The notes under the pieces: model-generated | The model's input: the letters and a program-made list of their open reading frames with translations, nothing else | Databases searched by the model: none | Told to the model about the DNA's origin: nothing | Virus record (IMG/VR): IMGVR_UViG_3300028886_000029 | Span: 1 to 46,006 of that record | DNA length: 46,006 nucleotides | Source of the DNA: a virus | Lineage: Duplodnaviria; Heunggongvirae; Uroviricota; Caudoviricetes | Reading direction: 5' to 3' (one strand) | Shown: one piece after another, positions 1 to 46,006 of the stretch | How the letters are laid out: each line of letters opens with the position of its first letter | Numbering within the stretch: position 1 is the stretch's first letter | Made by a program: the position numbers and the translations under genes

Positions 1-216
1 AAACTCCGCCGCTGATGTCTCAATAACATCTTCATCTTCACTGCTGAACAATGGCTTAAATGGATTCCTCATCCACGTTACTTTTTTGAAGTGCTGGGGT
101 TTTGATATAACTAACATATCTTAAAATTTTATTATGTCTTGATTATCAGTATTTCAATTAAACTCCTTATCTTTAAGGAGTTTGGTTGTTTCAAAACCGA
201 TGTAATTCTCATTCAT
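1..216 (-). pseudogene. Degenerate paralog of the 1391-1804 / 2329-2763 family
   Basis: ATG at 216 reads MNENYIGFETTKLLKDKEFN then TGA. It resembles MITEDYVSFETAKLLKEKGF, and a decayed PALQ..W motif follows out of frame. Confidence 0.55.
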
Positions 217-442
217 ATTTCGTCGTCTCGTTTATATAGTCAAAATAATATCTTCTACCATTAGCACCTTCACACACCTCCGGAATACAACGGCCATACA
301 TTCCGCGCTCATCACCTAACGCCATGTTTTTACTACATGTCGCCACCCAATTTTCCTTTGGGAGTTTGCGCATATGAGCATCAACCGTATAAACATACGG
401 GTATTTCAACGCGGGGCAATTTTTACATTTATCCGGAGTCAT
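209..442 (-). CDS. Hypothetical Cys-rich phage protein
   Basis: 77 aa ORF in the minus-strand gene run; its stop overlaps the next ATG (ATGAATGA). Confidence 0.6.
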   Translation of the reverse strand: MTPDKCKNCPALKYPYVYTVDAHMRKLPKENWVATCSKNMALGDERGMYGRCIPEVCEGANGRRYYFDYINETTKYE

Positions 443-511
443 ACCTATCTTTACTCGTTATTGTAGACATAATCGTCTGTTAACATACAAATCATATTCG
501 GTTTTATAATC

Positions 512-829
512 TTATTCGTCTATAAAATCTTCAAAATCATAAGAATCATCGTGCAAAGAACGTTGCCTAAATGTTCTACACAACATTTCTCTATCTATGT
601 TATCATAAAAGCTATACGTTCTAAAACTATTCATTAATTCCTCATAAGACACACCTTTTAGTCCGCCGTTTCCAACAATTGATTCGTAGTCATTGTATTC
701 TTTATATAATACCCATTCATATATATTATACTCAGGAACAGAAAGCCAATAAGCATAAGGTTCGTCACAGCACCATAAATTTGTTGCAGTTAAAAATTCT
801 GGACGTAATGTTTCAAATTTATCTATCAT
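512..829 (-). CDS. Hypothetical protein
   Basis: 105 aa ORF, co-oriented and tightly packed. Confidence 0.65.
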   Translation of the reverse strand: MIDKFETLRPEFLTATNLWCCDEPYAYWLSVPEYNIYEWVLYKEYNDYESIVGNGGLKGVSYEELMNSFRTYSFYDNIDREMLCRTFRQRSLHDDSYDFEDFIDE

Positions 830-841
830 GTTTGTATATCT

Positions 842-1258
842 CTATACATTATACATTCCTTCAGGTGCTTCAAGAGCAAGTCCCTTTTCAATAAGTCCAC
901 GATAGTCAATATGGTGTTTGTTAAATAAATCACTAAGTAAAGCCTCTCTTGTTAATTGAAACAAAGGGTTCTTGTTTTGTGAAGCAAACATAATAGCAGC
1001 GACAAAATTGTTAAGTTCTTTTTTCTCTTCCTCTGTCATACTTGACATTGGGCGAAGGTAAGGCTTTACTGTATCGCCATCGTTCAAATCATATTCTTCT
1101 GCTTCTGAACGGTCAAAATCAACATAGACAAGATTCTCTCCGAACGAATATTCAACACTAATCAATGTGCCTATGCCATTTTTTGTTTGACATTTTACTC
1201 CATAAGGCAACCTTGCGCTCAAATCACGCAAAAGTAAATCTTTATCTTGTTGTATCAT
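842..1258 (-). CDS. Conserved-looking Bacteroidota phage hypothetical protein
   Basis: DLLLRDLSARLPYGVK...VKPYLRPMSSMTEEE...DYRGLIEKGLALEAPEGMY pattern, recalled from Prevotella/Bacteroides phage proteins. Confidence 0.75.
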   Translation of the reverse strand: MIQQDKDLLLRDLSARLPYGVKCQTKNGIGTLISVEYSFGENLVYVDFDRSEAEEYDLNDGDTVKPYLRPMSSMTEEEKKELNNFVAAIMFASQNKNPLFQLTREALLSDLFNKHHIDYRGLIEKGLALEAPEGMYNV

Positions 1259-1390
1259 AATTCTTTTAGTCTTGTTCTTATTCGTTCTAATAAATTCAAT
1301 TCATATTGACCTATACATGCACCATCAAATGCTATTTCCATAAGCATTTCAATATCTTGTTTAAATTGTTCCTTTTCTTCTCGTGTCATA

Positions 1391-1804
1391 TTAAATCAAA
1401 TTTTCAAGGCAATACTTAATGGCCTTTTCACAGGCTTGTTCATAAGAATCGCTGGAAGGTATGCCTTTCCATTGGAATTCGTTTAAGTCCTCGTTCCATT
1501 TATCAATATGGACGATTGAAGCGTGATACTTAACCCCGTTGAGGGGAACTGCGCTGCGTAACAGCACATCTCGACCGTATGGCTTTATCGCCTCTATCTC
1601 TATGTGTATATTATGCACTTCCCTGAGCCACTTCATGGCTATTTGAAGGGTTGGACGATAGATTGGGAAAAATGCGCTTGGAACCACATACGCTGATTCC
1701 ATTTCTGTTCCTTTTTCAGTATAGAATGTGTGCATCTTCCCTTCAAACCCTTTCTCTTTCAAGAGTTTAGCGGTTTCAAAACTAACGTAGTCTTCTGTTA
1801 TCAT
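1391..1804 (-). CDS. Phage hypothetical protein, EDYVSFETAKLL family (paralog 1)
   Basis: Shares YVSFETAKLL, PTLQxAMKWLRExH and YExAxxxAIKYCLxNLI with 2329-2763. Confidence 0.8.
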   Translation of the reverse strand: MITEDYVSFETAKLLKEKGFEGKMHTFYTEKGTEMESAYVVPSAFFPIYRPTLQIAMKWLREVHNIHIEIEAIKPYGRDVLLRSAVPLNGVKYHASIVHIDKWNEDLNEFQWKGIPSSDSYEQACEKAIKYCLENLI

Positions 1805-1822
1805 ATCTAAATTAATTTTATG

Positions 1823-2326
1823 TTATTCTATCCAGTCACAACTAAGAACAATTTCATTTGTTTCAAAATTAATACTACTTATCCAAGCATTATACAAGAA
1901 AAATTCATCTTGTTTTATTTTATCTTTGTTGAAAATTTCAACATGAATTTCCGCATTGTCGCCGACAAGTTCTTTCTTTGTGATGGTCATGACATCGGCT
2001 AAACGATACGTACCAATAACAGGGATGGTATCCTTTATGTCATTTGGTGTTACCCTAAAAGTCATATCTACGGAAAGGTTGTATTTTTTTGCACGAAACC
2101 ATTTTCCTGTCTTAGTGTTCGTCACTATAACAAAAGACTCGTCGGCAACGTTGGGATTGGGAACAATTTCGCCGAATTGTCCATCTAAAACCCTATTGCA
2201 CATTTCAGCGATATCTTCAACCTTATCCTGTACATATTCATCAGCCGTATAGTTTTTGTTGTTTATTATGAGGTCACACTTGCGGATAATGAACTTTAAC
2301 AAATTTTTTACATCTTCTCTTGTCAT
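1823..2326 (-). CDS. Hypothetical protein
   Basis: Long ORF; ATG at 2326 (MTREDV) chosen to avoid overlap with the upstream gene. Confidence 0.7.
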   Translation of the reverse strand: MTREDVKNLLKFIIRKCDLIINNKNYTADEYVQDKVEDIAEMCNRVLDGQFGEIVPNPNVADESFVIVTNTKTGKWFRAKKYNLSVDMTFRVTPNDIKDTIPVIGTYRLADVMTITKKELVGDNAEIHVEIFNKDKIKQDEFFLYNAWISSINFETNEIVLSCDWIE

Positions 2327-2328
2327 AT

Positions 2329-2763
2329 CTAAATCAAATTTATTAAACAATATTTTATTGCTGCATCAGCAGCTTCTTCATAAGTGGTATAGTTAACCGC
2401 TTTATGTGGAAGATAGGTTTTCATCTCCGTATCATGGTCTTGGACAACCTCTTTTAGGGAAGTTATTTGAATACACCAGCCTAATCTGAAATCATAACTA
2501 ATATCACAGTGAAGGTTATGTTCCTCTCTCAACCATTTCATTGCCATTTGAAGAGTTGGAGCAAGATAATATCCAAATCTTTTCCATTCATCACCATTCA
2601 TATATTGAAGGTAGTCCTCCGCGCCATAATCAAAAATTGCACTATCTCTTACAAATGTTCCATAGTCGCCATTGTCGTATATCGCAGTACATTCATCACT
2701 ATAAAACTGATTTGCGTCCAAAAGTTTAGCTGTCTCAAACGAGACATAATTTTCAGTAGTCAT
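2329..2763 (-). CDS. Phage hypothetical protein, EDYVSFETAKLL family (paralog 2)
   Basis: Paralog of 1391-1804. Confidence 0.8.
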   Translation of the reverse strand: MTTENYVSFETAKLLDANQFYSDECTAIYDNGDYGTFVRDSAIFDYGAEDYLQYMNGDEWKRFGYYLAPTLQMAMKWLREEHNLHCDISYDFRLGWCIQITSLKEVVQDHDTEMKTYLPHKAVNYTTYEEAADAAIKYCLINLI

Positions 2764-2787
2764 ATTTATTGCACATCAATTTTTAGT

Positions 2788-3273
2788 TTAAAATTCGCTT
2801 TGGACTGTGAAAAAATCCTTGTTTCCTGTACCAACAACATGCAAATTATTATTAGTATCCACAACAAATTCAATATTTCCATCAAAATCTTCAATAACAG
2901 TGGCACACCAATCATGTGTTTTTATCCATTCTTTATTAGTATCATTTAGTTTGTCATAGTCAAAAACACCCACTTGACCTGAGTCAGCACAAAACTCACC
3001 CAAAATGTTATCTTTCCATTCGTTTTTAAATTTTTTAAATGTCTCTAACTTTTTTTCCTTCTCTTCTTTTTCCAAACCAGAAAAATTGTATTCATTGAAA
3101 AAGTTAAAATAATAGTCATCCCAATCTATCGGTTTGTTATTTTCTTCCATTTTTCCTGGATATGTCATACATGACCAATCACCGTAGATGGTATCTCTTT
3201 TCATTAAACATGACCCATAATAACTTACCAAATAACAGGGGTCAGTAATCACAAGTGTTCCTTTAAATTGCAT
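2788..3273 (-). CDS. Phage hypothetical protein (ITDPCY / FCADSGQVGV motifs)
   Basis: 161 aa ORF with conserved-looking motifs. Confidence 0.75.
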   Translation of the reverse strand: MQFKGTLVITDPCYLVSYYGSCLMKRDTIYGDWSCMTYPGKMEENNKPIDWDDYYFNFFNEYNFSGLEKEEKEKKLETFKKFKNEWKDNILGEFCADSGQVGVFDYDKLNDTNKEWIKTHDWCATVIEDFDGNIEFVVDTNNNLHVVGTGNKDFFTVQSEF

Positions 3274-3310
3274 AATACTATTTTTTACAAAAATATCAAT
3301 TTTTTTCTTT

Positions 3311-3559
3311 TTAACAAAAAATATCTTTTAATGTTAGCCAAACCCATTCAAGCATATACCATATGAATTTAAGTACATACCAAACCACAATAATAACAAG
3401 GTAATACCAACTGAATATAATTGGAACAAACCATAACAATGTCACAACTGTATGCTTTTCATCATAACAAATGGTTTTGATTGTCAGAACACCCAACACA
3501 ACAAACCCACTGAGTAAAAGACCAAACCAATAAAATTCATTAAACAATGCGCTAATCAT
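3311..3559 (-). CDS. Small membrane protein
   Basis: Two hydrophobic, Trp/Phe-rich segments. Confidence 0.65.
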   Translation of the reverse strand: MISALFNEFYWFGLLLSGFVVLGVLTIKTICYDEKHTVVTLLWFVPIIFSWYYLVIIVVWYVLKFIWYMLEWVWLTLKDIFC

Positions 3560-3666
3560 AACAAAATAATAATTTTTTTAAAACACATATTTTTATTACA
3601 AAAATCGTGCCGAAACACAGTATCTTTTTAGATTTCTAACTATTTATTATAAAAATATTTAATGTT

Positions 3667-4041
3667 ATGACTATTAAGGAAGAAAAAATATTAAAAAGCA
3701 CAATCAAAAAAATTATTAGAGAAAGTTTTTTTGATTATTATAACAATGAGACTAAATCTGAAGACAAAGAAACTAAATCTGATGATAAGAAAAAAGATGA
3801 TAAAGAAACCAAGTCCAACGATAAAAAGTCTAAGTCAAGAGTCATAAACCAATTGAAATCAAAAGGTATTGATAAAGCACAATTCGCATATAAATTATGG
3901 CCAGAAAAAGATAAAGATAGCGCAAGAAGTTATTTTTATAAATGCCTTAACCATGAGACAAATGACGATGGTGACATTTATTCATTTGATGATGAAGAAG
4001 CAATTAAATTGAGGTCTATGTTGAACAACCAACAGATATAA
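3667..4041 (+). CDS. Hypothetical late-type protein with low-complexity K/D/E/S tract
   Basis: Preceded by CTATTTAT at 3640-3647 and followed by a terminator hairpin. Confidence 0.75.
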   Translation: MTIKEEKILKSTIKKIIRESFFDYYNNETKSEDKETKSDDKKKDDKETKSNDKKSKSRVINQLKSKGIDKAQFAYKLWPEKDKDSARSYFYKCLNHETNDDGDIYSFDDEEAIKLRSMLNNQQI

Positions 4042-4045
4042 AACC

Positions 4046-4076
4046 AAAAAGCCATAGGAAAAAACCTATGGCTTTT
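4046..4076. terminator. Bidirectional intrinsic terminator
   Basis: aaaaa-gccatagg-aaaaaa-cctatggc-tttt between convergent genes. Confidence 0.8.
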
Positions 4077-4086
4077 ATTTTAATAT

Positions 4087-4602
4087 TTAACTGGCGTAAG
4101 TTCCAAAGTAATTTTTAATAAAAACTATTGGTGTACCTTTCTGTCCTGAACCACTAACCAAATCGCAAAGTGACGCAATCAAATCCCTATATTGCCTTGG
4201 TGTGGTACCTTGTGATGTCATGTTTCCTACCAAATTATGGTTATTGTTTTCTTTAACCTCATTCCTAATGGCATCATCAAGTTCAGTACCATGTAACTCT
4301 TTATACTTATCATCGGCAAATGCCTTAATTTTAATCTCATTAGGTGTTGACTCAAATATTTCAGGGTCAGTATAAGCTGGCATTGTAATTGGGTCAGCAA
4401 ATTCATTGATGGAAGTACCTAAAATACCATTAATCATTGGACTATGGAAACAACCATCACCATATACACAAACAAGCACATTTTTTCCTGTAACAGTTTT
4501 AACCTTGTCCTTTATATCTTCACAAACTCTAACACAGTCCCTAATGTTGGGAAACAGTTTAATCTTGTCCTCAGTTGCTTTATTAGAACCTAAAACACCG
4601 TA
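4087..4602 (-). pseudogene. C-terminal fragment of a coenzyme F420-0:L-glutamate ligase-like protein
   Basis: Open frame YGVLGSNKATEDKIKLFP...VYGDG...ADP..PAYT...NLVGNMTSQGTTPR...SLCDLVSGSGQKGTPIVFI resembles the Firmicutes/Bacteroidota F420-ligase-like family. The N-terminal half is absent, and an in-frame TAG at 4612-4614 lies within the TnpB element end. Confidence 0.7.
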
Positions 4603-4753
4603 TATAGAAATCTAAGAAAAACTATGAACAATTCTTAGTTCCCATTTCTTGTTTCAACGAAACACTGCTTTTTAGTACCTCATTGCTGAGTCTGTCATCC
4701 ACAGTTGGTTTCTCCGCAAGCGTATATTCGGGAGTACGGCTCCCTATTATTCT
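4596..4753 (-). ncRNA. Putative omega-RNA scaffold of TnpB copy 1 (overlaps the tnpB 3' end)
   Basis: Established position of TnpB omega-RNAs; hairpin gggag-ccgta-ctccc; homologous orphan copy at 7358-7505. Confidence 0.7.
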
Positions 4754-5878
4754 TTCTCCTTCCTTTAAAATGTTAATCGCAGCATTCAAATCCCTATCAT
4801 GGTGCTCTCCACATTCAGGACAATCCCACAATCGTTCGTCAAGTGTCAGTCCCTTGTAAACATAACCACAACAGTGACAAGTCTTTGAACTTGCAAACCA
4901 TCGGTCAACTTCAATCACAAACTTGTTATTCAATATTGCTTTGTTCTTTAGTGTATTTTTAAATGCATAAAAACCAACCTCTTGTATTGCTTTAGATAAC
5001 TTATGATTCTTTAGCATCCCCTGAACATTCAGGTTCTCCATGAAAACATAATCATAATTTTCCAATAATGAATTGACAACACTGTGAACATAATCAATTC
5101 TTTGATTGTTTAAACGTTCAAATTCTTTTGCAAGTTTAACTCTTGCCTTGTTTCTGTTGTTTGAGCCTTTGGCTTTCTTGGACAATTGTCTTTGTAACTT
5201 TTTGATTTTGTTTTCACTTTTTTTAAAGAAGTGTTTATTTTCAAATACTTCCCCATCAGAAGTAATTACAAAATCCTTTACACCAAGGTCAATGCCAACT
5301 CTGTTACCTGTGTGTCTGAATTGTCTGAATTCTTCTTCATTCATGGATAAAAGGACAGATAAGTAGTATTTACCACTCTTGGTTTTCGATAAGGTAGCAC
5401 ACTTTATATTGTCCTTATAGGTTTTCAATCTATTGAAATATAAGTTTGAACAACGGAACTTCAGGTTTTTCAGATTTTTAGTTAAGGAGATATGTTTAGT
5501 TTTAAAAGTATTTGTTTTAGATATTGCTTCATAAGGGAACAATGCTGAATTGTCGTTGTGTTTGGTTTTGAATTTAGGAAACCCTTTACCAAGAGTAAAG
5601 AAGCCATCATAAGCAGACAACATCTGTCTTATTGCTTGTTTCATTACCTTGGTATTTTGTTCTTTCAACCAAGAATATTGTTCGTTTTTCAGTAGTTCTC
5701 CGTGAAAGAATTTTGATAATTCGCAAAGACCAACATTAGTTTTGTCCGCATTATAAGCCTTTTGTTTATGTGCAAGCATTTGATTATAGACAAATCGGTA
5801 GCATCCAAGCACTTTGTTAAGTGTTTGTTCCTGTTCCTTATTAGGATATAACCTTATTTTAACTGTTCTTAATATCAT
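4622..5878 (-). CDS. tnpB: RNA-guided endonuclease TnpB (copy 1)
   Basis: N-terminal LRTVKIRLYPNKEQ HTH; RuvC-I VGIDLG, RuvC-II VFMENL, Zn finger CHCC..CPEC, RuvC-III HDRDLNAAINI. All three catalytic acids are present. CTATTTAT upstream at 5913-5920. Confidence 0.95.
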   Translation of the reverse strand: MILRTVKIRLYPNKEQEQTLNKVLGCYRFVYNQMLAHKQKAYNADKTNVGLCELSKFFHGELLKNEQYSWLKEQNTKVMKQAIRQMLSAYDGFFTLGKGFPKFKTKHNDNSALFPYEAISKTNTFKTKHISLTKNLKNLKFRCSNLYFNRLKTYKDNIKCATLSKTKSGKYYLSVLLSMNEEEFRQFRHTGNRVGIDLGVKDFVITSDGEVFENKHFFKKSENKIKKLQRQLSKKAKGSNNRNKARVKLAKEFERLNNQRIDYVHSVVNSLLENYDYVFMENLNVQGMLKNHKLSKAIQEVGFYAFKNTLKNKAILNNKFVIEVDRWFASSKTCHCCGYVYKGLTLDERLWDCPECGEHHDRDLNAAINILKEGERIIGSRTPEYTLAEKPTVDDRLSNEVLKSSVSLKQEMGTKNCS

Positions 5879-6045
5879 TATCAAACAATGGGGTTTATAA
5901 CCCAATCCTTTTATAAATAGTTTATGTTTTGAAAAAATCTTGATTATTAAGACTTTTTCTTAGAATTTTATTTAACTGTTAATAACCCTGTAAGAGAAAA
6001 AATTGTTTAGAAGCCCCCAGATAATAAACTATTTTTTTTTTAAAA

Positions 6046-6408
6046 TAAACACAAACTTTACTACATCACTGCGACTGAGGAACCTCGGCTTTACGAGGAT
6101 TGCATTACCTTTGGAGTGTTTTACTTCCCTTTTAAACTACTTCAGATGCTGTACCACCTTTATTGATATTATCTCATTGGCCTCGGCAGAGTGTTTTTCA
6201 TCACTATCTCTCTTTACAAGGTTTTACCCACCTGTTGGCAAGGTGCATCTCTTAGGATTTATGTATTATGTTCCTAAGTACAAGATATGTCAGCATCCCA
6301 TCGGTTCGTTGTGGTCTCATATTACATGGACATATGTACACTATTCCATGCTATTACCTGACGCACTTGGCAAGGTTCTATGCTAAAAATAGAACAAGTT
6401 TGTGTTTA
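6046..6408 (-). ncRNA. ~360-nt structured RNA with group II (IIC-like) intron domain I-III hallmarks, lacking DV and RT
   Basis: Perfect 13-bp terminal helix (6046-6058/6396-6408); GTGCG at 6366-6362; CTGCC..TGGTACAG..TGAAGTAG..AGGGAA and GTCGCAG..TAGTA segments; boxA-like TTCTTTGACA immediately upstream. Confidence 0.5.
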
Positions 6409-6439
6409 ACTTGTCAAAGAAATGACAAGGAGGAAAAAA

Positions 6440-7216
6440 TTAATATATAAAAACTTCACCTTTTGCACTTCTTGGTGCTCTTGAACTAATTGAGCCACAT
6501 GGCGGATTTACATATGATTCAACAAAAGTAAATCTTGTTGGCTTTCCGCCATTGTTTTTGTATTTTTCACTATTTTTATGTAAATCAGTAAAATATTCCT
6601 GAGAGAAATCATTAAAAGTAGCATCAGAGCCAAATTCCATATCAATCTCTCCGTTTTTAGTTATATATTTTGGGTTTTCATTACCCTTTTTAAATAAAAA
6701 AGAATCTTGATTATATTTTTTTGACATTTCAATACCGAAATCATAAAGTTTATCTATTCCAAATACATTACCGTCAGTTGTTCTGTTATAGACCATAAAT
6801 GATTTCTCATAAACATTTTTTTCTGTCTCAGAACCAAGGTTTTCGATAAAACCACCATAAACCGGTGTATATGAAAGATGTTTTTTTCTTAGAATATTAA
6901 TAAAATCCTTCACTCTTTCGTTATTAATATGTTTGCTTTTTTCTTCAACATTGGGGTCATTAGGGTTAATACCTAATTCCTCAGGATTTGACCTACATGG
7001 ACTAATAACAATATAACCATTATCACTATGTCTTGCAAGCATCCTTTTGGCATTTGTTTCAGTTATTGGCACCAAATAAGAATTTTCTGAATAATGTGAA
7101 ACATTAATCCTTTCGTCAGAAGGAAATGACTTCCTGTTGTTTTCTTTTATTTCATTAAGCACAGTTTTTGTGCTTTCAAATATTATTGTTTTTAATTGAG
7201 ACTCAGTTATTTTCAT
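6440..7216 (-). CDS. Phage protein (DUF3293-like core), paralog of 16098-16775
   Basis: Shared IISxxxxP, G.F/Y..E.S.MVYN and KYNQD/ES motifs; N-terminal ITESQLKTIIFES leader. Confidence 0.75.
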   Translation of the reverse strand: MKITESQLKTIIFESTKTVLNEIKENNRKSFPSDERINVSHYSENSYLVPITETNAKRMLARHSDNGYIVISPCRSNPEELGINPNDPNVEEKSKHINNERVKDFINILRKKHLSYTPVYGGFIENLGSETEKNVYEKSFMVYNRTTDGNVFGIDKLYDFGIEMSKKYNQDSFLFKKGNENPKYITKNGEIDMEFGSDATFNDFSQEYFTDLHKNSEKYKNNGGKPTRFTFVESYVNPPCGSISSRAPRSAKGEVFIY

Positions 7217-7240
7217 TGTTTGTGGTGTTTAAAAATTTAG

Positions 7241-7312
7241 AGCCTCCTGTCGGAATCGAACCAACATCTACTGATTACAAATCAGTTATAATAACCTTTA
7301 TACTAAGGAGGC
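7241..7312 (-). tRNA. trnT: tRNA-Thr(TGT)
   Basis: Cloverleaf GCCTCCT..AGGAGGC; anticodon arm actga-tttgtaa-tcagt; TTCGATT T-loop. Confidence 0.9.
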
Positions 7313-7357
7313 ATGAAGCCATGATTTATAAGGAAAACCATGGCGAAAAACCATAAC

Positions 7358-7505
7358 CACCGTATAAAGAAACTTATAAAAACCTATAAGTTTCAATTTC
7401 TTGCTTCAACCTATCACTACTTTTTAGTGCCTCATTGCTGAGTCTGTCATCCATAGTTGGATAGTCCACAAGCGTAAATTCGGAAGTACGGCTTCCTATT
7501 ATTCT
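7358..7505 (-). ncRNA. Orphan omega-RNA-like copy of the tnpB1 3' end
   Basis: Aligns by eye with 4596-4753 (shared cctcattgctgagtctgtcatcc, TATACGGTG end) with no tnpB ORF; compensatory change gggag/ctccc to ggaag/cttcc. Confidence 0.75.
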
Positions 7506-7515
7506 TACCCCTTTG

Positions 7516-7605
7516 TGGAACCCATCGTATTAGGGAGTCGAACCCTGCTACTTGCATATTCGAAAACGCGCCCAAGGGGACCTTACTAACCGTTCAGGAT
7601 GTCTC
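7516..7605 (-). other. Atypical tRNA-like element
   Basis: T-arm aggg-TTCGACT-ccct present; acceptor and anticodon arms imperfect. Confidence 0.4.
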
Positions 7606-7650
7606 TTTTGTTAATATATAAATAAATGTAAAAAAAAAAACAAACTTTTT

Positions 7651-7854
7651 TTACTTCTTTTTCTTTTTTTCGTCTTTCAATGCGGTGATAATTATCCAAT
7701 TAAACGGAACCATAACCAAACCTACAATGAAAAAAACTAAAATACCCATTGGATAACCACTGACATATATGCCACATATTCCGGCAATATCTAACAATAA
7801 GATAAACAATGCCCACAATTGTAACTTGTATTTCTCAAAAAAATTTTTAAACAT
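7651..7854 (-). CDS. Small membrane protein
   Basis: Two hydrophobic helices, basic tail. Confidence 0.7.
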   Translation of the reverse strand: MFKNFFEKYKLQLWALFILLLDIAGICGIYVSGYPMGILVFFIVGLVMVPFNWIIITALKDEKKKKK

Positions 7855-8086
7855 TTTCTTCTTTCTTTTTTCTATTATTAAAATATTTTTTTATTTTGCT
7901 AATATACCATTTAATTACAATAACATCAAAATAAATTCCGAAACCTAAGAACGCAATACTTAATGGTAATGACCAAAAAAGACTTACTTTCTCAAGTACG
8001 AATAAATTGATAATCATCATCACAACTAATACATTGAAAAGAATTAAACCTATTGTTCCTATTATTGCCAATGCTTTTTCACCCAT
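7847..8086 (-). CDS. Small membrane protein
   Basis: Two hydrophobic helices; CTATTTAT upstream at 8116-8123. Confidence 0.7.
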   Translation of the reverse strand: MGEKALAIIGTIGLILFNVLVVMMIINLFVLEKVSLFWSLPLSIAFLGFGIYFDVIVIKWYISKIKKYFNNRKKKEENV

Positions 8087-8143
8087 ATTATACTCTAATT
8101 AAACCTTATTTACTAATAAATAGTTCATTTACCTAAAAATTTG

Positions 8144-8219
8144 GGAGTTATAAGAGATTCGAACTCTTTCCTTCAGAACCACAATCTGACATGCTTCGAC
8201 CATTAACACCAATAACTCC
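8144..8219 (-). tRNA. trnH: tRNA-His(GTG)
   Basis: tcaga-ttgtggt-tctga; encoded G-1 opposite C discriminator. Confidence 0.9.
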
Positions 8220-8233
8220 ATGTTAAAAATATT

Positions 8234-8373
8234 CAGAAAACATTACCACAGTTTTAGGACTCCAACCTTATCTTCTAATTTACATTAGATGTTTTTGCAA
8301 TTAAACTATTTGTCCTGTGGATTTGAAATGGCGGACAAAATTTAAAAACATAAAAATGTTGCTGTTAGTTTTC
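8234..8373 (-). ncRNA. ACAGCAA-motif element 1, enclosing a degenerate Tyr(GTA)-like tRNA body
   Basis: gaaaac-ta-ACAGCAA ... gttttc-TG; inner tctaa-tgtaaa-ttaga arm. Confidence 0.45.
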
Positions 8374-8386
8374 TTAATTTTATTTG

Positions 8387-8459
8387 TAGGGCCAACGGTA
8401 TTCGAAACCGTGTGATAGGAATGAAAATCCTATATCCTTGACCACTAGATGATAGCCCC
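8387..8459 (-). tRNA. trnE: tRNA-Glu(TTC)
   Basis: tagga-ttttcat-tccta; full cloverleaf. Confidence 0.9.
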
Positions 8460-8876
8460 ATAAAAAAAATACCTGTTTTGTTAATTTTCTTTGTTTTTGT
8501 TCTAAGAAGTGTACCAAAAAAACTCGCCACATGCCTGTGTTTATCCCTGTACAGGTGAACATACTCTAAAACATCACTCCTTCATGGGTCGAACAATTTT
8601 CTATAAACAACTAATTGTAATTATCCTTTATCTTAACATCATGCCTTCAATTAAGAGAATAATCCTCGATTAATAGTTCAGAAGGTTAAGTTTCCCTCTA
8701 TACCTATGTTGGCTCTTTTAACTGTTCTGCAACATCACAACAATCAGTATTGGTCAAGTATCAGGATTTGCACCAACTTTTTACAACCTTATTATAATAT
8801 ACAAAAATTAACTAGTACTTTTAAAATATTATAATTAGTTCTCCACTTGACTTCGAAGCCTCACAAGTGGTATACT

Positions 8877-8953
8877 TGGTGGAATAGACAGGATTCGAAC
8901 CTGCAAAATGACACCGTGCAAGGGTGTTGCTGTACCATTGAAGCCACTACCCC
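8877..8953 (-). tRNA. trnA: tRNA-Ala(TGC), CCA encoded
   Basis: acacc-cttgcac-ggtgt; ends ACCA. Confidence 0.88.
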
Positions 8954-9019
8954 AAAAATACCGCATTTACGGCAGTGCGGCCAGCCAAAACATACGCTCT
9001 TCGAGTGATGTTAATTTTA

Positions 9020-9128
9020 CAGGAAACATTTAACGTCCATAAGACGGGACGGATTTGAACCGCAAACCTCAAATTTTTGTATCCAAGAACAAAATTCTTA
9101 ATCCATGAAAAACTTGCTGTGTGTTTCC
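9020..9128 (-). ncRNA. ACAGCAA-motif element 2, enclosing anticodon-like and T-arm-like hairpins
   Basis: ggaaac-ac-ACAGCAA ... gtttcc-TG; inner ttttgt-tcttggat-acaaaa and gcgg-ttcaaat-ccgt. Confidence 0.5.
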
Positions 9129-10063
9129 TTAATAAATTTCTTAAATTCTTCTTCAACAAACAAAGGATTATACTTACCCATATCCTTTATGATGTATGGC
9201 TTATAACCCATTTTTATTATCTCTTCAATTTTTATTGAATCTCGTTTTTGAACTTGTTCTATAGAATGCTTTTCTGTAATTTTTTCATAATGCCATTTTC
9301 CGTTCCATAAAATCGCAGTTTTTATGTCTTCAATTATTACATCAGCATCCCAACCGTTAAACATTGGAACATTGTGTTTTACATCCTTAAAATATTTTTC
9401 GCATAGTTCGCAAAAATATTTTTCGTTTTTCGAACGCCTTTTATCTGCTTGAGATTTTGCAGAGTTTTTACCCGCATTTCTTAATTTTTCAATTGTTTCT
9501 TGTGACAAAAACTCTTTTTTATGCTTTTTTATCGTTTCGCTACACTCTTTACTACATACTACTTTTGTGGTACCTGGAAACAGAGTAGAATAATAATACG
9601 TTTTTCCGCAAACTTTGCATGTTCTTTTTTTCCTTTCTCTGTGTTTAACATCTTTTTTTTCTTCAAAATTTACTTGCTTATTTAGTGATTTATAATGTTG
9701 TTTTAAAGACTGCCTTATTTTTTCCTTTGTTTCGTCACTCATTGCATCTCTCGTAACATTATTAAAAGATGCTGCACATGAGTGAGAGCAAAAAAAATGT
9801 TTTGTTTTAGAATCATTATAAACATTTTTCTTGATTTCGAACTCTTTACCGCATTTTTCACAATAAACTTTAATTCTAGTTTTTTTACTTTCATAAAAAC
9901 AATCCATTGAGCAAAACTTACATCTACCACGAAGATTGTTTAGTTCGTGTGTAATAAGATTTTTTTGTACATAAAAAGTTTTTCCGCAGTGCTCACATTT
10001 AAGTGGCAATAAATCACTTGACTTAGATGAATTGTATTCTTCTTGTGTATATAAGGTAGTCAT
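9098..10063 (-). CDS. Putative free-standing homing endonuclease (multiple CxxC motifs + C-terminal PD-(D/E)xK/Vsr-like domain)
   Basis: Repeated CxxC/CSxxC; C-terminal WDADVIIEDIKTAILWNGKWHY; CTATTTAT at 10079-10086; inside the tRNA array. Confidence 0.7.
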   Translation of the reverse strand: MTTLYTQEEYNSSKSSDLLPLKCEHCGKTFYVQKNLITHELNNLRGRCKFCSMDCFYESKKTRIKVYCEKCGKEFEIKKNVYNDSKTKHFFCSHSCAASFNNVTRDAMSDETKEKIRQSLKQHYKSLNKQVNFEEKKDVKHRERKKRTCKVCGKTYYYSTLFPGTTKVVCSKECSETIKKHKKEFLSQETIEKLRNAGKNSAKSQADKRRSKNEKYFCELCEKYFKDVKHNVPMFNGWDADVIIEDIKTAILWNGKWHYEKITEKHSIEQVQKRDSIKIEEIIKMGYKPYIIKDMGKYNPLFVEEEFKKFIKETHSKFFMD

Positions 10064-10198
10064 AAAATTGTTTTTATTATAAATAGTCTTTTGTTGCGAA
10101 AAAAAGACTTGAACCTAAAAATATTTTGTTCTTAGGTTAGTTTGTTTTAATAAACAGGATACCACCACCTACTTGCAATGTGCAATTGTTTTCGGATT

Positions 10199-10270
10199 TG
10201 AGGTGACAATCGGAATCGAACCGACATCTCAGGCTTGGAGTGCCTTGAACTAACCGTTGTGCTCCACCCC
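10199..10270 (-). tRNA. Atypical tRNA (loop actccaa; Gly-TCC or Trp-CCA reading ambiguous)
   Basis: Acceptor GGGGTGG/TCACCTC and T-arm gtcgg-ttcgatt-ccgat; no U33 in register; 2 extra nt before the acceptor 3' strand. Confidence 0.5.
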
Positions 10271-10466
10271 GCAATATTTAAAAATAAACGATTTTAGACT
10301 AGATTCGTGAACCGTTTTTATGCTGAGAGCCATAGAAAATTTGCAACTTCTCTATGTTGTTACTTGAACGTGCGAATCCACAAACACACCGCTACCCAGT
10401 TGAAACCACCTAAAAAGTGTGTACACCACTTTCATCATCAATGATTACCTTTCAAGTATCTCTTTG

Positions 10467-10541
10467 TGGGAATGAAGGAATTCGAATCCCTGACCCTTTG
10501 AATGTAAGTCAAATGCTCTAAACCAACTGAGCTACACTCCC
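10467..10541 (-). tRNA. trnV: tRNA-Val(TAC)
   Basis: tttga-cttacat-tcaaa; canonical D arm. Confidence 0.92.
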
Positions 10542-10818
10542 AAAAATACGCCCATTTATTCCTCCATGTTGTCACAGTATGTTGTGAGGGACTTTTCACT
10601 ATATTAGCCCAATGCGACCTCTTTACGCTACTTCCGCACCTATATTTGGAATTAATGTTGCTTACCTACGCATACCCATCGCAAATTTTAACCACACCCC
10701 AGCCAAATACATTGCTCCAATCTATATTCTTCTTCTAATGTGGTTGACAGGAATAACCCAACAGGACTTCTTTCTATTGAAAATTCAAATTCTGCATACC
10801 TTAATGATAGAAAAATAA

Positions 10819-10877
10819 CAGGAAACATTTTTGTTTGAAAATGACAATTTCAATAAAATAATTTGCTGTATGTTTCC
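10819..10877 (-). ncRNA. ACAGCAA-motif element 3 with an Asp(GTC)-like anticodon stem-loop
   Basis: ggaaac-at-ACAGCAA ... gtttcc-TG; inner ttgaaa-TTGTCAT-tttcaa. Confidence 0.55.
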
Positions 10878-11285
10878 TAAAAAAATATCTAAAAAACTAC
10901 TTGATAGTACAAAAAAGATATTAACGGTTTAGCCACAACCATTTTTGTTTTGGCCAGTCCTCTACCTAACCGTGTAGGTTTTCCTTTCAACATCAAGAAT
11001 GGCTCATTCTATAGTGTGTTGGCTAAGGAAATATGCTAATCCCCAACAACTTCATTTTTCAAAAAACGGATGCATGTCAATCGTATTCCGTTATTCTGCG
11101 TTAACCTCACATGCCAAGGTCATATAGTCCACAACACACCCATATGACTAACTAGTATTTTCATTCTAAAAATTACTTAATAGAATATGAGCAGCCATTA
11201 TTATAATGGAACCAATAAAACAACTATTGAATTTCTGCTATTGTTTAGTTTCTAATTTTTCAACATTGTCAAATAACTTACATTG

Positions 11286-11293
11286 CAAATATA
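11286..11293 (-). promoter_or_regulatory. Bacteroidota sigma70-type -7 element (TATATTTG)
   Basis: Matches the TAnnTTTG consensus; also at 14672-14679, 17051-17058, 26026-26033 and 45549-45556. Confidence 0.65.
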
Positions 11294-11324
11294 TAAATAT
11301 TAATTGACAAAAACAAATTTTTTG

Positions 11325-11951
11325 TACTTCGGCTGCGACTCGAACGCAGGACCAACTGCTTAGCTTACCACTATAACTTTCGTTACCAATATAAGACTAA
11401 AAATGACCTACAGCACAAGAGGATTGCAGTCATTCCGTAACATCCCTTTTATGTTCCTCTTATTTCGGGTCTTTATATTGTTTGTGGTCTGGACTATCCC
11501 TTAACCATATTGAAATCTTGCAAGATTGGATTAGGGTTTGTTCTTACCCCGAATAGCAGGTCGCTTTCCTGCACAGTTTGTTTTAATTTTAAAATCCAAA
11601 TTTCAACTTAGGTTTCTTCCGTCTAGTCTCTACACACTGTCTATTACAAATACTGAAATGTAGCTTAATTGCATATATTTGCCTTCTATGCAATAACGCC
11701 TTTTCATTACATTCCCAATTAACACCTTTTGCAAACGAGGTGAGTATTTGTTTTTAACATTGGTTCGGTATTAGCATATATTAACAGGACTCTTCACCTG
11801 TCCGACTCATATAGAGTGTCTGATTTGATTTTATACTTAGCTTTCACCGAATTTGGAAGTTTCTACATCTAAAATTTCTTTTAGTGCACTCCTAATTAAT
11901 TGATTATCAATTACTTAAAGGCAGTTGCTCTATCCACTGAGCTACCGAAGC
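11325..11951 (-). tRNA. trnR: tRNA-Arg(TCT) split by a group I intron (exons 11951-11918 and 11363-11325)
   Basis: Spliced arm actgc-ctt|ctaa-gcagt; acceptor GCTTCGG/CCGAAGT. Confidence 0.85.
11364..11917 (-). ncRNA. Group I intron (554 nt) after U34 of tRNA-Arg
   Basis: P/Q/R/S-like cores aattcggtgaaag, aataccgaaccaa, gtagagactag, aagggatagtcc; U.G in P1; ends ...GTGGTAAG. Confidence 0.85.
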
Positions 11952-11974
11952 ATAAATAATATTTTTAAAAATTG

Positions 11975-12059
11975 TGCGTCCAATGGGACTCGAACCCATA
12001 ACGCCTTACGGACCCCTCTGATTAAAAGTCAGATGCGCTACCAATTGCGCCATGGACGC
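11975..12059 (-). tRNA. trnK: tRNA-Lys(TTT) with long variable arm
   Basis: tctga-cttttaa-tcaga; 85 nt in total. Confidence 0.85.
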
Positions 12060-12067
12060 TTACACAG

Positions 12068-12895
12068 TTAAATTATTCCATAATCAATAAGCCATCTTTT
12101 CACTGTTGTTGGGCTTACGGAATATTTTCTCGCAAGTCCTGCAAATGTTTTTATTTCTAAGAAATCATTTGCTAATGTTTCTTTTTCTGGTTTGTGTTTT
12201 ACGGTATCAAGTCTTTCTCTGTAACATGTAAGACAATAACCATGAACTGTCCTATATGCTAGTGGTTTACCACAACCTTTACAACAAGTTATTTCCTTAT
12301 TTGTTGCTATGTTTTTTCCACAAAAATTATCGGTCTGAGAATGACAGTTTGGACAGAGTATTTGTATATTGTCAATTGCATTATTTTGTTTATTTCCGTC
12401 AATATGATGCAATTGTAAAACAATTTTTTCACCCATCCACTCCGTAATACCACACCTTTCACATTTTCGCTCTTTTATCCCTTCCCTAAAAAGCCTCTCT
12501 TTAAATGTATAAAGATTTTGTTTATATCCGGAACCGTTCCTTTTTCTATTTGTTAGAGTATTAGTTCTTAGTTTCAAAGATATCTTTTCTTTTGTTTCGG
12601 TACTTAAGACTCTATTTTTATTATTAAAAGAAGCAGCACAAGACGATGAACAAAACTTTTTTTGCCCAGAGATTAATTCCTTACCACATTTAACACAATA
12701 ACGTTTTTTCTTTTCTTTATACCAACCAAAATCAAAACCAATTTCTTCTGCTACCTTATTGATATATCTTATATTTGCAGTATTGCTACAAACACCATAA
12801 TATTCATAAATTTCTTTTTTGGTAGAAAATGACTTGAATAGTTCATATACTTTATGTTTTTTATCATCATTACTTATATCTATAAACATAACCAT
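12068..12895 (-). CDS. HNH homing endonuclease
   Basis: CERC..QLHHIDGNKQNNAIDNIQILCPNCH; ATG at 12895 (the longer ORF-track frame overlaps tRNAs). Confidence 0.88.
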   Translation of the reverse strand: MVMFIDISNDDKKHKVYELFKSFSTKKEIYEYYGVCSNTANIRYINKVAEEIGFDFGWYKEKKKRYCVKCGKELISGQKKFCSSSCAASFNNKNRVLSTETKEKISLKLRTNTLTNRKRNGSGYKQNLYTFKERLFREGIKERKCERCGITEWMGEKIVLQLHHIDGNKQNNAIDNIQILCPNCHSQTDNFCGKNIATNKEITCCKGCGKPLAYRTVHGYCLTCYRERLDTVKHKPEKETLANDFLEIKTFAGLARKYSVSPTTVKRWLIDYGII

Positions 12896-12989
12896 TTTTT
12901 TATATAAATATACAGAAAAATGTGAAAAAATCAAGTTTTGAACTATAAGTTGTTCAAAAAAAAGAAAAATCACCATGCTCCAATATGAG

Positions 12990-13064
12990 CAGTCATAACG
13001 GGGTTCGAACCCGTAAATCTCCACCGTGACAGGGTGGCATGTTAACCAATTACACCATATGACT
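12990..13064 (-). tRNA. trnD: tRNA-Asp(GTC)
   Basis: ccacc-ctgtcac-ggtgg. Confidence 0.9.
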
Positions 13065-13074
13065 ATAAATTTTG

Positions 13075-13147
13075 TCGGGATGATACGACTCGAACGTACG
13101 ACCCCTTGGTCCCAAACCAAGTGTTCTACCAACTGAACTACATCCCG
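13075..13147 (-). tRNA. trnP: tRNA-Pro(TGG)
   Basis: cttgg-tttggga-ccaag; CGGGATG acceptor. Confidence 0.92.
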
Positions 13148-13152
13148 AAAAA

Positions 13153-13325
13153 TAATTAGTTTCTGTTCCATCTCTGCCAATGAATTCAACAAGAAGCCTA
13201 TGGAGTGGCGTTTTATTAGCGCGCCTTTCGATTATTACCACTCAGCAAGTGTAATGTGATTTTTTCCGGATAACCCATTACTCTAATGCCAACTATCACC
13301 CATCACTGGGATGTGAAACTAATTA
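13153..13325 (-). ncRNA. Candidate ~170-nt structured RNA
   Basis: 11-bp terminal helix taattagtttc/gaaactaatta continued by catc/gatg and ccagtga/tcattgg; internal gagtgg/ccactc. Confidence 0.45.
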
Positions 13326-13348
13326 ATTTATAAGTTTTTATCATAAAA

Positions 13349-13385
13349 TTTGCTACATTTTCAAAGGGTTTGAAAATGTAGCAAA
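13349..13385. terminator. 17-bp perfect hairpin (terminator or processing site)
   Basis: tttgctacattttcaaa-ggg-tttgaaaatgtagcaaa. Confidence 0.65.
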
Positions 13386-13400
13386 ATATGTGATAATTTG

Positions 13401-13527
13401 TCGGAAACCAAGGATTTGCACCTTGAACTGTGACACCCAATAATTTTATAACAGAATGTTGCTGTACATTTTTTTTCCAAAAAACGCAAATAAAAAAGTC
13501 ACCGTGTTACTGTTACACTAATTTCCG
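13401..13527 (-). tRNA. trnP: Second tRNA-Pro(TGG) interrupted by a 56-nt insert in the anticodon loop
   Basis: CGGAAAT/GTTTCCG acceptor; gtgac-ttt[56 nt]gggt-gtcac; T-loop tgcaaat. Confidence 0.7.
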
Positions 13528-13592
13528 AATTTTTTTCCGCGGTGAGACTGAGATTCGAACTCAGGGGTCGCTCATCACGACCGGCGGTTTTC

Positions 13593-14314
13593 CTTACCAC
13601 TATAGCTTTCGCTACCAAAACAAGAAACACAATTTATTCGAATGTCCCCACTTAACTGAGGCATAGTATTATCTAACTACGAAAACGTCTCTACAATTAT
13701 ACTCTACGCCAACCTGCATACTCACGATATATCGCTTTCATGTTCTCCGTAGTGTTTCCCCAACGTTTTGTGAGTGTTTGTTTTGTTTGTGGTCTGGACT
13801 CTATCTTAACCTTATTGAAACCTTGCAAGATGTATAAGTTTACCTCAGCACCTTCAAGCTTCGTATAAACGCATCGTGTCAATTCACTTCTTTAATTCTA
13901 GTTCCACTTATACAATTTCAACTTAGGTTCCTCCCATATCGTCTCTACACACTGTCTAAGGCACTGTAGGCTTTACTACACTTATTTTAAAACAACGGCA
14001 ATCTGTTGTTACCTTAACATTGGCTCGGTATTACCATCAGCATTATCTGTTAAGGTTTCACCGAATTAGGGAGGTTCTACATCTAAAATTTCTTTTAGCG
14101 CACTCAAATTACACATTGTTCAAGAGTATGAAATAAAATAGTAAATTATTTCTTTATAGTTAAAACTAATGGGTTAACTCCTAAACCCTCTATCCCATTC
14201 GCAAATGCGTTTGGGACTGCTTTTTTTCATAATATTATAACTGCCATTAACATCAGCGTTAACATATTTGTATTGTTATATATAAATAGTATGAAAAAAA
14301 TTGAAAATATTTTC
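13593..14314 (-). ncRNA. Group I intron (722 nt) after U34 of tRNA-Ser with enlarged P1 loop
   Basis: Same core motifs as the Arg intron; P1 cttgaa/tttgag closes about 200 nt downstream; ends ...GTGGTAAG. Confidence 0.85.
14146..14270 (-). pseudogene. tnpB: tnpB C-terminal remnant (omega-RNA-overlapping region) inside the intron P1 loop
   Basis: KYVNADVNGSYNIMKK[+1 A]AVPNAFANGIEGLGVNPLVLTIKK*, a RuvC-III NADVNG-type TnpB tail; CTATTTAT at 14282-14289. Confidence 0.75.
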
Positions 14315-14475
14315 AAGACCGCTGCATTAGACCACTCTGCCACCTCACCGTAAAATAAAGATTATTCTGAACTCTGTCACCATTAACGATTATTAAGAAA
14401 AGTCTTAATAATATTGTTAAACATCTATTCAATGCTACTGTCAGTTTTTTCTTTATTAAGAAAGTCACCATAGTA

Positions 14476-14582
14476 TGCTGAGAGTCGGATTCGAACCGAC
14501 AGTCATTATCAAAGGATAATGCAGGTTACTCGCCTGAACTGGGTATTACCCCTACGAGTCTTCCAATTCGCACCACCTCAGC
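14476..14582 (-). other. Atypical class II tRNA-like element with an extra hairpin
   Basis: GCTGAGG/TCTCAGC acceptor, canonical T-arm, long variable arm, extra gggt-aat-accc hairpin, non-canonical loop cgagtaa. Confidence 0.5.
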
Positions 14583-14714
14583 CTTCGTGACCATATTTTA
14601 TTTTCAATTTCACATATTCAATAAAATAATTTGTATTTATCAGTATTGTCAAAGAAATATTAATTTCATTGCAAATGTATAAATCTTTTTTTTTACAACA
14701 AAATTAATTTTTAG

Positions 14715-15341
14715 TTGAAGGCAGAGGAATCGAACCTCTATTCTGGGAACCCATACCACTATAGCTTTCACTACCAACTAGCATTCAATTGCAGGATGAT
14801 ATTTACCCACCTCTCATGGTTGGTGAAGGAACATATTGCTATATATTTATCCCGTTTACTGCAATTTACATTGTTTGTGGTCTGGACTATACCTTAACCA
14901 TATTGAAATCTTGCGCAAGTAGGAAGCATCAGTCTCTAAGTACTTTCTTATAAACTCAATCCTTATTGAAATAATATATATTCTTACGGATGTGGAATAT
15001 TACTCTTCTTCCATTTCAACTTAGGTTTTCTCCATCTAGTCTCTACACACTGTCTAAGTTTTACATGCTCCGTTTGCTACACCTTGCACAAAGAATTACA
15101 CTTTGTCCATATGTGGGAACTCGAATCCCCTGCAAAACTATAACATTGGCTCGGTATTAGCATATATCTCATCTGTTATATCCTCTCGGATAATCTCGTG
15201 ATTTACAATGCCCTCTCGGACAAACACACTCTTATATGATTACTTAGCCTTCACCGAATTTGGAGAATTCTACATACAAAATTTCTTTTGAAGCATTCGA
15301 TTTTTTCAAAATCCCATGTCTTACCTTTAGACGAGCCTTCA
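14715..15341 (-). tRNA. trnQ: tRNA-Gln(TTG) split by a group I intron (exons 15341-15308 and 14751-14715)
   Basis: Spliced tggga-tttt|ggt-tccca; TGAAGGC/GCCTTCA acceptor. Confidence 0.82.
14752..15307 (-). ncRNA. Group I intron (556 nt) after U35 of tRNA-Gln
   Basis: Same core motifs; P1 tttga/tcgaa with U35.G; ends ...GTGGTATG. Confidence 0.82.
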
Positions 15342-15413
15342 ATTTATTTCAAAGAACTGTTTCTTTTTATTTCAAAAATCGTGCCAAAATATAAATTTTA
15401 ACATTTTTTTTTG

Positions 15414-15485
15414 CGGGGACGCATGGATTCGAACCAAGATAGACGGATTAACAGTCCGCAGTAATAACCCTTATACGACATCCCC
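15414..15485 (-). tRNA. trnN: tRNA-Asn(GTT)
   Basis: gcgga-ctgttaa-tccgt. Confidence 0.9.
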
Positions 15486-15494
15486 AATTATAAA

Positions 15495-15731
15495 CTACTT
15501 TTCAGTAGTTTCAGTTGTTGCATCATTTACCACATCTTCGTTTTTTGGCATTGTGGCTGCTGTTGTAGGTGCGACAGAGTTCATTTTCTCATATTCCGCT
15601 CTCAACTTTTCAAGCCTCTTTTGTCTTGCCAACATAAGTCTCTTTTTCTCAATAAGACTGTTTCTAACATTTTCATTAGCGTCCCTTCTTGGGGTAAATG
15701 AATTTTTCTTTGTGTGTTTCTTTTTACTCAT
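15495..15731 (-). CDS. Small basic/coiled-coil hypothetical protein
   Basis: 78 aa ORF between tRNAs. Confidence 0.65.
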   Translation of the reverse strand: MSKKKHTKKNSFTPRRDANENVRNSLIEKKRLMLARQKRLEKLRAEYEKMNSVAPTTAATMPKNEDVVNDATTETTEK

Positions 15732-15758
15732 AACAATAAAATTAAAAAATAAAATTTG

Positions 15759-15832
15759 TACCCTCTCTCAGATTCGAACTGAGACTTCATAGATTTTGAA
15801 TCTATTCACTCTGCCAATTGGTGTAAGAGGGT
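15759..15832 (-). tRNA. trnL: tRNA-Leu(CAA) with short variable loop
   Basis: ataga-ttcaaaa-tctat; 74 nt. Confidence 0.8.
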
Positions 15833-15834
15833 AT

Positions 15835-16026
15835 ATTATATTGAGTTACTGGTCAGAAATTACCTACAGTTGAATATGACACCCATCGCCTTGGATAATA
15901 TTGTTGTTTGCGCAAATTCTTTCAATATTATCTGTACACCTATTGAATCCTGATGTATTTTCCTTTTCCCTGTAGCGTACTTCAGAAAATACCGATTCCA
16001 TTCCATATCTCCTCACTCAATATAAT
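15835..16026 (-). ncRNA. Candidate ~190-nt structured RNA
   Basis: 12-bp terminal helix attatattgagt/actcaatataat; boxA-like GTTCTTTGAA just upstream; no ORF. Confidence 0.4.
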
Positions 16027-16097
16027 TTTTCAAAGAACTATTATGTGTTTTACAAATATCATGCCAAAGGCATTAAAAAGACAAACAAATTTTAATA

Positions 16098-16775
16098 TTA
16101 TTTAACATTTTTGCCGTACAATTGACCTCTTTTAAAATATTTTGATTTACCTGTGCGAGTTGGTTCAAGACTTTCTGTTATAATTTTGTCTATATCAATA
16201 GTATCTTCTCTCAAAGCCAAATCATCATATATTTTCTTTACTTGTTCAAAAAAAGGTATTCTAAATTTAAAATGCTTGGATATTTGTGTATAGTAGTTGT
16301 CATCATCGGTAGCATCTACAATTTCATGCTCTTCATGTTGAAGTTTTAACTGTGAGTGCTTGTCATCACCTTCCCAATATTGGTATGAAACTTCTCCATC
16401 GTTTTGCATATCAACAAATATCACACTTTCTTGGTTATATTTGTAACATAGATAAAGTGTATCTTCAATAGTGATATTATATACCATTATAGAATTCTCA
16501 ATACCATCATAGTTACCTTTTACTTTAAAATATTTATAATGTCCAATACTAAGTTGTCTTTCTAATTCATTACTTGCTTGCTGATTATATTCTTTTTCAG
16601 CCTTATTACCCATAGGATTTTCTGCTGAAATAATAGCCATTGTTCTAACCCTACGATTAGTTCCTTGTATTGCTTGTTGTGCTTTTTGTCTGCGTGATGT
16701 TTCCATCATAACATTTTTAACACTTTTCTCTATTATATTTTTTAAATCAGTTTCAGTAAGAACTATTTCAGTCAT
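16098..16775 (-). CDS. Phage protein (DUF3293-like core), paralog of 6440-7216
   Basis: AIISAENP..VKGNYDGIENSIMVYNI..KYNQESVIF. Confidence 0.78.
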   Translation of the reverse strand: MTEIVLTETDLKNIIEKSVKNVMMETSRRQKAQQAIQGTNRRVRTMAIISAENPMGNKAEKEYNQQASNELERQLSIGHYKYFKVKGNYDGIENSIMVYNITIEDTLYLCYKYNQESVIFVDMQNDGEVSYQYWEGDDKHSQLKLQHEEHEIVDATDDDNYYTQISKHFKFRIPFFEQVKKIYDDLALREDTIDIDKIITESLEPTRTGKSKYFKRGQLYGKNVK

Positions 16776-16790
16776 AATTTCTTTTTTTTG

Positions 16791-16875
16791 TGGGAGTGGT
16801 TAGATTCGAACTAACTGTGTGTCATTGTGCTGGATTTACAGTCCAGTGCCCATCCACCATCTGAGCCGCACTCCC
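16791..16875 (-). tRNA. trnY: tRNA-Tyr(GTA)
   Basis: ctgga-ctgtaaa-tccag; long variable arm. Confidence 0.9.
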
Positions 16876-16956
16876 GTAATTAAATTCTTTTTGAATTTAG
16901 AAGTCAACGTATCTCATCTTCCTACGGTTTAAAAATCCGAAAAACATACGTGGTTG

Positions 16957-17039
16957 TGGGCACTGAGAGACTTGAACTCTCACGTCATTAAGACACATGC
17001 TCCTTAGGCATGCCTGTCTACCAATTCCAGCAAGCACCC
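16957..17039 (-). tRNA. trnL: tRNA-Leu(AAG)
   Basis: catgc-ctAAGga-gcatg; class II Leu body. Confidence 0.88.
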
Positions 17040-17249
17040 AAATTGTGTTGCAAATATATTACTATTTTTTTAAAAACCCAAATTTTTATGTACAAAAATA
17101 ATATTTTTCACATCAAAATCATCTGTGTAATTCAACACTTCTTTCAAAAATGTTTCCATTGTATAACCACTATGGTTTTTAAATTCTTCTTCCAACTGTT
17201 TATGATTTTCCAAAATATTATCCATAATCATTAAATTTTATGTTTTTTG

Positions 17250-17323
17250 TGGGCAAGGTAGAACTCGAATCTACGGTCTCTTGAATATCAGTCAAGTGCT
17301 TTAACCAACTAAGCTACTCGCCC
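17250..17323 (-). tRNA. trnI: tRNA-Ile(GAT)
   Basis: cttga-ctgatat-tcaag. Confidence 0.92.
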
Positions 17324-17336
17324 TTATTTTATTTTG

Positions 17337-17419
17337 TGGGCACTGAGAGACTTGAACTCTCACATCACGAAGGATACATGCTCCTAAGGCATGCGTGTCT
17401 ACCGTTCCACCAAGTACCC
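17337..17419 (-). tRNA. trnL: tRNA-Leu(TAG)
   Basis: catgc-ctTAGga-gcatg; paralog of 16957-17039. Confidence 0.92.
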
Positions 17420-17425
17420 ATTTTG

Positions 17426-17499
17426 AGTTTCAGGTGAGATTCGAACTCACGGATGTCAGTTTTGCAGACTGATGTGTTAAACCACTTCACCACTGAAAC
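17426..17499 (-). tRNA. trnC: tRNA-Cys(GCA)
   Basis: tcagt-ctgcaaa-actga. Confidence 0.92.
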
Positions 17500-17507
17500 A
17501 AATTTTG

Positions 17508-17582
17508 CAGAAGCGGAAAGATTCGAACTCTCATCAGGCAACTTTGGAGGATGCTATGCTTAACCATTTACACCACGCTTCC
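17508..17582 (-). tRNA. trnW: tRNA-Trp(CCA)
   Basis: gcatc-ctccaaa-gttgc; GGAAGCG/CGCTTCT acceptor. Confidence 0.85.
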
Positions 17583-17723
17583 ATATTAACTATCTTACAA
17601 ATATCGTACCAAAATAAATAAAAAAACCTCCAAAGTTTTTAATTCTTTTTGTTGAAGGAATTTTTTACTAGGAGGTTGGGAAAATATGTTGTGGTTAGAA
17701 ACCTATGTGTTACTTGTTTTTTC

Positions 17724-17846
17724 TCATGTTTTCCTTACTCCTACCTTTTTTTTGAGTGATGGTTGTTCACTTGTGGGTACAGCAATACTGAGACTATAAT
17801 GTCTATTAGCCTCAAAAATTACTGATGTATTAAACCATTGACTCAT
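17724..17846 (-). CDS. Possible 40-aa peptide (MSQWFNTSVIFEAN...)
   Basis: ATG at 17846 downstream of TATTTATA (17871-17878). Confidence 0.4.
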   Translation of the reverse strand: MSQWFNTSVIFEANRHYSLSIAVPTSEQPSLKKKVGVRKT

Positions 17847-17917
17847 AATATGTTTTCTTTTTTTTCCGTATATAAATATATAATCATTTAAAAAAATCTG
17901 ATTTTTTTCAAAAAAAA

Positions 17918-18787
17918 TCAAGGATTTTTTAAAAAATCTTCTAATTTAAACGGGTTTTCTTCCAAAATTTTTTTATTGATGTTTACCAAACTGTTTTCAC
18001 TATACAAATCTTTATGCGCCTTAGCTAAAATTTTACCAATTTTGGTTTTGTAATTGTTAACTACTTTTTTTGCTATATTGTACCACCATTTGTAATGTTT
18101 GTTAAAATTTTTAAAAACAATATTTTCTATTATCTGTCTTGTAAATATTGAGTCACTTTCCATGTATTTTTCAATAAGCACAATATTAGAATAGGTATCA
18201 GTTTTTTTTACCGTTTCCATTGGCTCTTTTTGCGGATTGTCAATTATTGTACGGTATATATCATTAGCGAATGCATCTTTTTCAAATTTGTTGTTATAAT
18301 AAATCGTAAACCCAACAAGTGTTTCGTAAAAATTTTGTTTACTTATACCATTCGTTATTAAGTTCACTGCGGTTTGATATATTGGTACACTTTGGGGTGT
18401 CAAAAGGTACTTTTTTGATTTAACAATTTGGTATACATGTTCTAATTCATGCTGTGTAGTACCATCGTAGTCTATGTATTTGTTAATTTCTTTAATATAA
18501 CATACCGAAACATAAATATCGTTTTTTTTGGTTGACCTACCTGGGTTGCTGTTTTGTGTTTTTTCTTTGTCTTTCATCGTTTCGAAAAAATACAATGTAT
18601 AAAACACATTGTATTTTTTACCAAAAAGGGGGTAGTTTTTTAAACAACCATTTTTAACATCACTATATGGTTGTTTCTTAGCATCTTTGGAAATATCGGA
18701 AATTAAGATATTCGTTGTGTCAGAAACCAATTGACTGATTCCTAACTCTTCATTTAGTTCTTGGACAATTTCTTCAAAAAGTGTCAT
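17918..18787 (-). CDS. HEXXH zincin-like protein (putative virion internal protein)
   Basis: TTQHELEHVYQ; N-terminal EIVQELNEELG leader. Confidence 0.7.
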   Translation of the reverse strand: MTLFEEIVQELNEELGISQLVSDTTNILISDISKDAKKQPYSDVKNGCLKNYPLFGKKYNVFYTLYFFETMKDKEKTQNSNPGRSTKKNDIYVSVCYIKEINKYIDYDGTTQHELEHVYQIVKSKKYLLTPQSVPIYQTAVNLITNGISKQNFYETLVGFTIYYNNKFEKDAFANDIYRTIIDNPQKEPMETVKKTDTYSNIVLIEKYMESDSIFTRQIIENIVFKNFNKHYKWWYNIAKKVVNNYKTKIGKILAKAHKDLYSENSLVNINKKILEENPFKLEDFLKNP

Positions 18788-18832
18788 GTTTTTTAAATTA
18801 TTTAACTATTTATTACAAAAAATTAAACTGAT

Positions 18833-18970
18833 ATGGCATGTTCATGTAAACAAAAAACTGAGGTAAAACAACCGGTTAAACAAGTGGTGAAAACAGTGGC
18901 GAAAAAAACACCTAACACAACAGTTAAAAAAACTTCTGTTAGAAAAATTATATATAGAAGACCCATATAA
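18833..18970 (+). CDS. 45-aa basic peptide MACSCKQK... (not in the ORF track)
   Basis: Translated by hand; CTATTTAT at 18806-18813 directly upstream. Confidence 0.6.
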   Translation: MACSCKQKTEVKQPVKQVVKTVAKKTPNTTVKKTSVRKIIYRRPI

Positions 18971-18971
18971 A

Positions 18972-19182
18972 TTAAAGACCAACAGATAAAGGATATTTTA
19001 CTGATGGATATGACTGATATTCTTTAATTTTTATATCATCATAAGTAAACTCTTCTATATTTTTTCTCTCAGGATTAATCCATAATTTAGGAAGCCCATA
19101 CATGTGTGGGTTTCTATTTTTTTGCTCTTTTTCGTAAATTTCAATTTGGTTTTCATATACATGCACATCACCAACAGTATAA
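18972..19182 (-). pseudogene. thyA: Orphan duplicate of the thymidylate synthase 3' end
   Basis: YTVGDVHVYENQ...RNPHMYGLPKL...FTYDDIKI...YPSVKYPLSVGL parallels the C-terminus of 20396-21955. Confidence 0.85.
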
Positions 19183-19183
19183 A

Positions 19184-20326
19184 TTAAAAGATGTTTTTTA
19201 CTATATTATTCCATTTGTTTCTCTTCATAGCAGAAACAGCCTTCTTTTCCGCATTCCAAAACTCACTATAAGATGAATATTTTTTTGCAATTTTTAAAAC
19301 TTCATCAAGTGTCCATCTATGTCTCAATTCTATGAAATATTTTTCCGAAAATTCTTTCATATATCCATTTTTTAAAACCCATTGATATGCTGAAGCATTT
19401 TTTTGTTCAAATTCTTTCTTTGTTTTACATGTTTTTGCAATAATTTCACAATCTTCTAAATTCCACATTTTTTTTGCTTCTCGTTTTGTTTTTTCTTCAC
19501 CAACATAAGAAAAACCATAAATTTGTTCTCTACATCTATAACAAACTGTAAGATAATTTATACCGGTCTTTTTTGAACATTCCATTGCTGACTCATAAAC
19601 AATTCCGTTGTATCGAACCTTTTTAGCATCAGCGGGAATTTTACCTTTCATTTGTTCTGAAAGTTTTTTCTTAGTTTCTTCAGTATGATGTTTTCCATAA
19701 AAAGAATTTTTTTCACCAGTTCTTTTTGAAAAAGACACTGATAATTTTTGTTTTATTTCTGCTGCTCGTTCTATTCCATACACTTCTTCAAATGTTTTTC
19801 CTTTTATGTAATTATCATGTGTTTTAAAATATTCCTTCTTTTCTTTAGATGCCTTTTCCCGTTGTTCTTTAGTCCATTTATTGCCAAAATTTGGGTTTCC
19901 CTTTCCTCTCAATTTTTCAGAATACACTTGTTTTTCCTCATCAGTTTTTGAGTCCCATCTATTTTTAGTTGCAATTCTTTGTTTCTCTTTTATTTTATTT
20001 AAAAAAGGATGATATGAAACAATATCCCCACCACTTCCGTTCTTTGAAACATTATACAATTTTCCACTATTCCAACAAAAATTAATGTATCTTTCTTCTA
20101 ATGCCCTAAGTTCTTCTTCTGATGAGAATTCTCTTGCTTTAATTATCACAAAGTCAAAATTTTCACCGCCATATTTATTGTATGCTCTCTGTAAATAAAC
20201 TGAATGATGTTTATTAGACTTTAGTTCGTTAAAATGTCTTTCTTTTCTTACTTTGGGGTTTAATGTGGACCCGATGTAAAACTTGTTTGTTTTATTATTT
20301 ATAATTTTATAAATGTATCCTATCAT
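19184..20326 (-). CDS. GIY-YIG homing endonuclease with NUMOD3-type repeats
   Basis: GYIYKIIN..FYIGST, LYN..GGD, NPNFG, NSFYGKHHTEETKKKLSE; CTATTTAT at 20348-20355. Confidence 0.92.
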   Translation of the reverse strand: MIGYIYKIINNKTNKFYIGSTLNPKVRKERHFNELKSNKHHSVYLQRAYNKYGGENFDFVIIKAREFSSEEELRALEERYINFCWNSGKLYNVSKNGSGGDIVSYHPFLNKIKEKQRIATKNRWDSKTDEEKQVYSEKLRGKGNPNFGNKWTKEQREKASKEKKEYFKTHDNYIKGKTFEEVYGIERAAEIKQKLSVSFSKRTGEKNSFYGKHHTEETKKKLSEQMKGKIPADAKKVRYNGIVYESAMECSKKTGINYLTVCYRCREQIYGFSYVGEEKTKREAKKMWNLEDCEIIAKTCKTKKEFEQKNASAYQWVLKNGYMKEFSEKYFIELRHRWTLDEVLKIAKKYSSYSEFWNAEKKAVSAMKRNKWNNIVKNIF

Positions 20327-20395
20327 AACTAAAAATCTCTTATACTAATAAATAGCATAAAAGATTAAAAAGTAAAGCGAAAAACAAATTATTTT

Positions 20396-21955
20396 TCACA
20401 ATCCAACACTAAGAGGCATTTTGATTGCTGGATATGACCTATATCCTTCAATTTTTATGTCTTCGTAAGTGAAATCTTCTATTTTAGTTATGTTTGGGTT
20501 TAATTTAAGTGTTGGTAAAGCATACATATGTGGGTTTCTTGATAATTGTTCTTTTAAAGGTTCTATATGATTTTCATAAACATGTACATCACCACCTGAA
20601 AATATAAGTTCATCAACATCCATATTAGCACATTGTGCTATCATATGTGTTAGGATTGAGTATGAAAGTGCGTTGAAGCACCAACCTAAACCACAATCCA
20701 CGCTGCGCTGATTCCACATACAACTTAATTTTCTTCTTGGAATATCCCATTCGTCAAGGAGTTCATAATTATTTTCGTGCATCCTTATACCGACATTATC
20801 CTCATAATATTTAAGTCTTTCTTCCAATGTCATTTCTTTTGTATAGAATTGACAGCAATAATGACAAGGTGGTAATGCCATATCATGAAGTTTACCAACA
20901 TTCCAAGCAGAGACAATCAATCTTCTATCATCAGGATTAGTTTTAAGTTTTTCTATAACTTCCTTAATTTGATTTATACCGTCCCAATTTGTCCATTGTT
21001 TTCCATAGACAGGTCCAAGGTCTCCATAATGATACACTGACTTGTCGTTATTGTACAAATGTTCACCAAAACTTCCTAGTCTGACAAATTTTAGGAAAAT
21101 TTCTTTACTGTAGGCTTTTTCATACCCTTCAACACCTTTACATCTTTTAACCACTTCAAGGTAATACCTATAAGCATCATCATCCCAAATATGAACATTG
21201 TTTTCAACCAAATATTTTATATTGGTGTCGCCTTTAAGAAACCAAAGAAGCTCATGAATAACTCCTTTTGTATAAACCTTTTTGGTGGTGAGGATGGGTA
21301 AACCTTCTTTAAGGTTAAACCTTAACTGTTTACCGAACAAAGACCTTGTTTTACCGGCTCTTGTATCTTTGGTTTCACCGTGTTCAATAATATCATTAAC
21401 CAAATCAAGATATTGTTCATCAACATGATTATTGAGACCTTTACATTTAACATAAGTCATGGCGTATGCTTTTCTGTTTTCTATTTCTGTTGGTCTTCCT
21501 ACTTCCTCCCATTCATTGTTGGTGACAATATCAGGAAAAAATGTGTCAGCATCAGGTACATCAACCGCAAGCATATCAATTAAAACCTTATCAACAAGAT
21601 TTTGTGATAAAGCATAGTCATATATACTTGCGCCACCAATAATGAAAATTTCTTCATCAATCGTCTTGGCAAATTTTATTGCCTCTTCAAGTTTATCACA
21701 TATTCTAATATTGGTATCGGTATTATCTTGCCATATGTGAGTTCTTGAAGTAACAACAATATTCATTCTGTTTGGAAGTGGATGACCAATCGCTTCAAAT
21801 GTTTTTCTACCCATAATAACAGGGTGTCCTGTTGTTGTGTCTTTAAACCATTTTAAATCCGCCTTATTATGCCAAGGCATATTTCCTTTTATACCAATAG
21901 GGAAACCATGATTTGGTACATAGTTTCCCACGGCAACAATAATGTTAACACTCAT
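20396..21955 (-). CDS. thyA: Bifunctional dihydrofolate reductase-thymidylate synthase
   Basis: DHFR IG..MPW..DLKWFK..VIMGRKT..IIGGA; TS LLWFL, LGPVYG.QW, MALPPCH, WNQRSVD, GDVHVYENH. Confidence 0.95.
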   Translation of the reverse strand: MSVNIIVAVGNYVPNHGFPIGIKGNMPWHNKADLKWFKDTTTGHPVIMGRKTFEAIGHPLPNRMNIVVTSRTHIWQDNTDTNIRICDKLEEAIKFAKTIDEEIFIIGGASIYDYALSQNLVDKVLIDMLAVDVPDADTFFPDIVTNNEWEEVGRPTEIENRKAYAMTYVKCKGLNNHVDEQYLDLVNDIIEHGETKDTRAGKTRSLFGKQLRFNLKEGLPILTTKKVYTKGVIHELLWFLKGDTNIKYLVENNVHIWDDDAYRYYLEVVKRCKGVEGYEKAYSKEIFLKFVRLGSFGEHLYNNDKSVYHYGDLGPVYGKQWTNWDGINQIKEVIEKLKTNPDDRRLIVSAWNVGKLHDMALPPCHYCCQFYTKEMTLEERLKYYEDNVGIRMHENNYELLDEWDIPRRKLSCMWNQRSVDCGLGWCFNALSYSILTHMIAQCANMDVDELIFSGGDVHVYENHIEPLKEQLSRNPHMYALPTLKLNPNITKIEDFTYEDIKIEGYRSYPAIKMPLSVGL

Positions 21956-21958
21956 TGT

Positions 21959-22660
21959 TTATTCTTTTGACTTTGTTATAATTTCATCAATAAGACCATA
22001 AGTTCCATATACACCAGGAAGTGCCTCATTAGGCATCAGCCAATGGTCTCTATCAGCGTCCTTTTCAATTTCCTCAAATGTCTTACCTGTATTTTCAGCC
22101 AATATATTGTAAAGGATATTTTGCCATTTTTGTGATTCTCTTGCCTCAATCTGAAGGTCAGCGTTTTTCAAATACCCATTGTATGACGCAACCTGATGAA
22201 TCATAATTGTGCTGTTAGGTAATGCGTATCTTTTACCTCTCACACCTGATGACAAGAGTATTGATGCCATTGATGCGGCCATTCCCATACAGTAAGTAGC
22301 AACATCAGGTAACACAAAATTACATGTATCTCTGATACTTAACCCATCAATAACCGAACCACCACCACTTGATATGAACATTTTAATTGTGTCATCAATA
22401 TCTGAAATTGAATTAAGATAAAGAAGTTGTGCGTTAATCACACTTGCGGTATCACCATCAATTTCACCTGAAAGATAAATAATCTTCTCTCTAATCAAGG
22501 CAGAAAACACATCCATTGACGCAACATTAAGTGGTCTTTCCTCAATAATTGTAGGACTTATGATTCTGTTTTTAAGCATGTTGTTGTATCCATTAGTTTT
22601 ACTTGTACTAACGCCTTTGTCAATGGCAAATTTCTCAAAATCATTTAACTTATAATTCAT
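21959..22660 (-). CDS. clpP: ATP-dependent Clp protease proteolytic subunit
   Basis: ISSGGGSV, GMAASMASILL, IMIHQ, DADRDHW. Confidence 0.93.
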   Translation of the reverse strand: MNYKLNDFEKFAIDKGVSTSKTNGYNNMLKNRIISPTIIEERPLNVASMDVFSALIREKIIYLSGEIDGDTASVINAQLLYLNSISDIDDTIKMFISSGGGSVIDGLSIRDTCNFVLPDVATYCMGMAASMASILLSSGVRGKRYALPNSTIMIHQVASYNGYLKNADLQIEARESQKWQNILYNILAENTGKTFEEIEKDADRDHWLMPNEALPGVYGTYGLIDEIITKSKE

Positions 22661-22713
22661 AATATTTTAATTTTTAACAAATATATAAAAAGTTATTTTA
22701 AAAAGCAAAAATA

Positions 22714-23655
22714 TTAGTCCTCATGTTTTAACAACATTGGCGGATTAACATGTGTGATTTCATCCGTTATAGGTTCAATTTCTTTATCATCGTAATAAAC
22801 TGATGCCGCACTACCAATACCTTTAATTAGCTTGTTCAATCTAAAATTGATTTTTTTTCTAAATTCTTTTTTAAATGATAATAGTCCATCATGATATGGT
22901 TTAATGTTTATTCCACTTTTTCGTAAACTTGCGTTTATTTGATGATAATTATCATTGTTAATCGCACGAAACAAATCAGGTAAAATTTCTTTTATTTTCT
23001 TATATAGACAATATGCTTGACTTTCTTGAATGTCATGTCTGAAATTTTTTCTCTCTGAATTACAGCTTTGTAAAGAACCATAAACAGACGTTATTAAAGC
23101 GTTTAGTTCAGTTTCTGAAAATAATCCATAAATAATAAGTTCTAAAATTTCTTTAAGATAATCATCAATTTGTATGTCAGCCGTGTCAATTTTTGACTTT
23201 GCTGCACTGTTCGCATATCTTCTTGCAAACCCCCAATTATTAATTATATCTTGATAGTAATCGTACACATGGTTTAGTTCATGATACAATGATGTCAAGA
23301 TAGTTTTAGTGTACAAAACATGTTTGTAAGAATAAGCATATATAAAAATTTTAGCGTTTTTTAATTTACCGTTAACAATTTCGTTTGTGTATTTTACTGT
23401 TGTTTTTCCCCCACCACTCAAAAATTTACCATTAACATTTTCAGTAACCGTAATTTCAAGATAAAGATTTTCAACAAAATCAATTTTTTGTGTAATTTCG
23501 TTTGGAAGTACAAAATTTGTGGTTCCGGTAAATTTGTTTTTCCATATGAAATCTTGACAATATTTAATAATTTCTTTAGCTACATTATTATATTTTGATG
23601 CGGCAACACCTCTTTCTTCGACTAATCTTATTATTTTTTCTTCTGATAGAACCAC
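22714..23655 (-). CDS. HEXXH zincin-like protein
   Basis: SLYHELNHVYD; downstream SETELNA. Confidence 0.7.
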   Translation of the reverse strand: MVLSEEKIIRLVEERGVAASKYNNVAKEIIKYCQDFIWKNKFTGTTNFVLPNEITQKIDFVENLYLEITVTENVNGKFLSGGGKTTVKYTNEIVNGKLKNAKIFIYAYSYKHVLYTKTILTSLYHELNHVYDYYQDIINNWGFARRYANSAAKSKIDTADIQIDDYLKEILELIIYGLFSETELNALITSVYGSLQSCNSERKNFRHDIQESQAYCLYKKIKEILPDLFRAINNDNYHQINASLRKSGINIKPYHDGLLSFKKEFRKKINFRLNKLIKGIGSAASVYYDDKEIEPITDEITHVNPPMLLKHED

Positions 23656-23695
23656 AAATCACTCAATTATTTTAACAAATCTTTCACTACTATTA

Positions 23696-24544
23696 TTATA
23701 AATTGATTAATTCTTCCATATCATTATTAATATCATCAATGTTATTTATGGAAAATTTATAATAACCGCCATCAGGATTAGGCACATCAACATATTCATA
23801 TGTGTAATCATCTTTATTTGATATGTCCCAAACGACAAAACCATGTTCGGTTATACTTTCACCAAAGTTTTTTTGATTAATGGAGGAACAATAAACCACT
23901 TTCACACCATTTTTCTTGATTTCCTGTCTTTTATGAATATGACCAGCAATAACAAAATCACAATTTTCAAAAACATTAGGGTCAATACCATTCTCTGTAA
24001 CATAGTTAGTTACGGTTACCGCACCATTAACATCACCATGGATTAAACCGATATATGTTTTGTCCTCACCATATTTTGTTTTTGCCGCTTTGATATCAGG
24101 AGTGTTAAAACCGTCAAAAGAAGAATAAAGACACCATACGACATTGTTATCCCTATAACATCCTGATTTGTAATTGAGATGTTTGTCAAGGTATCCGACA
24201 TTCTTCATATTACTGATTTCAAATACTGGTGTTATTGAATCAATTCTGTCCGTATTGTTCATTAACATGTCATGATTTCCTGCGATAACAATTGTTTTAC
24301 AGATGTTTCCTAATTCCGAAAGGAACCAATGCGTCGCGATTATACTCTCATTTGAACAGTCAATTTTGTTAGTGAACAAGTCACCTGCGACAACTATCCT
24401 GACACAATCATTGTCTTCCTCTGAGTTAACAATCTCTTTACACTGTTCAATAAATGATGACAAGATATTTTTCAGTTCTTTAATGCCACGAAGGTTTGGC
24501 ATGTGTATATCAGCACATGCTATTATTTTTTTTATGTCACTCAT
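23696..24544 (-). CDS. Calcineurin-like metallophosphoesterase (SbcD/Mre11/gp47-like)
   Basis: ADIH, AGDLF, IAGNHD, LIHG, AGHIH motifs. Confidence 0.88.
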   Translation of the reverse strand: MSDIKKIIACADIHMPNLRGIKELKNILSSFIEQCKEIVNSEEDNDCVRIVVAGDLFTNKIDCSNESIIATHWFLSELGNICKTIVIAGNHDMLMNNTDRIDSITPVFEISNMKNVGYLDKHLNYKSGCYRDNNVVWCLYSSFDGFNTPDIKAAKTKYGEDKTYIGLIHGDVNGAVTVTNYVTENGIDPNVFENCDFVIAGHIHKRQEIKKNGVKVVYCSSINQKNFGESITEHGFVVWDISNKDDYTYEYVDVPNPDGGYYKFSINNIDDINNDMEELINL

Positions 24545-24912
24545 TTCTTTTTCTTTTTTTGTTGTTCATCATGTTTTGCGATTTCCTCATAGTCGAAGTC
24601 ATACTTGAGACCCCATTGGAGATTCCACCATTGAAATTCTCTTTCCATTGTGCTTTTCTTTACTGATTTCGGTTGCCAATCATAAAAATGGTCGTAGAAA
24701 AATTGTCTCCATTCAAGAAACTGTTCAAGTGTCTTGAAAGTGTATTTAGTCCACCATTGCATTTTCTGTTGCTCATCTTTCGTCAGTTTGATGATATCAG
24801 CATATCTCATATCAGCACCTGCGATTTCCAGTTCTTTGTTAATAACAAGTTCCACAAACTCATTATCAGTTAATTTTTTCTTATATGCCATTGGTTTTGT
24901 TGTTTTTAACAT
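24541..24912 (-). CDS. Hypothetical Trp-rich protein
   Basis: 123 aa ORF coupled to both neighbours. Confidence 0.7.
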   Translation of the reverse strand: MLKTTKPMAYKKKLTDNEFVELVINKELEIAGADMRYADIIKLTKDEQQKMQWWTKYTFKTLEQFLEWRQFFYDHFYDWQPKSVKKSTMEREFQWWNLQWGLKYDFDYEEIAKHDEQQKKKKK

Positions 24913-24918
24913 TATTTT

Positions 24919-25944
24919 TTAGACTAACAACTCAATCTCATTGAATTGTTTTTTATTTTTAAAAATTTTTATCATATTCTGTTTTCCACCCTGCTCATAT
25001 GCCTCACCAAAATCTTTCCAAGGTAGTGTGTCACTACCCAATTCAACATACCAAATTTTATTTCTTAATCTTCCTATGTTAAGTAAACTATACATTCTTT
25101 TGATTTCAGTCTTATCAACATCACCATCAAGACAAATAATCACATTCGCGTTGGCTTTGTTATATAAGTTTTTATATAGTTCACTGTCTTTGGTTAATGA
25201 TTTACCTAATAAAGACACTGTGTTTCCGTTACCGTAAATACAATCAATCGCACCTTCACAAAGCCATATGTCCGCACACCATTTTATTTTTTCCTCTTGA
25301 AAGATTATTTTTTTCTTGTCAACATCACAATTTTTGTATTTTGTTTTTTTGGGATTACCTGAAAAATCTCTTCCAACCCAATAATTCAAATCACCGTTAC
25401 AATCATAAGAAGGAATTATTATTCTATCTCTGTCTTGCCATTTCTCCTCATCCCAAGTGGTATAACCGATGTTGTAAAAGTCAATTATATCTTGCGTGAT
25501 GTTTCTTTTTTTGAGATATTCAACTAGTTTGTTTTTTCTACATTTCTCTAAATTAATTTTTGTATATGTTGGTGGTAATGTTAGGTTGTTTGTAGTACCA
25601 AATAAAGTATTTTCGTTATCTTTGAACAAATCAAGGTCATAATATTTGTTTTCTTTAAGGTCTTTAATAACAGAGAAATAGTCTGATAACATTTCACTGC
25701 TACCCCATCTCTTGATTAACCTTGATATCGTTCCACCATGATTACAACACCATGTGTGAAATTTTCCCAAAGACAAAGAAACCTCCAAATTGTATTTCAT
25801 GTCAGGTGTGCCGCCGTTTTCCACTGTCTCCCAAGGACAGTTAAACTGATATTGAGTCTCATTAGTGCTGAATCCACCTTGTTTGGATTCACCCAATATT
25901 GAGACTAATATGTTGTACACCTGCCTGACTTCTATTGGTAACAT
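24919..25944 (-). CDS. dnaG: DNA primase (DnaG/gp61-like, TOPRIM)
   Basis: Degenerate Zn ribbon, YLKKRNI, KYKN, LCEGAIDC, ICLDGD, KDFGE. Confidence 0.85.
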   Translation of the reverse strand: MLPIEVRQVYNILVSILGESKQGGFSTNETQYQFNCPWETVENGGTPDMKYNLEVSLSLGKFHTWCCNHGGTISRLIKRWGSSEMLSDYFSVIKDLKENKYYDLDLFKDNENTLFGTTNNLTLPPTYTKINLEKCRKNKLVEYLKKRNITQDIIDFYNIGYTTWDEEKWQDRDRIIIPSYDCNGDLNYWVGRDFSGNPKKTKYKNCDVDKKKIIFQEEKIKWCADIWLCEGAIDCIYGNGNTVSLLGKSLTKDSELYKNLYNKANANVIICLDGDVDKTEIKRMYSLLNIGRLRNKIWYVELGSDTLPWKDFGEAYEQGGKQNMIKIFKNKKQFNEIELLV

Positions 25945-26004
25945 ATCTTTTTTTTACAAAAATACAAATAAATAATGGGAACGATATACATGTTGGCTAA
26001 GGTG

Positions 26005-27302
26005 TTCCCTTTAACTCAGCCACTGCAAATATATAAATTTTTTAAATAAAAACAAACTTTTTCACTTTTATTAACTATTTATATATGTAATGATTAAAGC
26101 ATACAAATATAAAATCCTACCATCAGAAGAACAAAAACAACTTTTAAATAAGTTCTTCGGATGTGCAAGGTATATCTATAATTGGGGGCTTAAAATAAAA
26201 ACACAAACATATAAAGAATATGGTAAATCCATATCATATAATGATTTAGCAAAACAATTAACTGTATTAAAACAACAAAACGAAACCTCATTTCTTTGTG
26301 AATGTGCTAACGAATCACTACAACAATCACTAAGAAACCTTGAAAATGCATTTACTGGGTTTTTCCGTAAAAAATCAAATTACCCAAATTTCAAATCCAA
26401 GAAAAAATCAAGAGAATCGGCTAAGTTCATTAACTGTGCCCATTTTGATTTTGAAAATTGGAAAGTAAAAATTCCAAAAATGGGATGGATTAAACTTTGC
26501 AAAAACCGTACATGGAATCAAGATACATCTAAACAAGGCACGGTAACAGTTTCAAAGGATAAATGTGGTACTTATTGGGTATCAGTTGTTGTTGATAATC
26601 AACAATCAAACAATGATAAAAAAACAATTATAACAGAAACCACTGTTGGTATTGACCTTGGAATTAAGGATTATGCCATTTTATCTGATGGTACAAAATA
26701 TAGCAACCCAAAACACCTTGATAAATCACAAAAAATGCTTGCTCATTGGCAAAAGACATTTGCGAGAACCAAGCAAGGTTCAAATCGCCATGAAAAAGCA
26801 AGATTACAAGTCGCAAAGTGTTATAGGAGCATAACCAATCAACGTAATGATTTCATTCACAAATTATCCACTGATTTAGTTAGGAAGCATGACACGATTT
26901 GTCTTGAAGATTTAAATGTAAAAGGAATAGAACAGAATCATCATCTCGCAAAAGCAATAAGTGATGCCGCTTGGGGTGAATTTGTCAGACAACTCACATA
27001 TAAATCTGAATGGTACGGTAAAAACATTGTGTTCATAGGTAGGTATGAACCAAGCAGTAAATTATGTCATTGTTGCGGATATGTTAACAGGGAATTAAAA
27101 TTATCTGATAGACAATGGGCGTGTCCTGTATGTGGTGAACACCATGACAGGGATGTTAATGCGGCTATTAATGTAAAAAGGATTGCATTAGAAAAACAAA
27201 ACCTTATAGGTTTATAGAAATAAAAGACAGCCGAGGGAACGACTGCATGGCGTGGAGGGAAGAGGTTACGAACCCTGTGAATCGCTGAGATATAAAGTGG
27301 TG
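26005..27302 (+). mobile_element. Non-autonomous TnpB-only element 2
   Basis: Bounded by a duplicated GGTG; structured GC-rich 3' tail 27218-27302; no tnpA. Confidence 0.65.
26090..27217 (+). CDS. tnpB: RNA-guided endonuclease TnpB (copy 2)
   Basis: KAYKYKILP, VGIDLG, ICLEDL, CHCC..CPVC, HDRDVNAAIN; CTATTTAT at 26075-26082. Confidence 0.95.
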   Translation: MIKAYKYKILPSEEQKQLLNKFFGCARYIYNWGLKIKTQTYKEYGKSISYNDLAKQLTVLKQQNETSFLCECANESLQQSLRNLENAFTGFFRKKSNYPNFKSKKKSRESAKFINCAHFDFENWKVKIPKMGWIKLCKNRTWNQDTSKQGTVTVSKDKCGTYWVSVVVDNQQSNNDKKTIITETTVGIDLGIKDYAILSDGTKYSNPKHLDKSQKMLAHWQKTFARTKQGSNRHEKARLQVAKCYRSITNQRNDFIHKLSTDLVRKHDTICLEDLNVKGIEQNHHLAKAISDAAWGEFVRQLTYKSEWYGKNIVFIGRYEPSSKLCHCCGYVNRELKLSDRQWACPVCGEHHDRDVNAAINVKRIALEKQNLIGL

Positions 27303-27380
27303 TTAGCCAACAAGTATATCATTCCCTAAATAATATAAAAAACAAAAGTCATGGAAAAAACCATGTCAAATTGACATGGT

Positions 27381-27887
27381 TCATTTGAGTATATCAATTA
27401 TTTTCTCAATGTCTTTTTCTGTTATTCCCGTGTTTTCATCAATGTGTATGAAATTATCTTTTTGGCCTAACAAAAAGTCTGTGTCATCATCAACTATCAC
27501 ATATTCATATGGAACTTGGTCTTCATGATACCTATGCTTATAGTATGGAACACCGTTTCGGTCTTTACCGTATTTTGTTGCTATCCCCTTGAAATTATCA
27601 ATTAACCATTTTTCTATTTCATTACCCCTACACATCCAATCAACATGAAAATGTTCAGTATAACCTATAATCGGTAATTCAAGACCACATTCCTTTAGTG
27701 TTTTTTCTGTTCTTCCGTTATCATAACCCCATGAAGATGATATTACTACCTCAACATTATAATCATTAAGCACATTAAGTAATTTACATTTTTCAGGGTC
27801 AACATAACCTTTGCCTGTCATTAAAAACGGTATTGAAGACAAAACACCATCAATATCAAGAAATAAAATTCGTTTGTTTTTACACAT
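27381..27887 (-). CDS. HAD-superfamily (Swiss-army-knife type) phosphatase
   Basis: LFLDIDGVL, VVISSSW, RGNEI..WL, VIVDDD. Confidence 0.82.
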   Translation of the reverse strand: MCKNKRILFLDIDGVLSSIPFLMTGKGYVDPEKCKLLNVLNDYNVEVVISSSWGYDNGRTEKTLKECGLELPIIGYTEHFHVDWMCRGNEIEKWLIDNFKGIATKYGKDRNGVPYYKHRYHEDQVPYEYVIVDDDTDFLLGQKDNFIHIDENTGITEKDIEKIIDILK

Positions 27888-27889
27888 CT

Positions 27890-28360
27890 CTAATTTCCTT
27901 TAACAATCCAATCTGCCATTGTAGTCACAAGTGGTCCGAATGTTTTAAATCTTACCTCATATCCAAGCCCTTCAATCCAACCTTTAGCGGCTGAATAGAC
28001 CTCATTGGATTTAAATTTGGGATTTGGATTTATGTCAATATCAATATATTTCGGTTTAATACCGGTTTTTTCTTTAATTGATTCCGCAGTCTCTATTGAT
28101 GCCGCAACCTCATTCATGAGCCTTGTGTTTCTTACCCTTTCCTTTGACGTGTTCCATCTTTTGAAAAGACAATGTGCGCCATGTCCTGGTGTATATAAAG
28201 CGATAACAGTAGAATAATATGTTTTTTGCCCTTTGTTTTGGGAATCAGTACCCACCATTATGTCAATATCTTTATGGTTAGAACAATAGTCCTTAACATA
28301 GTCTTCAATATTTTCTATTTTCTCATTATTGAACTTTTTAAAACTAAATGCTTCAATCAT
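27890..28360 (-). CDS. RNase H-like (YkuK-type) protein
   Basis: MVGTDSQ, EVAASIE, IDIDIN, KSN, ADW. Confidence 0.82.
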   Translation of the reverse strand: MIEAFSFKKFNNEKIENIEDYVKDYCSNHKDIDIMVGTDSQNKGQKTYYSTVIALYTPGHGAHCLFKRWNTSKERVRNTRLMNEVAASIETAESIKEKTGIKPKYIDIDINPNPKFKSNEVYSAAKGWIEGLGYEVRFKTFGPLVTTMADWIVKGN

Positions 28361-29024
28361 TGTACTTTAACCTTTTAATTTCATTTCTTATTTCAGTCAA
28401 AGACATATCAGGCATAGGTGTATATATTCCAAATGATTTTTCCCAACAAAATTTTTTCATTCTGTCCTGATATTCTTCAAGTGTAATGTTATTGGTTTTA
28501 TAGTCTTTGACTATATTAACAAATGTGTTTCTTATTTTTTCCTTATAATTTTCCTGTTCAAAATCGTAAATATATAAATCAACATCATCACAAGTGTCCG
28601 CAATTATATCATATATTTTTTTGGCGTTACCACCTGCCTCATAATTTGAATTACCTATAAGTGTCGTGCCTATTTTTTTGCCTTTGAAATGTTTATTTAC
28701 CAATTCCAAACAATTTGTTAACGCGTTATAATCAAGAGCATCAGGTTGTATATCAGGTCTGTATCTACCTTTTGTGATGTAACATATAACAAACAACGGA
28801 AAACCTTTTTTCTGATATGATGTCACGACCTCACATGTTCCTAACTTGTTAGGGTCATCATATTTTGTTTTTCTGTTTACTTTAAGGACATCAGGAAAAT
28901 TCAAACCAATATCGTACTGAAAACCATTACCAAAACAATTTTTGATAGATGTACCGACTAATATCACATCATATTCTTTAATATGGTTTATAAGGTTCTC
29001 ACCCACTATTATCTCTTTTACCAT
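28353..29024 (-). CDS. Macro-domain-like protein
   Basis: Degenerate NCFGNG, NKLG, DYNAL..CL, IG...AGG pattern. Confidence 0.55.
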   Translation of the reverse strand: MVKEIIVGENLINHIKEYDVILVGTSIKNCFGNGFQYDIGLNFPDVLKVNRKTKYDDPNKLGTCEVVTSYQKKGFPLFVICYITKGRYRPDIQPDALDYNALTNCLELVNKHFKGKKIGTTLIGNSNYEAGGNAKKIYDIIADTCDDVDLYIYDFEQENYKEKIRNTFVNIVKDYKTNNITLEEYQDRMKKFCWEKSFGIYTPMPDMSLTEIRNEIKRLKYND

Positions 29025-30079
29025 TTAAACCCCTCCAATATCTTTTTTTGTTCATCACTCAATTTGTTTGGATAAACATATTTAACAACAACAATATAAT
29101 TACCATATCCGTCTCTTGTCTGTAAATTAAACATACCCTTGTTTTTGTAAGTGAATTGTGTATTGTCTTTCGTACCTTCAGGTATTGTCAGTTTTTGCTT
29201 AGTACCATCCATAAAACTAATTTCACGCTCACAACCAAGCATTGCCTCATTAAATTTTATGTTTTCCTCATGTATAATGTCAATACCTTTGACTTTGAAA
29301 TAGTCACTGTTTTCAACTCTATATTGAATTATAAGGTCACCATTTTTTCCTTTGCCTTTCGGTTCATTACCAAGACCCTCATAAACAATCTGTACACCAT
29401 CAAAAACACCCTTCGGTATTTCTATTTCTTGCATCACTGTCTTGGTTTTCAATCCTGTTCCATTACAAGACTTGCAAGGGTTTTTAATAATTTTCCCTGT
29501 TCCATGACAATGTGGACATGGTGATGAGATTATTGATGTCATATACCCCTCAACAGTTTTTTTACTTATCATACCTGTACCGTGACAATGGGGACATGTG
29601 GTTTCCTCACCATCAGCAGAACCAGTTCCATTACAGTCAGAACAATGTACCTGTTTCTCAATGGTTATTTTTTTCTTACCACCATTGTACGCATCTGACA
29701 ATGTTATGTTTATCGTAGTGTGAATATCACTACCGACATTTATATGCTCTTGTCTTACATTACCCCTACCAAAAGGATTGAAACCACCAAAGGGGTCATC
29801 ACCAAAAGGATTAAAACCAGCAAAGGGATTGAAACCATTGGCACCGCCAAAAGGATTTGGATTATCATATTGCGCCCTCTTGTCAGGGTCAGATAATGTT
29901 TGATAGGCTTCATTAATTTCTTTAAACTTTTCCTCAGCCTCCTTTTGCTCTTTTTCTGGTTTACCTACCCAACGGTCTGGGTGGTACTGTAATGCAAGTT
30001 TTTTGAACTTTTTATTTATGTCCTCTTGACTGCAATTTTTATCAAGACCTAAAATATCATAATAATTTTTTTCAGCCAT
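29018..30079 (-). CDS. dnaJ: DnaJ chaperone
   Basis: J domain HPD; G/F region; four CxxCxGxG repeats; C-terminal domain. Confidence 0.95.
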   Translation of the reverse strand: MAEKNYYDILGLDKNCSQEDINKKFKKLALQYHPDRWVGKPEKEQKEAEEKFKEINEAYQTLSDPDKRAQYDNPNPFGGANGFNPFAGFNPFGDDPFGGFNPFGRGNVRQEHINVGSDIHTTINITLSDAYNGGKKKITIEKQVHCSDCNGTGSADGEETTCPHCHGTGMISKKTVEGYMTSIISSPCPHCHGTGKIIKNPCKSCNGTGLKTKTVMQEIEIPKGVFDGVQIVYEGLGNEPKGKGKNGDLIIQYRVENSDYFKVKGIDIIHEENIKFNEAMLGCEREISFMDGTKQKLTIPEGTKDNTQFTYKNKGMFNLQTRDGYGNYIVVVKYVYPNKLSDEQKKILEGFKW

Positions 30080-30115
30080 TTCTAAAAAAATGTTTTCTTT
30101 ACCTTACTGCAAATT

Positions 30116-31288
30116 TCAGACCAAATTGCCTGAAATTATCCATTCCTTTGAAAACCATATATTTTCAGGTATTTCACCAGCGTTTTTGAAACACTCCTGT
30201 AACTGTTTACCACTATAACCACATAGTGTTACCTCATCAGGTTTATTTCGATATGCGATTTTAAACTTTTTTTCAGGATGTTGTCTTGCGCAATTATAAA
30301 GTTTTTGTATGTTTTTGGTGATGGTAGCCAATGTCATTTTAGGATAGTTGTACCTTAACTCAGTTGTGGGTAACGCATATGAGTTTCCTTGCAGTCCTTC
30401 ACCTTTTCCATAAATCGCTCCAAACTGTTTAACCGCAACTCGTGCTGAACCTGCACCGTGTCTTCCCTCAGGATTAGAGCCAAAAACAAAAATGGTGTCA
30501 TCCTCAGGTACAATATCGCCATCATAATAGTTTAATTTCTTTTCAGTTTGTTCCATAACAAAATTAAAATTTTCTTTATTGTTCCTACAAAAATCGTACC
30601 AAAACATTTTCGTGTCCCTGTCAAAATATTTTTTGTCCAAGTCCACAAAAATACTGTTTCTAATGGTTAAGAAACCTTGTTTTTCAGAGTCATACACGCA
30701 AAATTTCAAAATCGCATCTTTGTATTGCGGATATTTCTCTTTTAGAAGTCTCACTTCATTAAGAGCGTTAATCCTATCGGTAATAGTTGTTTCCGCTTTT
30801 CCAAGAAAAAATGATATTGGTTTAACCTGTACGAAATATGTTTTACCTTCAAATGTAAAAACTATGTCAACACCATATTTCCTGTCAAACAACTCCTTGG
30901 TTTCTTTATCAAGGTTTATTATCTCAGTACCTTTTTGCTTTTTAATGTAATCAATGACATAATTCTCAACCTGTCCTCCAAAATATGTCTCAATTATCAC
31001 ATGACGAACCAACAAATCAAGCATATCTTCTTTAGGCAAATTTGTCAAATAACTTAAAACATTAGATAATGACACAAAAGTATCCTCTGATTTAACATTG
31101 GTCAAATAGTAGTTAAAAAAACTTTCCAAGGTAGTGTCATTTGTTGTTTTAATCCAAGTTCTGTATGCGTTCATACATTTTCCAATCACATCATGTGGAC
31201 GGAACGCTTTGTCATAAAACTCCCTTGTTTGTTTTTTATATTTTTGTAATATGTTATTGTAATGTTCTGTTGACTTCAATGTTATCAT
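30116..31288 (-). CDS. Fusion of a PD-(D/E)xK nuclease-like domain and a C-terminal FVFGSN..G.HG.G macro-like phage domain
   Basis: DRKYGVDIV..FVQVKP; IFVFGSNPEGRHGAGSA..GEGLQGNSYALPT. Confidence 0.65.
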   Translation of the reverse strand: MITLKSTEHYNNILQKYKKQTREFYDKAFRPHDVIGKCMNAYRTWIKTTNDTTLESFFNYYLTNVKSEDTFVSLSNVLSYLTNLPKEDMLDLLVRHVIIETYFGGQVENYVIDYIKKQKGTEIINLDKETKELFDRKYGVDIVFTFEGKTYFVQVKPISFFLGKAETTITDRINALNEVRLLKEKYPQYKDAILKFCVYDSEKQGFLTIRNSIFVDLDKKYFDRDTKMFWYDFCRNNKENFNFVMEQTEKKLNYYDGDIVPEDDTIFVFGSNPEGRHGAGSARVAVKQFGAIYGKGEGLQGNSYALPTTELRYNYPKMTLATITKNIQKLYNCARQHPEKKFKIAYRNKPDEVTLCGYSGKQLQECFKNAGEIPENIWFSKEWIISGNLV

Positions 31289-32471
31289 TTTTTCTCCTCC
31301 AAACAAAACCACCGCTTGTCCTTATCTTTCCATTTACACATTGGGAAATAGACGCTTTGGAATAACCTAACTTAGATTGTATCTCATCAAGTGATGTCCA
31401 TAATCTAATGAAATCACCATTTTTATTATATTGTAATATCTCATATGATTTCCTACCTCTTTTCTTAGGTGTTTTAATCAAAACCGCACCAACATCTTTA
31501 ACCGTTCCGTCCTTAACAAATTCAGTGGTATTAATAGTGTCAATAACCTGACCTTTCTTGTCATAGAAAATGATTGTGGGTTGGATTGCGTTAACCATAT
31601 TGACGTTTTTCTTCTCCTCTTTAGGTGTTTTCTTATTTTGCCTTTTTCGTCTGGCTTTTTTTATGTTCTTACCTTCAGAATATTTGGTGTCAAGTACATT
31701 ATTAAGTTCCTTATTCTGTTTGTTATCCGACCAAACCTTTCCTTCAAGCTCCTGCATCTCACATAACTCAAGCCATCTGAAACAACTGTTTTTCATCGCA
31801 AGTTTATCGTCTTTTTTGAACACCCAAAAAGTGGATGTATACTTTCTTGCGTGTTGTTGTCCGTTAGGAAAATGGGATGTGGCGACAATTCTTGCCTTGG
31901 CTTCAAGTATGAACTCATCCTCAACATAAAAGCCCACTTTGTCAGCAACCATAAATGAAAAGGGAGAGGACCAACACTCACGACCACCTGAGACAGTGCT
32001 TTGCATTTTCCACACACAAATCCCATCATCTTTCAATACCCTATAACATTCTTTTATCCACCAATAAATGTTTTCAAACAACTCATCGGCAGGATAAAAG
32101 GAAGAAAACCTGTTACTAATCAGATTGTTCCCCTCTCGTATATTTATTGTTTTTGATGGCGTGTTCCTTGGAGAAACCACAAAAGGCAAATCAACAACAA
32201 TACTTTGTAGACTGTTGTCTTCCAACGGCAATTTTTGAAACGGCGTTATCTTAATAATGTCTTCCCTTTGCGGACAAACATCCATCAGTATTTTTGGAAT
32301 CGGTATGTCATATTTGTTTTGTTTGTTTTTCTGATAAAACTTTAACTCACTCGCCGTGATATCACATTCAAATGGCTCACCATTATTATATAATCTCATT
32401 ATATTATATAATATCTCCGTTTGGTCAAACGAAATGTTTCTGATAATTGTTTTGTTGTTAATCTCTTCCAT
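31254..32471 (-). CDS. DNA methyltransferase-like protein with C-terminal NUMOD1-type HTH
   Basis: SIVVDLPF (DPPY/F-like), ECYRVLKDDG, WVFKK; C-terminal ISQCVNGKIRTSGGFVW. Confidence 0.65.
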   Translation of the reverse strand: MEEINNKTIIRNISFDQTEILYNIMRLYNNGEPFECDITASELKFYQKNKQNKYDIPIPKILMDVCPQREDIIKITPFQKLPLEDNSLQSIVVDLPFVVSPRNTPSKTINIREGNNLISNRFSSFYPADELFENIYWWIKECYRVLKDDGICVWKMQSTVSGGRECWSSPFSFMVADKVGFYVEDEFILEAKARIVATSHFPNGQQHARKYTSTFWVFKKDDKLAMKNSCFRWLELCEMQELEGKVWSDNKQNKELNNVLDTKYSEGKNIKKARRKRQNKKTPKEEKKNVNMVNAIQPTIIFYDKKGQVIDTINTTEFVKDGTVKDVGAVLIKTPKKRGRKSYEILQYNKNGDFIRLWTSLDEIQSKLGYSKASISQCVNGKIRTSGGFVWRRKNDNIEVNRTLQ

Positions 32472-33417
32472 AATAGTTTTCGATAAAATTTATTATATTC
32501 TTATACATTTTTTCAATTGTCTCTTGACAAAGTTTTATAATCTCTTCCTTTTTCTTAGAAATATAGACTTCAACATTAAATGTTTGTGGGTCAAATAAAA
32601 GAATGTCTTCATTATGATTGTATATATTCTTAAACTTACCGGTTAAACATTTGTTTATATATTTAATATCGTCATTTTTAATCTCTCTATGTAACATATT
32701 TTCTAACACCTCTTCGTACATTTGGTATTTATCATATTTTTCAATGGCGTTTTGATATTCTAAAGTCGAAATTTTGTTTTTGTCTCTATTTTTGAAATAT
32801 TCTTCCATGAAATTTGACACTGAAGATATGTTAGCTGTTCTTTCTATAAAGAAAGTAATGTACATCCCATAAAAGAAATAATGGCTAAATTCTTCAGGTG
32901 CTTGACTTTGAAAATATAGTAAATAATTATATAAAATCATTGAGTTAATATTGACATCTTTGACTTTTGGTAATTCCTTTTGGAAACAATGCATTATTTC
33001 GTGTGCCATTGTACTTGATATGTCATACTTAGGTGTGTTACCATATTTTACATATAGAACAATTTTGTGCTCATTGTTTTCATAAAAACTTTTCCCACTA
33101 ACAGGTAATTCTACTGTGTCATTGATTAGTGACCAATGCACAATGAGTGTTACATTTCCCACACCTTCAATATTTCCGTTTACTCTAATTATTGATTCAA
33201 TGCCGTTATTAATAGTCTCACCATTATCAATTTTATTAAACACTTGTTTTACCATGTTTTTAACTGACTGATATTGGCCTTTAAACGAACCATAAGACTC
33301 ATCAATTAATTTCTCAGTTAACAACTCATATTGCTCGTGTAAAATTTTTCTTATTTTAATGTCACTAACACAATTACTTTCTTTAAACAATTCTTTAACT
33401 GTTAAGCGTTTATCCAT
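32458..33417 (-). CDS. HEXXH zincin-like protein (tandem paralog A)
   Basis: TMAHEIMHCFQ; ERTAN; ATG at 33417. Confidence 0.78.
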   Translation of the reverse strand: MDKRLTVKELFKESNCVSDIKIRKILHEQYELLTEKLIDESYGSFKGQYQSVKNMVKQVFNKIDNGETINNGIESIIRVNGNIEGVGNVTLIVHWSLINDTVELPVSGKSFYENNEHKIVLYVKYGNTPKYDISSTMAHEIMHCFQKELPKVKDVNINSMILYNYLLYFQSQAPEEFSHYFFYGMYITFFIERTANISSVSNFMEEYFKNRDKNKISTLEYQNAIEKYDKYQMYEEVLENMLHREIKNDDIKYINKCLTGKFKNIYNHNEDILLFDPQTFNVEVYISKKKEEIIKLCQETIEKMYKNIINFIENYYGRD

Positions 33418-33421
33418 TTTA

Positions 33422-34360
33422 TTAGTTTTCAATAAAATTTATTATGTTCTTGTGCATTTTTTCAATTGTCTCTTGACAAAGTTTTATGATTTCCTCTTTT
33501 TTCTTGGAAATGTAAACCTCAACATTAAATGTCTGTGGATTGAAAAGAATAATATTTTTATTATTATCGTACATGTTTTTAAATGTTCCTGTCAAACATT
33601 TGTTTATGTACTCAATATCTTTTAGTTCAATTGGTATATTTTTTAAATTTCTCAGCACTTCTTCATATATTTGATATTTGTCACATTTTTCAATAGCATT
33701 TTGATATTCTAAAGTTGTAATTTTGTTTTTATCTCTATTTTTGAAATACTCTTCCATAAAATTTGATACAGAAGATATATTGGCAGTCCTTTCGATAAAA
33801 AATGTAATATACATTCCATAGAAAAAATAATAACTGAACAATGGGGCAACACTAAAAAACGATGGTAAATATTTGTATAATATCATTGAATTAACATTAA
33901 CATCTTTAACTTTAGGTAATTTTATTTGAAAACAATGCATTATTTCATGCGCCATTGTTGAAGATATGTTATAATATGGCGTTTTCCCTTTCTTAACATT
34001 TAAAGTCACTGTTAAAGTATTGTTATCATCAACAGTACTCTCCCCACTAACAATATCAGTATCACCATCAAATAAACTCCAATATACAAACAAATTTATA
34101 TTACCAACACCAATAACATTACCACTCGCTTTTATTATAACTTTTTTCCCATCACTAATATATTCGTAGTTGTTATATTTTCTTATTATTTCATTAGTTA
34201 TGTTTTTAACTGATTGGTATTGCCCTTTAAACGAACCATAGGACTCATCTAAAAGTTTTTGACATATTTTTTCCCTTTGTTCAAAAAGTCGTTTTTTCTC
34301 AACTATTTTATTGAACTCTTTTGTGGTGTTTGTAATTGTTTCTATGAACATTTTTTCCAT
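33422..34360 (-). CDS. HEXXH zincin-like protein (tandem paralog B)
   Basis: Long identical peptides shared with paralog A (DESYGSFKGQYQSVKN, YGMYITFFIERTANISSVSNFMEEYFKNRDKNKI). Confidence 0.78.
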   Translation of the reverse strand: MEKMFIETITNTTKEFNKIVEKKRLFEQREKICQKLLDESYGSFKGQYQSVKNITNEIIRKYNNYEYISDGKKVIIKASGNVIGVGNINLFVYWSLFDGDTDIVSGESTVDDNNTLTVTLNVKKGKTPYYNISSTMAHEIMHCFQIKLPKVKDVNVNSMILYKYLPSFFSVAPLFSYYFFYGMYITFFIERTANISSVSNFMEEYFKNRDKNKITTLEYQNAIEKCDKYQIYEEVLRNLKNIPIELKDIEYINKCLTGTFKNMYDNNKNIILFNPQTFNVEVYISKKKEEIIKLCQETIEKMHKNIINFIEN

Positions 34361-34454
34361 GAAATTTTATTTTTAACAAAAATACAAAATTAAGACAACA
34401 AAAACAAACAAAACAAGAAAAAAAGACTATTTATAGGTGATAAACTATATTGTA

Positions 34455-36482
34455 ATGTTAACATATCAAAATATAAAAAATAACAGCACAAGAAGTCTTG
34501 ACTGTAAAATATATAGGGACGAATATTGGGACTATATGCTTTACAGGGGTGAGGCTTATGGGTGTTTTAATGTGGATAACCAATTACTTGCCGATTTTTC
34601 ATCATTGAACATAGAAGATGGTATTCTTTACTCAACAGTTAAATGGCAAGATGCCGTTAACGAAGGTGTGCTGATGGAAGACATTGGTTTCACCGGTATT
34701 GACAACGGCCTTATCCATTTTAGGAAAGACAGAATTTCGAACCAAGACTTTCTTAATATATTAACAGGAAGCACATATGACATACCTGAGGGTGACACAA
34801 GGTTTTTCTTGTCACCGGTAACCGGTAATACATTGGATTTTGAATATCCCATGTACTATAATGATGATGAGAAATATATTAGTTTCCAAGGCGGTTTTTA
34901 TCAAGGATTTTACAAACTTCACGGTTTTAAATATCAAACACTTCCAAATGGTCCTGATACCGAATGGGGTCTTTATTTCAAGTTAAGACCAAGAACTGAT
35001 TATGAAATCGGTGTGAGAACCGTTAATCATATACATCCTGAGAATAACGGTTTGTTTTTCTATATGGGTACAAGAGCCGAAAACAAATTCTCTAATTTGT
35101 ACAAAATGGACAGTGCGGTCACAGAGACCCTTAAAAGGGAAAGTGTCATGACTGACGGTTATTTTGCCCCATATACTTGTGACGAAAGTGGTGATACGGT
35201 TGACTTACAAAACAAAATCGTTCATGTTAAGGATTATCTTACTGATTTGACAGAAGATGAGCGACCTGTACATATGGACTATTATAATGACGGTAGTGTT
35301 GAGTGTGAGAGAAGAAATCCTATTTCTTATTTCGATGACAATTATATTGACATGGACAGCATGGATTTCTGTTGGGAAGAGAAAGAGGAACCCAAACCAC
35401 AGCCTAAACCGAAACCAAAATATAAACCATACCCATATGACGGATGTGAATGTCATATAACAAGCATACCTGATTATGATTGGCATGTGTCAAGTCTATA
35501 TGATTACAAATATGAGGAAGACTCACACTGTTGTGACTCTTGTCCTAAACCACAACCTAAGCCTGAAAAACCTGACTGTGCGGATTATTTCGGAGATGAG
35601 TACTCACACAAGGATATTTGCCCTGACAGTGACAAGTCAATTGAAGAGGGGTATTTCGCTGATGACGCTGATATTGATGAGAAAAAAATCGCTGACACTT
35701 TTGGACACCTGATTACCAAAAAGGGCTACTATCAAATAGAGTCAGATAACAAGTTCCTCATGTTCGACAGGACACCTGAAGGTTTCACGACAAAAAATTG
35801 GATTGAGAACACCAAAGTGACATTGACAGGTAGACAAGATTGGAGTAATATAAATTATTTTCCTATTATGAACAGAACCTCAACCGGTTACACAGTACAT
35901 GACATTTATAAATATCAGGAAGAAAACGCCATACCATATAACATTTATAAGGACATTAAAAACAATACATTCGGTTTAAGAATAACCGAAAACGGTGCTA
36001 TTGGTTATAGATATGGTGTTTTGGACTGTGACGCTGATAATGACCAACATTATACCGTTGAAGAGGAGTATTCAAAAGACGGAATAATTAAACCTGATGA
36101 GTGGAACACTGTTTATATTAGAATTGTCATAATAAACCCATCATCTGAAAAATGCGACAGATACAAGGGAAAAAGAAAAATGAGATTATACTTTTATGTA
36201 AACGGATTTCTTAAATTCATCAGTAAGGAACTGAATGAATTTAATTTCAGGGAACTAAATGATGACTATCAGAAACAAGAGGCTGTTCCATTCAGTATCT
36301 CACTTGGTGGTGGTACACAAGGATTACTTGAAACAATCTTACCTGATTATTATTGGACTTCAAATTATATATTTCCAATAGAAAAGTCTTTCTGCGGCAC
36401 ATTTATTGGTGACATAAAGGATTTTAGAATATATAACGGTTTTGTTAATTTCAGTATAATAAACAACGATTTCTTATGTTAA
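34455..36482 (+). CDS. Large putative virion structural protein (beta-rich, LamG-like C-terminus possible; Pro-Lys tracts)
   Basis: About 675 aa; CTATTTAT at 34427-34434; PKPQPKP linkers; YVNGFL and F.GDIKDFRIYN motifs. Confidence 0.65.
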   Translation: MLTYQNIKNNSTRSLDCKIYRDEYWDYMLYRGEAYGCFNVDNQLLADFSSLNIEDGILYSTVKWQDAVNEGVLMEDIGFTGIDNGLIHFRKDRISNQDFLNILTGSTYDIPEGDTRFFLSPVTGNTLDFEYPMYYNDDEKYISFQGGFYQGFYKLHGFKYQTLPNGPDTEWGLYFKLRPRTDYEIGVRTVNHIHPENNGLFFYMGTRAENKFSNLYKMDSAVTETLKRESVMTDGYFAPYTCDESGDTVDLQNKIVHVKDYLTDLTEDERPVHMDYYNDGSVECERRNPISYFDDNYIDMDSMDFCWEEKEEPKPQPKPKPKYKPYPYDGCECHITSIPDYDWHVSSLYDYKYEEDSHCCDSCPKPQPKPEKPDCADYFGDEYSHKDICPDSDKSIEEGYFADDADIDEKKIADTFGHLITKKGYYQIESDNKFLMFDRTPEGFTTKNWIENTKVTLTGRQDWSNINYFPIMNRTSTGYTVHDIYKYQEENAIPYNIYKDIKNNTFGLRITENGAIGYRYGVLDCDADNDQHYTVEEEYSKDGIIKPDEWNTVYIRIVIINPSSEKCDRYKGKRKMRLYFYVNGFLKFISKELNEFNFRELNDDYQKQEAVPFSISLGGGTQGLLETILPDYYWTSNYIFPIEKSFCGTFIGDIKDFRIYNGFVNFSIINNDFLC

Positions 36483-36515
36483 AAAAAGAGAGGTAAATAC
36501 TTACCTCTCTTTTTT
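36481..36515. terminator. Bidirectional intrinsic terminator
   Basis: A7-gagaggtaa-atac-ttacctctc-T6 between convergent genes. Confidence 0.85.
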
Positions 36516-36536
36516 ATTGTATTCACTATTTACCTT

Positions 36537-37541
36537 TTAAATATCTTGAGCGTCTTGTACTGTCCAACCTTCTGGAATACCATGTGTACCTGTTGGCCAA
36601 GATGTTATAGATGCCGCCTTGACAAATGTACCTGTTGATGCCACACCACTTACCCAATAGAATGTACAAGCACTTACTGATATATCAGTGGCAAGACATT
36701 TTATATAATTAAGTTTCCTACAACCATAGAACATGCTAACATAACAATCTTTTGTTAATGTAGTGGCAGGTAATTCAGGTGCTTGGATAAGATTTGTACA
36801 ACCTTCGAACATCATATAATAACAACCTTCTGTTAATGTAGTTGCAGGTAACTCAGGTGCGGTAGTAAGGCTTGTACAACCTTCGAACATACTGCCATAA
36901 CAAGTTCTTGCTAATGTGGTTGCAGGTAACTCAGGCGCAGTAGTAAGGCTTGTACAACCATAGAACATGCTAACATAACAATTATTTGCTAATGTTGTTG
37001 CAGGTAACAGTAATTCACTTGCATCAGTTAAACCTGTACAGTTGTAAAACAAACTACGAAATGTGTAAATGTTTGATAATGTGGTTAGTGTACTGAAATT
37101 GGTTGAGTTAGTCAAGGACATTATATTTCCTTTGACCTTAAATTGTGCCGTACTACCACTGAATGTACTATAATAAGTGTCAGTACCATATGTGGTGTTA
37201 TTTCCACGGAATTGAATAATGTCACCTGACACAACTGATATACTTGGTACTGATGAGCCGTTATTACTTGTAATAGATGTCCATCCGCTTTCATTTAAAT
37301 TATATTCAATGGTTTTAGTTAAAGCAGTACTATATGCTTTCCAATAAATATCACCACCATCCGTTATTTCAAATGTCAAAGGTGTTTGAAGTTTTCTCTC
37401 CCTTTCTTTTTCTTCCTCGGTTTTATTAAACTTCACCTCTTTATTTTCAATCACATATGAAGTCCAAGGTCGCTTATATTTTTCTTTTCTTGCGGTGTTA
37501 TATTCGGCGATTGTATTGAATTTATGTACGAATTGACCCAT
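36537..37541 (-). CDS. BspA-like leucine-rich-repeat protein (ELPATTL repeats), possible adhesin/receptor-binding protein
   Basis: 24-aa repeats CYxxMFxGCTSLTxAPELPATTL; ATG at 37541. Confidence 0.8.
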   Translation of the reverse strand: MGQFVHKFNTIAEYNTARKEKYKRPWTSYVIENKEVKFNKTEEEKERERKLQTPLTFEITDGGDIYWKAYSTALTKTIEYNLNESGWTSITSNNGSSVPSISVVSGDIIQFRGNNTTYGTDTYYSTFSGSTAQFKVKGNIMSLTNSTNFSTLTTLSNIYTFRSLFYNCTGLTDASELLLPATTLANNCYVSMFYGCTSLTTAPELPATTLARTCYGSMFEGCTSLTTAPELPATTLTEGCYYMMFEGCTNLIQAPELPATTLTKDCYVSMFYGCRKLNYIKCLATDISVSACTFYWVSGVASTGTFVKAASITSWPTGTHGIPEGWTVQDAQDI

Positions 37542-37756
37542 GATTAATCTAATAATTTTATTTATTATTATACCAATAAATATCACAACAACAAGTAAAA
37601 TCACTATACCTTACATAAAAAAGCCCCATATTTTTCGAAATATTGTCATATTATCAAAAGGTTACATAATCTTTTTCTTTTTTTGTGGTCTAAAATGTTA
37701 ATTTATTGAAATTACACACTATTTATAAAGAAAATAAATTATATACATTTAAGAAT

Positions 37757-39952
37757 ATGGCAAATACATTAATAAATAAGAAGAACGATATTCTTTGTGA
37801 GATAAACGGTGTAACATATTTCAAATTAGTATCTGATTATAAAGGTGATAGAACCAAGAACTGTAGTCTTCTCAGTAGTGAGATTGACGCTAACTTCTAT
37901 TTCCTTAGGGGTATGGACATCAAGAAAGTTGATTTTAACAAAGACACAAAGGAATTGATTTTAACCAGACTTAATGGTGAGCAACTTAAAACCATTATTC
38001 CTGATGAAAAATTTACTCTTGAGTATGACAAGGAAAACGGTATATTGACTGTCACTTTTGAGGATGGCACAACACAAAGTGTTGACGGTTTTCTTGTTGA
38101 GAAAGATATTGAGGACAAAATCAAGAAAATTCTTGGTAAATCAGTTAAGGTTGCCACTGATGGTACTATTAACGGTGACGGTAGGGTAATCAATCCTTTA
38201 AGACTTTCAGAGGTTGAGAGGACAGGTACATACGCACCTGCCAAATACTTCATTGATTTGACTGACAAGGAAAATGTCATACCTGAGGGTGTTTATTCAA
38301 AAGGCACAAGAATTGTCACCAAAGAGTTGTTTACCAAGTTTGGTAGGTTGTACACTTATGAGGAAATTGAGCAACTTAAATGTTTGCTTGCTGAACAAGG
38401 ATTGGATTGGAGGGTTCCGACCAAGGAAGACTGGGATAACATGCTTATCGCAGCCGAATGTCCTGACTATTGCTCAGATGAGTGTGATGATATTGTTTGC
38501 CATGACATTGATGACATTAATATTTGGACAGGTAAAGACGCAGGTGCAAGAGCCAAGTCAATCTCCTCATGGGAAAAAAGTGAAGAGACTGAGGATGGCA
38601 AACCTGTCGGTGGTGAGGACAATTTGCCTGATGACGCAGGTAGTTCCGTGTCAACCATACACATAGTCCCTTGTGGATATGGTGAGGGTTCAAGAGGACC
38701 AATCATTGGTGATGAGGACTCCGATATTGAGGGTGTTGGTCAGGTCGCATCTTTCTGGACTGACACACCAACCGCAACTGCGGCAAAAACCAAATTACAG
38801 AAAAACTATTATACAAGAACATTCTCATTTGACACAAGAAAAGTTCTTCAGGAAGGTTCAAAACCAAGTTCAAGACTTTCATTAAGGCTTGTTAAGGACT
38901 ACACCTATGAGGACATGGAATTCAAAGAGTATGAAAGCATCATGGGTCATACTGTTCCTTGTGTCCTTATTACTGATGAGGAAAAAGATTACGCACAGGT
39001 TTGGACATCAATCAACATTGGTTTCAATGAGGTTGGTGGTGTAATCTCACCTGATTGGGAAAACCTTGAGGATGCTGTCACAACTAAAGGTATTTTTTTC
39101 GTCAACGAATGGGACGGTTCAGAGTGGATTAAGAAACAAATGGTTCCTGGTGACTCTATTGTTATTGTTGATTATGACAACGACCCTGAAACCACTGATG
39201 ACAGATACCATGAATGGAGAGTATATGAGGAAGAGGATGGAACACAGATATTAATGGACACTTCTGAGGCACTAAGAAAAGAGTTTGATGAGGCTATTGA
39301 GGAATTATGGGATGCGTTGAGTGCTGAGACCGCTGAGAGAATCGCAGCCGATGAGGAACTTCAGGACAATATTGACGCTGAGGAAGCCGCAAGAATCAGT
39401 GGTGACACTATGTTACAGGAAATGATTGAGGCTGAGACTGAGAGGGCACAAGAAGCGGAAGAAGAATTATGGAATGCGTTAAGTGCTGAGACCGCTGAGA
39501 GAATCGCAGCCGATGAGGAACTTCAGGACAATATTGACGCTGAGACTGAGAGGGCAACTGAAAGAGAAAATGAGATTGAAAGTGCTTTGACCCAAGAAAT
39601 CGCTGATAGGATTGCCGCTGATGAGGAACTATGGGACGGACTAAGTGCTGAGACCGCTGAGAGAATCGCAGCCGATGAGGAACTTCAGGACAATATTGAC
39701 GCTGAGGAAGCAAGGGCTAAAGAAAGGGAAGACGCTATTGAAAACGCTTTGTTTGAGGAAATTGACAGGGCTACTGCGGCTGAACAAGCACTTGATGAGA
39801 AAATTGATGAGGTTGATGGAAAATCAATTGCTGATGAACCATATACAATTTCAGCAAATGTTGCTAATGAACCTGCACTTACTTTGTTAAGAGAAAACGG
39901 TAACATAATTCCTATAACACTTGATGCCAATTTTGGAGAATTACCTGAATAA
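37757..39952 (+). CDS. Tail-fibre-like protein with a Fibrobacter-major-paralog-like domain and coiled-coil repeats
   Basis: GRLYTYEE..WRVPTKEDW..FWT..LSLRLVKD; AETAERIAADEEL repeats; CTATTTAT at 37719-37726. Confidence 0.7.
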   Translation: MANTLINKKNDILCEINGVTYFKLVSDYKGDRTKNCSLLSSEIDANFYFLRGMDIKKVDFNKDTKELILTRLNGEQLKTIIPDEKFTLEYDKENGILTVTFEDGTTQSVDGFLVEKDIEDKIKKILGKSVKVATDGTINGDGRVINPLRLSEVERTGTYAPAKYFIDLTDKENVIPEGVYSKGTRIVTKELFTKFGRLYTYEEIEQLKCLLAEQGLDWRVPTKEDWDNMLIAAECPDYCSDECDDIVCHDIDDINIWTGKDAGARAKSISSWEKSEETEDGKPVGGEDNLPDDAGSSVSTIHIVPCGYGEGSRGPIIGDEDSDIEGVGQVASFWTDTPTATAAKTKLQKNYYTRTFSFDTRKVLQEGSKPSSRLSLRLVKDYTYEDMEFKEYESIMGHTVPCVLITDEEKDYAQVWTSINIGFNEVGGVISPDWENLEDAVTTKGIFFVNEWDGSEWIKKQMVPGDSIVIVDYDNDPETTDDRYHEWRVYEEEDGTQILMDTSEALRKEFDEAIEELWDALSAETAERIAADEELQDNIDAEEAARISGDTMLQEMIEAETERAQEAEEELWNALSAETAERIAADEELQDNIDAETERATERENEIESALTQEIADRIAADEELWDGLSAETAERIAADEELQDNIDAEEARAKEREDAIENALFEEIDRATAAEQALDEKIDEVDGKSIADEPYTISANVANEPALTLLRENGNIIPITLDANFGELPE
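39320..39706 (+). repeat. Three identical 63-bp direct repeats at 162-bp period
   Basis: Copies at 39320-39382, 39482-39544 and 39644-39706, encoding SAETAERIAADEELQDNIDAE. Confidence 0.9.
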
Positions 39953-39979
39953 TATTAAAATATAAAATACATAAATAAT

Positions 39980-42900
39980 ATGGCAAGATTACAGTTTAGA
40001 CATAAAAGTATTGCGTTTAACACCAGGGAAGACGCTAAGGCTTATCTTTCGGATTTAGTTAATGAAGAAAAAAGACTTTCCGAATCATTTGTCGAGTCAC
40101 TTATTGGCGAACCCCTTGTTGTTAAATATATGGATAATGATAAGGAGCATGCTCTTTTGGCTATTGGTATGTCAGGCGAAACAGGTGATGGCGTTTTATC
40201 AGAGTATCACGTTATTGACAGTGCCAAATATGAGGAAGACATTCAATCCTTATCTGCAATTACTGATGAATTAAAACAGGAAATTGAGGATGCTATTGCT
40301 GATATTGAAGGTATCCAAGATAAAATCAATGAATTGGAAAGTGCTGTTACTGAAACACAGGAGGCACTTGAAGAACTTGATTCTGTTGTTGTTAAAAGTA
40401 TTGAAATAAATAATGATGGACAATGGGAAGGTGATACAGGTAAGTCAATAGTTGCCGAACCTGAAAACAATGTCTTGAAATTTAATTTAACTTCTGATAA
40501 TGTACGCATTGCTGATGGCCATGAAGGACAGTTAATTCATCATGACCATTCTTTAACCGATTTTATAACAAGTGTTGAAGGTTTACATTTCAACAAAGTT
40601 ACCACAGGTTTGGAAACTAATGTTAAAGAACAATATGAGTTGGTTGATGGTGAGGGTCATAAATTAGGTGACGAAGTTGTTAAAATTTATAAAGACAGTT
40701 CGTTATATAGAGCATACCTTGGACATGTTGATGATAGACTTGAGGATTATACAAGGCCCAATATTATTGACGGAACAGGTGAAGCTGCACTTTGTTTTAT
40801 TTATCAAAAGAATACCGGTTTATATGAATTAGTTGCAATCAATGTTGAATCATTCCTTGAGGAAAGTGAATTTGCGGATGGTTTAAAGGTTGACAATCAT
40901 ATTGTTTCAGTTAAAATTGATGAGACAAGTGAGGATTTCTTATCAGTTTCACCTAATGGTGTTAAATTAGATGGTGTTCAAAATACCATTGACAATGCTG
41001 TTGAGGAAGAAACCAATAGAGCAACTGAAAAAGAAAATAATTTACAAGACGAACTTGATGCAACTCAAGTAGGTGCCGGTTTAGCAGAAGATGGTAGTTA
41101 TAAACCACATAATGTTGACCCTGATGATTTAGCAAACTATATCAAAATTGCAACTTCTCTTGACAGTGCTGATGTTATACTTGACAGCGCATTAAAGACT
41201 GTTGAGGATAAGGTTGACAATTTAAGCGCAAGTACTGAATCATTTATTTCAGAAACAAACAACAAAATATCTGAATTAGAAACTTCAACTTCTGATTTGG
41301 AAAATAAAATTACCGAATTAAGTGCTGCTACAACAAGTGAGATTGAAAGAGCAACAAATAAAGAAAACGAAATTGTCACTAATTTAGCAACTGAGACTTC
41401 TGAAAGAGAAGAGGCTGATGCGATTTTAACCAATGTTGTAAGTAACGAAATTAACAGAGCAACTGCAAAAGAAAATGAGATTGAAAGTGCATTAACTCAG
41501 GAAATTGCTGATAGACAGGCTGCAAATGCCGCATTATCTGATAGAATTGATGAGATTGAAGATAACATTGTTGTTGGTGAAAACGCTATTGATGTTACAG
41601 TTGCAGATGATGTTACAAAAGTCACTTTAAAAATCAGTGCTGCTGATAATGTTTTAACTCAGGACGTTAACGGTTTAAAGGCGAACTTATCTGTTGCTAT
41701 TGTTAAAGAGGATGATGTTGAGTATATTGTTCTTAGAGGTAAAGATGATATTGAACTTAGTAAAGTTAATGCTAATAAATTTGTTAAGGATGGAATGCTT
41801 GACAGAGCATATCTTGAGAATAACAATCTTGTTTTAATTTTCAATACAGATTCAGGTAAAGAGCCTATCATTATACCATTAAGTGACTTAATTCCTGTTT
41901 ATACCGCAGGTACATATCTTACACTTGAAAACAATGTGTTTGATGCAAGGGTTGGCCAAGGTGGTTTAGCAACAAATGAAAGTGTTGCGATTTTAAGTGG
42001 TAGAGTTGAAGATAAGATTGCACAACTTGACGGTAGTTATCTTAAACCAGGTTCAATTAGAAATATTATTAACACAACTTTCAGTGACCCTTTAACACAC
42101 ACACCCATTGGGACACAAGAAGACGCTGACAATAACAATCTTCTCAGATACTATCACCCCCAAAGTGGTGTTGATGGTGACATCAGATATTATGTTTCCA
42201 ACAAAACCTCTGACATGCGTCATGGTGATGAGAACCTTGCCGATTATCTTGACTCAATGCAGGATGATTTACAAAATGAGATTGATAGGGCAATCGCAAG
42301 GGAAAATGAGATTGAAAGTGCGTTAACTCAAGAAATTATTGACAGGACTGCCGCTGATGACGAATTATGGGCTGCTTTAAGTGCTGAGACTGTTGAAAGG
42401 ATTGCTGCTGATGAGGAACTTGATGATAAACTTGCTCAGGAAATCATTGATAGACAAAGTGGTGACACAATGTTGTGGGAAGCGTTAAGTGCTGAAACAA
42501 CCGAAAGGAAAGAGGCTGACCAAAACATTATTAATAATATTAACCAAAATCTGTTTGGTGATGCTGAGTATGTTGAAAGTGCCAAGACAATTTGTTTCTA
42601 CAACAAGTTAGGTGAGGTTATTGACACTATTGATGCCACTGATTTCATCAAGGACGGAATGGTTGACAGTGTGACAGTTGATACCGCCTCAGGTGGAACA
42701 CATTCAGGAGAGACTTGCTTGATTATCACTTTCAATGAGGGTGTTGAAGGTCAAAAAGAGGACATTTATATTCCTTTAACCAGTATATTTGACCCAAGCA
42801 ATTACTATAACAAGACTGAGGCTGATGACAAGTTCTTAACTCAAGAAGTGTTCAATGAGAAAGAATATGTGATAGCCCAAGCACTTAACGATATTAATGA

Positions 42901-43324
42901 CAGAATTGACACAGTAAGTGGTGACACAAGTGGTCTTGATGGTCTTAGGGAAGAATTAAGACAGTTAAGTGCCGCAACTGAGGATGGTTTGGAAGACCTT
43001 AATGACAAGATTGATGAGTTAAGTGGTTCTGTTATTGAGAACTATATTACCAAAGAAGCCTATGAGATTGATGAGAAAGTTATTGCTGAGGCATTTAATG
43101 ACCTTAATGACAGACTTCTTGATTTGAGTGGTGTGACAAAGGATGGTTATTATACCAAAGATGAGGTTAACCAACTGCTTAACAATTTGTCAACAACAAT
43201 CTTATCATCGGTCAAGGCAATGTTCATTGGAACTGACAAACAAATCAAGATTACTGAAAGTGGTGACAACATGAAGATTGGATTCGCTGACAACGCTATT
43301 TTCGGTGAGGAGCCACAGGGATAA
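39980..43324 (+). CDS. Long acidic coiled-coil tail-fibre-like protein
   Basis: 1114 aa; E..RA...E..I repeats; two IDATDFIKDGMVD-type modules; EKVIAEAFNDLN repeats. Confidence 0.72.
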   Translation: MARLQFRHKSIAFNTREDAKAYLSDLVNEEKRLSESFVESLIGEPLVVKYMDNDKEHALLAIGMSGETGDGVLSEYHVIDSAKYEEDIQSLSAITDELKQEIEDAIADIEGIQDKINELESAVTETQEALEELDSVVVKSIEINNDGQWEGDTGKSIVAEPENNVLKFNLTSDNVRIADGHEGQLIHHDHSLTDFITSVEGLHFNKVTTGLETNVKEQYELVDGEGHKLGDEVVKIYKDSSLYRAYLGHVDDRLEDYTRPNIIDGTGEAALCFIYQKNTGLYELVAINVESFLEESEFADGLKVDNHIVSVKIDETSEDFLSVSPNGVKLDGVQNTIDNAVEEETNRATEKENNLQDELDATQVGAGLAEDGSYKPHNVDPDDLANYIKIATSLDSADVILDSALKTVEDKVDNLSASTESFISETNNKISELETSTSDLENKITELSAATTSEIERATNKENEIVTNLATETSEREEADAILTNVVSNEINRATAKENEIESALTQEIADRQAANAALSDRIDEIEDNIVVGENAIDVTVADDVTKVTLKISAADNVLTQDVNGLKANLSVAIVKEDDVEYIVLRGKDDIELSKVNANKFVKDGMLDRAYLENNNLVLIFNTDSGKEPIIIPLSDLIPVYTAGTYLTLENNVFDARVGQGGLATNESVAILSGRVEDKIAQLDGSYLKPGSIRNIINTTFSDPLTHTPIGTQEDADNNNLLRYYHPQSGVDGDIRYYVSNKTSDMRHGDENLADYLDSMQDDLQNEIDRAIARENEIESALTQEIIDRTAADDELWAALSAETVERIAADEELDDKLAQEIIDRQSGDTMLWEALSAETTERKEADQNIINNINQNLFGDAEYVESAKTICFYNKLGEVIDTIDATDFIKDGMVDSVTVDTASGGTHSGETCLIITFNEGVEGQKEDIYIPLTSIFDPSNYYNKTEADDKFLTQEVFNEKEYVIAQALNDINDRIDTVSGDTSGLDGLREELRQLSAATEDGLEDLNDKIDELSGSVIENYITKEAYEIDEKVIAEAFNDLNDRLLDLSGVTKDGYYTKDEVNQLLNNLSTTILSSVKAMFIGTDKQIKITESGDNMKIGFADNAIFGEEPQG

Positions 43325-43339
43325 TAAAAACACTATAAT

Positions 43340-43375
43340 AAAAAAGAGAGGTTGGGAAACAGCCTCTCTTTTTTT
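43340..43375. terminator. Bidirectional intrinsic terminator
   Basis: A-run, agagaggtt-gggaaac-agcctctct, T-run. Confidence 0.82.
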
Positions 43376-43376
43376 G

Positions 43377-44123
43377 TTATTTACGACATTCATACATTGT
43401 TAATAATGTATTGTCGTCAAGTGGGACAATAAAACGCTCATAGAAATTGGATACCCAATCATAACCATCCTTTTCCGAATCCATGTCAATCCATTTGTTA
43501 TCATCAACAAAAGCATAGCCCCAAAAAGCGGTCGCATAAGTGACATATCTCTTTTTGTCTTTGAACTTTTCAAAATAGGCTGTCCTGTTTTTCATGTTTT
43601 CAAATATGTTTTTTTCCTGGTCTGTCATAGGTTCACTTTTTTCCATAACCATTTCCCATGCCCTTCGGTAAATTTCCTGCCCAAATAAATGTATTCTGTT
43701 CCAATCAATATCTTTTTTTCTTGCTTGGAAGACCTCATTACCGTCAAGAGTAATGAACGGCACACAAAACATTTTTCCTATTTGATGATATGAGTATTTG
43801 CCTTTTTTGTTTTTGTCCGTTACAGCGTTACCTTCATTATCAAGGTCGTATTCAACGGTGAAATAGTCAAAAAACTCATCATCTGACAACGAATTGACAT
43901 AATTGATTTCATCATTAATGACATCTTTCTCACTATCAGATATACCATTTTCGTTAAGTTCGTCTTTACAAGAATCAACATAAATGTTTTTCAAGTTATG
44001 CGCGTCCTTATAATGATAAACCACATATGGTGTCACCGTTTTATTTTTATCATATTCATTAATGATGTCTTCAGGTTTTTCACCTGCGACAATTGCGGTG
44101 AAAAAGTTGTAATCATCACTCAT
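43377..44123 (-). CDS. Hypothetical protein
   Basis: 248 aa ORF. Confidence 0.75.
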   Translation of the reverse strand: MSDDYNFFTAIVAGEKPEDIINEYDKNKTVTPYVVYHYKDAHNLKNIYVDSCKDELNENGISDSEKDVINDEINYVNSLSDDEFFDYFTVEYDLDNEGNAVTDKNKKGKYSYHQIGKMFCVPFITLDGNEVFQARKKDIDWNRIHLFGQEIYRRAWEMVMEKSEPMTDQEKNIFENMKNRTAYFEKFKDKKRYVTYATAFWGYAFVDDNKWIDMDSEKDGYDWVSNFYERFIVPLDDNTLLTMYECRK

Positions 44124-44361
44124 TATTTAGTCCTTTTGGATAAGATTTATTATTATTATAATAATATATTCTGACTATTTCCTCAAACGCCTTTTTATTG
44201 GCTATTTCCTCATCAATCTGTTTGGTTTTATATAATGTTTTTAAAATCAAATACATTTCTTTATAACGCAAACCTTTCCATTTAAAAAGAAACAATTTAA
44301 TAAACAAATAGAATTTCTTTTTACTTGGAACATCTTTAATAATATCGTTTAACCATTCCAT
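44116..44361 (-). CDS. Hypothetical protein
   Basis: 81 aa ORF coupled to its neighbours. Confidence 0.6.
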   Translation of the reverse strand: MEWLNDIIKDVPSKKKFYLFIKLFLFKWKGLRYKEMYLILKTLYKTKQIDEEIANKKAFEEIVRIYYYNNNKSYPKGLNNE

Positions 44362-44364
44362 ATT

Positions 44365-44571
44365 TTATAACATAAAGACCAATGGCCAGGTTATTGACAT
44401 TATTAATATTAAAATAAGTCTGAGTGCGGCATAGTACATGTTATTATTGGTGACATTATCATCCTTACTAAATATCACTTGTGAAGATGTCATATTAGTA
44501 ATAATGTTACTCACGAACAATAGTGTGCAAAACACCGCAATAATAGCGCAAATATATTTTAATGCAAACAT
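44365..44571 (-). CDS. Small membrane protein
   Basis: Two hydrophobic helices. Confidence 0.65.
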   Translation of the reverse strand: MFALKYICAIIAVFCTLLFVSNIITNMTSSQVIFSKDDNVTNNNMYYAALRLILILIMSITWPLVFML

Positions 44572-44882
44572 TATTCAAGTCCTTTAAGGTTCTCAATTAT
44601 TTTATCAACAGGTACCGCGCCGACAGTCCTACTTACCTCTTTTCCGTCCTTAAAGAAAATAAGTACCGGAATACCTCTTATATTAAGGTCTGCCGTGATA
44701 GCATCGGCAAATTCATCATCCACATCAATTTCCCCAAATGGAACTGTTGTGTCCAAACCTTTTATTGTTTCAGCCAAAAACCTACAAGGAGCGCACCACA
44801 CCGCTGAAAACTTTATCACTGCGCACCCTTTAATCATACTCTTATACTCATCTAATGAGTTAATCTTTTTAATTGTAACCAT
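44571..44882 (-). CDS. trxA: Thioredoxin
   Basis: FSAVWCAPC, IRGIP, FKDG. Confidence 0.92.
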   Translation of the reverse strand: MVTIKKINSLDEYKSMIKGCAVIKFSAVWCAPCRFLAETIKGLDTTVPFGEIDVDDEFADAITADLNIRGIPVLIFFKDGKEVSRTVGAVPVDKIIENLKGLE

Positions 44883-44974
44883 AATATATTTTTTTTTACT
44901 AAAATACTAATAAAAAAAAGAAAAAGCAAGTGATTTTACTTGCTTTTCCAAAATAATAGTAACAAAGTTAAAAA

Positions 44975-45466
44975 TTAAAAAGGAAGGTCATCACCATCAT
45001 CAGGAATAACTTCGTTTATAACCTGCTGTACAACCGGATGAACTTCAGGTACAGCCACCTGAGGTGTTGATGTGGTAGTTGGAGGCAAGTTCCCAACTGA
45101 AACACTTTCGATTGTAGTTTTGGTTACGTTGTTTTCAGGTTCACTTGTCCTGTTATTATTTCCAAGATTCGGAACTTTGATTGCCGAAGCAGTAATGTTA
45201 TGGTTAAGATAAATCTTTCCGTTCTTACCAACATTAATCTTGCTATCAACATCACCAACAATTACAACAAAAGCACCCTTTTTTAGTACTTTAATTTGCG
45301 TATTAACAACAAAATTGTCATAAGAAGTAACATCATACCATGTGGTCTTGTCTTCTCCATTACGATAATTGTTTTCCGCAACAGTAAACTTTACATACTT
45401 GGTTCCACCACTGGTTTCACCAATTTCGGCATCCTTTCCAAGCCGACCAATTACAACATTAATCAT
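44975..45466 (-). CDS. ssb: Single-stranded DNA-binding protein
   Basis: VIGRLGKDAE OB fold, TTWYDV, acidic tail DDLPF; ATG at 45466. Confidence 0.92.
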   Translation of the reverse strand: MINVVIGRLGKDAEIGETSGGTKYVKFTVAENNYRNGEDKTTWYDVTSYDNFVVNTQIKVLKKGAFVVIVGDVDSKINVGKNGKIYLNHNITASAIKVPNLGNNNRTSEPENNVTKTTIESVSVGNLPPTTTSTPQVAVPEVHPVVQQVINEVIPDDGDDLPF

Positions 45467-45604
45467 AAAAAATAAAAGTTTTAAAAAATTTAATTTGATT
45501 TGTGTGTGGAATTGAGCCACATTTTTTTCCTTTCACAAATTACCAATGCAAATATACATACATTTTTAATAAAAACAAAATATTTATATAAAAATGTTAA
45601 AAAT

Positions 45605-45907
45605 ATGGAAAACATAAATTATACAGTATCTACTAACAATATTAATATTAAAGATAGTTATTTAGTCTCCAAAAAGAATTTCAAAGAAATACTCAATACT
45701 ATAAAATCTGAGTATCCAGACAATATTGTATTTAAAAACAGAAAAATTAAAAGTATGATGCTTGAATGGGCAACACATAATTTCTGTTATAAAATCAACT
45801 TTGAACGTAATAGAACCAAAGATGTTGATTTAAATTACCCTCAGGAAAAAAAGGTAAATATATTATATAACATTGTTGGTGTTCTTGTATGGTTATTTGT
45901 TAAATAG
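45605..45907 (+). CDS. Hypothetical protein
   Basis: ATG at 45605; TATTTATA upstream. Confidence 0.6.
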   Translation: MENINYTVSTNNINIKDSYLVSKKNFKEILNTIKSEYPDNIVFKNRKIKSMMLEWATHNFCYKINFERNRTKDVDLNYPQEKKVNILYNIVGVLVWLFVK

Positions 45908-46006
45908 TATCTTTCAAACTATTTGTTTTATCATCCTCATAACCAATATTACTGGATTCACTAAAAACATCAAAGGCAATTTTACTTGCTTTTGTTAGAT
46001 ATGTTT

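Follow-up and report, generated by a model that had tools for sequence, protein, structure and literature searches.

In the first 46,006 bases of a 363,317-bp phage genome (bases 1–46006, the whole stretch analysed here and referred to as the window), several independent selfish homing elements of three lineages appear, in our judgement fairly likely, to coexist with derivatives that are not autonomous and use a TnpB supplied in trans. The elements are identified and bounded, with empty sites in the closest relative (L016), covariation in a guide RNA and recurrence in other phages (Table 1). Elements and miniatures look aimed at cutting related phages that lack them, and not like a coordinated multi-guide system. 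An earlier sequence-only reading of the same DNA had proposed such a system; its observation is partly confirmed and its interpretation partly supported.

Table 1 Features of the window, with strand and supporting evidence.
Feature	Position	Strand	Evidence or remark
F420-ligase-like gene, C-terminal remnant	4087..4479	-	comparison with L016; Pfam of the L016 ORF
TnpB1 guide flank	4577..4596	-	same sequence in L016 inside the F420-ligase-like gene, after GGGGT
TnpB1 guide-RNA (omega-RNA) scaffold	4597-4754	-	ends TATACGGT; overlaps 3′ end of tnpB 4622-5878
TnpB1 element, tnpB without tnpA	4597..5984	-	Pfam; ISDra2 homology; L016 boundaries; R1 152 bits
tRNA-Thr(UGU), directly downstream of 148-nt cassette	7240..7312	-	
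Cassette-to-tRNA-Thr spacer, 46 nt	7313..7358	-	first ~20 nt = putative guide
Guide-RNA-only cassette, TnpB1 family, 148 nt	7359..7506	-	R1 143 bits; empty site in L016
tRNA-like stretch with T-arm, upstream of 148-nt cassette	7507..7626	-	94% identical in L016
tRNA-Arg(UCU) with 554-nt paralogous putative group I intron	11324..11951	-	ARAGORN; intron also in L016
tRNA-Ser(UGA), split by 722 nt	13539..14349	-	ARAGORN with introns allowed
IS607 miniature derivative, 193 nt	14122..14314	-	left end and right end of the 348-350 kb copy
tRNA-Gln(UUG) with 556-nt paralogous putative group I intron	14714..15341	-	L016 tRNA intronless
TnpB2 element, tnpB 26090-27217	25977..27330	+	24-bp inverted repeats 25977-26000, 27303-27326

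Six tnpB genes were found genome-wide, two of them in the window. TnpB1 and TnpB2 each match three Pfam TnpB domains (HTH_OrfB, OrfB_IS605 and the zinc-ribbon TNB), are homologous to the ISDra2 TnpB structures (E 6e-51 and 2e-83) and retain the RuvC motifs GIDLG, ENLN/EDLN and HDRD, bearing out the sequence-only reading of two TnpBs with intact D/E/D residues; the other four genes carry the same TnpB hallmarks. The accompanying statement that TnpA is absent holds for the window but not for the genome, where two IS607-type serine-recombinase tnpA genes, at ~200–203 kb and 348–350 kb, each lie beside a tnpB and place both loci in the IS607 family. A Y1 (HUH) TnpA, within an element or elsewhere, would mark an autonomous IS200/IS605 element; PF01797 had no match across the 363-kb genome, and control genomes matched. 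The three TnpB lineages represented in the window (TnpB1, TnpB2 and the IS607-type cassette at 14 kb) are unrelated. Upstream of both TnpBs and this cassette is CTATTTAT, noticed earlier as a motif common to the three; it is a general phage promoter motif, and its genome-wide presence before unrelated genes rules out a TnpB-specific role (ACTATTTAYA occurs 38 times, mostly 15–40 nt 5′ of start codons).

The TnpB1 family is common in jumbo phages. Its guide RNA, conserved over ~153 nt and terminating in TATACGGT, overlaps the tnpB 3′ end and stops at the element boundary. In an alignment of 28 copies, made for the TnpB1 family only, 17 of the 28 predicted pairs show compensatory changes, and DNA of the guide-RNA region is 82–88% identical between elements whose proteins are ~65% identical. 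The terminus is T(A/G)TACGGT in 38 distinct copies and the following base varies, so that the GGTG formerly taken as the element end is here GGT plus one variable flank base. Rfam gave no match for the guide RNAs, and the covariance model built for the family (R1) matches only the TnpB1 scaffold and the 7.4-kb cassette in the whole genome; scaffolds are single-copy, and no CRISPR-like or TranC-like tandem repeat-spacer array was found. No conserved left end emerged from 31 aligned regions upstream of family tnpB genes, and a TAM logo therefore could not be built from that alignment. An inverted repeat flanking TnpB1 (25/32 matches) was judged to be chance (E 0.8).

Comparison with L016, 96% identical in the flanks, defines what the guides would recognize. 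The TnpB1 guide has a perfect match in L016 (31 of 31 nt) that begins right behind GGGGT, and in the clean empty site of the 148-nt cassette AAAGGGGT runs into the guide sequence, one base of which is mismatched. Because GGGGT stands just upstream of both matching L016 sites, the TAM of the family is probably GGGT-like, as judged from a handful of junctions; the GGTG TAM once predicted is contradicted. The left flank of TnpB1 ends AGGGT. That both guides match sites in a related phage fits an anti-rival role and sustains this part of the competition proposed earlier. The TnpB1 element stands in place of 1772 nt kept by L016, comprising most of an F420-ligase-like gene, a SprT-like gene and tRNA-Ser(gct); such a replacement, not a simple insertion, counts against a homing account of this element. 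Searches with one flanking protein, with two DNA patterns in viral contigs and with one in metagenome contigs returned no further close relative, the remaining hits being unrelated chance matches.

Embedded in the tRNA array at 7.4 kb is a cassette composed of the TnpB1-family scaffold only, with neither coding remnant nor left end. It had been noticed as one of two detached tnpB 3′ ends; both are real, with limits refined to 7359–7506 and 14122–14314. Window 7349–7513 is 78% identical to the TnpB1 3′ end over 175 nt, against 86–88% identity of the cassette to elements in other phages, and one helix is fully swapped relative to the TnpB1 scaffold through compensatory changes. Given this divergence from the TnpB1 scaffold, loading of the cassette RNA by TnpB1 is conjectural. 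All guide-RNA helices are nevertheless intact, and the cassette scores 143 bits on R1 compared with 152 for the nuclease-linked copy. Its 5′ edge is the scaffold start, which, with the left end missing, is not what random internal deletion predicts; left-end and right-end hairpins around a short core, as in PATE-like elements, were not found at 7359–7506. The tRNA-like stretch upstream, in which gene calling found no tRNA, ends in GGGGT directly before the insertion point and is itself preceded by an AT-rich promoter-like motif.

The 14-kb cassette has a different origin. L016 lacks it and shows a clean empty site at that position. Window 14122–14276 matches a third tnpB over its 3′ end (genome 348271–348423) at 98% identity, and the left end of the cassette (14261–14313) is 90% identical to 350079–350129, the two being joined at an 8-nt microhomology (junction ACAAATAT). 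The right end holds the last ~40 codons of tnpB, now frameshifted, plus 24 nt beyond; the left end carries the phage promoter motif. CTTGAA is repeated at both junctions, which read TCTT-GAA(A/C)A (hyphen at the junction). With both ends kept, the interior deleted and a discrete insertion, this is a MITE-like IS607 derivative, and the only TnpB matching it lies 334 kb away beside a transposase. The description as a detached tnpB 3′ end was thus right for the right end and missed the IS607 left end; with a tnpA next to its source, the cassette looks like a product of ordinary transposition, an outcome that the sequence-only reading had itself named as refuting.

In tRNA-Ser(UGA) the miniature and a putative group I intron (~529 nt) together form the intervening sequence, the miniature lying precisely at the intron's 5′ splice site. 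Paralogous introns split tRNA-Arg(UCU) and tRNA-Gln(UUG); the group I core elements P, Q, R and S can be read, and each of the three introns follows an exon-terminal U and has G as its last base. The tRNA-Arg intron matches Rfam RF00028 weakly over the P and Q elements (16.8 bits, which is under the gathering score; E 0.09 for a search of 641 nt). An IStron, in which a group I intron is fused to an IS605/IS607-type element (PMC4227781, PMC10690162), was considered and rejected: the order is reversed, the intron occurs in L016 without the IS fragment, and the source IS has no adjoining intron-like sequence. The array also holds an HNH ORF and a GIY-YIG ORF.

Such an array might be a dumping ground, and both cassettes could be dead fragments of former or accidentally copied elements, with no present RNA or nuclease function. 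The three introns and the two nuclease-type ORFs would suit that idea, as would the simple microhomology deletion and frameshifted remnant of the miniature and the low R1 scores (64–115 bits) of some orphan scaffolds in other phages. We nonetheless hold it to be quite improbable: the edges of the 148-nt cassette coincide exactly with a functional RNA whose every helix is kept at nearly the nuclease-linked score, the miniature is too close to its intact, transposase-linked source to have decayed, and each cassette has a matching intact TnpB in the genome.

TnpB2 represents the remaining lineage. Its conserved sequence extends 24–28 nt past GGTG into the 24-bp terminal inverted repeat, so that here too GGTG is not the end. 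Homology to relatives stops at about 25970 and 27391; they carry other genes at that position, and no clean empty site was found for it.

At least four other jumbo phages also have guide-RNA-only copies of the TnpB1 family in their tRNA arrays. Eight scaffold-only copies were found at six independent loci in six phage records. All eight begin within ~10 nt of the first scaffold hairpin, and seven (five loci) lie within or next to tRNA arrays and on the same strand as the tRNAs, as both window cassettes do within theirs; three decaying copies with coding remnants lie outside such arrays. Full-length loci, some of them from the same or closely related arrays, are in tRNA arrays on the tRNA strand in 9 of 38 cases; in the studied genome ~3% of bases are within 700 nt of a tRNA. 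Segments of tRNA genes form the guide in six distinct family copies. One apparent orphan (L045) was traced to a tnpB lying in tandem upstream, whose guide RNA it is.

This distribution bears on whether guide-RNA genes in the tRNA operon form a domesticated system, arming one or two TnpBs against several targets (rival phages, the host or the phage’s own genes) with guides released by tRNA processing or intron splicing. Besides the consistent start near the first hairpin and the contrast between arrays and decaying copies, several scaffold-only copies score on R1 as high as nuclease-linked ones. The orphan-scaffold guides of two related phages also fit the other’s functional tRNA-Lys T-arm (19/20 and 17/20) better than their own (16/20 and 15/20). 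The guide of the 7.4-kb cassette has a perfect 17-nt match at genome 241355–241371, in the 3′ UTR of a PhoH-like gene, but this follows GGTTAT and not GGGT. Against a chosen set, the lineages are unrelated and every guide is merely whatever flanks its own insertion, which holds for any TnpB transposon; each lineage has a single cassette and no array, and the preference for tRNA arrays extends to full-length elements. The closest relative has neither cassette, so both are recent and dispensable (with a single close relative in the collections searched, deletion in L016 is a formal alternative for the 148-nt cassette). In one phage (L079) only 2 nt separate the scaffold end from a tRNA, and RNase P, in processing the tRNA 5′ end, would remove the guide. 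We regard such domestication as unlikely. Guide-RNA-coding ends without a nuclease gene do exist as cassettes in the tRNA array, but they are not one system.

A narrower proposal, which we treat as possible though doubtful, is that guide-RNA-only cassettes are selected and recurrent in jumbo-phage tRNA operons, where, expressed along with the tRNAs, they let one unlinked TnpB cut the tRNA regions of rivals. The nuclease would often be directed to a T-arm or the 5′ end of a tRNA, reached by a GGGT-type TAM from the variable loop, and the donor’s substitute T-arm would keep its own tRNA both working and immune. Marker exclusion of the T4 SegB type would then have an RNA-guided counterpart in which guide and nuclease are separate.

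Under the favoured reading of independent homing elements, TnpB1, with no Y1 transposase in the genome, would most likely persist and spread by RNA-guided homing. During co-infection, TnpB1 and its own-flank guide would cut a matching site with a GGGT-type TAM in a related phage lacking the element, and recombinational repair would then copy the element into the cut phage. Since the cassettes keep the guide-RNA right end without a nuclease gene, their activity would need TnpB made elsewhere in the genome. The 148-nt cassette would be a non-autonomous derivative of another TnpB1-family member, transcribed with the tRNA operon and acting only via TnpB1 in trans. The 14-kb cassette derives by deletion from the IS607 copy at 348–350 kb, whose serine recombinase probably moved it in trans into a target that resembles the element’s own end junction and happens to be an intron 5′ splice site. 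Arrays of tRNA genes would accumulate such elements because insertions are tolerated there and because even divergent phages share conserved tRNA sequences, which makes both guide targets and homology arms available.

Cas12 descends from TnpB, whose natural role has been demonstrated mainly on bacterial chromosomes. In IS200/IS605 elements such as ISDra2 and the Geobacillus ISGst elements, TnpB with its omega-RNA reportedly acts as a homing nuclease (Karvelis 2021, Meers 2023). The phage elements share with these the protein family, RuvC motifs, a guide RNA over the tnpB 3′ end, a guide taken from the right flank and a TAM that precedes the target at the empty site; they differ in having no Y1 TnpA in the genome, no conserved left end, jumbo-phage hosts, a TAM that appears GGGT-like instead of TTGAT, and a recipient that is likely a co-infecting phage and not a sister chromosome. 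TnpB has been described as a homing nuclease, with ORF-less elements encoding guide RNAs served in trans (PMC10055086). Like those PATE-like derivatives (PMC10055086), the 148-nt cassette keeps a guide RNA, is non-autonomous and has its TnpB encoded elsewhere; unlike them it lies inside a phage tRNA operon without a recognizable left end, which makes transposase-driven mobility unlikely. The source of the miniature has the resolvase-type TnpA beside TnpB of the IS607 family, and the miniature consists of its ends with the interior deleted; it differs in belonging to a phage and in its landing point, precisely the 5′ splice site of a putative group I intron in a tRNA gene. As in IStrons, a TnpB-type guide-RNA region and a putative group I ribozyme share one intervening sequence, which may set splicing against guide-RNA formation; in IStrons, however, the ribozyme is 5′ and the IS 3′ in one mobile unit, whereas here an IS fragment occupies the 5′ splice site. 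PMC13565253 gives homing into co-infecting phages as one category and cites T4 SegB, a free-standing homing endonuclease of the phage tRNA region. As with SegB, the nuclease would favour inheritance of the donor’s tRNA region in mixed infections; unlike SegB, recognition would be RNA-guided and the nuclease gene unlinked from the cassettes.

The guide-matching sequence and probable TAM are intact in the nearest rival genome, which makes this phage TnpB case testable, and the IS607 miniature at a splice site is a natural experiment in splicing versus guide-RNA formation. If the homing account is true, RNA-guided homing operates between co-infecting phages, guide and nuclease are naturally unlinked, a step towards CRISPR-like trans guides, and there would be an explanation of why mobile elements cluster in the tRNA regions of phages.

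The record, a 363,317-bp IMG/VR phage genome rated complete, opens with the window (its first 46 kb) and encodes TnpB1 and TnpB2, whose products align lengthwise with the structures of ISDra2 TnpB and have intact catalytic motifs. Beyond these two, the genome contains four further tnpB genes. No Y1 TnpA was found in the genome, and two serine-recombinase tnpA genes, at ~200–203 kb and 348–350 kb, each abut a tnpB. Because of these two genes, the term transposase-less, applied in the sequence-only reading, holds for the TnpB1 and TnpB2 lineages and not for the genome.

Features of the window and scaffold-only guide-RNA copies in other phage records (L-numbers)
Feature	Coordinates in window	Strand	Remarks
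TnpB1 ORF	4622–5878	−	All three TnpB Pfam domains
TnpB2 ORF	26090–27217	+	All three TnpB Pfam domains
tRNA-Arg(UCU)	11324–11951	−	554-nt intervening sequence (introns allowed)
tRNA-Ser(UGA)	13539–14349	−	722-nt intervening sequence (introns allowed)
tRNA-Gln(UUG)	14714–15341	−	556-nt intervening sequence (introns allowed)
HNH-domain ORF	12068–13192	−	In or beside tRNA array
GIY-YIG/NUMOD3 endonuclease ORF	19184–20326	−	In or beside tRNA array
L073 and L098 copies			Syntenic; 7 nt after tRNA-Lys
L079 copy			Ends 2 nt before tRNA-Gly
L100 copy			33 nt after tRNA-Leu
L101 copies (two)			Beside six-tRNA array
L104 copy			No tRNA nearby

Viral contigs contain 52 relatives of TnpB1, and several often occur in the same phage. 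Alignment of 28 right ends of this family yields a guide RNA (omega-RNA) of ~153 nt in which 28 pairs are predicted and compensatory changes are seen at 17 of these, and the DNA of the guide-RNA region is 82–88% identical between elements, compared with ~65% identity for the proteins. In 38 distinct copies the terminus T(A/G)TACGGT precedes unrelated sequence, so that GGTG, previously taken for the element end, is the GGT of this terminus plus one flank base. The 7.4-kb cassette (7359–7506), a scaffold-only copy in this family, keeps every helix and scores 143 bits with R1, the covariance model of the family's guide RNA, against 152 for TnpB1's own RNA. It is nearer to elements of other phages than to TnpB1, from which it differs by one helix wholly swapped through paired changes, and so descends from another member of the family. 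The closest relative, L016, is without exactly the 148 nt of the cassette, with both sides 96% identical.

In L016, the empty site of the 7.4-kb cassette reads AAAGGGGT, followed by the guide sequence (the flank just past the right end) with one mismatch. The right-end flank of TnpB1 is likewise present there, identical over 31 of 31 nt and immediately preceded by GGGGT, within an F420-ligase-like gene; the left flank of TnpB1 ends in AGGGT. The TnpB1 element stands in place of 1,772 nt kept by L016, comprising two genes and a tRNA-Ser(gct) between two similar GGGT|GTTTT sites. At the right end of TnpB1 the F420-ligase-like gene is cut to its C-terminal part (window 4087–4599), and the remainder of that gene, an SprT-like gene and the tRNA-Ser(gct) are absent here. 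Since L016 has both guide sequences right after bases resembling a target-adjacent motif (TAM), the guides of TnpB1 and the cassette both appear to point at candidate-TAM-flanked sites in the nearest rival genome. Guides matching such sites in a rival genome are a prediction of the homing model (PMC10055086; PMC13565253). The L016 sites and the TnpB1 left flank, few junctions in all, suggest a TAM of GGGT or GRGT in place of the GGTG that had been predicted. Elsewhere, 17 nt of the cassette's guide region recur without mismatch at genome 241355–241371 (L110:2856–2872), between a PhoH-like gene and that gene's terminator hairpin; chance would give ~4e-5 matches of this kind. The bases ahead of this site are GGTTAT instead of GGGT, and the site may represent either a target in trans or a 3′ end shared by common ancestry.

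R1 was scanned over 35 phage records, and only two copies matched in this genome. The scan of other records revealed scaffold-only copies without tnpB coding sequence upstream, each beginning no more than ~10 nt from the first hairpin. Another three copies, in decay but with 71–190 codons left, lie outside arrays. Full-length copies favour tRNA arrays as well, with 9 of their 38 loci in arrays and each of these on the tRNA strand, and only ~3% of bases in this genome are within 700 nt of a tRNA. Segments of tRNA serve as the guide of several copies. In L030, L034, L073 and L098, the right end is followed by a decayed T-arm, and ahead of the element stands an intact tRNA whose T-arm is different; in L073 and L098, which are related phages, each post-scaffold remnant, the guide, is closer to the functional tRNA-Lys T-arm of the other phage than to that of its own. 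This arrangement suggests that the element enters where the variable loop meets the T-arm and that the donor supplies a replacement T-arm. The same orphan scaffold follows tRNA-Lys at L073:1420–1700 and L098:1920–2200, with T-arm types swapped.

The minus strand of the window carries 19 tRNA genes between 7240 and 17582, 16 called directly and three with introns allowed. The three intervening sequences are paralogous to one another, group I core elements are readable in all of them, and in each, U is the last base of the upstream exon and G that of the intron; Rfam RF00028 matched weakly in a restricted search (E 0.09) and not at E ≤1 over 24 kb. L016 has no intron in tRNA-Gln, and intron content varies between close relatives. 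With introns allowed, ARAGORN also called a tRNA-Pro with a 56-nt insert (13400–13527) and a tRNA-Thr(agt) with an 18-nt insert (14476–14582), which may be false or decayed tRNAs. The HNH and GIY-YIG/NUMOD3 ORFs are additional homing-type elements of this region; the true start of the former is probably further downstream than listed, because the listed start overlaps tRNA-Asp and tRNA-Pro.

Inserted at the 5′ splice site of the tRNA-Ser intron is the 14-kb cassette, a 193-nt miniature. Positions 14122–14276 match the final ~130 nt of the 348-kb tnpB and the 24 nt after it at 98% identity, and 14261–14313 match the sequence ahead of the tnpA of that element at 90% identity; the two parts meet at an 8-nt microhomology. 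Because both element ends match the 348-kb copy and are joined in this way, the cassette is a deletion derivative (left end plus right end) of an IS607-type element; the CTATTTAT motif inside it is the tnpA promoter. In L016 (one 94.5-kb contig) the same tRNA-Ser 5′ exon continues directly into the intron, without the insert. The two junctions are alike (TCTT|GAA), as would be expected if a serine recombinase had inserted the element at a site resembling its own joined ends. An IStron reading was rejected, since IS and intron stand in the opposite order, the intron also occurs free of the IS fragment, and no intron is present in the source IS. Both junctions carry CTTGAA, which forms the 5′ strand of the P1 helix; the copy at the end of the miniature adjoins the internal guide sequence of the intron and may rival the true splice site. 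L016 lacks the counterpart of window ~12000–13590, and its tRNA-Ser 5′ exon, together with the intron, is joined to the 3′ exon of another tRNA.

TnpB2 is flanked by 24-bp terminal inverted repeats matching at 22 of 24 positions (within 25977–26000 and 27303–27330), which are not expected of IS605-type elements; the relative L081 has the same repeats. The TnpB2 right end and that of a paralogue at 85 kb (genome 84883–84904) share their final 22 nt without a difference, although the genes themselves are only 67% identical. The genome has 38 occurrences of the motif ACTATTTAYA (for example, at window 5912, 10078, 14281, 26074, 34426 and 37718), which lie ahead of many genes and mostly 15–40 nt before start codons. 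The motif has the character of a phage promoter, so the TnpB elements would use the phage's own transcription signals. A T-run usually lies ~10–12 nt upstream of it.

The dispersed TnpB features are thus real, with refined coordinates; they comprise three mutually unrelated TnpB lineages and a pair of non-autonomous derivatives of recent origin. The proposal of guides kept apart from their nuclease survives in a narrower form, in which scaffold-only cassettes enriched in tRNA arrays may be served by an unlinked TnpB, but not as one system: selfish RNA-guided homing together with ordinary IS607 transposition would best explain the TnpB lineages and their derivatives.

What the first reader, a model, noticed from the sequence alone, without database searches (positions are those of the whole stretch)
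6046..6408. ~360-nt RNA resembling group II intron domains I-III without a catalytic DV, sealed by a 13-bp helix
Seen: a perfect terminal helix, a hairpin followed by cttgccaa|GTGCG, the run CTGCC..TGGTACAG..TGAAGTAG..AGGGAA, GTCGCAG..TAGTA, two similar acct-tgccaa..aggt hairpins and a boxA-like leader. From my recollection of IIC introns these match the 5' end, subdomain Id and the DIII start, and IIC introns insert after hairpins. I found no DV, DVI or RT. The closing helix suggests a stand-alone RNA rather than a broken intron. It lies about 170 nt upstream of tnpB1 on the same strand.
Basis: partly seen in the sequence, partly recalled or inferred. Interest (0 to 1): 0.7.

Follow-up and report, generated by a model that had tools for sequence, protein, structure and literature searches.

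The report
Uncatalogued large RNA of gut jumbo phages

Summary
The element is real and lies on the minus strand of a 363-kb jumbo phage. It belongs to an RNA family with no Rfam match and no hit in the literature searched. I found 11 distinct members (about 245-400 nt) in gut jumbo phages; six came through neighbouring proteins, unseen by the model, at 78-136 bits. Covariation supports the closing helix and a conserved core. Rumen RNA contigs from three studies cover about 6059-6422 and not the flanking genes, a weak hint of a discrete stable RNA.

The group II reading fails. GUGCG is in 2 of 11 members. The 'Id' segment is an optional 83-nt insert. The 'DIII start' pairs with an upstream strand. 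A profile of 21 real IIC introns finds nothing. TnpB is an incidental neighbour.

Best reading: a ROOL/GOLLD-like stand-alone RNA, cut out of a longer transcript and possibly dimerising through a palindromic loop; a decoy or scaffold role is inferred. Unexplained: the optional insert carries the lower stem of the viral s2m element. The scan noted one probable member on other DNA before (e1-5373008, first-reader note only).

The parts
6046..6408 (-). Body of the non-coding RNA (363 nt), closed by helix P1
   Evidence: 11 distinct homologs; RNA contigs cover about 6059-6422
6410..6429 (-). Leader hairpin (7 bp) with a boxA-like word across its loop; in five tRNA-array or operon copies, absent in L072 and L234
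   Evidence: 2 two-sided changes; the same boxA-like word precedes other tRNA genes of the genome; antitermination role inferred
6396..6408 (-). P1 5' strand (pairs with 6046-6058); probable processing stem
   Evidence: 7 of 11 pairs with two-sided change; different sequence again in L234, L238, L239
6046..6058 (-). P1 3' strand, followed by a T/A run
6375..6395 (-). P2 hairpin, variable length
6281..6369 (-). 5' core domain: P3 (6369-6366 with 6284-6281), P4 (6362-6358 with 6293-6289), P5 hairpin (6351-6325), P6 (6314-6312 with 6300-6298).
   Evidence: P4: 4 of 5 pairs with two-sided change; P3 and P6 one each among the pairs counted
6335..6340 (-). Palindrome UGUACA in the P5 loop; candidate self-kissing loop
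   Evidence: UGUACA in window, L029, L071, L069, L238; UGCGCA in L214, L215; none in L072; P5 missing in L234
6251..6278 (-). P7 hairpin with a conserved AU-rich loop
6232..6245 (-). 5' strand of the most conserved element, an irregular duplex with a 2-nt bulge (second CUUGCCAA copy)
   Evidence: 9 of 9 pairs in 8 of 8 aligned members, 2 with two-sided change; both strands replaced by a plain helix in L238
6059..6077 (-).
6078..6231 (-). Variable domain (about 40-160 nt across members), opening with a GNRA-capped hairpin near 6221-6211
   Evidence: variant forms in RNA runs skip most of it
6127..6209 (-).
   Evidence: absent in L239 with matching flanks, present in L069; weak Rfam s2m match, E=1.2; same two words as real s2m
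4622..5905 (-). TnpB gene; incidental neighbour, not part of the element
   Evidence: Pfam; replaced by tRNA-Ser and other genes in L009, L030, L032-L035
6440..7216 (-). 258-aa gene of unknown function upstream; not linked to the RNA
   Evidence: its homologs P0002 and P0003 have no RNA beside them
7240..7312 (-). tRNA-Thr(TGT), last of 16 co-oriented tRNA genes of the array that the RNA closes

Best explanation
A stand-alone, non-coding, folded RNA of an uncatalogued family, carried as optional cargo by gut jumbo phages; it works like the 'ornate' phage RNAs ROOL and GOLLD but belongs to neither. SHOWN: the family, the helices, the modular variable domain, four kinds of genomic setting, and presence in rumen RNA data (identity as a new structured RNA family about 0.9). 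INFERRED, likely (about 0.7): it is transcribed with the tRNA operon behind a boxA antitermination leader, or from its own unit, and is cut out at the P1 duplex as a stable RNA of about 350 nt. INFERRED, open (about 0.45): it folds into a rigid core, and most members dimerise or oligomerise through the palindromic P5 loop. INFERRED, weak (about 0.3): the abundant RNA acts as a decoy or scaffold for host RNA-binding proteins (anti-phage ribonucleases or translation factors) during infection, in the same role that is usually given to phage tRNA arrays.
For: Eleven distinct members; six found through neighbouring proteins score 78-136 bits on a model that had not seen them. Covariation: 20 of 51 pairs and 9 of 22 pairs with 100% of cells paired; 0 of 500 shuffles reach this, and slid registers fall to 24-47% paired. 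G-U wobbles, GNRA loops, boxA and tRNA orientation all point to the minus strand. L238 swaps both core strands together. L234 stands alone with a terminator. Fourteen RNA runs of 8 studies hold it; in three of four runs laid, contigs cover only about 6059-6422, one being exactly 6061-6410. Adjacent-base covariation in a palindromic loop is the signature that marked real kissing bridges in OLE and GOLLD (PMC12286853). ROOL and GOLLD lie near phage tRNA islands (same paper).
Against: No function is shown. Runs were selected with this stretch, and contigs give no strand, ends or level; one run (X1) covers the whole region evenly. The sequences are few and related, so shuffle counts overstate significance, and the structure was derived from them. 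The palindrome is missing in L072 and not clear in L239, and P5 is absent in L234. No partner gene travels with the RNA. The host is unknown.
Confidence: 0.65

Rival explanations
1. A derivative of group IIC intron domains I-III that lacks DV or gets it in trans.
For: The cited words are present in this one copy. An 11-nt word of the 3' motif equals the DII tip of 3 of 21 IIC introns. Rearranged group II RNAs exist (PMC8637638).
Against: No Rfam group II match. The IIC HMM gives no hit, the family HMM scores below 0 bits on IIC, and the family model finds nothing in 19 IIC loci. GUGCG is in 2 of 11 members and the Id words sit in an optional insert. The 11-nt word changes in L214, L234 and L238 together with an upstream partner strand. 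No EBS1; no DV or RT in the genome.
Confidence: 0.04
2. A new ribozyme: the near-invariant irregular duplex (2-nt bulge, an AGU run, an A-A mismatch) is an active site, loosely like a DV helix wired upside down, perhaps acting on tRNA precursors.
For: The strongest sequence conservation is on this duplex. Related phages have tRNAs with unexplained insertions.
Against: L238 replaces the duplex by a plain Watson-Crick helix. The run is AGU, not AGC or CGC; it lies 4 pairs from the bulge, not 5; strand order is reversed against a real DV (PMC8637638). No guide-like complement to the phage tRNAs longer than 9 nt.
Confidence: 0.12
3. A selfish mobile RNA element that inserts between genes and is sealed by P1 so that it does little harm.
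For: L213, a close kin of L072, has an empty site: the stop codon runs straight into the terminator, and the missing stretch ends at P1. Four different settings; other cargo fills the same slot in L216 and L217.
Against: One copy per genome. No RT or endonuclease is linked, and no conserved target site is seen. Deletion across an inverted repeat explains the empty site as well.
Confidence: 0.1
4. A cis-acting element (3' UTR or operon processing and stability signal) rather than a free RNA.
For: In the window, L069, L072 and L214 it starts within about 35 nt of an upstream stop codon; no promoter match lies just upstream in the window.
Against: Upstream genes are unrelated between members; it follows a tRNA in L071 and L239 and stands alone in L234; RNA contigs end at its borders.
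Confidence: 0.09

Closest known systems
ROOL RNA (Rfam RF03087; Kretsch et al. 2025, PMC12286853)
   Same: Large structured RNA of unknown function in phages, often near tRNA islands, found in rumen, no partner protein known; candidate symmetric kissing loop.
   Different: About half the length (245-400 against about 580 nt); no model match (that search had no positive control); different helices; oligomer not shown.
GOLLD RNA (Rfam RF02032)
   Same: Phage RNA in tRNA arrays, with a conserved part and a variable part.
   Different: GOLLD often exceeds 800 nt; no match up to E=10.
Group IIC intron DI-DIII, and circularly permuted group II RNAs (PMC8637638)
   Same: A few short words in this one copy; a hairpin upstream of GUGCG.
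   Different: No conserved 5' splice site, no IIC hallmarks, no EBS, no DV/DVI on either side, no profile similarity.
s2m element of astro-, calici-, picorna- and coronaviruses (RF00164; PMC539059, PMC3653767)
   Same: Twenty identical bases in two blocks that form the lower stem and the seven-nucleotide bubble; kept in L069.
   Different: The three-purine bulge, base quartet and pentaloop are absent; it is an internal optional module of a DNA-phage RNA, not a 3' end element; three unrelated chance matches to the same pattern occur in viral contigs.
Phage T4 tRNA-cluster stable RNAs species 1 and 2 (own knowledge; lead from e1-5406503)
   Same: Stable RNAs of unknown function processed from a phage tRNA operon.
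   Different: Those are about 120-140 nt with tRNA-like ends; this one is larger and has no tRNA-like end. Sequences were not compared.

Membership tests
Group II intron (IIC) | Conserved GUGYG 5' end | tested here: not met
   2 of 11 members; the G pairs within helix P3
Group II intron (IIC) | DI core (theta hairpin, Ic lambda/epsilon' loop, DI closing word) | tested here: not met
   18-21 of 21 IIC introns, 0 of 5 phage RNAs; RF02001 and the IIC HMM are negative
Group II intron (IIC) | EBS1 complementary to the exon end | tested here: not met
   no complement even for 4 nt
Group II intron (IIC) | DII-DIII with J2/3 and a hairpin DIII | tested here: not met
   RF01998 best E=9.45, elsewhere in the genome; the segment pairs upstream instead
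Group II intron (IIC) | DV and DVI, in cis or elsewhere in the genome | tested here: not met
   RF00029: none at E<=10 in a record rated 100% complete; a host-encoded DV was not testable
Group II intron (IIC) | Reverse transcriptase / maturase | tested here: not met
   PF00078: none
Group II intron (IIC) | Splicing activity | not testable with these tools
   no splice-like or circular joint in contigs, which cannot show absence
Circularly permuted group II RNA | D5-D6 upstream of D1 | tested here: not met
   upstream lie a protein gene or a tRNA; no RF00029 match
ROOL | Match to RF03087, about 580 nt | tested here: not met
   negative but without a positive control
ROOL | RNA-only oligomer through kissing loops | not testable with these tools
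   palindrome covariation is only suggestive
GOLLD | Match to RF02032, 800 nt or more in many members | tested here: not met
RNase P RNA | Match to RF00010 with the P4 consensus | tested here: not met
   (control rang in 11 of 14 genomes)
tmRNA | tRNA-like ends and tag frame | tested here: not met
   L071 has a separate true tmRNA
s2m | Lower stem with the seven-nucleotide bubble | tested here: met
   same sequence words; fold not shown
s2m | Purine bulge, base quartet, pentaloop | tested here: not met
   replaced by an unrelated AU-rich stem-loop (PMC539059)
TnpB-associated guide or end RNA | Constant linkage to tnpB | tested here: not met
   adjacent tnpB only in the window's strain group; none beside the other ten members

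The most novel reading that the evidence does not exclude
The family is a new class of functional phage RNA with its own fold and activity (a ribozyme or an RNA-only assembly unlike ROOL and GOLLD), and its optional insert shares real ancestry or a common binding partner with the s2m element, giving the first bacterial-phage handle on what the s2m lower stem binds.
Probability: 0.15. Interest if true: 0.85.

Novelty: new variant of a known kind. Interest (0 to 1): 0.6.

Why it matters
Only a handful of large phage RNA classes are known, and none of the tRNA-array ones has a function. This one is smaller (a natural 245-nt form exists), has natural variants that add, drop or rebuild whole domains, has natural empty sites, and appears in many rumen RNA data sets. 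That makes it an easy object for structure work and for asking what such RNAs do. The s2m-like insert is either a recurrent RNA motif or an unexpected link to a viral element of unknown origin. It is also useful to know that word-level likeness to group II introns misled here.

Tried and rejected
Rfam scans of the window and seven homolog loci: nothing relevant. BLAST against phages and plasmids: nothing. Other short patterns gave mostly chance hits. Family model on 150 genomes of a Bacteroidales-type order and 149 of a Clostridia-type class: not found in those searched, without positive control and with only 19 candidates scored per genome. Four complete or near-complete phages with the same ligase gene were searched besides the window's own: one has the RNA. 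Literature search for the core words: none; the supplement of the 10,000-candidate phage RNA survey (PMC10690425) is not held, so prior listing there is not excluded. The real-sequence scores were void through an option error and were redone. I first read the 3' word as a GNRA hairpin like the IIC DII tip, and dropped this when L214, L234 and L238 showed pairing with the upstream strand. A long-range pairing of 6317-6313 with 6084-6077 and other pseudoknots stay possible but are not resolved. The 127-aa plus-strand ORF (6003-6386) is cut to 84 aa in L009 and is rejected as a gene. Lack of RNA cover on tnpB and the 258-aa gene is no evidence that they are silent. No structure or complex prediction was run: no protein partner was found.

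Full report
Setting. The window is the start of a single 363,317-base virus record rated complete, 33.5% GC. Sixteen tRNA genes lie on the minus strand from 7240 to 17582. The finding sits at the downstream end of that array, between a 258-aa gene (6440-7216) and a TnpB gene (4622-5905). RNA runs that hold it come from cattle and sheep gut.

Observation. Alone this is modest: z = -2.1, and seven such inverted repeats occur in the genome. No Rfam family matches up to E=10 except chance-level hits. The genome has no DV/DVI or RT match.

The family. Motif searches gave L029 (a 96% relative), L028/L071, L069 and L072. A covariance model of their 5' core then found six more members that I reached only through neighbouring proteins: L214 (136 bits), L215 (88, partly masked), L234 (90), L235 (127), L238 (128) and L239 (78). 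That makes 11 distinct sequences, about 245-400 nt long, with cores 54-80% identical between clades. All lie in gut phage-like contigs, several of them 345-394 kb. There is one copy per genome searched. Settings differ: tRNA arrays (window, L029, L071, L235, L238, L239), behind a small membrane-protein-like gene (L069), in a terminase module (L072, L214, L215), and alone with a terminator (L234). L213, whose neighbour protein is 88% identical to that of L072, lacks the RNA exactly from the stop codon to the terminator. L216 and L217 carry a GmrSD_N gene in that slot.

Structure. On five members, 20 of 51 pairs show two-sided changes, against 7.4 in shuffles and at most 4 in slid registers. On eight members, 22 core pairs are paired in all 166 cells and 9 show two-sided changes. 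Related sequences inflate such counts, but the added members brought new compensations. The anatomy from 5' to 3': a leader hairpin with a boxA-like word; closing helix P1; hairpin P2; a core domain P3-P4 enclosing P5 and P6; hairpin P7 with an AU-rich loop; an irregular duplex (6245-6232 with 6077-6067) that carries a variable domain. The duplex is the best inter-strand fold in all eight members tested. In L238 both strands are rewritten into a plain helix, which confirms the pairing and shows that its bulges are not essential in every member. The P5 loop holds a palindrome, UGUACA in five members and UGCGCA in two; L072 has none and L234 lacks P5. Such adjacent-base covariation marked true kissing bridges in OLE and GOLLD (PMC12286853).

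The group II reading. I collected 21 real IIC DI-DIII regions. Their HMM gives no hit on the phage RNAs, while held-out introns score 119-213 bits. RF01998 and RF02001 do not match the locus. GUGCG is kept in 2 of 11 members, and its first G pairs in P3 together with the supposed exon. The Id-like words sit in an 83-nt insert (6209-6127) that L239 lacks cleanly and only L069 shares; RNA runs also hold forms that skip it. There is no EBS1. One 11-nt word does equal the DII tip of 3 IIC introns, but it varies together with an upstream partner here. A circularly permuted intron would need D5-D6 upstream (PMC8637638); a gene or a tRNA lies there. TnpB is incidental: near-identical strains have tRNA-Ser at that place.

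Expression. Fourteen RNA runs from eight studies hold the stretch. In X4, X6 and X8 the matching contigs span 6061-6410, 6059-6374 and 6080-6422, with no cover on the adjacent genes; X1 covers the whole region evenly. The same runs hold several diverged family members. This is a weak hint of a discrete stable RNA: the runs were chosen with this stretch, and contigs give no strand, ends or level. No circular joint was listed.

Mechanism. Shown: family, fold elements, modularity, optional presence. Inferred: transcription with the tRNA operon behind boxA or from its own unit; release at P1, by analogy with the processing stems of rRNA operons (own knowledge); folding into a rigid core; possible dimer through P5. 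For the role I commit, weakly (about 0.3), to a decoy or scaffold for host RNA-binding proteins during infection, because it is optional, stable, placed with tRNAs and free of partner genes. Rivals are a new ribozyme (0.12), a selfish element (0.10), a cis element (0.09) and a group II derivative (0.04).

The s2m likeness. The optional insert holds twenty bases, in two blocks, identical to the lower stem of s2m in corona- and astrovirus records, and L069 keeps them. They cover the seven-nucleotide bubble but not the purine bulge, quartet or pentaloop (PMC539059). The same pattern hit three unrelated coding families by chance in the whole viral collection, so a hit within one 360-nt RNA is unlikely by chance, though it was picked from 4,227 families. 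A recurrent structural motif is the simplest reading; shared ancestry is not shown. s2m has been described only in positive-strand RNA viruses in the survey read (PMC3653767).

Comparison and verdict. It works like ROOL and GOLLD as to setting and build (PMC12286853) but matches neither model. No paper in the library holds its core words; listing among the anonymous candidates of PMC10690425 could not be checked. Observation confirmed; interpretation partly supported; new variant of a known kind; interest 0.6.

Noticed in passing
window 7391-7510 (-): Stand-alone copy of the TnpB 3' end / guide-RNA scaffold, 87% identical to 4644-4754; covered by RNA contigs in X1 and X6. Possibly a second guide for the phage TnpB.
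   Followed up: partly
window 4087-5985; L032:7350-10759: The tnpB element has removed tRNA-Ser, an SprT-like gene and most of a 381-aa F420-ligase-like gene (130-aa remnant at 4087-4479). L032 shows a fuller IS607-type element (MerR/resolvase plus TnpB) splitting the same gene.
   Followed up: partly
window 7510-7580 (-): GC-richer stretch with a tRNA-like T-loop word that ARAGORN and Rfam do not call.
   Followed up: no
L069:992-1158; L071:5212-5367 and 4421-4538: tRNA genes with insertions of about 45-90 nt in the anticodon arm; two of them, probably tRNA-Thr, begin with the same six bases. Like the unexplained tRNA introns of Lak phages (PMC6784885).
   Followed up: partly
G000 about 335310-335620 (L219): tRNA-Leu-like gene interrupted by a stretch with group I intron R and S words, read by eye; Rfam gave no match at gathering score.
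   Followed up: partly
L235:1-410: A 60% GC bacterial fragment (nusB- and tsaD-like by eye) joins the 30% GC phage DNA right at the RNA's leader hairpin: assembly chimera or an integration site.
   Followed up: partly
window 9098-10063 and 12068-13192: Two zinc-finger / HNH endonuclease-like genes inside the tRNA array.
   Followed up: no
window 6114-6122 and 6189-6197: A 9-nt direct repeat flanks the s2m-like stem; it may mark how the insert came or goes.
   Followed up: no
L216:11377-12117; L217:11496-12104: A GmrSD_N-domain gene occupies the slot that holds the RNA in related phages.
   Followed up: no
L071:1129-1505: A related phage encodes a tmRNA in the same tRNA array; none was called in the window's genome.
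   Followed up: no
L238:1030-1130; L239 just 3' of the RNA: Both carry the same further non-coding word downstream of the RNA, perhaps a second small conserved RNA.
   Followed up: no

Follow-up and report, generated by a model that had tools for sequence, protein, structure and literature searches.

The guide of a TnpB nuclease is, by construction, the DNA adjoining the right end of its element. Stand-alone omega RNAs of OMEGA systems were reportedly described by Altae-Tran et al. in 2021, and polycistronic tRNA-gRNA arrays are said to have been engineered by Xie et al. in 2015. The described system closest to the locus reported here is that of the IS607-type TnpBs, whose guide RNAs (reRNAs) are RAGATH-18-derived RNAs (Ren et al. 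2024, PMC11061315). TnpBs with these RNAs use G-rich transposon-adjacent motifs (TAMs), AGGAG or GAGGG, and the RuvC triad of solved TnpBs is held by GIDLG, ENL and HDRD stretches (PMC11061315). According to Meers et al. (PMC10055086), a gene-less derivative that carries an omega RNA needs TnpB supplied in trans by other elements.

We analysed the first 46 kb (46,006 nt, hereafter the window) of a 363-kb IMG/VR virus record, which is complete according to CheckV. The libraries containing the window sequence, both DNA and RNA, are bovine gut metagenomes. The genome has a G+C content of 33.5%, and ARAGORN finds 16 tRNA genes in the window, on the minus strand. On that strand, 148 nt at 7359‒7506, running from AAGAAT to ATACGGT, are a complete TnpB guide-RNA (reRNA/omega-RNA) scaffold with a RAGATH-18-type core and no gene attached (hereafter the orphan). 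The scaffold comprises five helices and a perfect 10-bp 3' hairpin.

The core helices of the orphan fit the RAGATH-18 model of the IS607-type reRNA, as known for the TnpB of ISFba1 (Ren et al. 2024, PMC11061315; PDB 8iaz; RF03064). As in the IS607 system, the gene-linked scaffold overlaps the 3' end of tnpB, the guide is the right-end flank, and the TAM is G-rich. The orphan differs from that system in having neither tnpB nor a left end, in residing in a megaphage instead of a bacterium, and in an inferred TAM of RGGGT, compared with the AGGAG or GAGGG published for RAGATH-18 TnpBs (PMC11061315). The Rfam RAGATH-18 model (RF03064) also matches 7398‒7472 over its full length, with 30.2 bits and E = 9e-4, below the gathering score of 44.9 bits; the phage scaffolds read as a subfamily divergent from the RF03064 seed. 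With PATE-like derivatives of IS200/IS605 elements (Meers et al. 2023, PMC10055086), the orphan shares the lack of a gene, the complete scaffold with its right end, dependence on a TnpB encoded elsewhere and the expectation of homing. PATEs, however, retain their two ends, so that TnpA can mobilise them, whereas the orphan has the right end only and thus lies outside the PATE definition. It resembles the tRNA-gRNA arrays in that a guide RNA gene lies within a unit of tRNA transcription and has the same orientation as the tRNA, but a real tRNA is found on one side only and the spacing yields no guide-length end. Stand-alone or PATE-borne omega RNAs are already described, and the orphan is an expected member of this class, not a new system. 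The present analysis adds the empty alleles, the TAM RGGGT, the IS607/RAGATH-18 assignment, and the gene-less copies across the family with their enrichment in tRNA arrays. The orphan is a clean natural guide-RNA-only TnpB derivative, polymorphic for presence and absence, of which the TAM, the guide and the empty target can all be read from sequence.

The initial annotation, made from the window alone, had noted about 150 nt matching the 3' end of tnpB1, a tnpB gene of the window, with the upstream coding sequence lost, and both points hold. The two copies form a direct repeat of 149 nt with 81% identity (7365‒7513 and 4613‒4761), and BLAST aligns the orphan with the tnpB1 3' end (4597‒4754) at 79% over 156 nt, finding no third copy and no further orphan tnpB tail in the 363-kb genome. 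Residues about 381‒423 of TnpB1 are the only part with a counterpart at the orphan, whose old frame still reads K-G-V-R-I-I-G; directly upstream, a cognate tnpB is absent and phage leader sequence is present instead. A covariance model was built from 31 relatives, with both window copies excluded. It matches the orphan with 140.6 bits at exactly 7359‒7506 over the whole model (positions 1‒153) and the tnpB1 scaffold with 144.8 bits, again from end to end of the model; there is no further match in the genome. Since the match covers the full model, the orphan is a complete member of the RNA family.

The family alignment contains 33 distinct copies from IMG/VR, with a consensus of six helices and 27 pairs. 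Across these copies, 97.1% of cells are paired, compared with 80.5% in column shuffles and 37‒60% in slid-partner controls. Changes on both sides occur at 17 of the 27 consensus pairs, covariation that supports the fold. Every consensus helix is retained in the orphan. Its first hairpin reads ggaag/cttcc where tnpB1 has gggag/ctccc; this paired G-C to A-U change, pointed out in the initial annotation, is real and is one among several. Four pairs differ in the third helix of the alignment (gaaac/gtttc in tnpB1, ctatc/gatag in the orphan) and one in the fourth (ctgt/gcag and ctat/gtag, respectively), giving at least six compensatory pair differences in total. The further suggestion of selection on RNA structure stands for the family as a whole; for the orphan copy itself, whose differences are inherited, the change does not show it.

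This inheritance is evident from the identities of the orphan to other scaffolds: 91% to L047, 89% to L195/L043 and 84‒86% to Lak-A1, compared with 79‒81% to tnpB1. Since the scaffolds of other phages are closer, the orphan is not a copy of the tnpB1 tail, and a duplication of that tail was rejected as its origin. The differences were inherited from two lineages whose scaffold was still joined to its gene. In the phage collection, Prevotella Lak megaphages alone showed similarity, at the 3' ends of their tnpB genes. Lak-B genomes yielded no empty site for the Lak-A1 element, as the homology stops 240 nt short of it.

Comparison with a sister contig (L173, in the same record as L230) reveals the allele without the insert. 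Its flanks are about 96% identical to those of the orphan, and the neighbouring gene has 98% protein identity. In the L173/L230 record, the upstream tRNA-like element, the leader hairpin and tRNA-Thr are all present, and precisely the 148-nt scaffold is missing; the empty leader of L173 reads ...CACAAAGGGGT and then directly GGTCATGGTTTTTCGCC... Similarly, a contig of DNA run X8, from an independent study, joins 7358 to 7507 and skips the 148 nt. Since both the sister contig and the independent run lack these 148 nt, the orphan is a discrete insertion/deletion polymorphism. Its limits at 7359‒7506 agree among the empty allele, the X8 contig and the covariance-model match, with a 3-nt ambiguity at the junctions, where GGT can be read at either one. 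The left end, as defined on tnpB1, L021, L097 and L049, is absent from the orphan, and the left flank is continuous with the empty allele. When metagenome contigs were searched with the left-flank 17-mer for a full-length occupant of the site, the one true hit, amid 64 chance matches, was the empty allele already known.

The insert is bounded by GGGGT on the left (7507‒7511, minus strand, directly 5' of the insert) and by its own terminal ACGGT on the right. The junctions of tnpB1 likewise have AGGGT or GGGGT, and in the empty alleles, for tnpB1 as for the orphan, GGGGT immediately precedes the flank. Since three junctions end in AGGGT or GGGGT, we take RGGGT to be the TAM and ACGGT the terminal motif of the element. 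As the initial annotation had stated, the sequence following the conserved end differs between the orphan and tnpB1, and each has its own distinct guide; the position given there for the element end is displaced, however, since the family alignment and the two empty sites put it one base earlier, after ACGGT. The guide therefore begins at 7358. Conservation stops there, and the sequence beyond is continuous with the empty allele. Because the scaffold and the exact transposon end are retained, the following 16‒20 nt of the tRNA-Thr leader, GGTTATGGTTTTTCGCCATG (7339‒7358, minus strand), would act as the putative guide. At guide position 4, the window has T and the empty allele of L173 has C.

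The element of tnpB1 occupies 4597‒5984 on the minus strand, with its left end from 5984, the ORF at 4622‒5905 (or about 4622‒5878) and its own scaffold at 4597‒4754; its ends were fixed by comparison with L173. TnpB1 contains the Pfam domains HTH_OrfB_IS605, OrfB_IS605 and a Cas12f1-like TNB domain, and aligns over its full length with the TnpB structures of ISDra2 (8bf8/8exa/8h1j) and ISFba1 (8iaz) at E of about 1e-51 (7e-51 for 8iaz). It keeps the GIDLG, ENL and HDRD motifs and is intact and apparently active. No other nuclease of the genome has a scaffold of this type. At the left junction, homology with L173 stops after ...CTCTTACAGGGT (5985), the flank ends in AGGGT (5985‒5989), and the left end begins with TATTAACAGTT. 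On the right, the tnpB1 guide GTTTTAGGTTCTAATAAAGC (4577‒4596, minus strand) continues a truncated CofE-like gene; in L173, the same sequence follows ...GATTGGGGT (GGGGT) within an intact CofE-like gene of 382 aa. Together, TnpB1 and a separate natural guide make a directly assayable pair for the service of orphan guides in trans.

The tnpB1 element stands in place of 1.78 kb of the sister sequence (window 4087‒5989, L173:4110‒5887). Gone with that sequence are tRNA-Ser(GCT), an ORF of 275 aa and the initial ~640 nt of the CofE-like gene (F420-0:gamma-glutamyl ligase family), of which a start-less 3' fragment of 174 codons remains at 4087‒4611 and supplies the tnpB1 guide; the N-terminal part is absent across the whole genome. 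The location of both breakpoints at RGGGT suggests an adjacent deletion mediated by the element or recombination between two copies. Neither tnpB1 nor the orphan has a serine-recombinase TnpA next to it, and no Y1 TnpA was found in the genome. Genes for an HTH plus a serine recombinase (resolvase) lie elsewhere, at 202597‒203247 and 349484‒350053 on the minus strand. The latter shares a few bases with the beginning of an ORF of 398 aa that weakly resembles TnpB (the pair spans 348298‒350053, minus strand), which is the IS607 tnpA-tnpB arrangement. On the minus strand at 5995‒6440, about 440 nt between the ORF at 6440‒7216 and the tnpB1 left end contain no ORF on the gene strand and many hairpins. 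This stretch matches nothing in Rfam and is conserved in the sister phage, whose locus has no tnpB1 element. An IStron, with a group I intron joined to tnpB1 and the orphan as an intron tail, was rejected: no Rfam intron is found in 5880‒6520, and the structured stretch is also present in the tnpB1-less locus of L173.

The orphan is best read as the right end alone of an IS607-type TnpB element, without a gene and inserted 3' of the GGGGT TAM in the tRNA-Thr leader. On this reading, to which we give a probability of roughly 55%, it would be a cargo-less homing element that may hitch-hike on TnpB1 in trans. The orphan would be transcribed together with the tRNA-Thr unit; its RNA would be trimmed at the 5' end by TnpB itself and at the 3' end by RNase P at the tRNA and by exonucleases. 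TnpB1, the only compatible nuclease in the genome, would bind this RNA in trans. The complex would then cleave the uninterrupted leader (GGGGT plus the guide sequence) in co-infecting sister phages, and recombinational repair would copy the insert into the cut allele. Use of the orphan scaffold by TnpB1 is assumed from the 80‒90% conservation of the scaffolds. RNase P at tRNA-Thr could set a distal 3' end, not one of guide length. For the 5' end, trimming by TnpB is the likelier route, as is reported for the TnpB of ISDra2, which processes its RNA there (PMC10278001). Two observations count against such use: the TTTG of the upstream -7 box is lost in the window (L173 has TATATTTG), and the proteins of the parent lineage of the orphan are only about 50% identical to TnpB1. 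In addition, the mismatch at guide position 4, which is proximal to the TAM, may block cleavage of the known empty allele.

Contigs from a metatranscriptome library match 7399‒7613 exactly, a hint of expression, although contigs of this kind do not resolve transcript ends, strand or carry-over of DNA; contig cover from the RNA runs is absent at 7342‒7375 and 7614‒7647. Upstream of the orphan lies a promoter-like stretch at 7612‒7650 on the minus strand (TTTG, about 20 nt, TATATAT), which resembles the repeat D7 found before other tRNA blocks. It was read by eye against the Bacteroidota promoter consensus and is a putative promoter. The D7 family (TTTG, about 20 nt, TATATATTTGCA) occurs on the minus strand at 11280‒11322, 14666‒14708, 17045‒17087, 26020‒26062 and 45543‒45585, where it reads like a Bacteroidota promoter and precedes tRNA blocks and genes; the stretch before the tRNA-like element and the orphan is a weaker form of it.

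The orphan might instead be an inert relic, a possibility that we rate below the homing element yet above every other alternative. Most of a full element would have been deleted, or the right end alone copied in an abortive homing or repair event, leaving neutral debris that is still undecayed, any RNA from it arising incidentally when tRNA-Thr is transcribed. Phages with flanks about 96% identical differ in whether they carry the insert, which is thus recent, with little time for decay; since the orphan is young relative to the sister phage, an intact fold is also expected of a neutral relic. The lack of a left end means that a transposase cannot move the orphan, and the impaired -7 box in the window also fits a relic. 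Whichever reading holds, two routes could have left a right-end-only piece exactly between TAM and target. A full element may have inserted at the TAM and then undergone deletion between the TAM and a TAM-like GAAGG, which lies just upstream of the scaffold and encodes a conserved Glu-Gly, or copying from an occupied allele may have been incomplete during repair of a TnpB cut (homing).

Evidence on the relic comes mainly from the other members of the family. Two pattern scans of IMG/VR gave about 58 scaffolds, nearly all on large-phage contigs, and about 14‒15 of them, roughly a quarter, lack tnpB (on huge-phage contigs). Of 14 gene-less copies, 12 are intact from the 5' AATAGG to the exact ACGGT end, first helix included, and no gene-less copy has a tnpB remnant longer than about 60 nt, neither of which favours decay. 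The gene-less copies also pair as well as the gene-linked ones (96.3% and 97.7%), and this holds for the two frame-broken copies, L175 and L034. On the other hand, degenerate relatives exist, L182 without both ends and L017 with a decayed 3' end. Poly-A tracts or the TAM-like GAAGG lie just 5' of the parent scaffolds and, if they act as hot spots of deletion, could explain the clustered 5' limits without selection. Random decay, however, does not predict the setting of the gene-less copies. Seven of 15 lie within 1 kb of tRNA genes, compared with 4‒5 of about 43 gene-linked copies (Fisher p = 0.004‒0.006), and all of the tRNA-proximal ones are on the tRNA strand (for example, at loci L017, L075, L175, L189, L191 and L207). 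Several gene-less copies have Bacteroidota-type promoter motifs immediately 5', as read by eye. That about a quarter of the scaffolds are gene-less, together with the enrichment in tRNA operons, suggests that such guides are kept and are not merely decaying. The enrichment across the family is the part most worth follow-up, and the gene-less pattern bears on how guide RNAs become separate genes, on the path from TnpB to Cas12 and on the spread of selfish elements between phages.

Two loci of the family (L049:440‒686 and L198:6975‒7220) are true PATE-like miniatures, in which either nothing or the final ~60 nt of tnpB lies between the left end and the scaffold. Their left end includes a promoter-like TTTTTGCAAAG stretch.

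The initial annotation had placed the orphan between tRNA-shaped units and proposed that RNase P and RNase Z define its ends. Downstream, this is correct as to the tRNA: tRNA-Thr(TGT) lies 46 nt from the scaffold on the same strand (7240‒7312, minus strand; called by ARAGORN, Rfam tRNA 64.4 bits), with a leader hairpin between it and the guide (7318‒7344, minus strand; -13 kcal/mol, z = -2.3) that is present in both alleles. The upstream unit is a conserved non-coding element (7516‒7608, minus strand) with one substitution relative to L173 and only T-arm-like and D-arm-like stretches. Neither ARAGORN, with relaxed settings and introns allowed, nor Rfam RF00005 calls a tRNA there in the window or the empty allele, and the element folds no better than shuffled sequence (z = +1.4). 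The only other copy in the genome or IMG/VR is that of the sister contig. The element is possibly a decayed type II tRNA; an insertion splitting a tRNA was rejected, as the empty allele also has no tRNA there. Since the upstream element fails these tests, definition of the 5' end by RNase P and RNase Z is unsupported, and tRNA-Thr, 46 nt away, does not give a 3' end of guide length.

A guide cassette punctuated by tRNAs and released by the two RNases is thus quite improbable, even though its outlines recur in the family. The gene-less scaffolds of L189, L175 and L191 sit 7, 40 and 64 nt behind tRNAs and 73‒87 nt before the next one, and gene-less copies are enriched in tRNA arrays. Gaps of 46‒87 nt downstream, however, yield no guide-length 3' end, and half of the gene-less copies lie away from tRNAs. 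G-rich TAMs, rare outside tRNA regions at 33.5% G+C, could also bias insertion towards such regions, while the excess over gene-linked copies is unexplained by this bias. In L189, 7 nt separate tRNA-Lys from the start of the copy, which also adjoins a fragment of a T-arm, and the 3' flank of the L175 copy resembles a tRNA-Tyr anticodon arm without its 5' half.

A broader conjecture is that huge phages keep gene-less guides preferentially in tRNA operons, where they would be co-transcribed and cut out with the tRNAs, one TnpB serving several of them in trans. We regard this as speculative and on balance unlikely, though with better prospects than the two-sided tRNA cassette. If this holds true, a single nuclease would naturally work with a number of guides encoded apart from it, as a gene drive or as a weapon among phages in co-infection, and the arrangement would resemble a step from transposon guides towards CRISPR-like arrays.

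The targets of the orphan guide bear on the last alternative, a domesticated trans guide by which TnpB1 would be aimed at a rival phage, at the host or, for regulation and not cutting, at the phage's own 241355‒241371. Beyond chance matches, the scans of bacterial genomes and viral contigs turned up the empty allele alone as a target with a TAM. Guide plus TAM gave 19 matches in 185,579 species genomes (one per bacterial species), in unrelated taxa, at about the chance number and with none extending; the five matches in viral contigs are in unrelated contexts and none has a TAM. An exact 17-nt copy, GTTATGGTTTTTCGCCA, is present at 241355‒241371 (L131:1501‒1517), in an intergenic region that is conserved in related phages (L142‒L144) and immediately precedes a terminator hairpin, and a second copy of a 17-mer in 363 kb has a chance expectation of about 4e-5. 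This site, however, has GGTTA at the TAM position, no RGGGT, and a mismatch at guide position 1. Moreover, the guide is the pre-existing leader of the empty allele, and since one of the 17 positions is C in that allele, the match may originally have spanned no more than 14 nt, for which the expectation is about 2e-3. The guides of three other gene-less copies gave self-matches only in their own records, which are 5‒70% complete. We therefore consider domestication the least probable of the explanations weighed here.

Returning to the tRNA array of the window, the repeats D10‒D12 and D16 are 50‒64 nt long, and the set is present three times, at 11347‒11891, 13576‒14105 and 14862‒15298. The large ORFs of the window are almost free of in-frame TAG, so the standard code was applied, and a recoding of TAG as in Lak phages was ruled out on the same grounds. 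In Lak-A1 (L001), on the other hand, the ORFs adjoining its tnpB require TAG to be read as an amino acid, one ORF of 449 aa containing 11 in-frame TAG codons. With TAG read as an amino acid in Lak-A1 and no sign that the 363-kb phage requires this, the TnpB family common to them spans different genetic codes.

Follow-up and report, generated by a model that had tools for sequence, protein, structure and literature searches.

Locus and tRNA array

The window (the whole stretch of DNA analyzed here, 46,006 nt) corresponds to the 46 kb at the start of a virus record of 363,317 bp with a G+C content of ~33%. Sequencing runs with matching DNA carry the label bovine gut, and the source is a rumen phage. 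Along with TnpB-type, HNH and GIY-YIG genes, a DHFR–thymidylate synthase fusion, ClpP and DnaJ, the window encodes a minus-strand tRNA array that spans positions 7240–17582. ARAGORN reports 16 tRNAs in the window in its default mode and, when introns are allowed, makes 23 tRNA calls genome-wide.

According to ARAGORN, the genes for tRNA-Arg(UCU), tRNA-Ser(UGA) and tRNA-Gln(UUG) contain introns of 554, 722 and 556 nt, respectively, which have long sequence blocks in common. A 584-nt RNA contig, found in libraries of two studies, forms a circle that coincides exactly with the 554-nt Arg intron (11364–11917), and RNA depth is in the hundreds over the large-intron regions vs 5–15 over the flanks. 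The exact circle and the depth of these regions indicate that large introns of the Arg/Ser/Gln type are excised in nature; among the RNA contig matches listed, the neighboring large introns appear as excised circles only, and no exon junctions are present.

The array also includes a canonical, uninterrupted tRNA-Pro(UGG) at 13075–13147 (minus strand; 68.2 bits with Rfam, ARAGORN score 120.5). A 196-nt element at 13148–13343 folds no better than its shuffled versions (z = −1.27), and a terminator-like, perfect 17-bp hairpin followed by a T run occupies 13349–13385 (minus strand), 15 nt downstream of the gene that is the subject of this work.

An interrupted tRNA-Pro gene

With introns allowed, ARAGORN calls a second tRNA-Pro(tgg) at c[13400,13527], with a 56-nt intron and a score of 103.2; position 13527 is the 5′ end and 13401 is A73. 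The gene (hereafter Pro2; 13401–13527, minus strand) is supported by a full-length alignment with homologues from five other phages (G002–G006, see below), and its coordinates and insert length match those proposed by the first-pass annotation, as does the distance to the uninterrupted tRNA-Pro (253 nt, given there as about 250). It starts 11 nt downstream of a tRNA-Ser gene, on the sense strand of the array. Neither ARAGORN in default mode nor Rfam at its gathering thresholds reports anything at 13401–13527, and the Rfam tRNA model (RF00005) gives no match there even at E ≤ 10, so that Pro2 falls short of the 29 bits with the tRNA covariance model that define membership of RF00005.

In the ARAGORN structure, the 5′ part of the gene (13496–13527, minus strand) provides the 5′ strand of the acceptor stem, the D-arm, the 5′ strand of the anticodon stem and U32. 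The insert follows at loop positions 32/33 (13440–13495, minus strand; its border, based on ARAGORN and on a covariance model match at 13448–13494, is defined to ±1 nt), and the 3′ part (13401–13439, minus strand) provides U33, the anticodon UGG, G37 and U38, the 3′ strand of the anticodon stem, a 4-nt variable loop, the T-arm, the 3′ strand of the acceptor stem and A73. The insert begins with UUUU and ends with U (T in the DNA), and the anticodon stem is contiguous rather than split. Within the insert, a hairpin of eight standard pairs, CGUUUUUU / GGAA / AAAAAAUG, occupies 13467–13486 (minus strand); it is defined by the covariance model alignment and the same hairpin is found in the RNAfold centroid. 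One base past the hairpin comes the motif ACAGCAAC (13458–13465, minus strand, placed by the same alignment), which includes ACAGCAA at 13459–13465, and then an A/U-rich tail, AUUCUGUUAUAAAAUUAU (13440–13457, minus strand; ARAGORN and covariance model). The string aatgt-ACAGCA-acatt-ctg, to which the first-pass annotation had drawn attention, is present, and its ACAGCAA portion proved to be the meaningful part of the insert. The same annotation was right that the insert is not a group I intron: it has 56 nt, lacks a terminal G and has no Rfam match.

The window as a whole shows no enrichment of the heptamer ACAGCAA (8 copies found vs 6.4 expected; 28 of 100 shuffles reach 8). Of the eight copies, five are in the tRNA array on its sense strand, a distribution that was spotted post hoc.

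The claim that all arms of the tRNA are intact holds for the stems, but not for the elbow. The acceptor, D, anticodon (GUGAC/GUCAC) and T stems, of 7, 4, 5 and 5 bp, respectively, are all paired according to ARAGORN. Once the insert is removed, what remains is a four-armed cloverleaf with the 7-nt loop UUUGGGU, which has U33 and a purine at position 37, as in canonical tRNAs. Bacterial tRNA-Pro is identified through C1–G72, A73 and G35 G36; Pro2, with its acceptor CGGAAAU...GUUUCCG-A and the anticodon UGG, possesses the C1–G72 pair, A73 and thus the whole tRNA-Pro identity set. The D-loop (AACAGUA), however, lacks GG and the T-loop (UGCAAAU) has G at position 55, so that the canonical G18 G19/T54 U55 C56 elbow is absent. 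At least one further interrupted tRNA of a phage (L039) has the T-loop UGCAAAU, too.

The ARAGORN score of Pro2 is the lowest among the 23 genome calls. By itself it is marginal, because it barely tops the best (102.9) of three matches found in ten Markov-shuffled genomes (3.63 Mb in total). Other observations raise the gene above chance: it lies on the sense strand of the array, has homologues in five phages and carries an insert that matches an independently built covariance model.

The insert matches a hairpin–ACAGCAAY module of other phage tRNAs

The covariance model, R1 (47 positions, 8 pairs), is based on 21 inserts taken from phage tRNAs other than Pro2. When the 46-kb window was searched on both strands with filters off, the top match was at 13448–13494 on the minus strand (29.2 bits, E ~2e-5), that is, on the Pro2 insert; the runner-up scored 16.5 bits. 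The match is full length, with 8/8 hairpin pairs standard and ACAGCAAC in register. In a search of the whole 363-kb genome the Pro2 insert again ranked first, followed by the insert of a tRNA-Lys(UUU) gene. R1 gave 20 matches at E ≤ 0.01, distributed over 8 of 10 related records, and among the 11 retrieved matches that had not been used for training, all but the two weakest (9) are located within a tRNA gene and 5′ of its anticodon.

The hairpin shows covariation. In 38 R1 matches (33 distinct), each of the eight pairs varies on both sides, and the covariation score of 0.617, obtained on an alignment that was fitted to R1 and therefore favors the structure, compares with 0.226 in shuffles (0 of 500 reach 0.617) and with at most 0.239 in slid controls. 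The invariance of CAGCAA in the 21 training inserts, on the other hand, holds by construction, as the patterns used to retrieve them forced CAGCAA. Several of our retrieval patterns had this requirement, and the evidence independent of it comes only from an unbiased Lys pattern and from the model matches.

The unbiased pattern (a D-arm, 35–65 nt of any sequence, the loop CUUUUAA and a T-arm) returned 35 loci with 24 distinct sequences, of which 5 are tandem tRNAs and 19 carry an insert. CAGCAA follows a hairpin in 14 of these 19 inserts, the remaining 5 being inserts of other kinds. With CAGCAA forced, a pattern made of a Lys-type D-arm, CAGCAA and the loop CUUUUAA returned 37 loci from viral contigs. 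The element that emerges is a module (47 nt in Pro2) composed of a short leader, a 6–10-bp hairpin (8 bp in Pro2) that varies in sequence but stays paired, ACAGCAAY directly after it and an A/U-rich tail. Pro2 very probably belongs to this family.

Relative to the anticodon, the module is always found 5′. Its site in most tRNAs is within the 5′ strand of the anticodon stem, following position 28 or 29. Of 34 distinct sequences examined, 22 have this strand split after 2–3 nt into pieces that both show exact complementarity to the 3′ strand. UA opens the insert in 20 of the 22 split-stem Lys genes, which is not the case in Pro2. In a few tRNA-Pro(UGG) genes, Pro2 among them, the module occupies a rarer position just past the 5′ strand, at 31/32 or 32/33. 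We read L146 and L142 as tRNA-Pro genes of this type, with normal elbows and the module right after an unbroken 5′ stem strand as in Pro2; for the insert, ARAGORN gives position 31/32 in L146 and another location in L142. Manual parsing gave the same arrangement, again with normal elbows, for the tRNA-Pro of L033.

The module is also found within tRNAs with the anticodons UUG (Gln), CAU, GCG and UCA. A Pro-directed pattern yielded 47 loci (38 distinct): 23 of the distinct sequences have an interrupted tRNA, as called by ARAGORN, that spans the motif, 15 have no such call, and several of the latter look D-arm-less, with ACAGCAA directly after an acceptor-like strand. Bacterial and archaeal genome records returned 35 loci with the Lys pattern, 27 of which look like chance matches; the 8 true members are Firmicutes loci, from records titled Lachnospiraceae, Clostridiaceae, Hungatella, Wujia or 'Bacterium C-53', one of them a named isolate. 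Since the module recurs at the same place in many phage tRNAs, it appears to be an undescribed type of tRNA intervening sequence, rather than random damage.

The layout of the module resembles that of Cas6-processed CRISPR repeats, in which a hairpin is followed by an 8-nt handle, and one could imagine that the module mimics such a repeat and acts as an RNA anti-CRISPR on a tRNA scaffold. Among 65 loci analyzed there are indeed at least four CRISPR-like arrays whose repeats end in ACAGCAAC. The sources of these four arrays, however, namely a Halobacteria MAG, a Thaumarchaeota MAG, a Sphingomonas isolate and one other record, are not likely hosts, and the repeats have no comparable hairpin; moreover, the available text of the paper on RNA anti-CRISPRs (PMC10651486) does not contain the term 'tRNA'. 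We consider mimicry of this kind very unlikely.

Homologues of Pro2 in related phages

Full-length homologues of Pro2, complete with the module, are present in five related ~360-kb phages (G002–G006). R1 led to those in G002, G003, G005 and G006, and BLAST to the one in G004. In searches with Pro2 itself, at the BLAST level, nine related records gave one partial match (G004) within G002–G006 and none in G007–G010; an exact-match scan of viral contigs with the 3′ half of the gene found nothing, and a 20-mer of the T-arm matched one unrelated locus only. In the protein-anchored search, the closest relative, G001, turned out to be without the whole segment 11999–14013, and the more distant relatives had no tRNAs nearby.

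The six sequences (Pro2 plus G002–G006) align with a mean column identity of 81%. They have in common the acceptor strand CGG(G/A)AAU, the C1–G72 pair (except that the G002 homologue has A in place of G72), A73, a GUGU D stem and a similar T stem, and the homologues carry CACAGCAAC in the module and a GGG-containing loop. A hairpin and a T run follow each of the G002–G006 genes. In these five genes the module splits the anticodon stem at 29/30 and the elbow loops are normal (GG and UUCGA), unlike in Pro2. The anticodon differs as well, being AGG in four homologues (loop AUAGGGA) and GCG in G004 (loop CUGCGGA), as compared with UGG in Pro2. Uninterrupted copies with the same anticodon coexist with the interrupted ones in G000, G002 and G004, and an uninterrupted tRNA-Lys(UUU) is also found in G003.

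Pro2 is thus a divergent member of a tRNA lineage with a C1–G72/A73 Pro-type acceptor, a GUGU D-stem and a conserved module. Because its full-length homologues carry the module, Pro2 was inherited with it and is not a fresh insertion. The relatives keep the module, and do not display the random decay at this site that the first-pass annotation had named as a refuting observation.

The same observations bear on the idea that the motif is a mobile unit. The near-coincidence of the Pro2 score (103.2) with the shuffle maximum (102.9) and the occurrence of TnpB elements in the genome could be taken to mean that Pro2 is a chance ARAGORN call in an AT-rich spacer, or else a recent small mobile element or transposon remnant. 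But the homologues from the five phages align over the whole length, at a homologous site; the module hairpin covaries; R1 has no match at the ends of tnpB genes; and the 363-kb genome holds no second copy of the insert (blastn-short returned the insert itself and chance 11–19-mers only). An origin by chance or by recent mobility is therefore highly improbable, and the mobile-unit proposal is not supported. A remnant of an IS200/IS605/IS607 (TnpB) element in particular was rejected, given that blastn-short found no likeness between the insert and the element ends in the genome.

Decay of Pro2 alone deserves more attention. The gene might be a dying spare, from a lineage once functional with the module, that is now a pseudogene kept by linkage. 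The loss of the D-loop GG and of U55, the lowest ARAGORN score in the genome and the lack of an Rfam match would all suit a pseudogene, and so would the canonical tRNA-Pro(UGG) only 253 nt away and the absence of segment 11999–14013 from the closest relative. Yet pairing is maintained in all four stems, the 5-bp anticodon stem being perfect and the acceptor stem having 7 bp with C1–G72, and the module is intact, with 8/8 hairpin pairs standard. A population variant seen in a DNA run shows 14 differences over 1366 nt but none within Pro2, though chance alone would put no more than 1.3 there; in the same variant, eight changes fall within the downstream terminator-like hairpin, whose fold is kept. 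The recurrence of the T-loop UGCAAAU in L039 also counts against decay, and overall we regard a dying gene as an unlikely explanation.

A second interrupted gene in the same genome

The second-best R1 match genome-wide (359245–359288, 21.5 bits) falls on the 41-nt insert of a tRNA-Lys(ttt) gene (Lys2), called by ARAGORN with introns allowed at c[359200,359314] on the minus strand. The Rfam tRNA model scores this gene at 47.4 bits, through a local alignment that skips the anticodon arm. The Pro2 and Lys2 inserts are alike in having a U-rich/A-rich hairpin followed by (A/G)CAGCAA. Neither Lys2 nor the wider module family had been noticed in the first-pass annotation.

The syntenic Lys gene of G001 keeps the insert, with ACAGCAAU and the loop CUUUUAA retained, although the aligned surrounding DNA is 68% identical. 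Between the two genes there are compensatory changes in the acceptor stem (ACCAAGA/UCUUGGU vs AACUGUG/CACAGUU), in the T stem and in the hairpin of the insert. These changes, together with the retained motif and loop, argue that the Lys insert is not a product of decay.

RNA evidence and candidate machinery

In RNA run X3, one contig (13162–13619) crosses Pro2 in unspliced form at a depth of 15, no higher than that of the flanks, while run X13 has no cover over 13405–13551. No contig joints at the Pro2 insert occur among the 15 of 51 listed, and no spliced form of Pro2 was seen in the RNA contigs, among which a mature tRNA of 72 nt would seldom be represented.

The search for processing enzymes advised by the first-pass annotation gave a mixed outcome. 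The archaeal-type splicing endonuclease (PF01974) was found in 0 of 11 phage records, with the positive control detected in four archaea, and RtcB likewise in 0 of 11, with the control detected in Bacteroides thetaiotaomicron; given the latter, a sealing activity supplied by the host is conceivable. An Rnl-family ligase domain (PF09414), on the other hand, is present in 10 of the 11 records, the hit in this genome (19.3 bits) being below the family cut-off. None of the known small ribozymes in Rfam matches the Pro2 insert. A crude test for stop-codon recoding gave no sign of it in G000 or G004.

Two further candidates for the nature of the module were considered and rejected. A retron-like RNA was dismissed because reverse transcriptase (PF00078) occurs in 0 of the 11 records, and a Y-RNA-like partner of Ro60 because the Ro60-type TROVE protein (PF05731) occurs in 0 of the 11 phage records, with its control detected in Bacteroides thetaiotaomicron.

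The module might never be removed. Pro2 and its kin would then give rise to stable, five-armed, tRNA-shaped RNAs that do not decode and that act as decoys or traps for host tRNA-cutting defenses, or as scaffolds presenting the hairpin and ACAGCAAY. This reading accommodates the unspliced RNA contigs and the failure to find PF01974 or RtcB in the 11 phage records, and it would explain why interrupted copies persist beside uninterrupted ones of the same anticodon (G000, G002, G004), why the anticodon drifts among homologues that retain the module and the other arms (acceptor, D and T), and why in Pro2 the module outscores the tRNA body (29.2 bits with R1 vs no Rfam tRNA match). The D-arm-less forms, with ACAGCAA straight after the acceptor-like strand, point the same way. 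It accounts less well for the anticodon loops, which remain canonical, being 7 nt long with U33 and with a purine at position 37, and there is no known partner protein, TROVE being absent from all 11 phage records. The exact complementarity of the split stems in 22 distinct genes is what rejoining would demand, though a three-way junction needs the same pairing. In our judgment permanent retention is possible but somewhat unlikely. A non-decoding five-armed look-alike is nonetheless a close rival to removal of the module; a decaying copy is a lesser rival, for Pro2. Of the readings offered at first, both a protein-spliced intron and a regulated or decoy tRNA remain live.

Comparison with known systems

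Neither a hairpin–ACAGCAA module nor phage tRNAs with inserts in the 5′ strand of their anticodon stem are described in the full-text literature that we searched. For the comparisons below we refer to the available parts of the papers cited. Small 'enigmatic' tRNA introns have been described in Lak megaphages (Devoto et al. 2019, PMC6784885), and a 2026 survey deals with intronic sequences in the tRNAs of 262 alternative-code jumbo phage genomes (PMC13037316). The module resembles the Lak introns (PMC6784885) in that both are small, non-group-I inserts from very large gut phages, conserved between genomes and with a removal mechanism that is not known. The Lak introns, however, are 23–141 nt long and are predicted to lie mostly after the anticodon, with starts at 37–41 (Table S6), whereas the module described here is 5′ of the anticodon. 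A text search of the Lak supplementary file 3 (Table S6; PMC6784885) found no CAGCAA, and in their available parts the Lak and jumbo-phage papers (PMC6784885, PMC13037316) define no shared motif, hairpin or fixed 5′ site. As far as its accessible text goes, a preprint on recoding (10.1101/2021.08.26.457843) mentions group I and mobile introns as the only kinds.

Like group I introns (PMC3984707), the module interrupts the anticodon arm of a bacterial-type tRNA, but the 56 nt of Pro2 are too few for a P3–P9 core and the terminal G is absent. Archaeal bulge–helix–bulge introns (PMC4090602), which are protein-spliced, also occur at varied positions that include the anticodon stem; here, though, the hosts are bacteria and PF01974 is found in 0 of 11 phage records. 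The bulge–helix–bulge geometry, which calls for 3-nt bulges on opposite strands, two in number and separated by 4 bp, would not fit either, as both junctions lie on one strand of the anticodon stem.

Theta (minimal HDV-like) ribozymes (PMC10879173) are another set of small structured RNAs from gut phages; they are linked to the maturation of tRNAs, whose availability they have been proposed to time. They differ in abutting the tRNA at its 3′ end and cleaving at their own G1, while the module lies within the anticodon arm and usually starts with UA. Finally, phage tRNAs that counter anticodon nucleases (PMC10264068, PMC11464382, PMC11555353) are similar in being extra copies, for example of Lys(UUU), kept together with RNA repair genes. 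Their means of escape are point changes within the anticodon loop, and the accessible portions of the three papers describe none with an inserted hairpin.

Proposed explanation

The reading that we favor, with a probability of roughly 0.45, is that the insert is an inherited RNA module read by a putative protein, and that it is most likely removed so as to release a spare tRNA under phage control. The hairpin and ACAGCAAY would constitute a signal, at the RNA level, for a putative dedicated protein, which would remove the module; the tRNA halves could then be sealed by a phage Rnl-type ligase or by the RtcB of the host. In this way, an extra tRNA copy would mature only under phage control, providing a timed or reserve supply, or staying hidden from host anticodon nucleases until needed.

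We think removal the most likely fate of the module because a perfect anticodon stem and its loop are kept and because an uninterrupted copy with the same anticodon usually adjoins. That removal takes place by splicing is a guess, to which we hold tentatively. Counted against removal are the lack of a spliced form, of a candidate nuclease and of known machinery, as well as the weak tRNA body of Pro2 and its insert, which lacks the UA start and occupies the rarer position. The variation of the anticodon among the Pro2 homologues is odd for a conserved decoder, and the redundancy of the interrupted genes with uninterrupted isoacceptors would suit a non-decoding role just as well. Given the loss of the D-loop GG and of U55, Pro2 itself may be drifting towards such a role.

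A more specific version of removal, which we find rather doubtful, is that the modules are substrates of a phage pathway for non-group-I tRNA splicing or maturation, in which a putative nuclease would read the hairpin and the motif and cut 5′ of the anticodon, mostly inside the stem, and an Rnl-type ligase or host RtcB would reseal the product. If this were true, phages could gate or shield selected tRNAs, including suppressor tRNAs.

Implications

To our knowledge, tRNA introns in bacteria and phages are thought to be removed by self-splicing only. 'Enigmatic' tRNA inserts of huge phages have been reported before, in the available parts of those reports without a shared signature or mechanism. 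The family described here does have a signature, consisting of a covarying hairpin, ACAGCAAY and a fixed side of the anticodon, and it extends over several tRNA types, dozens of viral contigs and Firmicutes assemblies. On the practical side, tRNA genes that bear the module are missed by standard tRNA finders, which matters for annotation.

The module would represent either protein-dependent tRNA splicing in the bacterial world or a phage class of five-armed tRNA look-alikes. Either answer would have consequences for our understanding of translational control by phages, of stop-codon recoding and of the evasion of tRNA-cutting defenses.

Module-Type Inserts in Other Phage tRNAs

Besides Pro2, the tRNA-Pro(UGG)-type gene with the hairpin insert, we found a second interrupted tRNA in G000, the 363,317-bp rumen phage genome. 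This is a tRNA-Lys(UUU) on the minus strand (G000 359200-359314, corresponding to positions 4202-4315 of locus L011), which scored 47.4 bits with the Rfam tRNA model. It carries a module-type insert of 41 nt, hairpin-GCAGCAAU, which interrupts the anticodon stem behind position 29. A homologue, also with an insert, occupies the syntenic place in the closely related phage G001.

The module was also present in a UCA-anticodon (UGA-reading) tRNA of one viral contig, L073. In the related phage G004, ARAGORN marginally called (100.4) a putative UCA-anticodon tRNA with a 41-nt insert (301692-301803); frame lengths in G004, examined in a crude test, did not point to recoding. The related phage G002 has a CUA-anticodon tRNA (about 96039-96112) that is not interrupted. 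On an 876-nt viral contig, L033, a tRNA array contains several neighbouring genes that each have the module, and R1, the covariance model of the module, gave five to six matches there, all on one strand.

Some viral contigs (L122-L125, L138, L140, L141 and L148) bear tRNA-Pro-like genes in which the D-arm is seemingly absent. In these, an acceptor-like 5' strand leads directly into ACAGCAA, which a short linker connects to the anticodon arm, with the T-arm coming next; promoter-like AT-rich boxes lie upstream of some of these genes.

Large Introns and Variation of the tRNA Array

The 554-nt intron of tRNA-Arg(UCU) (window 11364-11917) was recovered as an exactly closed circle in RNA libraries from two studies, in 584-nt contigs at a depth of about 250-290. 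Because these RNA contigs close exactly over the intron, the data suggest that it forms full-length circles. None of the three large introns (tRNA-Arg, -Ser and -Gln) had a group I match in Rfam at gathering thresholds, and those of tRNA-Ser and tRNA-Gln had none even at E<=10. Far away from the main array, a plus-strand tRNA-Leu(UAA) with an encoded CCA end (G000 335312-335627) contains a 228-nt intron, for which Rfam returned no group I match at E<=1.

When window 11999-14013 was compared with positions 11950-12460 of the close relative L001, the latter proved to lack tRNA-Lys, the HNH gene, tRNA-Asp, tRNA-Pro, Pro2 and the 3' exon of tRNA-Ser. There, the 5' exon of tRNA-Ser, together with its intron, is joined to the 3' half of another tRNA, an arrangement that resembles the outcome of recombination between two homologous introns. 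Furthermore, tRNA-Gln(UUG) is intronless in L001, whereas it has a 556-nt intron in the window.

An 86-nt tRNA-Lys(UUU) on the minus strand (window 11974-12059; ARAGORN 122.5) has a long variable arm. An odd, 107-nt tRNA-like gene on the same strand (window 14476-14582), with a good acceptor and T-arm, was called 'Thr(agt), 18-nt intron' by ARAGORN and tRNA-Sec, at 20 bits, by Rfam; its L001 counterpart has an internal deletion.

Between a terminator-like hairpin and tRNA-Pro lies a 196-nt stretch (window 13148-13343) that reached a depth of about 527 in the RNA run X13. It occurs there, with 5 differences, on a contig in which the flanking sequence is unrelated to the G000 phage. The stretch had no Rfam match and a fold z-score of only -1.27; it may represent an abundant, portable small RNA.

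A Possible Role of the Motif outside Anticodon Arms

Two minus-strand copies of the arrangement AGGAAACAY-ACAGCAA ... AUGUUUCCU occur in the window (10811-10893 and 9024-9130). Each forms a 9-nt inverted repeat with the ACAGCAA motif directly after the 5' arm, and a T-arm-like piece lies within the second copy. The ACAGCAA motif may also function outside anticodon arms.

Follow-up and report, generated by a model that had tools for sequence, protein, structure and literature searches.

An internally deleted IS607-family element probably interrupts a jumbo phage tRNA-Ser gene one nucleotide upstream of a group I intron

In the C. botulinum IS607 system, TGGG is the site at which TnpA integrates and also the TAM required by TnpB, and the omega-RNA scaffold terminates in UCGG (bioRxiv 10.1101/2023.11.20.567912). 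The phage-borne IS607-family element analysed here resembles that system in its gene order, with TnpB after a serine-recombinase TnpA, and in lacking a target duplication. In both, a 4-nt target/TAM at the LE is echoed at the end of the RE (GTCT and CTCT here, TGGG and TCGG in C. botulinum), and the tnpB 3′ end and RE contain a structured RNA whose guide, predicted in our case, is the downstream flank. Unlike the C. botulinum element, it uses another TAM, resides in a phage and carries a phage gene-upstream motif in its LE, and the copy studied here has lost both genes.

A second comparison is with the IStrons CdISt1, BcISt1 and CboIStron (Tourasse et al. 2014, PMC4227781). Shared features are the joining of an IS607/IS605-type element to a group I intron, a transposon end within one base of a splice site and a guide (predicted here) that overlaps sequence required for splicing; in IStrons, splicing and guide function compete, and ORF-less variants are known. 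IStrons are one mobile unit with the intron 5′ and the IS 3′, their class IA2 introns are found mostly in protein-coding genes, and the transposon ends fall on both splice sites. The phage locus, by contrast, places a separate IS before the 5′ splice site of an intron already resident in a tRNA gene, and we did not find a single unit ending at both splice sites; the RE alone lies near one. We considered and rejected classification of the composite as an IStron: the intact IS is without an intron, and paralogous and orthologous introns are without an IS.

The intron itself resembles those of tRNA anticodon loops, such as cyanobacterial tRNA-Leu(UAA) and Azoarcus tRNA-Ile (PMC13168695), in its insertion after U34, a P1 in which the anticodon-arm exon takes part, a terminal G and the formation of circles after excision, which is putative here and read from contigs. 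It differs in its hosts (Ser-UGA, Arg-UCU and Gln-UUG), in lying in a phage genome and in having three paralogues within a single tRNA array, all of them long (529-556 nt) because of extensions in P5, P6, P8 and P9. The insert also recalls miniature derivatives of IS200/IS605/IS607 elements (MITE/PATE-like elements and the ORF-less BcISt1 variants, PMC4227781) in which ends are kept and genes lost, so that activity would need proteins supplied in trans; unlike those, it is a single copy, carries a microhomology deletion and is embedded at a ribozyme splice site. The association of IS607/TnpB elements with group I introns is already known; the arrangement at the 5′ splice site of a phage tRNA gene is a new form of it.

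The window, a 46,006-nt stretch, lies at the start of a virus genome of 363,317 bp that is rated complete by CheckV and has a GC content of 33.5%, and it is present in bovine gut and rumen sequencing runs from 10 studies. Its minus strand bears a tRNA array, and all window features given below are on that strand. ARAGORN found 16 uninterrupted tRNAs in the whole genome, none of them a Ser tRNA, and a split tRNA-Ser(UGA) is the sole Ser tRNA of the phage. The initial annotation had reported this split gene, a P1 pairing, a promoter motif, TnpB-like peptides and a 9-bp repeat, each of which is present at the coordinates claimed. As first read, the 5′ half ends with U34 (14315) and the 3′ half starts with G35 (13592), leaving 722 nt between them (14314..13593) with G as the last base; fused in silico, the halves give a canonical 89-nt tRNA-Ser(tga). 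With the boundaries derived below, the 5′ exon spans tRNA positions 1-33 (14316..14349) and ends in GTCT (G30-U33), the probable IS target/TAM motif, and the 3′ exon spans G35 to the discriminator base (13540..13592). A search of INPHARED phages matched the tRNA exon alone.

The native intron occupies 529 nt (13593..14121), ends in terminal G13593 and has P, Q, R and S elements as well as long P8 and P9 extensions. In a local scan, Rfam RF00028 matched the core (13786-14118) with 32.7 bits and an E value of 3e-6, which is below the gathering cut-off of 50 bits; large peripheral insertions depress the score, and the intron call is therefore built on P/Q/R/S, paralogues, covariation and RNA contigs. 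Two paralogous introns lie in the same array, one of 554 nt in tRNA-Arg(UCU) (11917..11364), with a short P1 hairpin, and one of 556 nt in tRNA-Gln(UUG) (15307..14752), with a 5-nt P1 loop; neither contains an IS. All three introns share P/Q (P4; AAUUCGGUGAAAC and AAUACCGAGCC), R/S (P7; GUGUAGAGAC and AAGAUAGAGUCC), P2, a P9.0-like hairpin and an identical 3′ end, and their P3 helices covary (CCUCCC/GGGAGG, CUUCC/GGAAG and UCUCC/GGAGA). The P1 loops of the three are short (5-25 nt). As expected of group I splice sites, U34 lies opposite G14105 in P1 and G13593 is terminal, and in-silico ligation at the three introns yields canonical tRNA-Ser, tRNA-Arg and tRNA-Gln.

RNA library contigs add to this evidence; they are assembled contigs, not reads. 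In RNA run X17, a 282-nt contig with 0 mismatches runs from 13810 to 13590 and continues from 14118 to 14058. GAA is common to both sides, so the junction joins terminal G13593 to G14121, as in a circular or permuted intron RNA. Circularisation through attack of the terminal G at the site paired with the IGS is established (PMC13168695 and the Been and Cech papers cited there). X17 gives no cover on the flanks or on the insert, the latter counting neither way, and its contig could derive from a strain that has this intron but not the insert. In a second study, RNA run X3 contains exact contigs at 13590-13744, 13715-13811 and 13782-14121 with depths of 259-533, flanked by exact contigs at 13300-13619 (depth 15) and 14092-14688 (depth 45, holding the insert); contig depths are not expression measures, and the single figure for the insert-bearing contig is uninformative on insert transcription. 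The contig ends at 13590 and 14121 fit a circle-junction branch in a de Bruijn graph, and an insert-free allele would break the assembly at 14125. Several other contig joints that seemed to skip or go back were set aside; they carry 4-6 mismatches and come from paralogous or foreign introns. That the tRNA-Ser gene holds a real group I intron is thus upheld by conserved elements, paralogues, a covarying P3 and RNA contigs, and the tRNA-Arg and tRNA-Gln paralogues together with the circle junction point to a putatively active ribozyme lineage.

The 193 nt that adjoin the 5′ exon (14123..14315) have the make-up of an internally deleted, non-autonomous IS607-family element, consisting of an LE remnant, the last 41 tnpB codons and the RE. 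A DNA-level search of the same phage genome located the tail a second time at 348271-348423 (98% identical), with its left part at 350079-350129. Compared with the intact copy at this locus, the RE part (last 150 nt) is identical at 148/150 positions and the LE part at 36/36 and 18/18 positions on either side of a 22-nt gap between T-runs; the RE part differs by one extra A within the run 14221-14227, the cause of the frameshift, and by G for A at 14217. The LE and RE BLAST segments overlap by ACAAATAT, the 8-nt microhomology at the deletion junction (14264..14271). As this sequence occurs in the LE and again within tnpB of the intact copy, the loss of the ~1.67 kb between the two repeats, namely tnpA and most of tnpB, is best read as a microhomology deletion.

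The frameshifted tnpB remnant (14146..14269) corresponds to residues ~355-395 plus the stop codon and encodes the peptides KYVNADVNGSYNIMKK and, in the adjacent frame, AVPNAFANGIEGLGVNPLVLTIKK. Both match the C-terminus of the genome's 395-aa TnpB, with 96% identity by tblastn over residues 370-395, which substantiates the earlier proposal that the peptide is TnpB-derived. The tail was also correctly said to differ in type from both TnpBs of the window, to which it is 21-22% identical, and the cognate NADVNG-type TnpB suggested for the genome does exist, at 348.3-350.2 kb. The 9-bp repeat at 14125-14133 and 14288-14296 is the element's subterminal TTTCATACT; its coordinates were right, but it does not flank the element, since both ends of the intact copy, LE and RE, carry the same sequence, as do those of its relatives. 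Its interpretation as a target-site duplication was rejected on the same grounds: the repeat belongs to the interior of the element, and the intact copy has it too.

The intact copy (350157..348272, minus strand) is an IS607-family tnpA-tnpB unit encoding a 188-aa serine recombinase (PF00239, 1.8e-19) followed immediately by the 395-aa TnpB (349482..348295), which has OrfB_IS605 (PF01385, 4.6e-24) and TNB (PF07282, 1.8e-10) domains. It begins right after the stop codon of a 221-aa ORF and is intergenic, with no intron around it. A tblastn search found no second copy of this TnpB type in the genome. The protein belongs to a clade of thousands of proteins ~70% identical, many of them on 310-330 kb contigs, and we retrieved 8 full tnpA-tnpB relatives for comparison; found in varied contexts, these relatives are, like the intact copy, plain IS607 units that do not lie in introns. 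Within the clade, D183 and D361 are invariant, the RuvC-II glutamate position reads G/K, and a conserved NEE precedes YTSKC. A relocated glutamate has been described for some TnpB and Fanzor lineages. From the conserved NEE motif we assume that the clade's TnpB proteins would have nuclease activity.

Element ends were set by flank comparison of one related element that occurs in 3 unrelated contexts. Across 8 related elements (these 3 contexts plus 5 further relatives), GTCT abuts the LE, and the RE ends in ...CATACTCT (CTCT) before unrelated flank. Applied to the tRNA-Ser gene, the rule places the insert between U33 and U34, so that the native 5′ splice site (U14122|G14121) follows 1 nt after the insertion point. 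The GTCT/CTCT ends, the short target motif and the lack of a target-site duplication are as expected of IS607, and comparison across relatives, by analogy with known elements, suggests that GTCT is also the TAM of this element. A crossover dinucleotide formed by the two bases after GTCT was considered and rejected, as it matches in the mini copy alone and in 0/7 other elements. The first four LE bases (14312..14315) read TGAA, where the intact copy has AAAA; they mimic U34 plus the intron's GAA and thereby create a distal CUU|GAA.

The site exists without the insert in related phages. A 20-mer across the pre-insertion junction (GGTCT|TGAAC...) is exact in the 94.5-kb IMG/VR contig L057 (equal to L058) and in L060, a JGI metagenome contig; L059 shares the 20-mer only and was dismissed as a chance match. 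The upstream flank and tRNA 5′ half of L060 and L057/L058 are 94% identical to the window, and their tRNA-Ser reads contiguously GGTCT|TGAACAATG, exon straight into intron with no IS. The 30 nt after GTCT in L060 equal the 30 nt after the RE in the window, and in-silico splicing of the 403-nt L060 intron gives tRNA-Ser(UGA). A gapped pattern for a short-P1 allele gave no match. The 94.5-kb relative is without this TnpB type, which is uninformative, as the fragment is ~23% complete. The prediction that related phages would carry tnpB in P1 of this intron was not borne out: L060 and L057/L058 show an empty site instead. Given IS-free orthologues and paralogues, the insert is secondary and specific to this lineage.

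The mini copy is single in the phage genome. Searches of IMG/VR for the exact RE 23-mer and for the RE-intron junction pattern found neither, and no mini copy was recovered there; an 18-mer of the NADVNG coding region had 36 matches, nearly all in tail-fibre repeats, the TnpB tails being L017, L027 and L046. DNA runs X5 and X13 also contain this insert, internal deletion included, in strains with differences at 12/474 nearby positions. These strains are without the extra A and have the intact-copy base at 14217, so the insert predates the frameshift and is common to several studies. No DNA contig skipping 14123-14315 is listed in four runs, an observation that counts neither way.

We consider it very probable, from these sequence comparisons, that the insert is an internally deleted IS607 copy that landed at GTCT in tRNA-Ser before a pre-existing intron and that has its intact counterpart in the same genome. 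Either the element or its full-length parent would have integrated at the usual GTCT, represented here by G30-U33 of the tRNA-Ser anticodon arm.

Two candidate 5′ splice sites now confront the intron. The native proximal site (CUCUU|GAA, now at the RE end) may still be reactive. It lies in a second UCUUGAA at 14125-14119, which adjoins the IGS, represents the native splice-site context and has an 11-nt P1 loop. Directly at the tRNA exon, a further CUU|GAA would arise from the LE's TGAA, and through it mature tRNA-Ser would still be possible if P1 closes over the 203 nt between this site and the IGS; this distal P1 can pair CUUGAA (14317-14312) with UUUGAG (14108-14103). The initial placement of the TnpB tail inside the P1 loop accordingly holds only if this LE-derived mimic is used; by the true ends, the insert lies in the exon. 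After distal splicing, the excised intron may circularise at the proximal site, which would release the IS RNA as a linear piece.

A reading to which we give somewhat less than an even chance is that the insertion killed tRNA-Ser, with only the proximal site reacting, the 5′ exon keeping its 193 nt and the distal CUU|GAA being coincidental. With 11 nt between it and the IGS, compared with 203 nt for the distal site, the proximal site may be kinetically favoured; the sole RNA junction observed uses G14121; and the exact intron-core contigs stop at 14121, leaving the insert on a separate contig of lower depth. The same circle, however, would arise from distal splicing followed by proximal circularisation, and the contig data fit both this route and direct proximal use. 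Calculated duplex energies with the IGS region are -7.4 kcal/mol for the distal exon and -4.9 for the proximal RE-derived mimic; besides the 6-bp P1, the distal exon gains three further pairs, formed by G27-G29 with the GCG/CGC sequence flanking the IGS. Of the three substitutions that separate the remnant from the intact copy, two are the LE bases recreating U34 and G. This change from AA to TG is suggestive of selection for tRNA rescue, but LE starts vary among relatives (TT, TC or AA) and the parent may already have differed. The phage would also lose its sole Ser tRNA. Both exons are intact, and the variable-arm pair 13578/13570 is G-C in the window and A-U in one insert-bearing strain and in L060; this compensatory change is weak evidence that the tRNA remained under selection. 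Among the RNA-library contigs, none carries ligated tRNA-Ser exons.

The remnant keeps more than the element's ends. CTATTTAT (14282..14289), a promoter-like motif found upstream of phage genes, stands 49 nt upstream of the tnpA start codon (ATG) in the intact copy, and it also precedes both TnpBs in the window. It has 75 genomic copies, 46 of them (61%) with the ATG of an ORF of at least 80 aa located 5-70 nt downstream on the same strand; across 60 permuted control words, the mean was 12% and the maximum 24%. The early report of a promoter motif in the tail is therefore well founded. Four stem-loops were predicted by RNAalifold from 8 sequences in the tnpB end and RE, with compensatory changes at 7/31 pairs, and nucleotide conservation among 7 tnpB genes is 0.84-0.87 in the last ~110 nt, compared with ~0.72 elsewhere in tnpB. 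Rfam holds no family for this RE/scaffold. From its location at the tnpB 3′ end and RE, we read the four-stem RNA as an omega-RNA scaffold, predicted in the remnant at 14123..14222 with the end ...CAUACUCU; all four stems are intact there, the G at 14217 pairing as G-U. The predicted guide (14103..14122) follows directly 3′ of the RE and covers native U34, the 5′ splice site (14122|14121), the P1 loop and the IGS UUUGAG (14108-14103).

Because this conserved structured RNA has been kept, the remnant could possibly serve as a guide-RNA cassette. Its transcript would be an omega-RNA guided by the intron's P1 loop and IGS, and TnpB from the intact copy, acting in trans, could cut insert-free alleles at GTCT followed by native U34 and the first intron bases; such alleles exist in related phages. 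Since the guide overlaps splicing sequence, cleavage at the intron 5′ splice site would sever scaffold from guide, an IStron-like conflict created by accident of insertion. We think it rather unlikely that the remnant is, beyond this, a maintained promoter and omega-RNA cassette with which TnpB in trans cuts insert-free alleles in co-infecting relatives and so drives spread or retention. Four covariation-backed stems and the upstream motif have outlasted a 1.67-kb deletion, the G-for-A change at 14217 preserves its pair, an intact tnpB resides in the same genome, and related phage contigs offer a perfect 30-nt protospacer with GTCT. The insert also persists in diverged strains from several studies, but such persistence is equally expected of a neutral insert with no TnpA site left to excise it, or of one that is merely linked. 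The lone mini copy, unmatched in IMG/VR, argues against this reading, intron folding and 5′ cleavage would occupy or remove the guide, and the proposal builds on a predicted transcript and predicted TnpB binding. This reading overlaps with our preferred explanation, the one difference being that it claims a function today.

A more elaborate version seems highly improbable to us: proximal splicing would join the scaffold (...CAUACUCU-U) to the tRNA 3′ exon and re-aim the guide, making intron and IS remnant an RNA-guided tRNA-gene homing unit. If this were true, the spliced guide (U34, G35 onward) would match intron-less, insert-free tRNA-Ser(UGA) after GTCT, unspliced RNA would target intron-containing, insert-free alleles, and ribozyme chemistry would select the target. 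Finally, we reject the initial suggestion that the locus is the relic of an intron family whose P1 once housed a full tnpB that served it as an RNA-guided homing nuclease: a full-length element was possibly at the site before the internal deletion and the guide after the RE matches the intron, but the orthologous introns of L060 and L057 and both paralogous introns are without IS sequence, which leaves the intron family with no TnpB of its own; the intact copy and its eight relatives are plain IS607 units, and the element's ends follow GTCT/CTCT rather than intron boundaries.

The analysis also brings to light a rumen jumbo phage with three paralogous group I introns, in tRNA-Arg, tRNA-Ser and tRNA-Gln, and a large TnpB clade that is resident in jumbo phages and whose elements carry a phage promoter-like motif. 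Under our preferred explanation, a secondary IS607 insertion before a pre-existing intron, an IS607/TnpB element would have come independently, in nature, to lie against a group I splice site, here in a phage tRNA gene and on the 5′ side. The locus may serve as a test system for competition between ribozyme folding and omega-RNA function outside IStrons, and for the question of how far a second copy of the 5′ splice site can be tolerated or exploited by a group I intron, with the insert-bearing allele, the insert-free allele and the intron paralogues on hand as natural sequences.

The intact IS607-family element of this phage carries a TnpB gene at positions 348295-349482 of the whole genome record, and the clade defined by this protein and its homologues (P0003-P0122) is very large, comprising thousands of proteins at about 70% identity, many of them encoded on contigs of 310-330 kb. 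Within this clade, the position of the canonical RuvC-II glutamate is occupied by G or K, and an NEE motif is conserved ahead of YTSKC. A second IS607-like pair, unrelated to the intact element, lies at about 200.5-203.1 kb of the same record and consists of a serine recombinase with a 551-aa TnpB-like frame next to it; this recombinase shares 31% identity with the one encoded at 349.5-350.05 kb.

Within the window, a second orphan tnpB 3′ end at 7349-7513 on the minus strand adjoins tRNA-Thr (7240-7312) and matches, at 78% identity, the 3′-terminal part plus RE of the TnpB gene at 4622-5905; a weak RAGATH-18 match falls inside it (7398-7472; 30.2 bits, under the cut-off). Flanked by two intron-bearing tRNA genes, a mechanical ORF of 374 aa with an HNH domain occupies 12068-13192 (minus strand). 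The 5′ end of this frame overlaps tRNA-Asp and tRNA-Pro, and the true gene start must therefore be further downstream. The Rfam tRNA model also matches a tRNA-like gene at 14476-14582 (minus strand; 31.6 bits) in which the acceptor and T arms are both intact, the D-loop region holds an insert of about 40 nt able to form a hairpin, and the anticodon loop fails to fold to 7 nt; ARAGORN leaves this gene uncalled. Strain differences are concentrated here, with 7 of the 12 found within 14222-14695 falling in the tRNA-like gene.

In the tRNA-Ser intron, the P9 extension (13619-13782, minus strand) is skipped in some DNA contigs, its 164 nt being missing from contigs in two runs, among which some joints may stem from paralogous introns. 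P9 is likewise short in the orthologous tRNA-Ser introns of the related phage contigs L060 and L057, and together these observations indicate that P8/P9 peripheral extensions vary among strains. L057 (IMGVR_UViG_3300028048_000103) also has a junction downstream of the tRNA-Ser 5′ half, at a distance of about 640 nt, where this half and the intron front are linked with another intron's 3′ end and with the 3′ half of a different tRNA; the tRNA-Arg intron gene comes next. The arrangement looks as if paralogous introns had recombined with loss of part of the tRNA array.
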